In this document: positions 1 through 64,000 of the stretch, piece by piece
Position numbering within the stretch: position 1 is the stretch's first letter
Layout: every line of letters starts with the position of its first letter
Assembly: GCA_051362555.1 (NCBI GenBank)
Contig: CM120649.1
Span: forward strand, 62,001-126,000
DNA: 64,000 nt
Reading direction: 5' to 3'
DNA from: Lingula anatina
Taxonomy: Eukaryota; Animalia; Brachiopoda
Position numbers and translations under genes: made by a program
Notes under the pieces: model-generated
What the model was told of the DNA's origin: nothing
The model's database searches: none
What the model saw: only the letters and a program-made list of their open reading frames with translations

Positions 1-1
1 A

Positions 2-2686
2 GCTGTGTGGGTGAGGTCCCCAGAAAACATATGCAGAAGGCTTATATATGCCAACCATTCGTTCACAGATGACATGGGAGGACTGAGCCAACACGTTGAC
101 CACCGCGAATCGCTCTTGGCTCTTTGTGAGATAGCTTCGAAACGCAGCATTTTCAACTGTTCACAGCACCAGTTTGGATGTGAAGATGGCAGTTGTATAT
201 CTAGTGTTAATGTGTGTGATGGGACCTCGGACTGCGCTGAAGGAGAAGATGAGAAGAATTGTACTTGTGGACAACACACTTTCAGTTGTTCCGATGGCAC
301 ATGTATCCCAATTAGTAAAGTATGTAATCATGTCAACGACTGTCCTAATGGAACCGATGACGAGAATTTTTGTATTTATCCGCCGTGTAAAACAGGGCAG
401 TACAGATGCCAGAATGGGGAATGTATCGACGAGAAAGACAAGTGCAACTTTTTTAAAGACTGCTTAGACGGATCTGACGAAATCCCACAAATTTTGTGCC
501 CCTATGAAAAGTGTTACTCTGGCAAATATTTAGCTCCTCAAAACGTGGACGATCGCTATCCAGATTGCTTTGGTGTGACACAAGAGGATGAGTCATTTTC
601 AATGATTCCAGCAATTAAGCGCACGTGCTCGGATTGCGAAGATCGTTTTCGGTTATTCGGTAATTTATCTCTACCTTATTGTTCGAAGACAAATGAAATT
701 AGATGCGCACCCGAACATGTTCGGTGTATTGATCGCCATCTGGCATGCGTTCACGACAAAATCAAGCACGAACGATTTCAAACATGCAGAGGATTTGAAC
801 ATTTGCAAAACTGCGCCTGCTTTCAGTGTCCACACATGTACAAGTGTCCTGGCTCGTTTTGTGTCCCACTTCGACAGGTGTGCGACGGGGAGAAAGACTG
901 TCCAAGAGGAGAGGACGAGACTGGATGTGCTAATTACACATTTCCTGGTAGTTTCAGGTGTAAAGGAGAACGGCAGTATCTGCACCAGGGCGAGGTTTGC
1001 AACGGTGTGGTCAACTGTGAATTTTCTGATGATGACGAAAGGTTCTGTGAAATAAAGACATGCCCTATGAACTGTTTCTGTAGTGGGTATTACGTAGACT
1101 GCACAGGAGGAAATGCATCCAAGGTACAGAATATATCGCCATTCACCAGAGGCCTTGCTTTTGGGGACAACAAACTTCATTTAACAAACAAAACGTTTGC
1201 AAGACATCATTTGCTTGTGAAACTTAATGTCAGTTCAAATGAAATCAATACCATTCCAATCAAGACATTTATTCATTTAAATAACCTATTAGAGTTGGAC
1301 CTACGCGGTAACAAATTGTCTTCTCTGCAGGCAAATACCTTCATTGGTTTGTTTAATTTGAAAACCTTGTTGCTAAGTGGAAACCCATTATCTATAATTT
1401 TCCCCGGCACGTTTGATGGTGTTTCGATCCTAAGTGCTTTAGACCTAAGTAAGCTTCATATCAATACCATTCATGCACATACATTTCAAGGATTAGACTC
1501 GTTGAAAAGTCTGAATATAAGTTTCAACAAAATATCCACGATAAAGGATGGTGCTTTTCATGATTTGCCCAAATTGGATACAGTTGATATGTCTGGGAAT
1601 GAGGGCGTCTTTGTCGAAAGTGAAGTTTTCGTAAATTTTTCAGCTAAAACATTAATAACAGACAGGTTTGAAATCTGTTGTCTCGCTGTTGGGAGAGTAA
1701 ACGAATGTTTACCCAAACCTGACGAATTTTCCTCATGTTCTGATCTGCTTTACGATAAGTTCTTACAAGTATCTGTCTGGGTTATGGGAATTCTTAGTTT
1801 GGTTGGTAACCTTTTTGTTTTTGTGAACAGACTACGTGAAAACAAAATGACCCCTCAAATATTTTTCATAGTTAACCTCTCAGTTTCTGATTTCCTTATG
1901 GGTGTATATTTGATTATAATCGCCTCGGTTGACAACCTCTACCGTGGGGAGTATTTTGTTCATTCCGAAGTCTGGACAGATAGTGTTTTATGCAAGACTG
2001 CGGGGTTCCTTACCATGCTTTCAACATTGATGTCTATGCTGATATTAGTTTTGATTACAACAGACAGAATGATAGCTATTGTTTTCTGTATGTCGTTTCG
2101 AAAAATTGGAATGAAGAGAGCATCCGTTTTAGTGACAGTTGGGTGGGTCTTTTGCTTTATCTCAAGTATCATTCCTTGTTTTGAAATTGGATATTTTGAA
2201 AAATTCTATGGTCATAATTCTGTTTGTATACCCTTTACTATAAGCAGAGTATACTTTGGTGGTCGTGAGTACGCGTACGCCATGTTTTTATTTACCACTC
2301 TTATCGCTTTTGTCTACGTGGCAGTGGCATATATGTGCATAATAAAAAGCGTCTTTGAGACTCAACAGCAATCTGGACGTGAGGCTTTTGAAGAAGTTAC
2401 TCTTTTGAAAAAAGTGTCCATTATTTTACTGACAGATTTTGTATGCTGGGGGCCGGTTACATTATTAGGGTTTTTAAGTATGGCCAACGTGCCAATTCCA
2501 CCGCAAGTGTCAAGCTGGGTAGCCGTGTTCGTGATACCGTTCAACTCCGCTATCAACCCCTATTTGTACACACTTGCCAACGTTAAGCTATGTGGTAAGA
2601 AAGAAAAATCAACGACAAGCTACACTCCTGTAGCCAGACATTACACACAAGAACAAGTACCCGATATCAAAGAAACCGAGGTATGA
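2..2686 (+). CDS. GRL101-like LDLa/LRR-containing GPCR (LGR type C), 5'-partial; reading frame open from the window edge
   Basis: About 7 LDLa modules, some degenerate (e.g. CSQHQFGCEDGSCISSVNVCDGTSDCAEGEDEKNC; CPHMYKCPGSFCVPLRQVCDGEKDCPRGEDETGC). These are followed by an LRR N-cap CPMNCFC, about 7 LRRs (LxxLxLxxN), the hinge CLPKPDEFSSCSDLL, and 7 TM helices with NLSVSDFLMG, TDR, TDFVCWGP and NSAINPYLYT. Stop TGA at 2684-2686. The GTG 'start' in the track is not a real start. Confidence 0.93.
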   Translation, partial: AVWVRSPENICRRLIYANHSFTDDMGGLSQHVDHRESLLALCEIASKRSIFNCSQHQFGCEDGSCISSVNVCDGTSDCAEGEDEKNCTCGQHTFSCSDGTCIPISKVCNHVNDCPNGTDDENFCIYPPCKTGQYRCQNGECIDEKDKCNFFKDCLDGSDEIPQILCPYEKCYSGKYLAPQNVDDRYPDCFGVTQEDESFSMIPAIKRTCSDCEDRFRLFGNLSLPYCSKTNEIRCAPEHVRCIDRHLACVHDKIKHERFQTCRGFEHLQNCACFQCPHMYKCPGSFCVPLRQVCDGEKDCPRGEDETGCANYTFPGSFRCKGERQYLHQGEVCNGVVNCEFSDDDERFCEIKTCPMNCFCSGYYVDCTGGNASKVQNISPFTRGLAFGDNKLHLTNKTFARHHLLVKLNVSSNEINTIPIKTFIHLNNLLELDLRGNKLSSLQANTFIGLFNLKTLLLSGNPLSIIFPGTFDGVSILSALDLSKLHINTIHAHTFQGLDSLKSLNISFNKISTIKDGAFHDLPKLDTVDMSGNEGVFVESEVFVNFSAKTLITDRFEICCLAVGRVNECLPKPDEFSSCSDLLYDKFLQVSVWVMGILSLVGNLFVFVNRLRENKMTPQIFFIVNLSVSDFLMGVYLIIIASVDNLYRGEYFVHSEVWTDSVLCKTAGFLTMLSTLMSMLILVLITTDRMIAIVFCMSFRKIGMKRASVLVTVGWVFCFISSIIPCFEIGYFEKFYGHNSVCIPFTISRVYFGGREYAYAMFLFTTLIAFVYVAVAYMCIIKSVFETQQQSGREAFEEVTLLKKVSIILLTDFVCWGPVTLLGFLSMANVPIPPQVSSWVAVFVIPFNSAINPYLYTLANVKLCGKKEKSTTSYTPVARHYTQEQVPDIKETEV

Positions 2687-3085
2687 CCATCTTTTGTTGG
2701 TTTGTTGCAGAGCAACACTTAAATGTTATCAATTTGGGGGAAATGTTGAGGCAAGGTTTGGAGTATTAAGGGCAGAATTAACTTTTCGGATCGCTTTAGA
2801 CACAAAATAGTTTGTTTGGTTTATGTTTAGAATTCAACATGTTTGTCAATTGCAAAACAGCATAACACATATTCTCTGAAGTTGAAACTAATGAACTGTA
2901 TATAGTTTGATTTAGGATATATCTGTAAAATCATGCATGTTAAATACTTTACTACGTTTTTTTAGAAAACATAGTCTGCTATTTTGGTTTGCACATAGAA
3001 AAGTTGGTCAATTTTGTATTATTTTTCAATTTTGTCGTGGCCCTGTATTTACAACGTGGCAACATCTACATGTATCAGGGGGCAT

Positions 3086-4088
3086 TGTGCATTATATGTT
3101 GTATGGAACAGTATGTAAAGTTCAATGTGCATTGTATGTTGTATGGAACTGTATGTAAAGTTCAATGTGCATAATATGTTGTATGGAACTATATGTAAAG
3201 TTCAATGTGCATTGCATGTTGTATGGAACTGTATGTAAAGTTCAATGTGCATTAAATGTTGTATGGAACTGTATGTAAAGTTCAATGTGCATTATATGTT
3301 GTATGGAACTGTATGTAAAGTTCAATGTGCATTGTATGTTGTATGGAACTGTATGTAAAGTTCAATGTGCATAATATGTTGTATGGAACTGTATGTAAAG
3401 TTCAATGTGCATTGCATGTTGTATGGAACTGTATGTAAAGTTCAATGTGCATTGCATGTTGTATGGAACTGTATGTAAAGTTCAATGTGCATAATATGTT
3501 GTATGGAACTATATGTAAAGTTCAATGTGCATTGCATGTTGTATGGAACTGTATGTAAAGTTCAATGTGCATTAAATGTTGTATGGAACTGTATGTAAAG
3601 TTCAATGTGCATTAAATGTTGTATGGAACTGTATGTAAAGTTCAATGTGCATTGCATGTTGTATGGAACTGTATGTAAAGTTCAGTGTGCATTAAATGTT
3701 GTATGGAACTGTATGTAAAGTTCAATGTGCATTAAATGTTGTATGGAACTGTATGTAAAGTTCAATGTGCATTGCATGTTGTATGGAACTGTATGTTAAG
3801 TTCAATGTGCATTAAATGTTGTATGGAACTGTATGTAAAGTTCAATGTGCATTGCATGTTGTATGGAACTGTATGTAAAGTTCAATGTGCATTGCATGTT
3901 GTATGGAACAGTAAGTAAAGTTCAATGTGCATTAAAATGTTGTATGGAACAGTAAGTAAAGTTCAATGTGCATTAAATGTTGTATGGAACTGTATGTAAA
4001 GTTCAATGTGCATTGCATGTTGTATGGAACAGTAAGTAAAGTTCAATGTGCATGATATGTTGTATGGAACTGTATGTTAAGTTCAGTG
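3086..4088. repeat. 40-bp tandem array (~25 copies), unit GTATGGAACTGTATGTAAAGTTCAATGTGCATTGCATGTT
   Basis: 40-nt periodicity is directly visible. Variation is concentrated in the ATTGC/ATTAA/ATAAT segment. Confidence 0.97.
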
Positions 4089-4288
4089 GCTTATTGCAAG
4101 ACAACATATATCATGGATAGTATATTTCTGATGAAATGAGACTACATATGAGTAAAACTGTATTACCATTGTACATTATCTTGTCTTGGTCATATACAGC
4201 GACCTCTATTGTAATAGTTGTAACGGTTCCTGTAAGTAAACATTGATATAGTTGTGAAGTATGTAATCTTGAATGAATTTTAAATGTA

Positions 4289-4294
4289 AATAAA
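4289..4294 (+). terminator. Candidate polyadenylation signal (AATAAA) for the GPCR gene
   Basis: First AATAAA I noticed after the stop codon and the 40-bp array; not verified by transcript data. Confidence 0.35.
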
Positions 4295-5814
4295 ACTTGA
4301 ATGAACCAATGAACTATTTATCTCATTGATCATCAACAACAAAAAAAAAAATAATAATTGAATGGTCTTATCTACCAGTTGCAGGAACTGGTGTGAAAAA
4401 GTATAAAATCATCATAAGCAATTCCAAGTACAGTGTGTGTTTAATCTGGATCACATAACCCAACAAACACTAATCTGCAAATGAAAAAGAACTGGAAAAA
4501 AGAGATTTATAAAGAACCAACAATACCTGGGCAAAAGCACTGGACAACTGACAATTTGATTTTAAAATTCACTGAAAAATTTCCAAGTCATATTGTCTAC
4601 ATATCGTTCCTGCTTCAAATCATTCCCAATTCAGACCTTGAAATCCGTTACACCCCTCGAAACAAATATCTGACCTCGATAGCTCTTTCTGAAATGTAAG
4701 GGCACATTCCAAATGGAACTATCACTATACGTAGATCGATTCAACTCGATTCAACGGGAATTCTTGCTGAACTTATCCAAAACTATTCACAGAAGAATGG
4801 TTCATAATTCTTTTTTAAGTTCCGAGTTTCAAGTCATTCTCGTAATGGAGATAAAAATGCAGATTTCACTCGCAAGCGTGCATATCAAAAATTAGATTCA
4901 GTAAAAAGGTTAGGAAAGGGTAAACCTTACCGGCAAAGGGAAATGTGCTTTTTCGTTTTGTTATTTGAAAAGTCCTAAACGCACTATTTGCCTCTACACG
5001 GGTGTGATTTCGTACAAATTGTGGTAGGTGAGATTGATATTAATTGTGGTAGGTGAGATTTGAAAAAGTTTTCGACTGATAATAAAAAACATAAGGAAAA
5101 AAAAACGAAATGGAATGTTTAGAAATTTAAACAGTTTCTCTGGCGTCATGGCTATGAATCTGACATCGAATTTAGTTCAAAATATTAGTAAATTCAGAAT
5201 TATTAGCTAAAACGTAAATTGACATCTGCCCTAATTTGTCAGATAACCAAAAATGCCGGTGATCCAAGCGGAGGGTACGCTTTCCTGAAGGTAGCGGCGA
5301 AGAACGGAGACGATATTTTTCTGAACAACTTAACCTGTCTGACAGTGGACCTGTATTAGTTATGAAAAGCCCCCTTTTCAACAGGCGTGTTTTATAATTA
5401 CTTCGTGTCACAAAGAAAATTTATACAGGCAAAACTTTATTCAAGGAACTAGTTTCACGAAATGAACGAAAGTAAAATATAAGTCGGCACAAATATAAGT
5501 CATACAACAATGAGTCTGTATTTTTAAAAAGTATAGTCTCTCCTGTTATGGGCCATGTCGGATTATAATGGCATACCTTGATGCAAAACAGTCTATCGTT
5601 TCTTCCACCGCGAGTCCCTTTATTTAATGTATTGTATTACTCATATTACCTATTTCATTTGACACTCTCTCTCTCTCTGTTTCTCTCCCTTCCCCTTTCT
5701 CGTGTTAGAAGGAGGGTAAATAATTAAGCACTCAAAATCTGCATCACCAATCTTCAGAAAAGAATAAGTCAAAGAACCAGTTGGCTGATCCATAACATCC
5801 GACAAAGCAAGCTA

Positions 5815-6345
5815 CAGGTATGGCATGCTGGAATTACCGCACAGCAATCTAAAGCCTTAGAGAACATCCAAAAAAGGGCTCTTCATATTATATATCCTGA
5901 ACTCACTTACAACGAAGCAATGGACATCACTGAATTACCTACCTTGAAATCTCGGCGTACTGACTTATGCAAAAAATTATTTAATGAGATAAAACTGTGT
6001 ACACATAGATTAAACCATCTTTTACCTAACACTCGTGTCATAGAAAAGGACCTAAGGAATGTTAATAGATATGTTTTACCAAAATGTCGGACAAAAAGAT
6101 ATAGAAACACTTTTATCCCATACTGTTTATATACGTGTCAATGATCAAGGTCTATCCATGAACTTTTAGCTTTTGAAAATAACAACGAATCACCATTTTT
6201 AACCTCATTATTGGTTTTATAACTTAGAATTTATCTAAAAGCTCTATTTTAGTACTACATCTTTATACTTTTATACATATACATTCAATATATGTCTTAT
6301 ATATTGCAAAGAACACAATAAACCTTTATTTTTTTATTTTTTTAC
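5815..6345 (+). mobile_element. 5'-truncated non-LTR retrotransposon (CR1/L2-group) ORF2 C-terminus and 3' UTR
   Basis: Frame reads VWHAGITAQQSKALENIQKRALHIIYPELTYNEAMDITELPTLKSRRTDLCKKLF...HRLNHLLP...PKCRTKRYRNTFIPY*, the typical post-RT tail of CR1/L2-type LINEs. It ends near AATAAA (~6318) followed by a T-rich tail. Confidence 0.8.
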
Positions 6346-6517
6346 AAAGCAGAATGAATCAAATAGCAGCTAGCACAGATTTATATGCAGATAGCTATAG
6401 TGTCACTACATACATAATCAGATGCACGCGCGAAGCTGTTGAACAAAATGACAGTTCGCTACGGGAGACCAATGTCACCAAATTCACACACAATTAGCAT
6501 TAGGGTGTGCCTGTTAA

Positions 6518-7610
6518 AACCCCCTTTACACTGGACGGCGTCCTTTCTGCGTCCTTTGTGCGACCATGGAACTGGCCAGGACGCACAGTGATCGCCAAGG
6601 TCGCACAAAGAACGTTCAAGCATCGCCGAGGACGCCATGGACGCCGCGAAGTTTGAGCATGTTCAAAACAATCGCAGAGAGAACGCTCAATGGACGCAGA
6701 AAGGACGCGTAAGCATCGCCGCGGTCGTAGAAAGGAGGCACAAGCATCGCTTTGGTTGCAGAATGAAAACTCAAAGATTGTCCAGTGTTCGGCACGTAGA
6801 AATTTTTTTTCACTCTCAAACGGGGCCGTGCTGAGGCATTTTTCACCAGACAGGAATTCTAAGGGTAACAGTGATCTCATATCAGCCTCCAATTGTTTTT
6901 TCCTCCTAAATTCATGAAACGATCCTTTTTTTTTTTTTTTTTTTTTTTGAGGTTATTATAAAACGAATATTTTGCCTTTTTTACAAGATACATTAATTGT
7001 CAGAACTTTTTGCAGAATGCGTCATTTGAAAACGGATTCAAATATTCTATGTTGTGTCAGTCACACTTTCTCGTTTTCGGCGCCTGTCCATCCTTCTTAT
7101 AAGGATAACAATGAACATATGGCTGATTATCAGTCCATGCAGGCCTTGCATCACTATAGTTTAAAGCGTTTATTCCCATTTATTTGTTCTGTGTGCTGGT
7201 AATGTTCTTTATTGGATGACCTGGTTAGAACCGATGAAAACATAGGAGTTAGGATATAGAGAAGGACGCCCAAACAACGCACATCGGTCAAGCAGGATGC
7301 AGAATGATCGTAGAATAGACGTCACTGATTGCCCATGAAGGTACAGACAACGCAGCAAGAATGCTCAATGGTCGGTCAAACATCGCAATGGACGCCTTGG
7401 GTTGCACAGGGGACGTACAGTGGAGGCAGGCAGGTTGCTCGCAGTTTTACAGGTAAAATCAAGATTCGGTCGTTCAAAGGACGCACAAGGGACGCAGCCG
7501 CCTTTACACTGAGACACGATTTAATTGCTTTGGCGACCGTTGAGCGTCCTGACCACATTTTTGAACGCAGAAGGGACGCAGAAAGGACGCCGTCCAGTGT
7601 AAAGGGGCCC
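6518..7610. mobile_element. PIF/Harbinger-type non-autonomous element (MITE) with TAA TSD
   Basis: TIRs CCCCTTTACACTGGACGGCGTCCTTTCTGCGTCC (6521-) and GGACGCAGAAAGGACGCCGTCCAGTGTAAAGGGGCCC (-7610). TAA lies at 6515-6517 and 7611-7613. GGACGC/CATCGC motifs repeat subterminally around an AT-rich core with no transposase. Confidence 0.85.
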
Positions 7611-10091
7611 TAAAGGTCACGTGCCTAACAGCGAGTGCGTCTACCGCGTACTGCAATTATCTCCTGTAGACGGCGCGACAAGCCTTCAACACGGGTAACA
7701 ATTCTGTTTGATGGTGTCTTTTCAATTTAATAGACATTTCTTTACATCTGTAGTCACAGTGAAACAGTGGATTTGAGAGGGTATCTCTTATAAATTTTAC
7801 TAAATGGTATAAAATGTGTATATTTTCACCACTATTTTGTATTTTTTAACCAATTCTAACGTACCCTGTGCACAGATTTTTTAACTAAATCGGTAGAATT
7901 AGTAGGGGCAGTAAGGTTTTTCATGCGAAATAGTCAAGATGGGAAAATTCTGGGGAATGGCTCTTTTAAATTTTTGGCTGTTGAATTTTAGGGAGTGCTT
8001 AGTTTGTAATAAAATTATGTGTCATAATTTTGGTACAGTAAAATAGTCAAACCTGAAATTAAAGAACAGGATAAAGGTTATTGAATTTACAAATAAGACA
8101 TAATCAATTAAAACTCAAATTGTTTATTGCTTTGGTGACAAAATTCTATCAAAAGACTAAGAATATTCATATTTTGTATTTTCACTCGTCACTCGGAACT
8201 TAGCATTTACAATTTTTTTCACACAGTTCCAAATCCTGGAATTAAATTCTTCATTTTTAACGTATACAATGCGGGTTACACCTTTAATAAAGCAAAAGAA
8301 AAACCAGAAAATTTCAGCAATTTTTCCTTTAGATTTACAAAAGCCGTTTCGAAAACTACGATCTGAAAACTCCGTTTGGGGTAACACATCTCTACCATTC
8401 TGTGGCCACCTGTGAAACTCACGTATTCACGTTACTTAAGTCTAAACTTCTTTTGAAGGTTAAAAACATGCCGTCTTGTTGAGTAAAAATGGTCATTTTT
8501 ACTGACCGCAATCGATCATTTTGTCTGAGTAATGGAGTTTATAAAGTTCATACATATAGGACTCTATTTGCAAAAATTACATGTAGGTACAAACTGATTT
8601 GGCTAATCCAAGTCCACCTGTTAAACTGCATAAAAAGAACATGGATATATTACATGGTTTTTGTTATTTATCTCAATTTGCTATTCTGAATTGTAATCGT
8701 AATATCACCGATTTTTCTAAAATAAAGGTGAATAGTATGTGCAATGTTTTTGTAATTATCTGTTAATTACGACTTGCATTTGTGATATTAATTTGTTGAC
8801 CGGATCTCACTTTTGCTTAAAGGGAACAGTCATGTGATCCACAGTTTCCCATTTTGAAAACTGATGCTTTTTTAACAATTCTATTTCAGCAGCATTTTCA
8901 GTATATCTAACAGCAGGTGCAGAAATGTTGTTTATGTTCTCGTATGAGAACATTATTAATGTTCAGAAAGGTATAAAACATTTCTTACACATTTTTGGAC
9001 TTAATAAATGCAAGTTGGAATAAGTTATGCCATAATTTGCCCTCCTTTTTGCCTAGATTTGATAATTACATATGTTGCAATTGCTAAAATGCGTTTTTCA
9101 GTAATCGCTGTCTTTAGGGTATTGTTCTTTTTTCACGTTCTCTATTGAAGTTTATCTCTTATAGTGTATTTAAATTTATTGGTTGCTGTTCAATGTTTAT
9201 TTCACAAACGACTTGACAATTTTTTTTGAAAAACATAATAAAAATGTGTTTTTCATTCCAAGCAAAAACTGTCAAAATTTTTGTCGTATTAAATGTAGAA
9301 AAAGCCATATCCTGAAAAAATTCAGAGCATTTTATGGTTAAAATGAAACAAAAATAATGGCAGGTACAAGGTATTTTAAAAGGGTGTCACATTTTGAAAT
9401 TTTTGGCAATTTGGAGTATTTTTGTGACTTTTAAAATTATGTGATAGAGTAAGTCTTTCGGGTTTTTTTTTACAGCGGTAGTGTGACGTGAGACTACCGC
9501 TAGATCTGCCGTTGTTGTTGTTAAAATGAAATTTTAAAATCTGATTGTCATTTTTATCTTAAATAGTGTTTTATATTATTACAAGATCAAGTAGTTCATT
9601 AGATAGTTTATTTATCAAATCAAATTTGAGCCAGTCTTACATGTAATGCAGATATAAATGTTCTTGTTTAACATTATTGAATATTCAAAACTTGTTGTGA
9701 TTAAAATATTTAAAAAATCTTAAACATATGGATGTTTGAAAATATGAGAATACATCAATGGTAGATTATTCTGCTCCAAATAAAATACTTTACAACTACA
9801 TGTACAAAGTATATGCAAAATGACTTGGCGTTTTTGTTTGCTCAGCGGAACTCTAAGGGTGGGGTTCGATTGGGGTACTTGGAACACGTGAAGTTTTTCC
9901 CAAAGGCTCCTTAAGTTCCCTTTAGTTACTATAAAAGAAAAGTCTACCAGGGGTGGGAGGGCGGGAACACTTAGGGGAGTGGATAGCACGCGTTACTCGG
10001 TCCCAGCAAATTACCTTTTGCAAACAAAAATTCAAATAAGTAATTTAAACTGCGACAAAAGGGTCTTCCGACTAAGAAAGGGGCAAGTAAC

Positions 10092-10155
10092 GCCAGTGGC
10101 TCAACAGATTAGACGGCAGAATATCAAGCAGGAGATGACGAGTTCGAGGCGAGCT
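10092..10155 (+). mobile_element. Possible decayed tRNA-derived SINE head
   Basis: A-box-like AGTGGCTCAACAG and B-box-like GAGTTCGAGGC at tRNA-like spacing; no intact cloverleaf. Confidence 0.3.
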
Positions 10156-10548
10156 AGAAAAATTTGGTTCACTGATGAAAGTTTTGAAGTAAAGCATTTG
10201 TACGTTTATTATTGCCAAATTAATTATTTACTGCATTAAGCAGTTTACATAGATAATGAAAATATAACATTTTGTGCTCTAAATTAAAACAAAAAAAACA
10301 GTATGTATCTGTTAATAAAACAAGTCGAAGATTTCATGCATTTGGAAACATTTTTACTAAAATACAGAATCCTTTGATTTACGAATAAAGTTATGAATTG
10401 TAACATTTGAAAGACGTTGGCAAGAACTGATAATGAACAAAATGGACTTTTACTGGCCAAATTTTTGTCAAAGTTCACATAAGTACCTTGTCGTCATCGA
10501 ATTACATCAAAAACATTTCCGTCCAAATTCAGAGGTTGTAACAATTTT

Positions 10549-11581
10549 AACTAGATGGTGTCGATGGGTAGCCATTGCATATCTCCGCGCTTCCCCATAG
10601 AGCAGCTCACCCCTAGGGACCACTTACCACACGCACGTACACACACATCACTGCTCCATCCAATGGTATTTAAATATAAATGTAAAAAAATCTACAATGT
10701 TAAAATAATTTAGAATCAACCAACCCTCAGGGACAGCCCAACCCCCTGTTGCACTAAAATTCCAAAGTGCCCATGCACCTCCCTGATGATGGGTATACAA
10801 ATCACTTAAGTTTCAACTTCCTAACTCTAATGGTCTAGGGCAGATGGCAGAAATTACAATGTCTTAAGAATTTAGAATCAACCATCCCCAGGGTACAGCC
10901 CAACCCCCTGTGGCACTAAAATTCCAAAGTGCCCATGCACATCCCTGATGATGGGTAAACTATTCACCAAAGTTTCAGCTTCCTAACTCTGATGGTCTAG
11001 GGGGAGATAGCAGAAATTTCAATGTGATAAAAATTTAGAATCAACCACCTCCCGGGGACAGCCCAAACCCCTGTGGCACTAAAATTCCAAAATGCCCATG
11101 CACATCCCTGATGATGGGTACACTAATCACCAAAGTTTCAACTTCCTAACTCTAATGGTCCAGGGGGAGATAGCAGAAATTACAATGTGAAAAGAATTTA
11201 GAATCAACCAACCCCCAGGGAAAGCCCAACACCCTGTGACACTAAAATTCCAAAGTGCCCATGCACATCCTTGATGACGGGTCTACCAATTCCAATAGTT
11301 TCAGTTTCTTATCTGCAATGGTCTAACAGGAGATAGTGAAAATTACAGTGTCATAAGAATTTTGAATTAACTACCCCCCAGGGACAGCCCAACCCCCTGT
11401 TGCACTAAATTTCCAATGTGCCCATACACATCCCTAAAGATGGGTCTACCAATTCCAAAAGTTTCAACTTCCTACCTGCAATAGTCTAGGAGGAGATAGC
11501 GGAAATTACTAACACACAGACGCACGGATGGGCGGGAAAACATGATCCCCGACTTTTGTCCCAAAAGTGCGGGGATAAAAA
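10549..11581 (-). mobile_element. Helentron-associated interspersed element (HINE) carrying 5 x ~163-bp tandem repeats
   Basis: On the - strand: T-run, subTIR TATCCCCGCAC with hairpin partner GTCGGGGAT, a short CCGTGCGTCTGTGTG microsatellite, then an internal array (monomer landmarks at 10711, 10873, 11036, 11199, 11362). The second subTIR is TATCTCCGCGC on + at ~10580, and the element ends in an imperfect palindrome and CTAGTT. This matches the layout known for molluscan HINE/pearl-type elements. Confidence 0.8.
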
Positions 11582-12989
11582 TGCATTTTATCTTCTATAA
11601 GCGTCATTCGTGCACTAAGGCACACACGCATGTAAGCACACCATGTTCTATGTCGTCGTGTAGATGTTTTCATACAAACAGTAGCCAAAATTTCTTCGTT
11701 TGTAAGGTCCCAGGATGTTTTGCTAATATATATTTGTTTTGTTTTTTGTTTTCTTTGTAATAAATCCGAAAACAAATATCATGCATAATCATACAAATGC
11801 GTAATTGTGGATGGAAATTTATATTTGCAAAGCATGGAAATCAGGAGCGACATAAAGACATGGGAGGCTTACAAGATTATCCAAATCTTTGCCAAATTCA
11901 GAATAATAAACAAACTGAAAAGGTTAGCCAAAATCAGTGTACTTCATGCGACTTTCCACATTCACTTAAAATCAACTCTGGTTCTCGGTGTTCAGTGGTG
12001 ATAATAAGCACAAACAACAAAACATGGGAATGCAGGAGTGATATCTAACCAAGCCTGTCCTTCTCAATCACCCCTTGCTCCCGAATATCAATCAGTGTCT
12101 AAGAATACAAAAACAACTTTAAGAGAACGCTCCTATTCACGTTTTAGGCACGCTTTGCACTTGAAAAATTCAAACCAAACGAAATACTAACTGGGCACAA
12201 ACATACGACGGAATTAAACAGATAAAAATAAAAACGCATTTTCAAAGTCAACATACTGGATGCTGCGTGACTGGGCATTTAAACCAGTTTTCATAGGGCG
12301 AATGAACGAACAGGAATGGGAATTTAATAGAAAAGACAGGATTTTAATTCAATCTTACGGTATATAATTACTGTAAGGTTATTGATATTTCTTTATTTCT
12401 TTCTTTCCTTCTTTCTACTTCTTGAAACATAGAAGGGCATTTTTAAAGGAAACCGTTTAAGTTTATACATTTATTGAATTCTTTTATGTTACATCTATGG
12501 GTAATTTTCCAAAAGTTAACTCTACAGAATTAATATTTTGACTGTTTATGCACGAATGAAACACACATATTAAGACTGAGCAATATAATTTAAAGAATTG
12601 GTCTATATTTTTATTATATTAAGTTGAACATTCTGAAAGAAAATGTTGGTCACGTTGTTTCATTAAATCACTTAACAAAACTTAACTGAACAAAATTCAT
12701 GAAGAAAATCTACAACATGTTGTGTAAAAAATCAGTTCAAGTTATTATTTATTACCTACAGTATTTCATTGTAGACAAGGATCGGTGTCTGCCCTGAAGG
12801 CTGCCTCTACCCCGTATAAATCGACCGGCGGTCCGTGCGTCGTAAACAACAAGCAGTGGTCGTCTCGGTCTCCCCACACAGCGAGGAGAGACCGTAAAAC
12901 CCTGCCTGACTTCCTCGGTAGAAGTTACTAGATCGCAGTAGACTTTAATCTCCCGTCACCCCTTCGTCCATCCACTCTTGTTTCCTTCC

Positions 12990-13196
12990 TCAAAAACGAT
13001 TCTGGGTTCTCTTGCCAGAATCGTTTTAGAAAAACGAAACCATTTTCTAGTTTCCAGGTGCGTTTTTGAAAAACGACAGTAATTTCTGGTTGCCAGGTTC
13101 GTTTTTGAAAAACAAATCTAGTTTCTAGTTGCCAGGTTCGTTTTTGAAAAACAAAACTGGAAACTAGACACTAGAAACTAACTTCAGCGCCCCGTA
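12990..13196. repeat. ~40-bp tandem repeats (TTGCCAGGTTCGTTTTTGAAAAAC core, ~5 copies); probable DNA-transposon end
   Basis: The repeats are visible and end in CTTCAGCGCCCCGTA. No matching opposite terminus was found in the window. Confidence 0.55.
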
Positions 13197-14276
13197 GGGA
13201 AAAAAACATCATAACAGCTCTTCTTGGTAATATTTTAAAGAATTTTATTGTCAACATGTGCCCACGGCGCTTACGTTACACAGAGGACCAGGGCGTTCAT
13301 GTCGCCCAGTATTGGAGCAAACGAAACCCCACGAGACAAACAACAAGCACACGAATAAGATGAGAAAAATTAATAACTCCAGATCTTACAGTTGTAATTT
13401 TAATAAAGGTAACATAATTGTCTAGCTCGAGCAACTATCTAATTCGATTTCACTGGATCAAGATCGGTTTACTGCAATCAAATTTGTAATTAATTTCTTC
13501 ATGGTGTTTCTTTTTTGTCATATTTCAATGAATTGATTTGAAGATATATTCGAGGTGAATACTTGAAAATCTGATCCCTATTTTTTATATAAGTACATAA
13601 ATACAATTGATTATTTATCGATGTTGCGACTGCAGTGTACACTGAAGAACTCGCATCTTATAAAGATTAAATGTTATTAGTGCCATACAAATACAAAATC
13701 GCATTAAAGTCCACGCTAGAAGAAAACCTCATCTACCAATCTAAAACCACGCTGTTAATTATGAAAAAAATGTGAAAGTTGATATGTACAAATAAATACT
13801 CTGCACGTCAAAGTTCTCCTCATACATATTCTAGACATGGCTTCGACAATTGTACACGTTTATAAACACGTTTGTCACTTCTAAAAATACTATTATCACT
13901 TCCTATTTCTGCTATATAAAATATGAAAATCACAACACTTTTTATGACTAAAGACATCTAATATCTAATTTTATATTTTCTATGGAATAGTTGTTGCAAT
14001 ATTCATACACATAAAATTATTCACAATACAGTTTGCATTAATTTAATCTTTGTACAATTGCATGAGAGTCAAGCGATCAATTAGAATAATGTGTCAGTTT
14101 AGTGTTAAATTACAAAGGTATCGCATAGCGTCGTTCATTAAATCTATGGGTGGATACCAGAGTTCCATGTTGCTAAAGCTGGGTTCTAATTAAGCTTATC
14201 TTCCGAAATTCACAGATTTCTCTGTAGATTGTAGAAAACTGAAAAGCGCAGACGACAACTTAAAAGAGAGAGATCA

Positions 14277-14827
14277 CAGGCCTACCCAACTACCAGACTC
14301 GGCACCTAAGGATCCTGAATTAACCGGTATATCGGACCACACTACCCGTTTTCAAGGTGTGTGTCAGATCGCATTTCGGAGTATCAGCCAGAACACCGAC
14401 AGGATGAGCCCTGACATGCTCGGCTGTCACCTTGATTGGATAGTAAACGATTGTCGTAAAATCGCTATATGATTTTAAAACCGGGTTCATAATTTTGAAA
14501 GCCACCTAGATGAACCTTAGACTGCCACATTAATCTAATACAATGCAAAAAAGCCCTATCAAAAGTGGTTAAAACATTCAAACCGAATGTCGTTAAGTCC
14601 CCATATATCCCCAAAGAGACAATAAAATAGAGTACTCTAAAGTAAGAGTACAGTTTAAGGTTGTTCAGCCGAGCGTGGATGAGCCCGCAGTCGTGCTACA
14701 AAATTTATTCTGGGGTATGATACTCCGAAATGCGATTTGACACACACCTTGAAAACGGGTAGTGTGGCCCGATATACCAGTTAATTCAGGATCCTTAGGT
14801 GCCGAGTCTGGTAGTTGGGTAGGCCTG
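14277..14827. mobile_element. MITE with ~115-bp TIRs and 5-bp TSD (hAT5-like)
   Basis: CAGGCCTACCCAACTACCAGACTCGGCACCTAAGGATCCTGAATTAA... is inverted at the right end (...CTGGTAGTTGGGTAGGCCTG). GATCA is duplicated at 14272-14276 and 14828-14832. Confidence 0.9.
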
Positions 14828-15302
14828 GATCAGATCTTGTACAAAGTCCAAAGTGGTCGGAGCACACCGTCGTTGCCCGGGAGACATTGCATCAATTCAA
14901 ATGATTGGCACGTGGGATTATTGCAATAGATCACCATGGTTACATACCCAGTTTATACAAATGATATCAATACCTAGCCATATGAGAACACTCGGATTAC
15001 GTACAAAATGAAGATTATGCAAAATCGTTAAAATTTCTCTAACTGAATTCCAACTTTTTAGCTAGGTTTACATCATGCGTGCATGGATAATTCATTTTAT
15101 CTTATACTTAAGAAGATGAACTGATGTATATATACAAATTACACAGACTCAACAGAGAAATATACATATATGTGTTTTTTTTTCAGCTTTGAATGACGTA
15201 ATCATTCAGTGTAGCTCCCTTGTATGTCAGCACTTCTATGTAACTTAAATTAATTACCTTAAGTGTTTCACAAACATTGCCTACAAATATTTTAATATTT
15301 AA

Positions 15303-15343
<41 letters not shown>
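15303..15343. repeat. (AAT)n microsatellite
   Basis: Direct observation. Confidence 0.9.
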
Positions 15344-15346
<3 letters not shown>

Positions 15347-16023
15347 AAAACTTGTAATATCTACAAACTTTTAATAAGTAACACTTTTACTGTGACATGG
15401 CGCATGTTGATTTGCTAGACAAGTTCTTATATGGGGAACCTAAGACCGTGATATACTAATAGAGTAAAAACTACTTCTTTACCTAAAAGTATACTTTGAG
15501 ATCTTTGTCGCTCAGAATCAACGCGGAATATCTAAATCCTTAAGTAAATCACTGAATTGTAATTTTATAATCATATTACGAAATGAATCACGTCTTACGA
15601 CACTTCCGAATTGCCATGACGTGTTTGGAGACGTCATGCGTTGTATATGATGAGCCGAACAGTTTACCTAGACGCTGAAACTAGATCTGGCGAGGATTTC
15701 AGATCGTGAATTCTCACCTTATCCTGATCTTCATCATAGCCGAAAACAACTTTCAAACAGTGAAGAAAACACAAGGATATTTTGCATTTCCGGAAATTTA
15801 ACAAAACAGTGGAAAGCGACAAACTAACCCTTATATCAACATGAATCTTTTTCTTTTTAGTGTTATTCCTTTACGTTTATTTCACGCATATTAAAGCAGT
15901 TCGCATCATTGTTGGTTGCATTGTAATGGCAGCAGGTCTCCTTATATCTCTGTATCCAGCGAGGTTGAAAGGATTCTTTAAGTTCAAGGTCAGTTTTCAC
16001 AATACCGCAAAAGTCCACTGTAT

Positions 16024-16217
16024 TCACGGAAAGGCTGCTAGTAGGAGAAATAACAAAGAGACGACAGCACCCCCTGCAGAGATAGCCCTTTCCGAGCGGC
16101 TCGTCAAGCCTGCGCTGTTGATGGTACTAGACTGAGGGTCCTTGGGGCTGGTCGTGGTGGAGGTGGACCTGGTCTTAGTACCGGATTCGGGACATGGTTT
16201 GTCCGGAATCGTTTCTT
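16024..16217 (-). CDS. ACHE: Acetylcholinesterase alternative terminal exon, H-type (GPI-anchor signal)
   Basis: Acceptor TTTTTCATTTCAG| is phase-1 compatible with the donor at 33141. It reads (Q)ETIPDKPCPESGTKTRSTSTTTSPKDPQSSTINSAGLTSRSERAISAGGAVVSLLFLLLAAFP*: a single Cys, a Ser/Thr-rich spacer, small-residue omega candidates (N-S-A-G) and a C-terminal hydrophobic stretch with no cytoplasmic tail. Length 194 nt = 2 + 64 codons. Confidence 0.8.
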
Positions 16218-16384
16218 CTGAAATGAAAAAAGAATGGCATAAGTGTAGGCGGGGATGTAGTCAGCAATGATGAAGGGGGTTCTTGTATTGAAATTAGAGA
16301 CCTTTTTTTAACCCTGTAATTGACACAACTCCTATTCAAAGGGGTCCTTTTCTAGACAGTGGGTTACCTCAGTTTTCAGCCTCA

Positions 16385-19300
16385 AGTGTATCAGTACCTA
16401 TAGCGTGTTAAGACAGTGTACCAGTACCTATAGCGTGTAAAGACAGTGTACCAGTACCAATAGCGTGTTAAGACAGTGTACCAGTACCAATAGCGTGTTA
16501 AGACAGTGTACCAGTACCAATAGCGTGTTAAGACAGTGTACCAGTACCTATAGCGTGTTAAGACAGTGTACCAGTACCAATAGCGTGTTAAGACAGTGTA
16601 TCAGTACCTATAGCGTGTTAAGACAGTGTACCAGTACCAATAGCGTCTTAAGACAGTGTACCAGTACCTATAGCGTGTTAAGACAGTGTACCAGTACCTA
16701 TAGCGTGTTAAGACAGTGTACCAGTACCTATATGTTAAGACAGTGTATCAGTACCAATAGCGTGTTAAGACAGTGTACCAGTACCTATATGTTAAGACAG
16801 TGTACCAGTACCTATAGCGTGTTAAGACAGTGTACCAGTACCTATAGCGTGTTAAGACAGTGTATCAGTACCTATAGCGTGTTAAGACAGTGTACCAGTA
16901 CCTATATGTTAAGACAGTGTACCAGTACCTATAGCGTGTTAAGACAGTGTATCAGTACCTATATGTTAAGACAGTGTATCAGTACCTATATGTTAAGACA
17001 GTGTATCAGTACCTATATGTTAAGACAGTGTATCAGTACCTATAGCGTGTTAAGACAGTGTATCAGTACCTATAGCGTGTTAAGACAGTGTATCAGTACC
17101 TATAGCGTGTTAAGACAGTGTATCAGTGCCTATAGCGTGTTAAGACAGTGTACCAGTACCTATAGCGTGTTAAGACAGTGTACCAGTACCTATATGTTAA
17201 GACAGTGTATCAGTACCTATAGCGTGTTAAGACAGTGTATCAGTACCTATAGCGTGTTAAGACAGTGTACCAGTACCTATATGTTAAGACAGTGCACCAG
17301 TACCTATAGCGTGTTAAGACAGTGTATCAGTACCTATAGCGTGTTAAGACAGTGTATCAGTACCTATATGTTAAGACAGTGTATCAGTACCTATAGCGTG
17401 TTAAGACAGTGTATCAGTACCTATATGTTAAGACAGTGTATCAGTACCTATAGCGTGTTAAGACAGTGCATCAGTACCTATAGCGTGTTAAGACAGTGTA
17501 CCAGTACCTATATGTTAAGACAGTGTACCAGTACCTATAGCGTGTTAAGACAGTGTATCAGTACCTATAGCGTGTTAAGACAGTGTATCAGTACCTATAG
17601 CGTGTTAAGACAGTGTATCAGTACCTATATGTTAAGACAGTGTACCAGTACCTATAGCGTGTTAAGACAGTGTATCAGTACCTATAGCGTGTTAAGACAG
17701 TGTATCAGTACCTATAGCGTGTTAAGACAGTGTACCAGTACCTATAGCGTGTTAAGACAGTGTACCATTACCTATAGCGTGTTAAGACAGTGTACCAGTA
17801 CCTATAGCGTGTTAAGACAGTGTACCAGTACCTATAGCGTGTTAAGACAGTGTATCAGTACCAATAGCGTGTTAAGACAGTGTACCAGTACCTATATGTT
17901 AAGACAGTGTACCAGTACCAATAGCGTGTTAAGACAGTGTACCAGTACCTATAGCGTGTTAAGACAGTGTATCAGTACCTATAGCGTGTTAAGACAGTGT
18001 ACCAGTACCTATAGCGTGTTAAGACAGTGTACCAGTACCTATATGTTAAGACAGTGTACCAGTACCAATAGCGTGTTAAGACAGTGTACCAGTACCAATA
18101 GCGTGTTAAGACAGTGTACCAGTACCAATAGCGTGATAAGACAGTGTACCAGTACCTATAGCATGTTAAGACAGTGTACCAGTACCAATAGCGTGTTAAG
18201 ACAGTGTATCAGTACCTATAGCGTGTTAAGACAGTGTACCAGTACCAATAGCGTGTTAAGACAGTGTACCAGTACCTATAGCGTGTTAAGACAGTGTATC
18301 AGTACCTATAGCGTGTTAAGACAGTGTACCAGTACCTATATGTTAAGACAGTGTATCAGTACCAATAGCGTGTTAAGACAGTGTACCAGTACCTATATGT
18401 TAAGACAGTGTACCAGTACCAATAGCGTGTTAAGACAGTGTACCAGTACCTATAGCGTGTTAAGACAGTGTATCAGTACCTATAGCGTGTTAAGACAGTG
18501 TACCAGTACCTATATGTTAAGACAGTGTATCAGTACCAATAGCGTGTTAAGACAGTGTACCAGTACCTATATGTTAAGACAGTGTACCAGTACCAATAGC
18601 GTGTTAAGACAGTGTACCAGTACCTATAGCGTGTTAAGACAGTGTATCAGTACCTATAGCGTGTTAAGACAGTGTACCAGTACCTATAGCGTGTTAAGAC
18701 AGTGTACCAGTACCTATAGCGTGTTAAGACAGTGTACCAGTACCTATAGCGTGTTAAGACAGTGTATCAGTACCTATAGCGTGTTAAGACAGTGTACCAG
18801 TACCTATAGCGTGTTAAGACAGTGTATCAGTACCTATAGCGTGTTAAGACAGTGTACCAGTACCTATAGCGTGTTAAGACAGTGTACCAGTACCTATAGC
18901 GTGTTAAGACAGTGTACCAGTACCTATAGCGTGTTAAGACAGTGTATCAGTACCTATAGCGTGTTAAGACAGTGTACCATTACCTATAGCGTGTTAAGAC
19001 AGTGTACCAGTACCTATAGCGTGTTAAGACAGTGTACCAGTACCTATAGCGTGTTAAGACAGTGTACCAGTACCTATAGCGTGTTAAGACAGTGTACCAG
19101 TACCTATAGCGTGTTAAGACAGTGTACCAGTACCTATAGCGTGTTAAGACAGTGTATCAGTACCTATAGTGTGTGAAGACAGTGTACCAGTACCTATAGC
19201 GTGTTAAGACAGTGTACCAGTACCAATAGCGTGTTAAGACAGTGTACCAGTACCTATAGCGTGTTAAGACAGTGTACCAGTACCTCTAGCGTGTTAAGAC

Positions 19301-22300
19301 AGTGTATCAGTACCTATAGCGTGTTAAGACAGTGTACCAGTACCTATAGCGTGTTAAGACAGTGTACCAGTACCAATAGCGTGTTAAGACAGTGTACCAG
19401 TACCTATAGCGTGTTAAGACAGTGTATCAGTACCTATAGCGTGTTAAGACAGTGTACCAGTACCAATAGCGTGTTAAGACAGTGTATCAGTACCTATAGC
19501 GTGTTAAGACAGTGTATCAGTACCTATAGCGTGTTAAGACAGTGTACCAGTACCTATAGCGTGTTAAGACAGTGTATCAGTACCTATAGCGTGTTAAGAC
19601 AGTGTATCAGTACCTATAGCGTGTTAAGACAGTGTATCAGTACCTATAGCGTGTTAAGACAGTGTACCAGTACCTATAGCGTGTTAAGACAGTGTACCAG
19701 TACCTGTAGCGTGTTAAGACAGTGTACCAGTACCTATATGTTAAGACAGTGTATCAGTACCTATAGCGTGTTAAGACAGTGTATCAGTACCTATATGTTA
19801 AGACAGTGTATCAGTACATATAGCGTGTTAAGACAGTGTACCAGTACCTATATGTTAAGACAGTGTATCAGTACCTATAGCGTGTTAAGACAGTGTACCA
19901 GTACCTATAGCGTGTTAAGACAGTGTACCAGTACCTATATGTTAAGACAGTGTATCAGTACCTATAGCGTGTTAAGACAGTGTACCAGTACCTATATGTT
20001 AAGACAGTGTATCAGTACCTATAGCGTGTTAAGACAGTGTATCAGTACCTATAGCGTGTTAAGACAGTGTATCAGTACCTATAGCGTGTTAAGACAGTGT
20101 ACCAGTACCTATAGCGTGTTAAGACAGTGTACCAGTACCTATAGCGTGTTAAGACAGTGTATCAGTACCTATAGCGTGTTAAGACAGTGTACCAGTACCT
20201 ATATGTTAAGACAGTGTATCAGTACCTATAGCGTGTTAAGACAGTGTACCAGTACCTATATGTTAAGACAGTGTACCAGTACCTATAGCGTGTTAAGACA
20301 GTGTATCAGTACCTATATGTTAAGACAGTGTATCAGTACCTATATGTTAAGACAGTGTATCAGTACCTATATGTTAAGACAGTGTATCAGTACCTATAGC
20401 GTGTTAAGACAGTGTATCAGTACCTATAGCGTGTTAAGACAGTGTATCAGTACCTATAGCGTGTTAAGACAGTGTATCAGTGCCTATAGCGTGTTAAGAC
20501 AGTGTACCAGTACCTATAGCGTGTTAAGACAGTGTACCAGTACCTATATGTTAAGACAGTGTATCAGTACCTATAGCGTGTTAAGACAGTGTATCAGTAC
20601 CTATAGCGTGTTAAGACAGTGTACCAGTACCTATATGTTAAGACAGTGCACCAGTACCTATAGTATGTAAAGACAGTGTATCAGTACCTATAGCGTGTTA
20701 AGACAGTGTATCAGTACCTATATGTTAAGACAGTGTATCAGTACCTATAGCGTGTTAAGACAGTGTATCAGTACCTATATGTTAAGACAGTGTATCAGTA
20801 CCTATAGCGTGTTAAGACTGTGCATCAGTACCTATAGCGTGTTAAGACAGTGTACCAGTACCTATATGTTAAGACAGTGTACCAGTACCTATAGCGTGTT
20901 AAGACAGTGTATCAGTACCTATAGCGTGTTAAGACAGTGTATCAGTACCTATAGCGTGTTAAGACAGTGTATCAGTACCTATATGTTAAGACAGTGTACC
21001 AGTACCTATAGCGTGTTAAGACAGTGTATCAGTACCTATAGCGTGTTAAGACAGTGTATCAGTACCTATAGCGTGTTAAGACAGTGTACCAGTACCTATA
21101 GCGTGTTAAGACAGTGTACCAGTACCTATAGCGTGTTAAGACAGTGTACCAGTACCTATATGTTAAGACAGTGTATCAGTACCTATAGCGTGTTAAGACA
21201 GTGTACCAGTACCTATAGCGTGTTAAGACAGTGTATCAGTACCTATAGCGTGTTAAGACAGTGTATCAGTACCTATAGCGTGTTAAGACAGTGTATCAGT
21301 ACCAATAGCGTGTTAAGACAGTGTATCAGTACCTATAGCGTGTTAAGACAGTGTACCAGTACCAATAGCGTGTTAAGACAGTGTATCAGTACCTATAGCG
21401 TGTTAAGACAGTGTATCAGTACCTATAGCGTGTTAAGACAGTGTATCAGTACCTATAGCGTATTAAGACAGTGTATCAGTACCTATAGCGTGTTAAGACA
21501 GTGTATCAGTACCTATAGCGTGTTAAGACAGTGTATCAGTACCAATAGCGTGTTAAGACAGTGTATCAGTACCAATAGCGTGTTAAGACAGTGTACCAGT
21601 ACCTATAGCGTGTTAAGACAGTGTATCAGTACCTATAGCGTGTTAAGACAGTGTATCAGTACCTATAGCGTGTTAAGACAGTGTATCAGTACCAATAGCG
21701 TGTTAAGACAGTGTATCAGTACCAATAGCGTGTTAAGACAGTGTATCAGTACCTATAGCGTGTTAAGACAGTGTATCAGTACCTATAGCGTGTTAAGACA
21801 GTGTATCAGTACCTATAGCGTGTTAAGACAGTGTATCAGTACCTACAGGTATAGCGTGTTAAGACAGTGTATCAGTACCTATAGCGTGTTAAGACAGTGT
21901 ACCAGTACCTATAGCGTGTTAAGACAGTGTACCAGTACCTATAGCGTGTTAAGACAGTGTACCAGTACCTATAGCGTGTTAAGACAGTGTATCAGTACCT
22001 ATAGCGTGTTAAGACAGTGTACCAGTACCTATAGCGTGTTAAGACAGTGTATCAGTACCTATAGCGTGTTAAGACAGTGTACCAGTACCTATAGCGTGTT
22101 AAGACAGTGTACCAGTACCTATAGCGTGTTAAGACAGTGAACCAGTACCTATAGCGTGTTAAGACAGTGTATCAGTACCTATAGCGTGTTAAGACAGTGT
22201 ACCAGTACCTATAGCGTGTTAAGACAGTGTATCAGTACCTATAGCGTGTTAAGACAGTGTACCAGTACCTATAGCGTGTTAAGACAGTGTACCAGTACCA

Positions 22301-22977
22301 ATAGCGTGTTAAGACAGTGTACCAGTACCTATAGCGTGTTAAGACAGTGTATCAGTACCTATAGCGTGTTAAGACAGTGTATCAGTACCTATAGCGTGTT
22401 AAGACAGTGTATCAGTACCTATAGCGTGTTAAGACAGTGTATCAGTACCTATAGCGTGTTAAGACAGTGTACCAGTACCTATAGCGTGTTAAGACAGTGT
22501 ATCAGTACCTATAGCGTGTTAAGACAGTGTACCAGTACCTATAGCGTGTTAAGACAGTGTACCAGTACCTATAGCGTGTTAAAACAGTGTACCAGTACCT
22601 ATAGCGTGTTAAGACAGTGTACCAGTACCTATAGCGTGTTAAGACAGTGTATCAGTACCTATAGCGTGTTAAGACAGTGTATCAGTACCTATAGCGTGTT
22701 AAGACAGTGTACCAGTACCTATAGCGTGTTAAGACAGTGTACCAGTACCTATAGCGTGTTAAGACAGTGTATCAGTACCTATAGCGTGTTAAGACAGTGT
22801 ATCAGTACCTATAGCGTGTTAAGACAGTGTATCAGTACCTATAGCGTGTTAAGACAGTGTACCAGTACCTATAGCGTGTTAAGACAGTGTATCAGTACCT
22901 ATAGCGTGTTAAGACAGTGTACCAGTACCTATAGCGTGTTAAGACAGTGTACCAGTACCTATAGCGTGTTAAGACAG
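16385..22977. repeat. 6.6-kb satellite, 30-bp unit GTGTTAAGACAGTGTAYCAGTACCTATAGC with a 27-bp variant (~220 units)
   Basis: Direct observation. The variants are C/T, T/A, a 3-bp deletion and one 6-bp insertion (~21845). It lies in the AChE intron ~165 bp from the H-exon acceptor. Confidence 0.98.
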
Positions 22978-23028
22978 AGAACAGAGGCAATCCAGGAAAT
23001 CGCCCCAGTTCCCGGCCTTCTTGGTTAA

Positions 23029-23365
23029 AGCAATAATAACTCTTCGTTTCGGCCAAAAAAAGAATTTTCCTGGAGTAAACAACAATTTTCCCATACTTAC
23101 CAATGGTTAATGAATCCATTTTTACACTCAAAGTTAGTCCCTGGTTTTTTTCTAAAAAGTTTGTTTTTTTGTTAAAATCTCTTAAGAGATTTTAACAGAG
23201 TATAGACATCAATGGATGTCACGTGGTCTAAAGACAAGTTCAAATATCAGAATAAAAGCTATAACTGCTGTTTTTGTGGTAAATTGGAATATATTATATT
23301 TCTATGAGTTATTCACAAGGTTTTTATTGTGAAATATAGGTCTCATACGAAGAGTTATTATCCCT
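23029..23365. mobile_element. Kolobok-type MITE (TTAA TSD)
   Basis: Left end TTAA|AGCAATAATAACTCTTCGTTTCGGCC matches the right-end reverse complement TTAA|AGGGATAATAACTCTTCGTATGAGACC. It has purine-purine termini, with TTAA at 23025-23028 and 23366-23369. Confidence 0.7.
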
Positions 23366-25093
23366 TTAAGGCTCCAAGAAAGGCTTCACAACTAACTGCA
23401 AACTAATTTTACTGAATTTAAATCCTCCGTTTAACAACTGAATGTGATAAATCTGGGTTTTCTGTGAGTGCCTATGCTTGTTATATTGTTTGTTATTTGT
23501 AAGGTAAACACGTGTGTAGAATTGTGGCTTCGCTAGCACACCCAGAACGGAAATTCGAAGTTACTTTGAACTGACATCTTCGCTGATGGATTCTTTTTTG
23601 TACTTTATATTGTTGACAGCTTCAATATGCCAAGCAAATATATTGTTTCCTATGTATGTGTCAGCGGTGTTTGTAAATATTGGATGTGTTTGAAAATGAC
23701 AATGAAGGGAATACTTGTTTTAAAATAAAATAAAATATTTCTACTGGAATATAAGTCGTAAAGGCGACAACATCAATAGTAAGGAGACTGTCCAAGGAAT
23801 TGAACATTTAGAAAGATGCCAACACAAGTGCACACATGTTTTTGTTTATGCTATAACATCATAATAAGAAATGTTTCACATCACTGCTAAAATTAAGGAC
23901 AATGTTTCTTTCTTTTTTCTCTTTTCCTTTGCTTTGGCTAATGTCGTTTCTGTCAAAGTAAAATGAAAAATGAATGAAATATTGTGTCAGCTCTGTGCGG
24001 TGTAATTTTACGGTTAACAGAGAACTGAGACGAGCGGCGGGTCTTGTTCTGCCCACCTACATTTTTGTAAAACACTGCTTGGCGGTGAAATGGAGGAACT
24101 TGAGACATAGTTCAATCGCGTCTGTTTCTTCACAACATACCGCAAATGATTTAAATTATTACTAGGTAATGAGTGTGGAATAGCGTAATTGGGCGGAGGG
24201 TATTAGCACTGGTTTCAATTGTTTCACAAAGGTCTATAGTACATTAGCGTAAAACTGTGGGTTAAAGGTCAAGCAGACATGGAAACAAATGGCTCAGGAC
24301 GGAAAATTATATGTTTACGTAGGAGTAATATGTGGGTAACTTGGAGGACTGCAGATCGTGAATGTTCCGATTTTTTTCCTTTTAAATATCTTCGTGCTTT
24401 TTGCAGTAATAAAGACTGATTTACGTTAAAATCTAAGCGTGGATTCATTTTTCGACGTGGCCAAAGATGGATGACCCCCCCCCCCCCTCTCCTATAAACG
24501 AAATGGCTGATTTAGTTTATAGTTCCCGATCAAAATTTTCTCAAAGCTTTCGTTGGTAGTAAGGCGGGGCCAAACAATTCAACTTCTTTCTATTATTCAT
24601 TTCACAATAAACTCATCAATGTACGTGAAAAAAACAAGTGGAGCTACTCAAGGCATAGGGGTGTACCTATGCCGCGAAATCCTCCATGAAAACGACATTG
24701 TGATATATTTTAGATACTTTTCTTTCCACAATGGCATGAAAGAAGTTAACAATCTCCCTAAGTGGAGAGAAGTTTACAATCGCCTCATACATGTAAGTGT
24801 TTGTGTTGTCGTTAATGGATGAAGCCCTGACACCGAGTACTAGCACTCTACAACGCAGTCAGGACACATCTCGGGACGTACGGGATCAGTCGGTATTAAG
24901 ACATCAGACCACTGTGCGGTTGACAGCGGGCTCAGAAATAGATCTACCTTAGAAGTGAGAACTTTCCTTTTTGTAAATAAACCGAGAATACAATACTTTT
25001 AATACTTGTAAAAACATCGGCGGGCGATTTGTAGTAATGCTGTTTTATACGTTATAAATATATTTTATGTGTAAGAAATTATCAGTGAAGACC

Positions 25094-25095
<2 letters not shown>

Positions 25096-25176
<81 letters not shown>

Positions 25177-25190
25177 GCGCGCACGCACAC
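25096..25190. repeat. Compound microsatellite (CT)n(CA)n(CG)n
   Basis: Direct observation. Confidence 0.95.
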
Positions 25191-25810
25191 ACTGACGTAC
25201 AGCCTTCGTAAGATAAATATAAAATCAACATTCTTAGTCATATTTTTGTAACATGGCGCCTTGAAGTTCATCTGCCCCTCTCTGTCGTTCTGTCTTATTT
25301 CGTAATGATACGGCAGAAGGCAATCTTAAAAGCTACAGGTGGTTTTTCTTTTTCTTCTATACCTACCAAGTGCTTAACGTCTCAATCGGGCGGCTGGAAA
25401 CTTTCGGATTGAAAAGAAGAGTGATAATCTTCGAAACATTACGAGTAAGGCAATTTAAAATCGTCACAGGTGGTTTCGCCTTGCGCATTGTTATATCTAA
25501 TAGATATAACCCACTATTTTGAACCTACTCAGGCCGTTTTATGAGAACAAGATTCATTTTTGTCACCCAAATATATCAAGGTCAATGCCCATTTTTCTCA
25601 AAATTTTTTTGTCTTTGCTGCCTTCATCTGTGTGTTAGTGATGTATTTATGTGGTTAAATGAATTTGAGAAACCCTTTATGAATACTGGTATTAAATAAA
25701 GTACGTTAATTTACCATAAAGTATGTGAACATACGGGTATATTTATATTCCGTGCAGATCGTCATCACGTGATATCACTTTACCAGAAGGAGGTCTCGCG
25801 ATTAGACTGA

Positions 25811-28800
25811 ACACCCAAACCCAATATAGAGGTGCATTTCACAAGTTCAAGTCTCAAAAAATGAAATTGAATGAATTCGATGTATTATCCAATTTTTTAA
25901 AACTTACATGTGTATAGAACAAAAATCCACAAATGTCCCAATTTTACGCCCACGCGTTTCTGTTTTGTAAGCAAATAAATTGATAACCGTTTGAAGTAAA
26001 AAAAGCATAAGAAAGATCATACGTTACCACTGAATCGCCTGATACAAACACGATCATTAGTTGAGCGCTGTGGAAATTTGTGCAAGCTAAAGACTATCAG
26101 AACCCTATGAGTCATTAATAATGGAAAAGTGATAGGAAAATACATTTAAATTGACCAGATCTAGGAAAATTCCTATCAAACTAAAGATCATTTTTCTTTA
26201 CAATGTCCACGTTGATGACTCTTTCAATAGCAGTAATTGTCAATTGTATAGAGAATTGAAAACTTTGTTACCTAAAAGTTACCTACCACTGGTCATATTC
26301 GTCGTGAATTTAAAACTCATTGACAGTTTCAAATTTTGGGTGTATTAGTTACAATACCAACTACGCCTCGCATCCTACGCATACCGTAATGTAACGTATG
26401 TTCCACAGCCATAGAAAAGATACGGGACACGAGTTTAATAAATATTGATAAGATGTTTCTTCGCTTATTTTACGTAGAATTTATTGAGGTGTTTAAAAGT
26501 AACTCAGACATCAAAAGTGATAACCTATTACACAAGCACCATCCGCGTATTAAACGTCTTAATCATTTGCATGTAAAGAAATACAGATCCCAGAAACATC
26601 TAACCTACCACCTCTTTAAATGAAGCCTTTTTCAACACACCTAAAGGTTTTCTAATACAGCAGAGAATTCGTTCAAAATGAGCTTTACTATCCTCTCTGA
26701 AAGGTCTAAATTGTCTTTTAGGAATTAAAAAATGTATATATATAATGTTTGTTCCATCTATAAAAAGTAAGTGGCTCACAAAATTACGTTTTACGTCTTT
26801 CCATTGAGTGAGTATAAGAAACAGATATCACTTTAGAGTTCAAGGGTCTCTATGGTCCTTATCAGTCGCTAAGACAAATTATAGGCTGCATGATTTCTTG
26901 TAAAAGTTTCCTTGAGATTTCGTAGATGTTCATACTGTGTTTTTACTCTGCCAACATGCTCGATGAATTTTTTATTTTGGTTACTGGCGCTCTTGGGCTC
27001 TACTATAGTCGTCTCGTTCAAAAAATCGTATACAGCTTGCCTTTTATTCCTGCTACTCCCATCCGTCGACCTTTCGACCAGTTCATCCCCTTTTCGCGAG
27101 TTCTCGACCAACGATTCCGGCAAATGCCAGTAGCAGCGGAAAGAAATCTGAGAAAACGGTACGTCATCGCAATCTTCTCAGCCACTATATTATGCAAAAT
27201 TTTCATCTTACTTCTTGGTGTAACTCGTTAAACTTGACCCACTGTAGCTAAAAAAAAATTCTCTATAAGTCATCATATTTTTAGGATGATTAGTCTTATT
27301 GAATATTATATGTATATATAATATTTTTTTATCCCTAAGGATAAAGGCAACAATTTGCTACATTGTTATTATTCCTAAAATAATTAGGGTAGTGGAGTAA
27401 TAAAATAAAAGCGGCCTTGTTTGACCAAATCTTGAACAATCGATATTCTTTGTTGCCTTCTTTTTGTTATAAATAAGACTATGAAAGTTTGCGGTACACT
27501 GGGATGGAGGAGACATAAAAGTAATTGCTTCTGCACAGTGTTAGCTTGGGTGCATAGCCTGCTGTATGATGCGTTCTGTCTTAATTTTGGGGCATGTGGG
27601 AAATTCAGGTGGTTCCATATTTCGTCTTCTACAATGGATAAATCGTCGCCGGATAGCATTCTCCCTCTTGCTTATGGCATTAACCTATGATTGTAGTTCT
27701 TCAATTGTTCATTGTGACTGCCTTCAGTTTCTTCTCAATCGTTTCCACGTTGTGACCACCTCGCACACACAAGTGGTGATTGCTGTGGACTTGCCTCTGC
27801 AACTTCTATAGCAGCTAGAGGCTCTTCTTTCCTTTGGTGAAGTCTACGTTTTCGCGATTTAGTCTTCGCATGCCTCTTTTGTCTTTTACGACATTTATAA
27901 GGAGGCGGAAGGTAGGCCTACATAGTATTTTGAACCCGTTTCTTTCGCTTCCAAATAAGCGTCACCCTCATTTCTTTTTTACGAGATCGATATTTTTTTT
28001 TAAATCTCAGCTCTTGGTTTCGCATTTTTCTGAAATAATGATGTTCCGTTCGGTATCAATGTATTTGGCACTGCGCTCACTGCGCTCGTTGGCGATTATT
28101 TTTTCCTTGCATAGTTTTGTTTTACATTTATTTCCGTCTTTGACATTCATTTCTGTATTTGAATTTAATTTTTTATTACGACAAAATCATTCACTTCGCC
28201 TACATTGTTACTGAGGATTTTATGGATTTATTTACACTTGTAACTAACCTCATCTAATCTTTAGCTCGAGCAGACGTCAGAAAGAACCACCTGACATCTC
28301 AAACAGAAGCTAATTTTTCTTTCGGAGCCAGTTTCGGGCACAAGTAGATTTTCACTGGTAACGTATGTTCCGGTAACGTATGTTCCAGGCCACCTAATTT
28401 TTATTTTCATAACGTGTTCTTATATATTTTGAAGTGATTTGATCATGTTAAATTAAATATGACGTAAGGACGTTTTTTATCAATATTTAAACCGTAACTA
28501 ATGGGGCCTGCGTCATAGCTAATACTAGGTAACGTATGTTCCCTAGGAAAATTGACAAAATGTTTCATTTTGTACAAGTGCTTGGTGCAAGAGAAAACAA
28601 TGTTTTCTTTTGCTGACAGAGAAATATATCGTGATTCCATGATAGTTTGACATTTCAGATATAATATTTGGAGCACAAGGGGAAAAATAATTTATTAAAT
28701 GCTTATTTTACTGTCGGTAGGGTGTATTTTCCCCGTTTTTTTAATATTCAGTGACAGGCAAACTTAAGTCGCTAAAAAACAATTAAATGCTCTATACTGA

Positions 28801-29120
28801 AGCTTTTTGTAATTTTTTACAACGTTATACTTGTAGGAGATAAATAAAAGAACAAAACCCGTGATGATTGAATTTTCAAAGTGATTAAAACGCTTCAACA
28901 GCTAGACGTTATGCATTTGTGACAGTAACGTATGTTCCTTTTTGGGGTTAGATGATGAATTATTTTTTATCATTCGTGGTTCCAGGAAAGTGAAACTTTT
29001 ATACAAACTTCTTTATGTGGGACCCTAAAATAATCAAACATAGTTTGTAATCTGTGCACTACATATTTTTAGGAACATGTCTGTGACATCGTTTGCACCT
29101 CTATATTGGGTTTGGGTGTG
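25811..29120 (-). mobile_element. Decayed ~3.3-kb TIR DNA transposon with frameshifted coding remnants (superfamily not assigned)
   Basis: TIR ACACCCAAACCCAATATAGAGGTGCA (25811-25836) and its reverse complement ending ...TTGGGTTTGGGTGTG at 29120. The motif GTAACGTATGTTCC recurs (~26391, 28358, 28372, 28528, 28925), with an inverted core at ~26018. Minus-strand fragments at ~26870-28150 (basic R/K-rich region; KILHNIVAEKIAMTYRFLRFLSAATGICRNRWSR; KRQAVYDFLNE; FIEHVGRVKTQYEHLRNLKE) look like a broken, internally deleted transposase. Confidence 0.75.
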
Positions 29121-29391
29121 AAACGTAATATACATGTAGTAGCCTCAGTGTCAACCGCAAGGTTTGGTACGAGAATCAATGACAGTCCCTACCTTATCTC
29201 TGCTTTAAAAACATTCAGATGATCACATTGTATTTTTCATTTTGATATAAAATTAAGTTTGTGCCCGTATGTGTAGATTCGTCTTATGGAATCTACAGAT
29301 TATCGTAGTCATCTTTTCTCTTTCAAAAGAGGTTAAGATGACCAAGAAAGCGGTGAAACAGATACACGACAGCTGTTATATTAAACAAACA

Positions 29392-29397
29392 TTTATT
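29392..29397 (-). terminator. Candidate poly(A) signal for the AChE T-isoform 3' UTR
   Basis: AATAAA on the - strand followed by GT/T-rich sequence, ~2.2 kb past the T-exon stop; one of several possible hexamers. Confidence 0.35.
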
Positions 29398-31593
29398 GCA
29401 TACCATTTTACTTCTACCAAAATAAGTCAAGCGATAACGTAGTTAAATGTGACTATCAACAAACTATAAAACTCTTTTCAAACTTGAATTATTTCTCTTA
29501 TACAGAATTATTCTTTTTCCTCAAATATTTTTTAATCCCTGAATATTAAATTCTCAAAGCACAAATAAATATCTTTAATAAACGTAGAAAAAAGATCGGC
29601 ATGAAAACACCTAATATACATGGACAAGCAAATTGTTTGAACTCTTACATGTATTTGACTTGCGTTTTACAAAGCCCTGTGTAAATAAAGCGTGCGAAGT
29701 TTAGCAAACTTTATTCCGAAGATTCTTAAAACCATGAATACCAGTAAATGAAATGTGAGCTAAAATAATGCGTATTTTATCAGCTCTCCAAATTTGCCAT
29801 ACATATTAAATATAACAATAATTTTTAAACGCAGCACTTCTAGTCTGCTGGTCAGCTATACTATATAACAGTCTCAATTATACGTTTTCATGAGTGGTTT
29901 GTATTTGTGCATGGACAATAACATATTGAAAACCACCAACTTAAATAACAGTTTAATGTCCTAAAACTGAATTTGTAAAAACACGCACTCAACTGCGTAA
30001 CGTTTTTTTTTAACTTTCCCGTAATCCATCGTAAAAATGTCCCGACTTCTCACTCTTTAGATCAGTTTTTAACATCTTGCAATAACTACTATGCAGCACT
30101 AACTAGTAATAAATATAAGCTATAAAACTCATGTATATATATTGCTGCCGAAACATTTTATTTTCATGTAGACCAAATGCTTATTAAATGTCACCGTTTT
30201 CGACATAATTTGACTTTTTCTGTACCTGACGGAAGGCTGCACAGACCATTACACTGCATTTTACACAGGTAATTACTCCATCTATAGGCCGGTTTTGTAA
30301 CGTTTCTCAATTGTTGTACAGGCAATGTATTCCACGAGAACCTGAATTCGTTGATGCCGTCAATATTTCAGCCAAACAGGAAATACGTAGGAAACCGCCA
30401 CCTATCTGCTATCTTCGCGGCCAGCTCGCGCTGGAGTGATCACGTGACTGGGGGTGTGATCGCTCGTCTTATGCCTATTTTCTCATCTTTCTTGCCAGTC
30501 TTTGAGGGTTGTAGGGAATCACGCCACATGTGCCTGACCAGGAAAGCGATCGATTTTTATTCCTTCCACTCCAATTTTCACATCGACCTTCAAAAAATGA
30601 ATGAACTTCTCCAACAATCCCGCACTATAGTATATTAGTACGAGTTGAGTGAAATGACTTGAATATATCATATAGATACAACATTTAGAAACGACTTTGT
30701 TTCAAATCGAGGTAGGCTCTTTTGGATGAGGAACTCAGCCCGCTATGTTGTGTCTTGTGGGTCAGGGTGAAACTGAACCAACAGGCTCTGAACGCCAACC
30801 GAACGTCAATTGTTGACGAACGGTGCATAGCCGAATGAACAAAACTTGGACCTGCATCTACGCAAAATGCAACAACTGGAAGACGCTCTGTGACCATGTC
30901 ACAATTTGCACCTATTGGAGTCTATTTAAGCTCGAAAAAAATGAAGTTTAAAAAACTTGATTCCAAATTTATCTGCTGCCTTACTTTTCTTAGATGCGAC
31001 TTCCACTGGGGTTTTGGCGGTCTAACAGTAAGAGTATGCGTTAAATCGTTATAAAATTTCAAATATTCTTTGCTAATTTTAAATAAATATATTTGATATA
31101 AAAGGACCTAAATTATATAATCTGCCTTCCATAATGGATACTTTGACCTCAGTTTTCCACAACTACGGTATTTCACTAACTTAAAGGAGCAATGCCACAT
31201 GGCAAGACGCACACGTTACTGTGAGGGGTAAAAATAATGAGAGACTTGAGCCAGTGAACAGCCACGCAGTGATTGAAGACGATATCACTATTATCATCCG
31301 GGAACTTTGCTCAGCACAGTTCCAGTACATACCGATCTGGATTAATGTGTGAACGACATATTAAAGTGAACTTAAACTTGACTCAAGCGTCTCATTACAC
31401 GGAACCCAAAACACTAACTACATTGTAATATGTGATTCACGATGATAACAAAACCATATCTTGATAACACAGGAGATCATCTTCATCACTATCGCACTGG
31501 CGCCATCTATCGTGTATTCATCAATGTCTCACAGCGGGCGTCAATGTCATCAAAGTTTATAATAAATGTAACCGCTAACAAGTGGTGCCCTCT

Positions 31594-31736
31594 TCAGGTC
31601 TCGCCTCCTTCCCCTCCACATTTCATGTTCTGTGCTGTCATATACTGGTCATACTGATGTTTCCAGTCCACGATATACCGAGTGCTCCACTCATGAAACT
31701 GCTCCTTCCATTGTCTTTCTGCTTCGTGAATGTCCT
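31594..31736 (-). CDS. ACHE: Acetylcholinesterase alternative terminal exon, T-type (WAT tetramerisation peptide)
   Basis: Acceptor TTTTGCTATTGTAG|, phase 1. It reads (Q)DIHEAERQWKEQFHEWSTRYIVDWKHQYDQYMTAQNMKCGGEGGET*, which aligns by eye with the human t peptide [40 protein letters not shown]. Length 143 nt = 2 + 47 codons. Confidence 0.93.
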
Positions 31737-33140
31737 CTACAATAGCAAAATAGTGGACGTATTAAAATTGGGTCACTCTTCAATAACTTTAAAACAAATT
31801 TTGAAGATAAAGAATTCAGAACCGAAGGACGTTAGATTTTCGGAATTGCAAAAAAAAATCCTAATGTCTTGCCATGATCATCAAAAGAAGCACCAAGCAT
31901 TTTTTGTTTGTCTACGGCCCTGGCAGGCACGTAAATGATATAATTCTTTTTGGGGATTACATTTTGCGACCTACTTTCAGTTTCGTTTTAACAATAAGTT
32001 ATTATTTTAAAGTTCACATTATTGAGTTCTAAAACGCTCTTTTGCACTCACGTTATCTAAATATTTTTAAAACTATCCTAAAGATTCGTTACTTTGGCAA
32101 ATTTCACTCAGTTTTCTTGTTTATCTCAGATTGTTGAGTGATCAAAAACAAAAACAAAACATTCTCTTTGTTTAAACACATGTTGCCAATAGCTTCTTCA
32201 TTTTGTTTACTTAAGATCCTACATTAATGCTATAAGTGCAACTAATTAAAAGTTAGTAATTAAAGCAATTTTACTTCAGGCTTTACTCGTGCAAATGGGA
32301 ATTTTAGGTGGATGAATAAAAATGGTTCTAGAAAAGTAATTGACATTAGCTTCTAAGGCCCTATTCACATCTAGCGGTACCTTTAACTGGTCTTTGACGG
32401 TTCTAACATGTTACTACAGGGACCTTTACTGCCAGTCTTTGAAAGTGGACCGGTATATTTAAATGTACCGCTGGATGCCAAAAGGGCGTTAATTTACCTG
32501 TTGTTAGTAACTGTTCCTCAACTTGAGCGATGTTAGTCGTTAAGCCTCGAGTGCATGTCAGAAAAACAGGAAGAGCTAGCCACGTTTTGTGGCATATCCT
32601 CATGCAGCGGTGCTCGTGCAATACTATTGTCCATCTACGCAGAAAGTTCGAAGCCATAATATGCTAGCAAGAAACTTGGGAGGCGGGGTTACTGTTTACC
32701 ACGTGAATATCCGTGAAGCAGTTGTCCACACTACTACATGTACATACCCGTTGTCACGTCTTTAACTTTAAGTTAAGTATTATAAGGTCGAAGGACGTAA
32801 GTTGCATAAGACAGTCAATTAAAAAAACAAAGCTACATTAGCGTATCCGGTGTCTGTGCGTCCACTCTTTCCGATTCAATCGGTCAACTCTACCCAAGCA
32901 TATATTTGATAGCAGAGAGGAGAAAAAAGGGCATGTACAATACTATAGTTAAATGCAAATCGACATTTTATGAAAAAAAGCACAATTATCGCATTGAACT
33001 TGAGCAAGCAAGGTTAGTATGGTATATTATTGAAGCAATGCACTGCAAACCCTATAATCGCTCACAGAAAGCGATGGATAAGCGGTCATTTTCGTAAGAT
33101 AATTAACTTCACGGAAATGACCGATTGTTGCCGAACTTAC

Positions 33141-33328
33141 GTGTATCTACGATGAGTTTGGGTAGATAATGCTCCCAGAATGCACAGTGTTTGGCCCGAG
33201 GACCACGCCCCACTGCCCGCTGTTTGTCGTACAGATACTTAGTGTTGAGTTCCAGGTATTCCTTATTGCGAACCGTCCTCTTCGGCCAGTCGCTCTTGAT
33301 CTCGCCGGATGGAAAATGGTTGGGGTTC
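33141..33328 (-). CDS. ACHE: Acetylcholinesterase second coding exon (end of catalytic domain)
   Basis: Acceptor TATTCCACAG|G completes Gly (phase 2). It reads NPNHFPSGEIKSDWPKRTVRNKEYLELNTKYLYDKQRAVGRGPRAKHCAFWEHYLPKLIVDT, with the conserved GNPN, WP, YLEL and CAFW motifs. Donor C|GTAAGT. Confidence 0.95.
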
Positions 33329-33339
33329 CTGTGGAATAA

Positions 33340-33350
33340 ACAACAACAAC

Positions 33351-33389
<39 letters not shown>

Positions 33390-33396
33390 TATAATT
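33340..33396. repeat. (AAC)n(AAT)n microsatellite abutting the AChE exon acceptor
   Basis: Direct observation. Confidence 0.9.
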
Positions 33397-36300
33397 ATGA
33401 TGTTGATAAGCATAAAATCGATGATGTTAATTATGATTGTACTTCTCCTCTTCTCCTCAGCTGCACTGCTAGTAAAAACCTACGAAAACGCCGCATAACT
33501 TTTTATTCTATTCAATGACTAACACACCAAACTGCTAGTAAAGCGCGGAGTATGTTTCATACTGTATAAATTTTGAAGCAAGTTATCGTTGCTCACCCTA
33601 GTAAAATCTAATTTGGAAAATAACACCAAGCTACTCATAGGACTCGCGGAATTCAGTTAGATACCGAAACGCACCTGTAAATTTAGCCATCTAAAATTAA
33701 AAAATCTCCTCTCATCGGTTTCTCACCACCCTGATTGTGAGAGAATACTGAACAGCCATCTCCATCTCAAAGGCATACCCCCTATATAGAGGTGAGTGGC
33801 CTCGGACACCAGGGTGCTTCTCACACGCTAACACATTAAATATCACTTAAGAAGCACGCGTCAGTGACCACCTTAATATCAAAAATATCTCTTATAATAG
33901 CGCCAGGCTTAAGATCCAGTAATAAAATACTCGAGCCGTCCCAGGTGTGGGGTTCAAAAGCAATTATTTCGTGCAATGATCTTAGATCTTCACCAGCGGT
34001 CCCTTCACCTGCCACGTTAATGATTTGATATTCTAAGGAACAGATTCTTTGGATCGGTTGCACGCTTTCCGGCACCTGTATGTTTCTTGAGGTGATATAT
34101 TTACCAAAGCCCACCTCCCCATATTTTACATAGTAAGTTTGGCTATTCTAACAGTGGCACTGAGGATCAGATAGCCAAATAATAACCTAATCAGGTTCCG
34201 TTTTTTTCACGGCTGTCGAGTTGTGTTTTTATAAAAGTGCTTGCAGCCTCTTGTGAAACAATCATCTACGTAGACAGAATTTAAGATATCAACTCTCTCT
34301 CTCTCTCTCTCTCGACATAAAAGAACTGAATTTCACACTCCAAACATTTTCAGGCTGGATATTTCATGGGCAATTCACCAATAATTAGAAGAAATATAGA
34401 TATCTTCACCACAACTGGACTACAGTCATCAGACTAGTGGATTTTTACTGTAAATTAATTCATCTTCCATAACGGCACCCTGTCTATTCATTACATTATA
34501 CACTTAGGAAAACTAAAGCAATTTCTGATATATGTTATATCCAATGAAATGACAAAAGTTTAGACAACTAATTTTGTATTATATTTATAATCGCGTACTA
34601 GTCATAATACCAAGTTAAATTGTGTCACAAAAATAATCAACAAAAATGGACTTAACGTGTCAATTATTTAAAGCTGAAAACTTCAGTGCTGGGGGGGGGT
34701 ATATCCAGTGTCATTAGCATCCATATTCTTGACAAGTATGACAACTCTGTGTTAAATGAAAACATAAAACGGCTGAACATGTTCATCAGGTCAGTTTTTT
34801 CAACGTGTATGTACAATTGATAACTTACAACTTAACGGAAACGTCAACACGAAACGTTAATACGAGCGTGTATCGAGATACAATCATCAACAATCACCCA
34901 GCAGACTTGGTTACAGAAATTAAGAGAAAACGCGCTAAAGGTTGAAAGGGGAAGAAGCAAGCCCGGCGGCCGTTCGTGTTTATTTTTCTTATAAAGCCAA
35001 AGCAGTGGCGACAGACTAGAAAACGATATATAAAACTTGAATAATCCGACACGTCTAGGTATTAAATTTTGTTGATTGTTGACACGGTATGTTACACCTG
35101 AATCACTTTGAATGGAGACTAATAAATCAATTAACTTGCAATCGGGATTTACAATCATCGACTCGGTAAACTTCGATCTAGTGCTTGTTAAATAAATCTC
35201 CGCAAGTCTTGCCTTTGTTTATTGTTTACTTATGAATTTTCGGCACGCGGTGGAGCCTCGTGTAATTTTAAGTAACTACACAAAAGTGTTGCATGTACGC
35301 TGAAAACGTAAATAAATTAACATTGTGCAGTATGGACATCGTAATTCTCTTATTTTGTTTACATTTATTACGAAATATGTGTCGATCTAATCAAAATATT
35401 TCACTTTATGAAGCAGTTGTGAGAATGTGTAGTTTGTGATTAACAGCCCACAAATATGTGAAACACTGTATATTTTTCATTAATTGTTTTAATCTAATTG
35501 CAATATTCTGACATTATTTTTGTTTATTTTGTCTATGAAAACAACTGACACCGTATGTAACATATGTATGTAGCATGCAACCTGCTGGCTTTGTAATACT
35601 ACACAATTTGAGCATCACAAACTTTGTAACATACCCTACACATCTTCTCATATATACACATGAAAAGAGCCTGTGCTCAGAAATCGAACCGTGTCACTGT
35701 TCTAGTTACCCATATTGTTGACGTACATTGTATTGATACTGGGACTGTTTTGATAGCAATATTACTAAAATTTCCCTCTAGCTAGCGGCCAGTAACTGGA
35801 CTCCGTGTAGATGTCACCATAAGTGACTGCCACGCGCTGGTGGTCACCTGATGAAAACATCAAAAACTGTCCACTTCTTTATTTCACAAGTGTCCAATTA
35901 AAGCACTTGATACTTTACATGAGCGGCTTGTTGTAGGTCGTGTTGTCTCATCTTACTTTCCATTCGCCCGATTTCTCACGTTTTTATTAATTTTCAGTTT
36001 TATATCAGCATCAGACCTGTAGCACTAATAAAACAATCTACTGTCACTCGTCATAGTGCACTATAGATTTAAATCACAGTCCACTAAATCCACTAAATAA
36101 CCCTCACCAAGGCATGGGCCTGTTCCGCCTATAAAAAACACCAATATTGCTCGAGACTGATATATTTATATAAGATACATTTTTTCTGTCATGATAAGGA
36201 GGATGTGAAAAAAGCAACAGACTGCCATACAGTGAGTAACGGTCTTATAGCAATAGAGACAAAAATAAGCATAAACCATGTTGGACTCAGGCACTTTTTT

Positions 36301-36483
36301 CCCCGGCGAACACAAACAAGATACATTTTTAGTATATTGAGTCTATTTAAGCTGGTGTTGATATGGGCTGTGTTTGGCACGGTCAGGTAGGGTGAAAAAG
36401 GTGTATTTAGTCAGGTGTTAAAGGAAAACAACAATGTGCATATTTCATGAAGAGGATCGTATAACCTTCTAATGTCAATCAAG

Positions 36484-36535
36484 ATACAGGGGTACAGAAA
36501 ATACAGGGGTACAGAAAATACAGGGGTACAGAAAA
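36484..36535. repeat. 17-bp x3 repeat (ATACAGGGGTACAGAAA) within a ~30-bp direct duplication
   Basis: TATAACCTTC..ATGTCAATCAAGATACAG occurs at ~36460 and ~36536, flanking the triplet. Confidence 0.8.
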
Positions 36536-36562
36536 TATAACCTTCACATGTCAATCAAGATA

Positions 36563-37407
36563 CAGTGTGGCTGGTATCTACTATCTCAGTGTGGCTGGTA
36601 TCTTCTATCTCAGTGTGGCTGGTATCTTCTATCTCAGTGTGGCTGGTATCTACTATCTCAGTGTGGCTGGTATCTACTATCTCAGTGTGGCTTTTATCTA
36701 CTATCTCAGTGTGGCTTTTATCTACTATCTCAGTGTGGCTGGTATCTACTATCTCAGTGTGGCTGGTATCTACTATCTCAGTGTGGCTTTTATCTACTAT
36801 CTCAGTGTGGCTGGTGTCTACTATCTCAGTGTGACTTTTATCTACTATCTCAGTGTGGCTGGTATCTACTATCTCAGCGTGGCTTTTATCTACTATCTCA
36901 GTGTGGCTTTTATCTACTATCTCAGTGTGGCTTTTATCTACTATCTCAGTGTGGCTGGTGTCTACTATCTCAGTGTGGCTGGTGTCTACTATCTCAGTGT
37001 GGCTGGTGTCTACTATCTCAGTGTGGCTTTTATCTACTATCTCAGTGTGTCTGGTGTCTACTATCTCAGTGTGGCTGGTGTCTACTATCTCAGTGTGGCT
37101 GGTATCTACTATCTCAGTGTGGCTGGTATCTACTATCTCAGTGTGGCTGGTGCCTACTATCTCAGTGTGGCTGGTGTCTACTATCTCAGTGTGGCTGGTA
37201 TCTACTCTCTCAGTGTGGCTGGTGTCTACTATCTCAGTGTGGCTTTTATCTACTATCTCAGTGTGGCTGGTATCTACTATCTCAGTGTGGCTGGTATCTA
37301 CTATCTCAGTTTGGCTCGTATCTACTATCTCAGTGTGGCTCGTATCTACTATCTCAGTGTGGCTCGTATCTACTATCTCAGTGTGGCTCGTATCTATTAT
37401 CTCAGTG
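36563..37407. repeat. 24-bp minisatellite CAGTGTGGCTGGTATCTACTATCT (~35 copies), intronic
   Basis: Direct periodicity; it generates the QCGWYLLS/TEIVDTSH pseudo-ORFs. Confidence 0.97.
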
Positions 37408-39879
37408 CGTAAAGCTTCTGTTACTCCTGGTTGGCGATTGCTAGAAAAACTAATTTTCGAGCACATTCACCCCTTTCAAAGTTGGCGCATTAACAATATT
37501 TGACAGTCAACATCAAATTCTTACATCCTTGTTAGTTAAATTTTAATATTGCAAACCTTTCTTTTGTTACATGTAAATGTAGCCCTCTTAAGTCCAAGAA
37601 AATTGAACTGTTTTAAACCGGGACACACACGTATTAGGCCACTTAAATATGATAAACAAATGCCTTGTGAATTGGTCACAAATGTGAATCACTTTGGGTC
37701 TGAAACACGGCAAAATTTGTTGTCCTGAAAAAAAAAACAACTTTTTCTCTTTTGTGAAACATGCCCCCCCCCCCCCCCCCACCGCCCGCCCGCCCGGTAG
37801 TGGCTACATGGTTCCTGACAACCTGAGAGGCATTATACGCTGAAGTGTGGATTAATAACCAACTCACAGGTAACTTATACTCGATAGATAAGCATTTGGC
37901 TGATTCTAGCATTGTGGGCGAGTACATTCATATAAATAGGTTTGGATCTACTTTGTTTGCTCTTTATTTTGAAAATTCATGTTGATTTAAGGTATCATTT
38001 CAACCGCATTCTTATTCCTGTTGTTTTACAAATTTGACACGGGAAGAGAGAGAAAGTACGTGTGCGTGTGTATTACAGCTATAGTATGAAATGCAACACG
38101 GTGGAAAAACGAAAACATAATCCTCGGTTTCCTCACAAGAGGTCGTTTTCTTACACGTTGCATACCTCTCATAATATCACGTTTTCCACCTTGTTTGTCT
38201 TTTATCTGAAAAAGTTCACACGTTTCATTTATGATGATTACCATTTATCCAGTTCTTGAACAGATAAGTCAGTGTGGCTATGTCTGGTGATCAGGATATT
38301 GCCTCAATTTTTTATGTTACATTTGAGTGTGTTTTGACCTGCACACATTGGAAAAGAAACAAATTCTGACTTTCGCTCTCCTTCTTAAATAATATGTAAT
38401 ATAAGCTCTCTGTGAAGCGGGTTTTGATATTATTTTCGATAATCGGAACAATGTACACAAATAGGGTTTCCAGTTTTCAAACCCTTGCTCCGACATGTCA
38501 CCTTATTAGAATTGTATTCTATTCTTGTACCCACAACATCCAAATGTAATTTTTTTCCCGATGAAATATCAAAGCCATAGTACAAACAATTATCATCGAT
38601 ATCACAGATAGCTTCAGATAGCTTCATTTTGTCACAAAACAACGCCTATTCCTATTGTGGCTAATCCAACATGCGAAAAGAATTTTTTCTAGGGGTTCAA
38701 AAATCCACCACAACCTGTGGATAGGGTATGTTTGTAATAGGTGTAATTAATAGTAAGGCTAAATGTCCCTAGGGGGATAACTATAAAGATAAATATTGTT
38801 TCACTGGATACTATTATTCCAAACATTTGTCATGTAACCCCGGGGACAGTTCCGTCACGCTGTATCACAACACAAAAGCAGAGATCTGACCCCGCCCGGG
38901 GCTGGTAACATAACACTCAGCACTCGGATACAACGAAAGCCTAAATCCCGCCCCAGATAAAAAGAAATATAATCGCAATTTTCTGCTTCGGCACCTCTGC
39001 GTTTGTAAAAAGGGTGACAATTTGTCAACCACGCACCGGGTTTGAAAACATTCATTTCGTTCGATCATAAATCAAATGAAGTGATTTCAGCGAGTATTAA
39101 CCCGACATTTTTCCTTAGAAGGCCAGATACAGTCCTGCGGATTCAACATTGTAAAAAAGGAAATTATATGTCCTGATAGCGACATAATCGGAGTGTGATA
39201 ACAATATTTCATGCACCAAGCGTAAACTTAATTATACAAAGAAACCATGGCAACCAAGCGTCACGTGCTATAGATCGCGTGCACCAACGTCACTATCGGG
39301 GGCTGAAATACTTGTTGATGTTCCTTTCTAAAGTAACCAGCATTAAACTTTATAAAACGGACAAAATGACTGCCCATTTTCAGATATTTCCCATCCAACT
39401 CGATTTAAATTTCATTTGGTCTTTTCTCACGTTTCTTAACCTTTAATTTGTTGATGACGCTCCAGTAAATTGCTTCATTCACTGGATACAAATGTCACCA
39501 CCAACCAGTGAATTACCTATCGTCATGCGCAGTAGAACTATACACAAGAAACAAATTTTGAAATGTTTTTGTTTTTTGCCATCAGAAAAAAATTAATACA
39601 AAAGGATTGTGCACATAATTTCAGTATTATATGAGAACTAGGATTGCCTAAGGTAGTAGGCACTATCATGTCTTCATGGTTTGACTGTCTGGTCCATATT
39701 CATACGCCAGAGTAATTGCTTTTCTCTCAAACTGAAACTCGGATAGTTATTTCCTCGTTCCGCGGTAGAGAAAAGTGCTATCTGAGAGTTCTCAATGTTA
39801 TTTTTCGTGAAATAAAATTTTCAACTACACATTTAAAAGTAGTTTTATGATTAAATGAAAATGATAAAGGTGCACTTAC

Positions 39880-41423
39880 CCAGTTTTTGCAAAATTCACC
39901 CAATATTCCATTATTTGTTTGCTAAGTTCCCTTTCTTTTTCAGAGTATTTTAAAGCAGGATTCAGGGGCTCTCCAAACACATAATTCACTTCATCCGCGT
40001 GCATGACACCCATCCATCTTGGCCAGGGATTCTGGGAAGACCGATGTGAGAAAAAATAATAGTAGACATCCTGGCCCGCTTCTACATACGAATCCGCGAA
40101 TTCATTCACTTGACAGAGAAAATGCCAGTCCCCAATAGCATCATTCACGGCGTCCAGATGTTTATACGCATCGTCCGGGTTAAGCCAATGTGTATATTGG
40201 AACTTAATAGCCTCCAAACCGAATTTGTTGATCGTCGTTCGAAACTGAGGGTAGAAATAGAATAGATTATTTACGGCATTTGAAAATTGCTCTTGAGTCA
40301 GTGCCCCACGTTCCGTTAGGTTGAGATACTGTGGAAGCTCATAGATAGTGAAATACGAACCCTCGTCCGAATTACTCCCCAGCAGAACTGGGCAGTGTTT
40401 GAAGTTTTTATCTTCTAGAGACTTTTGCGGCCTTTCAGTGAAGAAAGTGCCATCTACAATAGGGACAAAGGGAAACTGCATTGGTCCTGTGGTGACCCAT
40501 TCCATGTCCTTGAAATGTTCAGCTGGTGCCTGCCTTAGACATTCAACAATTTCTTTGATATCACTAGAAACCTTGCAGTCCATAAGATCTGCAAGTTGTA
40601 GACCCCTTAACATAGCCTCTTTGCTGGAGTATGTAGCCCAATCCATATTCGCCGAACCGCTTTCCATGATAGCGCGACTGAACTTCCCGCGACTCAGTGG
40701 TGACAGCAGGTGCATGCTCACGCTCACTGCTCCAGCGCTTTCACCAAACAGTGTCACGTTCCTTGGATCTCCCCCAAAATGGTGAATATTTTCCTGAATC
40801 CAAGACAAAGCAAGAAGTTGGTCAAAGAGGCCAGCGTTTCCTGGCGCCTCCGGGTGACCAAAAGCCAAGAAGCCTAGAGATCCTACTCTGTATTGCATAG
40901 TAACATATATAATATCATGTTCAGCTACTAGGTACTTTGGATCATAAACGTCTAGAGTATAGGTACCGCTGTAAAAACCACCACCAAAGATCCAAACAAG
41001 CACAGCTAGATTCCTCCTCGGTGTTTTAGTCCTGGGGGCCCACACACTCAAATACAAGCAGTCCTCACTCACAGGGGTATTGGGATTCCACATCTGTGAC
41101 CCGGTAAAATTTCCAAACGTGTTATCCTCCCCTTGCATACACGTGTTCGCATGTTTTGTCGCGTTTAAAATCCCAGTCCAGGGTTTATTGGGCGTGGGGT
41201 GTTTAAACCTCAGGTCCCCCACTGGGGGTTCAGCGAAGGGGATCCCAAGGTACATATCTATTGTCTTGCCGTTGACGACGGTCTCAGTTCCCCTGAGGGT
41301 CCCCTTTTCTGTCCGTATTAGTCTGTTCCCTGAGGTAATAGAGGGGGAGAGGGAGAAGAGGAGAAAGAGGAGGGCGCCCAGTCTGTAGAGTAGAGTTGTC
41401 ATCATTGTCACCGTCTTCATCAT
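39880..41423 (-). CDS. ACHE: Acetylcholinesterase first coding exon (signal peptide plus most of the catalytic domain)
   Basis: Acceptor TCTTCCAG| at 41444 and Kozak-like GCGGCCATG, then a signal peptide. Motifs: GIPFAEPP, SEDCLYL, oxyanion GGGFYSG, catalytic GESAG / DEGSYF / GVMHADE, choline-site W (QMWNPN) and peripheral-site W (EWV). It ends FAKTG with donor GG|GTAAGT (GTAAG at 39879-39875). Confidence 0.97.
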
Positions 41424-41596
41424 GGCCGCCTTGACGTCAAGAAACTGGAAGATAAGAGTATGAAAGTTGAATTACGGCGACAATTAAGATACAAATACAA
41501 TTAAAAGAACCATTCGAATAGGTATATTGTTTTAAATGGAGAAATACATGAATCAAAACACCATAGGGATGCAATACTGCCCCTGCCCCTTTCCAA

Positions 41597-41776
41597 ATGA
41601 GCCCTAACCCCCTTGTTTGCAGCATTCTGGACTCGCCAGTATATGAGCCCTAACCCTCTTGTTAGCAGCATTCTGGACTCGCCAGTATATGAGCCCTAAC
41701 CCCCTTGTTAGCAGCATTCTGGACTCGCCAGTATATGAGCCCCACCCCCCTTGTTAGCAGCATTCTGGACTCGCCA
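41597..41776. repeat. 46-bp tandem repeat x4
   Basis: ATGAGCCCTAACCCCCTTGTTAGCAGCATTCTGGACTCGCCAGTAT starting at 41597, 41643, 41689 and 41735. Confidence 0.95.
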
Positions 41777-43832
41777 ACGACACCGACCTAAAACATGAAA
41801 TGTTAAAGCAACAGACGAACAGAGATTGTTTGCTATCTTACTGCGAGTTTAAAAATATAATCAGAACATCTTCTTAGGTATGCTCTGCAGCCAGTTAGCC
41901 TGCAGACTGCCAAGTGATTGCATTTTTATTTTTTAAAAAATAAGAATTGAATAAAAAGAATAAAAAAAAAAATTAGGGCCAAAACAATGCAAATGAAGGT
42001 TGAGAAAAGATAGCGCCAGGGCTCATGAAGTTGTTCTTTTTACAATGACCGAGCATTAGTAAACGACTACAGTCAGTGAACAGCTCGTGACCCCTGCTGT
42101 ATTAACAAGTCCCGGAACGAAAGCAAACATATTTACAGAATGCATTAAATCTTCAAATATTTAAGAGACGTGCTGGGGTAACATTGGAAGTAGCAAAACC
42201 GTATAATTTACCCTAGCTGAGATCATAAGAACTATTGCCTACAATACAATACGTATAATGACCTGGTTAGTTAATCAGGTAAATGAAGCACCTTGGAGGC
42301 ATTGAGCCTCAGGTTTTATACCAAGACACTGTTAATAACACACGCGTATTGTGATATACAACCTGACTGTGCACATTATGTTGCAATCAATAAATCACAA
42401 CTATAAACATTTCATGCACTTAAATTACTTGGTCTTGTAGATTTACTACCACACAAGATTGTTTATCGAGGCAATCCCCCGTCTTTCGCACCTTTTTACC
42501 TCTTCTGCTGTAACTTTTCAATAAATTATAGCAGAAGAAAGGAAAATCGAAATAAAAACCTCTACCATGGCAAAAATTTAATGAGTTGTCACAAATATCT
42601 GTAACGAATCCAAATATTTTACTCTTGTTTTTAATCATATAAGGATTAGGGAGTAAAACACGGTATTGGATTACCGCAATTACTGCAATTTGCCCATAAA
42701 TGCCCACTTCCCCCGAATAAAAGTCATGTTTTTAAAAAAGTTATATGAACATAATGATGTTTGATAATGCTCATTAAAAGTCGAATTGCTGTTGGATAAA
42801 ATTGGCTTGGTAATGGTGGGACGAAAGTCTGGTCTGAATAATATGTAGTATTCATCTTTGCATAATAATCATGTCACCCTTATTTAACTATAAACAGGAC
42901 AAAAATGTTTGCTTTGTTCATTTGTAAAATGATTCTTATTCCTTCATTTCGCAGGTTTTACGGTGATTATTGCCATGGATTACAAACGAAGAATAAAGCA
43001 GGGGAGAGGTTGAGACAAGAGCCTGGTTTTCGGATTTAAGCCCAAAAAGTTTTGCGTTAAACCAGGTGCAAACACGACCAGAGTGACGTGTCTGGTAATT
43101 CTTTGGCAGAGCAACTGGGAGATGTTCCAACACTCCTGATCTCGTGAACCACCGGCGTTGAAAACCTAACCGCTCACCATCGCGAAGACGTCCGCTTAGG
43201 TAGCGGAACCGGGTTATGAGCGGTAATCGTGCCATTTTGTTTATTGCCCGTGAAGAAAGCGGTGAAAGCCTAAGGTGTCGACAAAGAGGCTGGCGGTGAG
43301 AACAACTCTGCCATGAGATTTTATGATGGTTTTCGTGTTAAAGATATTTGTATGTTTTTTTTTTCTTTTTGAGCAAAGGGCGGCAACTGTTAAGTTAAAT
43401 TGTTCGCTGCTAGTGCGAAATGCCACGTGGAAGGAACTGCGCTTTCTCAATTACCAATGAACGTGGGGTGAAGAGAATCTACTTGCATGTTAGCAATTGT
43501 CGTTTGGCAGTCTTGCACGATTATTTGCGTTAATCTAGGCCCATCTTCAATAATTGTCATATCTCTCAAAAGATTTTCTTGGGTGTTCATACTAATCAAA
43601 TTATTTTGCGTGTACCATTCACATAACTGAATTTTCAGGTGACTCCCTCTTGCCTCATTCCATTCACTGGACAAAGCAAAATTATATCTTTTCATTTTTC
43701 CTTTGGATTATGGAATTTTTAATAATGATATATAGTAAGTTCCTGTTCTAAATTAAAATCACGTGCACAATCCAAGATTCGAACAGCCAACCTCTCGAAG
43801 TGGTACGCATTATATACTCTGAGAAATAAGGC

Positions 43833-43914
43833 CCACGTGGTATGTTACTTTGACGTCATACATTGTACCTAAAAAGATTACGTCAGAGGGGAATGACATT
43901 TTACTGTGACGTCA
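43833..43914. promoter_or_regulatory. Cluster of CRE-like sites and an E-box upstream of the AChE first coding exon
   Basis: CACGTG (~43834), TGACGTCA at 43851-43858 and 43907-43914, and TTACGTCA at 43878-43885. Function is unproven. Confidence 0.35.
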
Positions 43915-46703
43915 TATTTAGATTTTCCTTCTCTAGCCAACCATTATCACTGTGTTTCCACTCCACTTGTTGTATTTTGCTACCTCTATACTACCCTTTA
44001 CTGAGCGAATAAAAAAAGAAAATGTTGCACCACCAGACACTTCTGGCTTGTTGTGTTTTCAACCAAAATAGATCAATGGGGGTATATTTAGAGGCTTGTT
44101 TCGTGCATAATGTAAATATTTCAGCAACATCTGTTCATAAGTCCTTTTTTTCATCGTCCATCCTCTTCACCCTAACATTCTCACATATGAAGCCTCGGGC
44201 AATAGACAATATTGCTGCAGACCCCGTACATTTTTGGTTACACATTCCACAAAAAGGCACATGTGTTTGCCGCGTGTTCTTGACATTTCCGAACTTAATA
44301 ACCGACCACCGTATCGACATGATCTAAAAATGCTACCTCCAGTTAAAACCCTATTTAAAAATGGCATTACATAAATAGTCGATGATAAGGGGTTTTTTTA
44401 GTGAAATTCCCATTAAAGTTGTTAAATGTATGATGTCACAACAAGTGTCACCTTTCTTTGGAAAGACCTGTCGATAGAAGAAAAGGGTCAAAACGTACGC
44501 CGATACACTTAGAATTCAAGTTTTGTGTGACATCCCAAAATTCTGAAACAGAATGAATTGGTCAGTTAATGAGAAGTCAACGGTCATTGGAAACTCGGAG
44601 CACACCTGCCTTCACATACCTGCGACCCAGTGCGTTAACCGCCATTGATAACCTTTAAGCTATGGGGGACCGCTAGGTCAGCATGCTGCTGGGCTTTAAA
44701 CGCGTGAATTGCTGCTCGGTCGTCTGGTGACTAAGATACGAACCGGTTCGGGTCAAAGTCTGTGTATAGACCCAGCTTGATATTCAAGTCAGAACTGTTA
44801 TCGCGGTAACTTCCTTATTAGTCTGATACATAACCGCAAATGTAATGAAGAGCTAGCGGCAAATGAGGCATGGTCAAAAAGCTCTATAGCCACAAGGAAC
44901 TAATGCAAGGTCAGCACTTTTATTTGAAGATACACATTTTATTCCTCCAAGCAGTTCGAGATCTTTTATGTGTATCTGCAAAGAGCATTGTTTGGTTCAC
45001 CAGTGACATATGTAATGACTTCTAGTAACGAATGTATTCAATGCACCACAAGATTATGAATACAGAAAAAAGATTTTTTTTAAAATATGTATTAACTTTA
45101 AAAAGGTTTCTTAGTTTTCTGTTCTACTTTGTCAAATCTCGATTGTTAGTTTTATATGAGAATTTTGTTGAAACCCCCCCAAAACCGATAAAGTATTTTT
45201 GATTCCAGTATCATGCACGGTTCGCAACAGTTACTACTTAACAAATTTCTCAGCTGCCGGTTTTAGAGTACTTCCTTCATAATTTCACCTGAGATCTACC
45301 AATCAGCACCATTAATGAAGGTGAGGTCACGTCCATAAACCAGAGCCTCTCCAGCCTCTTGACCTCAAGTGTCTGCACTTCAAGAACATCTAAGTATCAC
45401 AACAACTCCGACGGGACGCCAAAACAAAGTGGTAACATTGTTCAACCGCACGCACCTGCTGGCGAACAAGATGGACCGTTTGAGACCGTCTAAGACACAG
45501 CCTTGGTTCTGGTTCAAGCTGATGATAAATATGATGATCTGTTTATAATACCAGGAAAAGATATGAAAGTTTATAACATTGGAATGAAATAACCTTGCAA
45601 ATGAAGCAGGTAGCGTCACATATAGGGTGTTGATTCACTGACCGTGTTTAAAGACATTCGTTTCAATCGTTGTGAGAAATTATTATTTTTTGTATTATTC
45701 TTATTCTGCCCTCTAAGGACGATTTATAAGATGTTTTGCACATAAGCAAATGACAACTAAAAGGCACATTATATTAGCGTCGCGACCTTTTTGGTGTGAA
45801 ACAAGCAAACTGTTGAGTTATGAAATAAAAGATTGGGCATTCCACGCCAAACATTCGCCTGCTTTGCCTGAATTAACGCGGTCTGGTATCTAGTACATTA
45901 GATTGTTTTCAGTGTACAAAAAATGTACGTGGATCATCTCGAACAAGGAAGTTACGGCCACATTTGATCCGTCCAACAGCTACACTTTTAGTTTGCGGTA
46001 TCCAACACCTGTTTACTGCTTAAGATAAATCAGACAACGCTTTCTTTTCAGATGATTAAATATCTGCGTCATATTTTGTCCGTGATTTGAGGTAGATAAT
46101 TCCCATCTCCTTGCGCGGTAATATGTCCAGTAAAATAGATTTGTACTATGGATACTCACTACAATATGGATATGTTACTGCAGGTAACGGATATGTATCC
46201 TGACTGGAGGTAATCACTTAGTGTACCTGTACCAGCACTAATCTGTGATGTAACAGAGTTAAATGAAAAGCAAGATTTTAAAATAAATTTCATTTTAATC
46301 TCGTCACTACCTTGTACCTCAATAAAAATGTCTTTTTTCAAAGGTGAAAACGAAGTTATGCGTTCATTTTCACCTCGCACAGCATTTGTGATATGCTCTA
46401 AAATAGTTCTACTTCGGCCTGATTCCCTTTCAGCACAGGAAAGGAGAAATCTATCCCTGATCGGTATAAAGCGATAACTCGCCTAACCACCGAGTTAGAT
46501 TTTCCTAACCAAGAAAACAATGGCTCCTGGTTGTGCTAGGACGTCTGATAATGAGATAGAGGCCGTTCACTGAGGTCACGCTCTCCCCTGCTGTCTACCA
46601 ATGATCGTGACACTATTTTTTCTTTCTCTTTTGTGCCTTTTGCTTTGGTGGGTTACATGAACTTTTGGGGTATAAGAGCAAGTTAGCATTATCTGACAGC
46701 AGT

Positions 46704-47627
46704 TTTTAAGTCCTATGTATTAATTGTGTATTTAAATCCTATGTATTAATTATGTATTTAAATCCTATGTATTAATTATGTATTTAAATCCTATGTATTA
46801 ATTGTGTATTTAAATCCTATGTATTAATTGTGTATTTAAGTCCTATGTATTAATTATGTATTTAAATCCTATGTATTAATTATGTATTTAAGTCCTATGT
46901 ATTAATTATGTATTTAAATCCTATGTATTAATTATGTATTTAAATCCTATGTATTAATTGTGTATTTAAGTCCTATGTATTAATTGTGTATTTAAGTCCT
47001 ATGTATTAATTATGTATTTAAGTCCTATGTATTAATTGTGTATTTAAGTCCTATGTATTAATTGTGTATTTAAGTCCTATGTATTAATTATGTATTTAAA
47101 TCCTATGTATTAATTGTGTATTTAAGTCCTATGTATTAATTATGTATTTAAGTCCTATGTATTAATTGTGTATTTAAGTCCTATGTATTAATTATGTATT
47201 TAAATCCTATGTATTAATTGTGTATTTAAGTCCTATGTATTAATTGTGTATTTAAGTCCTATGTATTAATTATGTATTTAAATCCTATGTATTAATTGTG
47301 TATTTAAGTCCTATGTATTAATTGTGTATTTAAGTCCTATGTATTAATTATGTATTTAAATCCTATGTATTAATTGTGTATTTAAATCCTATGTATTAAT
47401 TGTGTATTTAAATCCTATGTATTAATTGTGTATTTAAATCCTATGTATTAATTGTGTATTTAAATCCTATGTATTAATTGTGTATTTAAATCCTATGTAT
47501 TAATTGTGTATTTAAATCCTATGTATTAATTGTGTATTTAAATCCTATGTATTAATTATGTATTTAAATCCTATGTATTAATTATGTATTTAAATCCTAT
47601 GTATTAATTATGTATTTAAGTCCTATG
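46704..47627. repeat. 26-bp AT-rich minisatellite TTTAARTCCTATGTATTAATTRTGTA (~35 copies)
   Basis: Direct periodicity with two dimorphic positions. Confidence 0.97.
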
Positions 47628-47751
47628 CCTTTTCCTCCTCAGTTTCTATTAGAAAAAATATTTCTTTCCATCCTGATCTAGTACAAGTCATCTTTTCAGC
47701 TGCTCGTGAAGAAGTCACTTCTAATGTACGTTCTATGTATGAGCTGAATAG

Positions 47752-47787
<36 letters not shown>
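47752..47787. repeat. (ATT)n microsatellite
   Basis: Direct observation. Confidence 0.9.
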
Positions 47788-47788
<1 letters not shown>

Positions 47789-48080
47789 TCGTAAAGCAAC
47801 AGCTTTTCTCAGGCCCATGCGGTGTTGAAGGACAGGAGACACCAAGCGTTCGACAACCTCACATACTATCTTGATAAATTATCTTAAACTCTCAGCAAGA
47901 ATATCATTATCAAACAGCGGTGTTTTAACGTCAAACGGACACGTCGGTAGCTGCCTGGAGTTCAGCGGTACGATAGAGATTTAAGAACCAGTGACGCGGT
48001 TGGTTTTTACGTCTTAAGATGAAAATACCATCCCTGTTGATTCCTTTTTTTATCTCAGTGTTCAGTTAAGTAGGGCCTAT

Positions 48081-48083
<3 letters not shown>

Positions 48084-48144
<61 letters not shown>
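48084..48144. repeat. (CT)n(CA)n microsatellite
   Basis: Direct observation. Confidence 0.9.
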
Positions 48145-48147
<3 letters not shown>

Positions 48148-51100
48148 CTGCCCCCTCACTTCAGCAGTATCCTATGCCTGCCATAGCTCACGTCTCTGCG
48201 CATTTTTGTTATGTTTCATTTTTGCCCATGTGACTCTCGCATTGGAATCACCATGTTGTTTATCATGGGTGCAAACTCTCTTCTAAATTTACATTGAGAC
48301 AATGGCCAAGATATAAATTACGACAGTTTGGAAGTACCAACGTTTGGAGTTAATCAACTAAAAACCGACCGGGGCTCGGCGGCCCAAGAGATTGTCCCTG
48401 CAGAAGACGCAGGCTCGGTTATTCTTTGACGGTCAGGACCGAAGTATAACGGTGTCCTGTCACCCTGATATTGTGCCCTCGCTGATTTCAGGTCCCTGGT
48501 CATGATCGCGTGACTTTAATGTTTTTATTGCAAAGAAAACATCACGCTCCAAGCCACCCACCGAATGTGAATTACACCAGCTACCGCGAGAGTTATTGAA
48601 TATCACAACATTGGGAACTGTGCGTGAGAAAACAACAGAATACCATCTTTTTATACAATGTTTTGTAACTATTGGGGTCTGGAATCTGTTAATGTTTATG
48701 CAGATGTTGATAGTTTGTGTGTTATTTTTAAGAAAAAAGGAGGATAACTGGACATTTTCAGCAAAGATAAAATTTAGCACGCATCCAGACAAGTACATCA
48801 ACAAACGCACGTTTTTCTTTGGATTTTGAAGTGTACTTGATGATAACTGTGTCAATGTACCACATGGCTGTTTTACTAAATAAACCTTTGGTTTTACAAG
48901 CTTTGTATATTTTAATCATTTTGTATGGATAATACTGGCAACTGATTTTCTAAACCAGCCACTTCCAAGGACTATAGAAATAACATCGCGTTTTTTTCTT
49001 TTTTTTTTTTTTTCAAAAAAGTTTGCGTGTGAAGCATTGCACAGAAATTGCGCACATCACGCGTCAGTCTCGCTCTGTGAACACAGTAATTTATTAAGGA
49101 CATACTTCAGTGCGCGCTGGGGTGTGTTTGCACAGTTACGGTGGCCTCTAAATACCTCCTCAAATTACAACCAACATTGTATTGTGTTAAGGTGAATGGA
49201 TAGCATTTCTTCTAATAGTCAATCAACCGTGAACACCAATCCGAGTAGTTTGTTTGAGAGCTATGGTACCGAGGTTAAACAAAACTCAGTGAAATGAAAA
49301 ATCTGTTATCCTTTGCCGTTGGCAAAGAAGTGCTATTGCACTTAACTACAATTATTTTGGTTCTTTGTTCATTTTTTTTCCTTTCAGTCAGCAAAGTTGC
49401 AAAGTAATAACCTGTACGCGATTGCGGGGCGCTACATAAAGAGATTCACGAGAAGCTTTCTTTAAAGGCATACAATAGACATTAAGGCACTTATAGCAAA
49501 TAAGATTAAAACTGGAAACTTCACTTACTTCCCATTAACACCAAAGTGTGCCCTTTCCAATAATGTTGAACATAATTACTATTTATAAAACCGTTTTGGG
49601 GATCTCTACCTCTTTTATGAGAATGTCCCAAAAACAAAAACTCAATGATTCTTGGTCCCGCATTCACTAATAGTCAACATAACATTCTATAGATATAAAA
49701 ACTGTCATTGACGGCAGCAAACAACACGGCCTCCATGCGTTCTACCAAATACAATCACAAACAGTCACAATATTAATGTAGGCCTACGTAATAGTGTGTG
49801 AGGCAAGCTTTGACTTGTGTGTCAGCCCCAAGATTTGTGGTGTTTTGCTGTCCGCAGTTGTCCGTCCTGCAGCATTAGAAACCCTCAGTCGCTTCAAACT
49901 AGAAAACACAATCATACGCACCGGGGTGGTTCAACTTTAACCTCACTGTACTCGGAGACAGGAGACGATTTTCCTCGGGGAACTATTCGTCATTTGTCTT
50001 CTGGCTTGTATTGGGCTTATGTTAGAGCATGTGGATACACGTAAACTCTCCAAAGTACTGACACTGTTTTCTCTACTTTCGATAAAAATTCACGAAGATA
50101 GCAAAATGTTCATCATTCCATTATGAATAAGCATGTAATTGGGAGCAGTCTTTAATAACAACCATGCATTGCAAGTTGTAAAATGCCTATAATAACTTAC
50201 AGTTAGTCAAGAAATACAACATGTACACGTATTTGTTACTGGAGAAGACAACCATGAAATTGTACCTTCAAATAACAGATAAAATTTAAGTTATTACTAG
50301 TCATATTTTCAGTGTCTTACAATAAGTGTACTGGGGGGGGGGGGGGGGGGGGGGGGGAGAACTAACCGCACTGCGAGGTAGATGCTGTGTAACACCTGTA
50401 GCCTCATTCATAAAGGTGTCTCGGTCTACACTGACACACTAACTGGAAATAACTCTGAGTGCACAACACAGCTGATGAAATTGTTGGCTTGATTATCTAA
50501 ATAAAAAACGTGTATAACTACCTGCTGGTCAGCCGTTGGCGAGAACACGTGCGTCCCACCTGTAGACTCACTGTGTTTAAGGAAACGTTGTATGAGGTAG
50601 ACTGTCCCAGTGTCTAACTACGACCACTTCTACCGTCTACATATTTAGGTGTTTGTCCACGTCAAATGCCAACACTTGGCTCCCTAATATAGACACGTAC
50701 AGCACGAAGACGGACCCAGCTTTGCGTTAGAGTTTAGCTGCACTGCTTCCTTAGTAAACAAAAACATTTGTTCAGTCATCCAAACTAACAGTACACTATT
50801 TCAATCGGCCTTTTGATGCAGCGACCAACACAATGAAGCTAATCCGTGGCTTATTACGCTACTAACTGTCCCTTATTCAACGTGTACCTCTAATGATTTG
50901 TATTTACTCCAAGGCTGGTCCATAGCTGGAGGTCGATGTCAAATAAACACAGGTGATATTCAGTAACGTTAACCGCCAGCAAGAGAAGTTACCATCAACA
51001 GGTAACAATGTGGACAGGTGAACTGCAGGTAGTGTTATAGTGTTAACAGTACAGTCTGACTGGCAGATGGAATGTGTAGTCTCCTGAATAAACGACCATT

Positions 51101-52562
51101 ACTCTCATCTTATCAGTGCAGCTCATCTTACTTTTAATGTAAACGGACTAAATGTTATTTAATTGTCCTCTGATTTTCTCGGTTCTCTCTATCTACGCTG
51201 AAAGTATGTTGACTCTGAGTGCGCTGTATAGGCACTGCCGTTTCTGTCTCATCTTACTTGTAAAGATCACACGTTCAATGTTAAGTGTCATTTTATTTTC
51301 CTAATAAGGGGTGCAAATCAGCTTTGTGTACGTGATACATTGACAGTGTCTGCATGTTATAAGTCTTGCTGCGCGAATTCTAGCAGCCCGTCCAAATGGT
51401 GATCTAAACCCGAAGGATGCGGTACAGCTACAAGACAACGCTTATCCTCCCCTTTTTTTTCCAGAAAAATTGAAATTTTCTTTAAAACAGGAAATTATCG
51501 AAACTCCCTTACCATCGTCTCATAGCATGTCTTTAAATCCAGCTACAGATTTAACATACGTTTAATTTCTTTAAAGTATGACAAATTTAACGCACCTTAA
51601 GAAATCGACAAAATTGCAAGGTATAGCATTACACTATGCAGTTAACGTTAGGATGTAAACAAACGCTTTCTTCCTTTAAAAGAAAACTGAAGAGAAGAAG
51701 ATGTCTATAGATATGGAACTTAAAGAGACGTACTCCAAACACAAGGTATGTCAGCCAGTATGGAAAATCAATATAGCATCAAAGGGAGGTCACAGTGTTC
51801 CAGCCCCCCCCCCCCCCCCCCCCCCCCCAGCGCGCCCTTAGGTCGGAGATACCACTCCTGTCCTATCTTGCAGTGCAACAAGCGAAACAAATCAAAATCA
51901 AGTAATTTTTCTATACTGCAGTCAATTCTAAAGTTAACTACTTTATATCTGTCTATTACTTGGCTCTATGTACTGCAATACACTTCCAAAGTCTTCTGTT
52001 TTATATTTGTCGACTAAAACAAAGCGCAGCATTTTAGCCCAGTGTCCCAACCCGCAAGTAAAACATTTACAAATGCCACACCTAAAATAAAGGTCAATAT
52101 TCACACGACTTTTGTTGTGTACCATGGTCTGAATTTAAAAAAAAGAGAGGATTTGTCGAGTTTTTCTCTGGATTTTGACACCTAGCATTATGCATCGAGT
52201 TTAAATATGGGAACGATTATCAATATCAGTTATCCGGTTTTTACGTGTATGATATGTGTAGGGGCGTTGTTATGCATTTCTTTATGCATAAATTGGATTT
52301 CGGCTGTTATCTTCTCATTTTCTACCAAATAATTAGACAATACTGCACACTGTATACAAGTAAAACCCCCACACATACCAGCATATCATTGCCACCGCCT
52401 TTCAAATCACTGCAGTGTCTGGCTTCAACGCCCCATTCAATCACACTCATGATAGCCGCCTTGAAATAAATGATGCCGTCATAATGAGGCACGTGAGGCT
52501 ATTCTAATGACGTCATTAGTTTAAGCAGCTATTCAGCAGCACGTAAAGCAGGGTGGTAATCA

Positions 52563-52780
52563 CACTGAATCTATCGTTTTTCTTAGATCGATCCAACTCC
52601 GCGGTGACTCTCGCTGAATTTAAATAGATTAACGCTCCTCCTATTGTCCACGTGTAATCATCAGCTTTTGTGTATTGTACTCAACCCCAGGAGGAGGTGC
52701 GTTAATCTATTAAACTGATTGTATTCAGCGAGAGTCCCCACGGAGTTGGATAGATCTACGTAGAACGGTAGTTTCATTGG
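52563..52780. mobile_element. ~215-bp foldback element (aged MITE-like inverted repeat)
   Basis: Left arm TAGATCGATCCAACTCCGCGGTGACTCTCGCTGAAT...AATAGATTAACGCTCCTCCT pairs with right arm AGGAGG..GCGTTAATCTATT...ATTCAGCGAGAGTCCCCACGGAGTTGGATAGATCTA. No clear TSD. Confidence 0.7.
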
Positions 52781-53381
52781 GAATGGTCCCTAACATTGTC
52801 GTAAAACGATAGTGTCGTTAAGATACTTAGTATTCTGATCTCTCGTATTTTGACTGATGTCTCGTTAGTCTTCTCCCGAGAGTAGAGAACTGATTCATGG
52901 ACCCTTAAAGTCTTCAGTCTTACTGGCCGGGTTGAGAAGCCCTAATAGTATTTTAGTATACAGGGTAGGTTTTATTGGTTTCTTGTCGGTCAATTTGTGT
53001 GAGTTACTGTCCTTCTGCTAACCAGACTTACTGTACCTGTCTTCCTACCTGTACGCCTGTCTGTCTGTCTGTCTATCTGTCTGTTCCTACATCATATATA
53101 CAGTGAATACCTTCGTGTCTTTATGTTTGTCCATCCTCCCACTCGTCTATCCGCCTATCCAAATGTGACGGTTTCCCTTTCTTTCGTCTGTTTGCAAAAT
53201 GTTTTTTCTTAACATTACAATGCTTATAACTAACCAACATCTGCTTTTAAATAGTGTAAATAACCAAATGATACAGTATTGCCGTTTAAAAGTGATCAGT
53301 GTTTAAGTTGCAAAAAAAATTAAATGACCGCTTTGATCTCTCTCTTTCTCTCTCTCTCTCTCTCTTTCTCTCTCTCCCCCC

Positions 53382-53412
<31 letters not shown>

Positions 53413-56400
53413 GACATACAAAATCTCTCTTTCTCTTTCTCCAAATGAGCCATTAACGCATTCTCATATACAATAAATGATGGTATTATCTTCGCACGCA
53501 AAATGCTTACTAAGTCTTTAGAGACTTTCAGTCCACTGACTCGCTAGTAATATGTAATATTTGTTCTATAATGAAGCTGAACTCTCGCTCTAGGTGGCCA
53601 CGCCAGGCACAATTGGTCAGTATAAAAGCATATTTCAGCTATTTAGCCTTTGGCCCTAGCGTGGCCGCAGGGCGTGACCCCTGACCCTTGTCCAGTTCTG
53701 TAGCATAATCCCCGCGGCTATACACTAAGCATAATAAATAATCTCGTCACACAAAATGAGCGGACGACTGAGTTAGTTTTCCCATGGACATAATAACGTA
53801 AATTTGTCCACGGTTTTTCTTACTGCGAGATGTAGTTTTTAACGTTTTAAACAATAATTTTTTTAAAATAGAAGAATAAAATTTAATATGGTTTTGAAAA
53901 GTTGCCTATATGGGCTTATTAAAGTTTTCAAATTGATATTTTAGCACTTTAAGTAAAACTACAAACCAAGAAAATGTTCACCAAAGATTCCAAAACTGTG
54001 ACATAAGAGAACCTTTTTGTCTCTTTTAAATCATAAGATGAAAGAACAATCGGTATATCAGAATTTGCAGATGATCCTCACCTTTCAGCAGGTGCTTCCA
54101 GTGAAGTGAAACTGGTATAACGTACCAAAACTAACGCGTTTGATCAATTTATTTATTCTTTCAAATCAGTTATGTGTGCGCGGCTGTATTGGCTGATGTT
54201 CCAAACATGGCAAAAGGGCATATTACTACACAAAGTTCACATTTCTCATTGTTATTCCGGGTATTTTTCTTCCATTAAATATAGAAAACGTCTTTATCCC
54301 TTTCCCATACATAAAGCTAAAATTGCAATATGCAAGGAAACGAACAAACAGAAAATACTGTAGAACCTAGCCTCTTACAGCAGGGTTTCATCTGATAAAA
54401 ATTTCCTGGGAACTTTCACCGAACCTGTGAAGTAAAGTGATGCCCCTCTCTTGTCATGTGTTGTGCGAATGGCGGACCCTGAGGAAGGCACACCTGTGCT
54501 TCTTTTAACTCCTGAAGTACCATCTTCTCCCCCCCCCCCCATCCCCCCTCCCCCCCCCCCCCCCCCACTCATCCAAAGAAAAACGAGACAAAAACCTTAC
54601 CAGTTTCTACCCTTGTTACCAACATTTAATAGCTAACGTTTCCTCGTCAACTGTCTTACATTTTCAAAAATATCCTTGCCACCCCCCTCTTAAAGCAAAA
54701 CCCTGGCCCTGACGGTGCCCAATGCTTTCAAACGCAGTATTTGTATTAAACAAGTTAGCCTGTTATAATCTCTTAAATATTGCAAGAATAATGTTTATCG
54801 ATAATAACTAAGCTTTATCCAAGATGACCTCTAGAAGACTTTCTCCACATTACTGGAATAACACCACTTAAAGCCTCACTGCCTGAATTCATACTATTAA
54901 ATGTGTTCGATATCTTGATGACCCGTTTAAACATAAAAGGCGCACAGTTGAATAAGCAGTGTAGTCAGGCGGACGCTCTTCTATTATTGCTTTCTTTAAA
55001 ATATATCCAAAGAATTTAAAGAAAAGAGCGTGTTGGCACGGACGTCATTAGAACTGAATGGCAAAAATTTCTTGATGTTACGAAAGGGCCCAGAACAATA
55101 TTTATTTTTGGTGTTATTTTAGCGGTGCCTTCGGGCATCTAACTTGACAGAAATGGGTAAAATATAACATGCGATAGACCAACGTGACATATATTTGGTA
55201 ATTGTGACATTTAGAACGTTTACACATGCAATCTTTACAAACGATAAGTATACATGCATTTACCTCCCTCTTCTCCCTCCCCAGTCTCCCGCAGAAGGCT
55301 TCCCAATACTGCACATCATCGAATGACACTAGTCAATGAAGTATTCCCCAAAAACAAATTGCCTATATTTATGAAATCAATGACAAAACCGCATCATCCC
55401 GAGAATCATTCACAATGTGGTTTGTTATAGCTACAGGATCATATAATGAAACGTGTCATTTGACGTCATCTGGCAATCGGCAGAGTGGGCTGTCCGCGTA
55501 CTTACAGCCAAGCCAGTTTTTAGTCTACAATTAAAGGGCACTTCGAAAGCTGCTTCTTGAAGATCCTAATTTACGCGTCTTTGTTAAGAAATAGCATCAT
55601 CAAGTAATAATAGTAGGCAGGTTCGAGAGGGACTTCGCTCGTCTTGAGAGTGAGTTTGGCTGAGCGAAGTATACAAATACTTAAGAGTTCAAGTACATAG
55701 CAGAACGACAGATTTATTGTATTTGGCGAACAGTGGAATCCTGGATAGGGTGTATTGTTACTGGCAGCACATGCTGAGAACCCTGGGATTCAAACCATGG
55801 CCGGTATACACTCACACGCATTCTCTCTCTCTCTCTCTCTGTATGGCCATTAATATTTTGTACTTTTAAATATTAATATACATGAATATGTACTTTTACA
55901 TTTGCAAGGGCTAAAACCTGTTTTTTTCGCAGTCTTGTTTTTCGCTGTTTTTTTAAATAATTTATCTCGCCTTTTAATGTCATAGATGTTTGGGTAGAAA
56001 TGAAATATCCCCCTTTTTGTCTGAATACAACGATGTCATTTTTAAACTAATCATATTTCAGATGCAGACGTTGCCGCTCAGTGGTTTGAAATTTCCTTGA
56101 GAAATGGTAGGTGGTTGAATCACCGAAGACCAAGCATTTTTCTTGCACCCTTCTAATCTCATGTAAATTTACAACACGAATAAACCAGAGGCAATTATTT
56201 AAAAAAATATTTTGTAGTTTAACCCTACAGGACGCAGGGTACATTAAAACTAAATGACGTAAACCATAATCAAGTTCATTGTTATGTTTAACCCTAGGGT
56301 AATGAGGCAGAAATCGGCCCCTATTCACATTAAAGGTACTTTTAATAAGGTCATAGCCATAAAGTAACCCTAAAACCTTAGCTAGCGTTTGGATAGAGGT

Positions 56401-58922
56401 AACAAAACAGTCCCAAACAACACGTGCATACAAAAAAGGAGGCAAATCTTACAAAATGTAAAAAATATATGACAGACTCATTTTCTGATTTGGTTTGAGC
56501 CTTAAAACTCCAGTTCCGTTTTACTTTTGCTACATCTCAGAAATAATTCATTCGTTTTTACTGGGTAATAATGCAGAGCCTTAAAAAACAGAAGTTGTCA
56601 ACTCACCACAAACTGTCTACTCTTCGCCTAAATATCCAACTTAGAGATCCAATATTTGTCTTATGTAAAGTGCAGCTCACTTCTCCCCTAAGGCGTCATA
56701 GTTCGTGGATACAAAAATAGAAAGTCAAGCAATTTTCATCTATCCTCGTGAGTCAATTACTCTGAATAATTTTCCTTAAAAACCTTAAACAGTAAACCTA
56801 GGATCAGAATTAAGCGTCCGTCCCTGGCACAGGGGTTCCCTGTAGTAAATTATGAGATGTCCCGTTCACAAACTTCAATCTCTTCTCTGGGCTCCAGACG
56901 GTGAAATACGACTCACGACATAAGTCCAGTTTGTTTTCCACTGGTGAGTCACGACACATATCAATTGATTTACGTTGTAACAGACGTAAAAATAAAATTG
57001 TCTTAATTTTCAATTACGGTAGTGTTGATGGAATTTTAGAATTTTCAGTGCAAAGTTTACTGTGACAATTGGTAAAAATTGAATCTTTTGATTCTTTTTT
57101 TTTTCAAAAAATCCATTGCCTTTTTACCTCTAGGATACAGTCTATCCAAAAATTCTTGTCATTAAAAGCAGGTACCGTTAACTTCTGAGAGATAAATAAA
57201 TATCTGCATGACAATTTAATTTAACCTCCACATCCTCCGAAAATTTATATTTCAATGAAATTATATCACAAGTAAAGAACATCCACTCCTCCCCACCCCC
57301 CCTTGGGTCCCTCTCCGGCACAGCTCGTATGGAGCGAATAATAAACATCAGCAACTTTTGTCCTTTACAACGCCACGGTATGGAACCTCCGCCGAAATCA
57401 AAATAATAAACACTCTGCATTACATGATAAGAATTTGATTTAATTGCGGTACAGAAAGCACCGGATTACTGAACTGAACACTGCACAAATCCATCAAAAC
57501 CTCTTGCTTAGAGTTAAAAGCCTGTAAACGCTTACTTAAATTGAATTGGTGGTGACCTAGAGACACGGTCTATACAGGGGGGGTTAATTCTTTGCCTGAC
57601 TTTGATGTGGCAAATTATGTATGTAGAATTAGCAGTACTGCTCCTGTAAACGAGGTTTACATCATTTTACAATTTTCTGTTATCGGTAGCAATGCATGGC
57701 GAAATAAAAGGAGAGCTACTAGAAACTAGCGTTAAAAGAAACCAGACATTGGAAAAGGCAAACTTGCGCCAGAAGAAGTTGGATAGTGGGCATGAATTTC
57801 AGAATAAAAGTTTTATAAATTTAGTTAAGTGACACAAAAAATGAGAAAGAGGTAAAGCGCTATTGTGTTGGCAGCGTTGTTAATTCGCATTGTACTGATA
57901 CGTGGCCTTGTATTATATATACATCATATGTGTGACACTCTTGTAAATGAATTAAAAGAAGTATTGACAGATCTGTGACCCCCGCAAACCAAATATTCAC
58001 TAAACCGTTTTCCATGTTCAAGTACATTTCTTTTACATCAAAAGTCCCCTTCGCTTTTATCATATTCCTTTAAATATCCTTTCATTCTAATTTCTTTAAT
58101 TCAAATGTTTTACCCATTCATCCATTTGTTTATTTAAAGTCGAACTAGTATAGCGACATATTTGTATTTCTTTCTCTTCAAGGGAAATGTGGCATAAAAT
58201 GAGAGAGCAAGGGATTCAGGTGCAGCAGCTGGGGACTCCTCCCTTAATTTCCGCTTAAAGACGTTGATCAAATCTTAACTTGATTACCCTTGTCTTAATT
58301 ATATGAGCTGCCTGAGCCTCGGATATATCAACAGTATATATTGCTAGTTATCTAATATGTGACACAAACGTGTCTACTATTTATTTCTGTGATTAACAGA
58401 TCCGATATCGATTGGATTATCGATTAGGGTTCCATTATTAGTTGTCCTTTAGTTAATGTGCGACCCTCTAATTGATTAGAAGACATAAACGGACCAAACG
58501 AGATAATTCTCTCATCTCTGTCAAACCAATATTTCATTCAGCAGGATCCACTACTAGTTTACATGTAGGAACTGTACATTGCTCTTTCTTTCGTTTTACT
58601 TCTTTGCCATCTTCACACAAGTCGCATTGGAAAAACTATTTTTCTGAATACGTTTTGTTTGAGTAAATGCAAACACTCCACGTACGTGCTTCTCATTGAA
58701 AACTAAGTTCCCGACGAATTTGGCAGGCGAAGCAGGGTGCTCGTTCAGGTTAACAAGCCCAATTTTCGGGGCGCTGCGTTGATTTCCTATTTCCCCTGAA
58801 GGCATTCAAGTTTGCACGGAAACGAATTACGAAGATTACAATAGAATTACTCCACAAGCGCTGATATAAAAATAGAAAATTGGAGCGTTTACTTTTTAAG
58901 GCCGTTTAAGTTCACAGACGAC

Positions 58923-58957
<35 letters not shown>

Positions 58958-60044
58958 ACACGATAAGTTGGAAGGCCTATCAACTTGTACTGTTACTTCA
59001 GCTATTAAATTATGTGCCATTCGACTAACTTAAAAAACATTGGCTATTCTAAAAAAACACATGATAAGAAAAAACGCTATTATTCAAGCAGGGTCATTTC
59101 AAATCTCACGCATCAGTAACTTTTATTCGCTCGTCGCACGAAAAAACTTTTGAAATGCCAGATAAAAGACAACACCGTGTATCGGATCATAACGCTGGAA
59201 AATTGACCCTGTGAAACCAGAGGGGTACATGTAGAAGAGCGCCATTTTGTCACTGTGTACTTTTTCATCAACAAAGGTGTAAAAACTATGATAAGATACG
59301 TAGAAATAGTACTTCCAGTTTGTATATTTTGGTGTGGCTTGTTTGTGTTGGTTCAAATTTAATGGAAATATCATGAAGGGGTTGAACTGCTTGCAGATTG
59401 TTTTCTAAGTTTATACATGTAGGACTGGAATATGGCTGGTACGGCGTCAGAGTAACAGATTGGAGAGGACAGTGGAGAGAAGGGAGGAAGATAAAGGTTG
59501 AGAGATGGAAGGAACAGTGGAAAGATAGAGAAAGGAAGGGGTTAGGAAAAGTGGAGAAAGAGAGAGAGAAAAAATAACGTTCGACGGGGTTGGGAAAGGG
59601 GGGGCAGAAAAACATCATGCAATTTAGGATAAAAAAACTACATTCCGTCGGACCTGTTTCCTGCGCCATGATCAATGACAGTGCGTATGTGTGGTCCTTC
59701 TTCAGCTGACAGACGCGGGCGTGCCTTCAACATACCATACAGCACATACAGCTCTGCCAGTGACAGTGGCAAAGTTCAACCAACACGTGCTCCCTTATTT
59801 CAAAGTTACTCGGCCTAAAGGTCACTCCACAACCCCCGCCTCACCTAATTCTTGCAGTCAAAACACCTCAATAAACATATGTAAAAATAGAAAGTATATT
59901 CTGGAATTGTAAAGTGGGTGTTTTAATGCATCTCTTCCATTCTATCACAGAATATCGCTTAGTTAATATCAGTCAAAACAACCAGTCAAATACAAGGGTG
60001 CATGTTTTCAATGTATGCTGTGGAAAGCGTCAACCCTGTGGATG

Positions 60045-60062
60045 TATTATTATTATCATCAC

Positions 60063-60096
<34 letters not shown>

Positions 60097-60123
60097 GTTG
60101 TTGTTGTTGTTGTTGTTGTTGTT
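60045..60123. repeat. (ATT)n(GTT)n microsatellite
   Basis: Direct observation. Confidence 0.9.
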
Positions 60124-60206
60124 TTTAGGAAACAGATACCCTGACGATGACAATGTATACTGTTAATTTTGGAGGCACGGTTATTTAGGAAAAAAAGAAA
60201 TCAACT

Positions 60207-60221
60207 TGTGTGTGTGTGTGC

Positions 60222-60252
<31 letters not shown>

Positions 60253-60489
60253 TGTGTGTGTACTGTGTGTGTGTGTGTGTGTACTGTGTGTGTGTGTACT
60301 GTGTGTATGTGTATGTGTATGTGTGTGTACTGTGTGTGTACTGTGTGTACTGTGTGTGTGTACTGTGTGTATGTGTATGTGTATGTGTGTGTGTGTGTAC
60401 TGTGTGTGTGTGCGTGCGTGTGTGTGTGTGTACTGTGTGTGTACTGTGTGTGTGTGTGTGTGTACTGTGTGTGTGTACTGTGTGTGTAC

Positions 60490-60525
<36 letters not shown>
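60207..60525. repeat. Long interrupted (TG)n tract with TAC, TA and CG interruptions
   Basis: Direct observation; source of the CVCV/HTHT pseudo-ORFs. Confidence 0.95.
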
Positions 60526-60527
<2 letters not shown>

Positions 60528-61406
60528 CTTTGCAGCCTGGAAGGCCAGTTCTACATGTTCAATCAATCTACTCTCTTAAATTTCCTTTTCAAGGTAAGAA
60601 CATCTTTTATCATTCCGGTGTAAATAGAACGTATTGAATGTATTGTCTTCATTATTTAGTGTTAATGTAATGTAACAAATACTCCACTCACAGCTTCCGG
60701 GGTTTAGAAAAAAACTTAAGTCAACATGATTGCTTGGTGCTCTGATTATCGGGTTTTATTTTTGTTTTCTTATTTCACTGAACACGCCCCCACAGTTCAG
60801 TTAGTGTGGTAGAAAAGTGTGGTACAGAGAGGGAGGGGGTAGCAGCTGGTCAACGTTAAGCGTATATATACTGTGTCAAAAGAGGAGACTGAATATTTTC
60901 TAAACACTGATTGAAAACCGGATCTGTCATTGAAGCTAAAATATGACCTATCTGCGTCTTCGTTCTCTGTCCCCATTCAATAAAAACACTTAAAACGTTT
61001 TTATTTAAATGTGACGTGCTGTACATCTTCTCTACTGCAATGGGCCTTTTCTACCAAGTAGAGGTCCAGGTTCTCACTTAAAGTAGTGGCTTAGCAATGG
61101 TGCTTTAAATAATAAACCAGTAGTGGCTTGTAAGACACAGAAATGGTACTTTTAATAATAAACCAATAGTAAGAGGGTAGCAAGACAAGCATACTGGGTG
61201 TACTAGACCTGTTTATAGCAAATGGATGCATTTTCCTGGAAATATCAGCAATTTGTCTTTTCTCACAAAGGTATACTCGATCCACCTCTCTCTTTAAATG
61301 GATGGCAATTAAAGACAGAGAGTCAGACAGCAAACCATCATATTAAGAAATAAAAAGGCATGTATGCTCACATGGGCCAATGTTCCGTCCATAATGCACA
61401 CAAACA

Positions 61407-61470
61407 CGAGAGAGAGAGAGAGAGAGAGAGAGGCAGACAGACAGACTGACAGACAGACAGACAGACAGAT
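61407..61470. repeat. (GA)n(GACA)n microsatellite
   Basis: Direct observation. Confidence 0.9.
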
Positions 61471-62008
61471 GCAGACGAACAGACTACTGTACAGATGCCT
61501 TACACCCAAAACCATCGAGAGTCACCCAACCATTTTCCAGAAGCTTGCGCAATTTGCTGTTCAAGGTAGCAAATTTACAAACAACTACAAAACTTCACCC
61601 TAACTCACAGCACCACACGTAACGAGATAGTTTCCCTATTTCACGCTAACTGCATTTCCCTTGCATCATTACCAATAGGTTCCCTTTTTTTTCTTCTCAT
61701 TTACCATCTCTCATCCAAATTACAAGGTGTGATCCCATGAAAAATAACAGGTTCTTTTGGCAGTATTTCATCAGCTTGTCGGCTCACACCTACCCTGGTG
61801 CACACCGTAGAACTGGCACCAATGATGCAGCAGTGATTGTACTGTGGAGGATAGATAGGGGACTGGGAGGAATTTCCTAGATAGCGTTCCCTCCCACGAC
61901 TGGCAACAACACGTACGTTTTTAACCTCAAAGAAACTTCATATATGCAGTGCAGATACAACGATAAGACCTGGAGAAAAATGTACACATATCCTCCTTGA
62001 TGGAGTGC

Positions 62009-62012
<4 letters not shown>

Positions 62013-62049
<37 letters not shown>
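62013..62049. repeat. (TG)n microsatellite
   Basis: Direct observation. Confidence 0.9.
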
Positions 62050-62052
<3 letters not shown>

Positions 62053-64000
62053 CTGTATATCTGCAAGAGTTTTACACTGTGCAGAAAATGGAATAATTCT
62101 TTTAAATCGTTAAAATGGATCCGTACACAGTTATATTGCAAATATGCATGGAAATTAGATGTGTATATTTATAAAATCCTTTTCTTGAAAAAGATTTAAA
62201 AAGTTTGGGTTTTATTTCTATGTTTCAAAATACAACTAAGTAAGTTATTATATTTATTCAATCATGTTCTAGATCTCAAATCTCAGTAAGGAAATAAACA
62301 AAATGAAAAAATAAACGACACAGTTTTGAAGCTGTCTTGACCACCGTCTTTTTCATCCCATGACCGTCGAAAATACTACTTGTTTCTTTTTACTGCTTTT
62401 ATATCTTATATATGCACCTAGGCCTATCTTCGTTTTCTTGTTTGTTTTAAACTATATGCAAAATAAAATTTGCAAAGAGTTTCATTGAGTTCCTTTGCTA
62501 AAAATTGAGGGAAAAGCAAAATTTTCTCCATTTCAATCATGGTTTAAAGTAAGAATCATGAGTATAAAAAAAATCTACATGTTATACAAAATTAGTTTGA
62601 ACAAATAAAAAGTCTGTCTACATTTTTCAAAGAAACTGTTTTCTAAGAAAAAACAGCCAATGTGTTTCTAAATGAAATTTCCCCAGTAATTAGTTCTAAT
62701 CATCTCATTACGTCAAGCTGCTCCCCGGGACACAGCCAGTTTGGTCGAGTCCTGGAAGTGAGCTCCTCTTGACGTCATTGGGGAGCTCGTTGGCATTTGG
62801 AGGAACAGTCTGCCCCTGGACTTGCGTCGTAGGGGTCAAAAGTGATGGACCAGGGCTGATCTTACCATACAATATACTGAAGCATCTCGGAGCATTTTTA
62901 GACACCTCAGGTCATTCAAATGTTGGAAAAATTATCACCACCGACATTATTTGATTAAAACACTTGCACTTTTCCTAGAAAACAGTATCTGTACATGTTG
63001 AACCAGAATGCGTATCTGATAGGGGTCTAAAGGCCCTACTGTTCTGTTTTTTGGTCTCCGTAGACAATTAGGGTTATCCGTCAGTGAAGGTAGTCATAGT
63101 TATTTATACCAGACATGAAAAGTAAGCATTTCTCGAGCATCTTAATAATTGGTCATGAGTCGTAGTTTATTCTTAGTTTACTATAGGGTAAATTGCTGCT
63201 TGACCTTTACGCGAACGGATTGTGAAACATCCACTTACTGGGTACACTTACTCTGCCCTGGGCACGAAACTTGACGTTTTCTGTGAAAACATCAGGAATT
63301 AAATAATGTGTTTTTGATAATTCAGAAGTTTCGCGCGAATAGATCATTTCTGACAAATACCGCAGTTGAAATGCTGCAAGCCCAAATGAAGAACATTGCT
63401 TTTTCAGTTTTGCTAATTGGCTTTAAATGCCGCTTCAAACCGTGGCGTTCTTTCGAATATTTTAGTATTATTCAAAGCATTCAATTTTCCTCAAATAATA
63501 TGAACTTATAGGGCAACACTCATAGCGTAATCGTTTATACAAATAATTTGATATCATATAAATACAAGTGTTCCGTCTACTTTAGAAAATACCAGTAGGC
63601 CTAATGGCTTACCTTTCTGCTGAATTTCCGACATAAAACTTAATATCCCCAAATACCACAATCTAAGGCTATGGTCTAGTTTACAAGATACATTTATCAA
63701 ATAAAAAGAGTTTACTACTGGTGCAAATGTATATTTTGTGGTTTATGAGCCAAAGGTTAAGCAGGTTTATCTATATTTCTTATAGAAAACTCTCTGTTAA
63801 ATACATAGACTACACACACACTTTACCCAAAAGAGAGAGTAGTCTCAATTAGCTGACCAAGAATGATACATTTTGAGAAAATTGCATTAACAAGCAGCAA
63901 ATGAAAAAATAAATTTGTAAATCTACGGTAACTCGTTTCCGTCATGGAGACCAGCGTATAATGCCGCGTTTTTACGGTTTTCAATTTGGTTTAATTCCAG

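What the first reader, a model, noticed from the sequence alone, without database searches (positions are those of the whole stretch)
16024..41423. Invertebrate AChE gene with two alternative terminal exons: T (tetramerising) and H (GPI-anchored)
Seen: the phase-1 donor at 33141 can join either of two strong acceptors (31736 and 16217). Both give sensible in-frame C-termini, a WAT/t peptide (624 aa) or a Cys + GPI signal (641 aa), and neither appears in the ORF track. Established: T/H alternative splicing of one ACHE gene is the vertebrate (Torpedo, mammal) way of making tetrameric versus GPI-dimeric enzyme, whereas nematodes use separate ace genes and insect AChEs are essentially GPI-type. 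Inference: this probable lophotrochozoan makes both anchoring modes from one locus, either as an ancestral bilaterian arrangement or by convergence. I cannot check whether this is already annotated.
Basis: partly seen in the sequence, partly recalled or inferred. Interest (0 to 1): 0.85.

Follow-up and report, generated by a model that had tools for sequence, protein, structure and literature searches.

The report
Brachiopod acetylcholinesterase with two alternative tails
The acetylcholinesterase gene of the brachiopod Lingula has two candidate last exons: a near one, spliced on in RNA reads, whose tail is predicted to build tetramers, and a distant transcribed one that is likely spliced on instead and predicted to add a lipid (GPI) anchor; vertebrates make the same choice with the two exons in the opposite order.

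Summary
The minus-strand gene is Lingula anatina ace-1-class AChE, two residues from RefSeq isoform X2. The phase-1 donor at 33141 gives 624 aa with the acceptor at 31736 and 641 aa with 16217. The T exon matches PF08674 and PDB 1VZJ, and its junction is seen in 3 of 4 RNA runs (2, 58, 3 reads). The distal H exon encodes Cys, a likely omega site and a hydrophobic tail. It is covered on the right strand in 2 of 4 runs (11 and 12 reads), with no depth in its intron, and not at all in the T-rich run. No read across its junction was listed, and GPI anchoring is only predicted. In relatives, T and H tails alternate among lophotrochozoan orthologues at the same junction. The closest genomic relatives of the H-type Mya and Lineus proteins carry a T exon. 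One unnamed animal shows T then an H-like exon (L036). The order is the reverse of human ACHE. No prior report was found in 10 searches, but two key reviews and the other RefSeq isoforms could not be seen.

The parts
45289..45336 (-). coding part of an upstream exon that gives the N-terminal extension of RefSeq X2; phase-0 donor GT at 45288; in this window the RefSeq Met codon reads GTG and an in-frame ATG lies two codons upstream
   Evidence: not covered by the RNA lays
39880..41444 (-). exon A: signal peptide and most of the catalytic domain (ATG 41423; W112, G147-G149, S229, E354, H475)
   Evidence: (COesterase 501.7 bits)
33141..33328 (-). exon B: last constant exon, ends in the phase-1 donor shared by both tails
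   Evidence: RNA depth in 4 of 4 runs
31594..31736 (-). T exon, coding part (47-aa WAT/t peptide with terminal Cys)
   Evidence: joint reads in 3 of 4 runs
29350..31593 (-). 3' UTR of the T form (depth 22-47 in X4; weaker tail to about 25800); AATAAA at 30561, 30162, 29715, 29397
16385..22977 (.). 30-bp tandem array, 223 copies, inside the long intron, ending 168 nt before the H acceptor
16024..16217 (-). H exon, coding part (64 aa: Cys at +9, Ser/Thr-rich linker, likely omega site at N611 or S612, 20-aa hydrophobic end)
   Evidence: RNA cover in X1 and X2, none in X4 and X7
14950..16023 (-). likely 3' UTR of the H form (patchy cover; AATAAA 15881, ATTAAA 15375 and 15296)

Best explanation
One Lingula ace-1-class acetylcholinesterase gene splices its last constant exon to a near T exon, whose tail is predicted to drive tetramer assembly, and likely also to a distant H exon, whose tail is predicted to give a disulfide-linked, GPI-anchored dimer. 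The two are alternative last exons, each with its own 3' UTR and polyadenylation signals. To make H, the transcript must skip the T acceptor and its poly(A) sites and run about 15 kb further. The choice differs between samples: T only in X4, mostly H in X1, both in X2. So it is likely tissue- or stage-regulated. Shown: gene structure, T junction, H-exon transcription. Inferred: H junction, GPI addition, oligomer states, regulation. The same two-tail option is likely shared by the orthologous gene in nemerteans and bivalves.
For: Frames and splice signals. PF08674 and 1VZJ match (E 2.1e-8), with the seven aromatic positions kept and a one-residue insertion. T joint in 3 of 4 runs. H exon covered on the gene's strand, depth peaking on the coding part and zero in the intron; X1 edge arithmetic fits 16217. 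Depth bookkeeping, exon B against T + H: X1 5.7 vs 0.7+4.3, X2 8.7 vs 4.9+2.8, X4 53 vs 59+0. In an 18-row lophotrochozoan clade (SH-aLRT 99), T and H tails alternate: Tubulanus T / Lineus H; Sinanodonta and Mercenaria T / Mya H; Solemya H. Exon B of genomic locus L009 is closest to H-type Mya P0054 (score 287, next 265) and that of L003 to H-type Lineus P0004/P0003 (236/234, next 181), yet both loci carry a T exon 2.2 and 1.4 kb downstream. L036 has exon B, T exon, then a GPI-type exon 1.7 kb further.
Against: No read across 33141->16217 was listed; H support is only 11 and 12 reads, and X7 had none although it covers exon B (depth 4.9, T 1.9). Exon B depth was derived from a 446-nt bin and may include some intron read-through. 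The GPI rule is my own, and passes 2 of 177 real control acceptors. No database representative bearing the H peptide was found (0 of 160 candidates, weak test). No same-species T/H pair was found among the 62 of 120 proteins with a full C-terminus. The L036 exon is 1 frame in 813 sense acceptors against 1 in 891 antisense controls, and has no match in related loci L012 and L019. An H-like block upstream of T in another animal group does not keep its frame.
Confidence: 0.77

Rival explanations
1. The 16217-16024 stretch is non-coding transcript (far 3' UTR, a UTR exon spliced behind the T stop, or read-through), and its GPI-like frame is chance.
For: No junction read listed; 2 of 177 real control acceptors pass the GPI rule; X4 shows a long low tail of transcription behind T.
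Against: In X1 the H depth (4.3) exceeds the T-exon depth (0.7), so the molecules do not carry T; X4 has 58 T joints and 0 reads at H; depth stops at the acceptor; the frame fits phase 1 with Cys at +9, like the 41 H-type tails (Cys at 7-18).
Confidence: 0.08
2. The H exon is spliced to exon B, but its tail is not exchanged for GPI: it stays as a membrane anchor, or the enzyme is secreted.
For: No trained GPI predictor was available; honeybee AChE1, of the same ace-1 class, was found PI-PLC-insensitive and soluble (PMC3492254 passages); GPI prediction was inconclusive for salmon-louse AChE1a (PMC4418574 passages).
Against: Small-residue triplets at -31 and -30 from the end, a polar spacer, and a 20-residue hydrophobic end with no charged residue and no cytosolic tail.
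Confidence: 0.1
3. The exon at 16217 is the last exon of a different gene or non-coding RNA nested in or behind the AChE locus.
For: The junction partner was not seen; 16385-22977 was not examined with RNA.
Against: No other spliced joint on unique sequence among the 15 shown for 23100-36450 (10 more not shown); no Pfam match for the one candidate frame tested in between (26872-27177); 16385-22977 is a tandem array.
Confidence: 0.05

Closest known systems
Vertebrate ACHE T/H alternative splicing (Torpedo, mammals)
   Same: One gene, one donor after the catalytic domain, a WAT tail or a Cys + GPI-signal tail (PMC3045457, PMC5943944, PMC5388418 passages). The T peptide aligns with PDB 1VZJ.
   Different: In human ACHE, H uses the proximal and T the distal 3' splice site of one terminal region. 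Here T is proximal (1.4 kb) and H distal (16.9 kb), with a separate UTR. The H peptide has a longer Ser/Thr linker, and the T peptide has a one-residue insertion shared by protostome T exons.
Arthropod ace-1 (AChE1), e.g. PDB 5X61 (best solved match; identified as mosquito AChE1 from recall)
   Same: Best solved match (E 7e-196); same junction; tails with Cys at 7-18 and a hydrophobic end.
   Different: None of the 43 rows in the arthropod clade carries a T tail.
Nematode ace-1 (T-type) versus GPI-type ace paralogues
   Same: T-type tail on a class I enzyme in an invertebrate (recalled; P0154 resembles it).
   Different: Nematodes use separate genes for the anchoring modes (recalled; PMC8821594 passages agree for one species); PMC4418574 states this as the invertebrate rule.
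RefSeq Lingula anatina acetylcholinesterase isoform X2 (P0001)
   Same: The T form of this gene; 2 substitutions in 624 aa.
   Different: 21 extra N-terminal residues; the other two cluster members were not seen. X1 may be the H form (inference from the naming and from H being the longer tail).

Membership tests
Cholinesterase, class I / ace-1 | Ser-Glu-His triad, choline-binding Trp, GGG oxyanion hole | tested here: met
   S229, E354, H475, W112, G147-149 located by motif; aligned to solved AChEs
Cholinesterase, class I / ace-1 | Closest relatives are ace-1-type enzymes | tested here: met
   no ace-2 sequences were in the trees
Cholinesterase, class I / ace-1 | Hydrolyses acetylcholine with AChE-type specificity | not testable with these tools
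   needs an enzyme assay
AChE-T (WAT) splice form | WAT peptide with conserved aromatic residues and terminal Cys | tested here: met
   PF08674 31.9 bits over cut-off 25; 1VZJ alignment; Cys at tail position 40
AChE-T (WAT) splice form | Spliced to the catalytic domain | tested here: met
   joint 31736/33141 in 3 of 4 runs
AChE-T (WAT) splice form | Tetramer assembly on a proline-rich partner | not testable with these tools
   no genome held to look for a partner; no complex job run
AChE-H (GPI) splice form | Cys near the junction, omega site, hydrophobic C-terminus | tested here: met
   own rule, not a trained predictor
AChE-H (GPI) splice form | Spliced to the same donor as T | tested here: inconclusive
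   exon transcribed with its edge fitting 16217, no junction read listed
AChE-H (GPI) splice form | PI-PLC-sensitive amphiphilic dimer | not testable with these tools
   bench test
Vertebrate ACHE 3' arrangement | H acceptor proximal, T acceptor distal | tested here: not met
   window has T proximal and H distal against PMC5388418

The most novel reading that the evidence does not exclude
The ancestral protostome class I cholinesterase gene already had two alternative last exons in the order T then H. Lophotrochozoans kept both; arthropod ace-1 lost T and kept H; nematode ace-1 kept T. The vertebrate H exon, which lies before T, is then a separate invention or a rearrangement. The T/H anchoring switch would be a general bilaterian device rather than a vertebrate speciality, possibly steered by STAR/Quaking-type proteins through ACUAAY motifs upstream of the T exon.
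Probability: 0.4. Interest if true: 0.7.

Novelty: new variant of a known kind. Interest (0 to 1): 0.52.

Why it matters
Papers state that invertebrates encode different AChE forms by separate genes (PMC4418574). They also leave open whether GPI tails were invented repeatedly, shuffled in or exonised (PMC3045457 section 16). A brachiopod gene with both tails, in the reverse of the vertebrate order and with signs of the same option in nemerteans and bivalves, makes that question testable genome by genome. It would also mean that mollusc and other marine-invertebrate AChE, widely used as a pollution biomarker, can come as tetramer-type and GPI-type forms from one gene. It is a new setting and layout for a known mechanism, not a new mechanism.

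Tried and rejected
No genome is held for this window, so paralogues and proline-rich partners could not be sought. The members of the P0001 cluster and of the Mya, Lineus and Limulus clusters could not be listed. The H-peptide search among longer proteins gave 0 of 160 candidates (weak, and isoforms are merged at 90%). The search with exon B + T gave only P0001 among 13 candidates. No indexed RNA holder was listed; 4 of the 9 listed runs were laid, 6-25% of each. The T-exon HMMER search gave 37 hits, two of them unrelated repeat proteins, and no same-gene T/H pair. A conserved block 0.6-1.6 kb upstream of T in a group of related unnamed animals reads as an H-like frame in L028 and L032. It loses the frame or the acceptor in L008, L010, L013, L014 and L026, so I rejected it as an H exon; Rfam gave no match. 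The ESM Atlas did not place L035 taxonomically. ACTAAY enrichment upstream of T is post hoc and patchy, and is kept as a lead only. Three look-ups of earlier findings were empty. Ten paper searches listed no report of T/H splicing in a lophotrochozoan; two reviews were not held. PMC3264636 had no hit for the splice or anchor terms. No fold or complex job was run.

Full report
Gene and observation. The minus strand holds an acetylcholinesterase gene: exon A 41423 (ATG) to 39880, phase 2; exon B 33328-33141, phase 1, donor C|GTAAGT. Joining to 31736 gives 624 aa, to 16217 gives 641 aa, and read-through gives 587 aa. The best database hit is RefSeq Lingula anatina 'acetylcholinesterase isoform X2' (P0001, 645 aa, 3 cluster members). 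It is the T form, differs at 2 of 624 residues, and has 21 extra N-terminal residues from an exon near 45330-45289. The triad S229/E354/H475 and W112 are present. The best solved match is 5X61 (E 7e-196), and the nearest named relatives are lophotrochozoan enzymes and arthropod ace-1.

T exon. It scores 31.9 bits on PF08674 (cut-off 25) and aligns with the WAT peptide of 1VZJ (E 2.1e-8), keeping the seven aromatic positions with a one-residue insertion. Reads from 4 of 9 listed runs (6-25% of each run) show the joint 31736/33141 with GT-AG ends in X1 (2), X4 (58) and X2 (3), and none in X7. X4 shows a 3' UTR to about 29350 and a weaker tail to about 25800.

H exon. The 64-residue tail has Cys at +9, a Ser/Thr linker, small-residue triplets 31 and 30 residues from the end, and a 20-residue hydrophobic end. 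By my own rule (no trained predictor was on hand) it is the only pass among 66 strong acceptors in 30 kb. Five of 16,739 shuffled acceptors pass, but so do 2 of 177 real control acceptors, both microsatellite-derived, and the rule was written with this exon in view. RNA is the independent evidence. X1 laid 11 and X2 12 reads on 14950-16300, all on the gene's strand, with the depth highest over the coding part and zero at 16238-16300; X4 and X7 laid none. In X1 the bin containing the acceptor holds 52 bases, exactly two reads ending at 16217, though other sums are possible. Exon B depth roughly equals T plus H in three runs (5.7 vs 0.7+4.3; 8.7 vs 4.9+2.8; 53 vs 59+0) but not in X7 (4.9 vs 1.9+0). 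These are bin-derived values on few reads. No joint or loose end at 16217 reached the listing threshold, and no single lay covered both exon B and H, so the junction is inferred, not seen.

Relatives. Of 120 listed homologues, 62 have a full C-terminus: 41 H-type, 13 T-type and 8 other; the remaining 58 were left out. All change tail at the same junction. In the 18-row lophotrochozoan clade (SH-aLRT 99, quick tree) the types alternate: Tubulanus T beside two Lineus H, Sinanodonta and Mercenaria T around Mya H, Solemya H, cephalopods and caenogastropods T. The 43-row arthropod clade has no T (the same pattern). No same-species pair was found, and cluster members could not be listed.

Genomic loci of relatives. 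A metagenome scan with a T-exon alignment gave 37 loci from 71 pattern matches, mostly with T as a separate phase-1 exon. L009's exon B is closest to H-type Mya and L003's to H-type Lineus, yet both carry a T exon downstream, with no rule-passing H exon in between. L036, an unnamed animal whose enzyme (via L035) sits on a long branch unresolved at the base of the protostome group, outside the supported lophotrochozoan clade, has exon B, T, and then a 32-aa GPI-type frame 1.7 kb further. By count this is no better than control (1 frame in 813 sense acceptors, 1 in 891 antisense), and L012 and L019 show no match; its shape and place make it suggestive only. A conserved block upstream of T in another group does not keep its frame and was rejected as an H exon.

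Mechanism. Most likely these are alternative last exons. Use of the near acceptor and its poly(A) sites gives the T form, predicted to tetramerise. Skipping them gives the H form, predicted to be a disulfide-linked GPI dimer. The sample differences suggest regulation. Four ACTAAY motifs lie in the 1.4-kb intron before T (1.2 expected, p 0.037, the highest of 45 sense windows, matched by one antisense window). L035/L036 have six (2.3 expected), while L009, L012 and L019 show no excess. This is a post hoc lead for STAR/Quaking-type control (motif and role recalled).

Comparison with what is known. T/H splicing is described for Torpedo and mammals, and H tails are said to have arisen several times or by exon shuffling (PMC3045457: passages and section 16). 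WAT-PRAD assembly: PMC5943944 passages. Human order is H proximal, T distal (PMC5388418 passages), the reverse of this locus. PMC4418574 (passages) says invertebrates use separate genes. PMC3492254 and PMC8821594 were seen as passages, PMC2289553 as a listing only. Ten searches of the open library listed no report of T/H splicing in a lophotrochozoan. Pezzementi & Chatonnet 2010 and Chatonnet et al. 2017 were not held and may mention it; no supplements were read. RefSeq may already carry the H form as X1 (inference).

Verdict. A real feature with a well-supported T form and a probable H form: a new variant of a known kind. Interest 0.52. The bolder reading, that T-then-H is the ancestral protostome layout sorted differently in arthropods and nematodes, has about 0.4 probability.

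Noticed in passing
window 2-2683 (+): One open frame of 894 aa, cut by the window start, with LDLa repeats, LRRs and a rhodopsin-type 7TM domain; the layout recalls GRL101-type receptors (name recalled).
   Followed up: partly
window 16385-22977: 30-bp tandem array of 223 copies ending 168 nt before the H acceptor; whether it affects H use is unknown.
   Followed up: no
window 23100-23370: High-copy transcribed repeat with opposite-strand joints, like a small inverted-repeat transposon.
   Followed up: no
window 33140-31737 (-): Four ACTAAY motifs (33018, 32537, 32508, 32257) and one TGCATG (32606) in the intron before the T exon.
   Followed up: partly
window 33140-33109 (-): Read-through past the donor would give a short R-type tail (587 aa); slight intronic depth in X1 and X2.
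   Followed up: no
window 45336-45289 (-): Upstream exon: the RefSeq start codon reads GTG here, with an in-frame ATG two codons earlier.
   Followed up: partly
window 5728-6141 (+): 138-aa frame that looks like the tail of a non-LTR retrotransposon protein (recalled resemblance; no Pfam match).
   Followed up: no
L028:3630-3840; L032:1430-1610; L008, L010, L013, L014, L026 likewise: Block conserved 0.6-1.6 kb upstream of the T exon in a group of related unnamed animals, with invariant TGACGTCAATG and a possible GATGCGG/CCGCATC stem; frame not kept; no Rfam match. A regulatory element or a decayed H exon.
   Followed up: partly
L028:7820-8010 and matches in L005, L014, L017, L021, L025, L032: Second conserved non-coding block 1.4-3.2 kb downstream of the T exon.
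   Followed up: no
L012, L019, L034-L036; P0137, P0143, P0150, P0151: T peptides ending in xDEL, xGEL, xDEF or xNEL, resembling ER-retention signals.
   Followed up: no
P0030; L004: Unnamed T-type enzyme that groups with the arthropod clade in one tree and is unresolved in another; if ecdysozoan, it bears on when arthropods lost T.
   Followed up: partly
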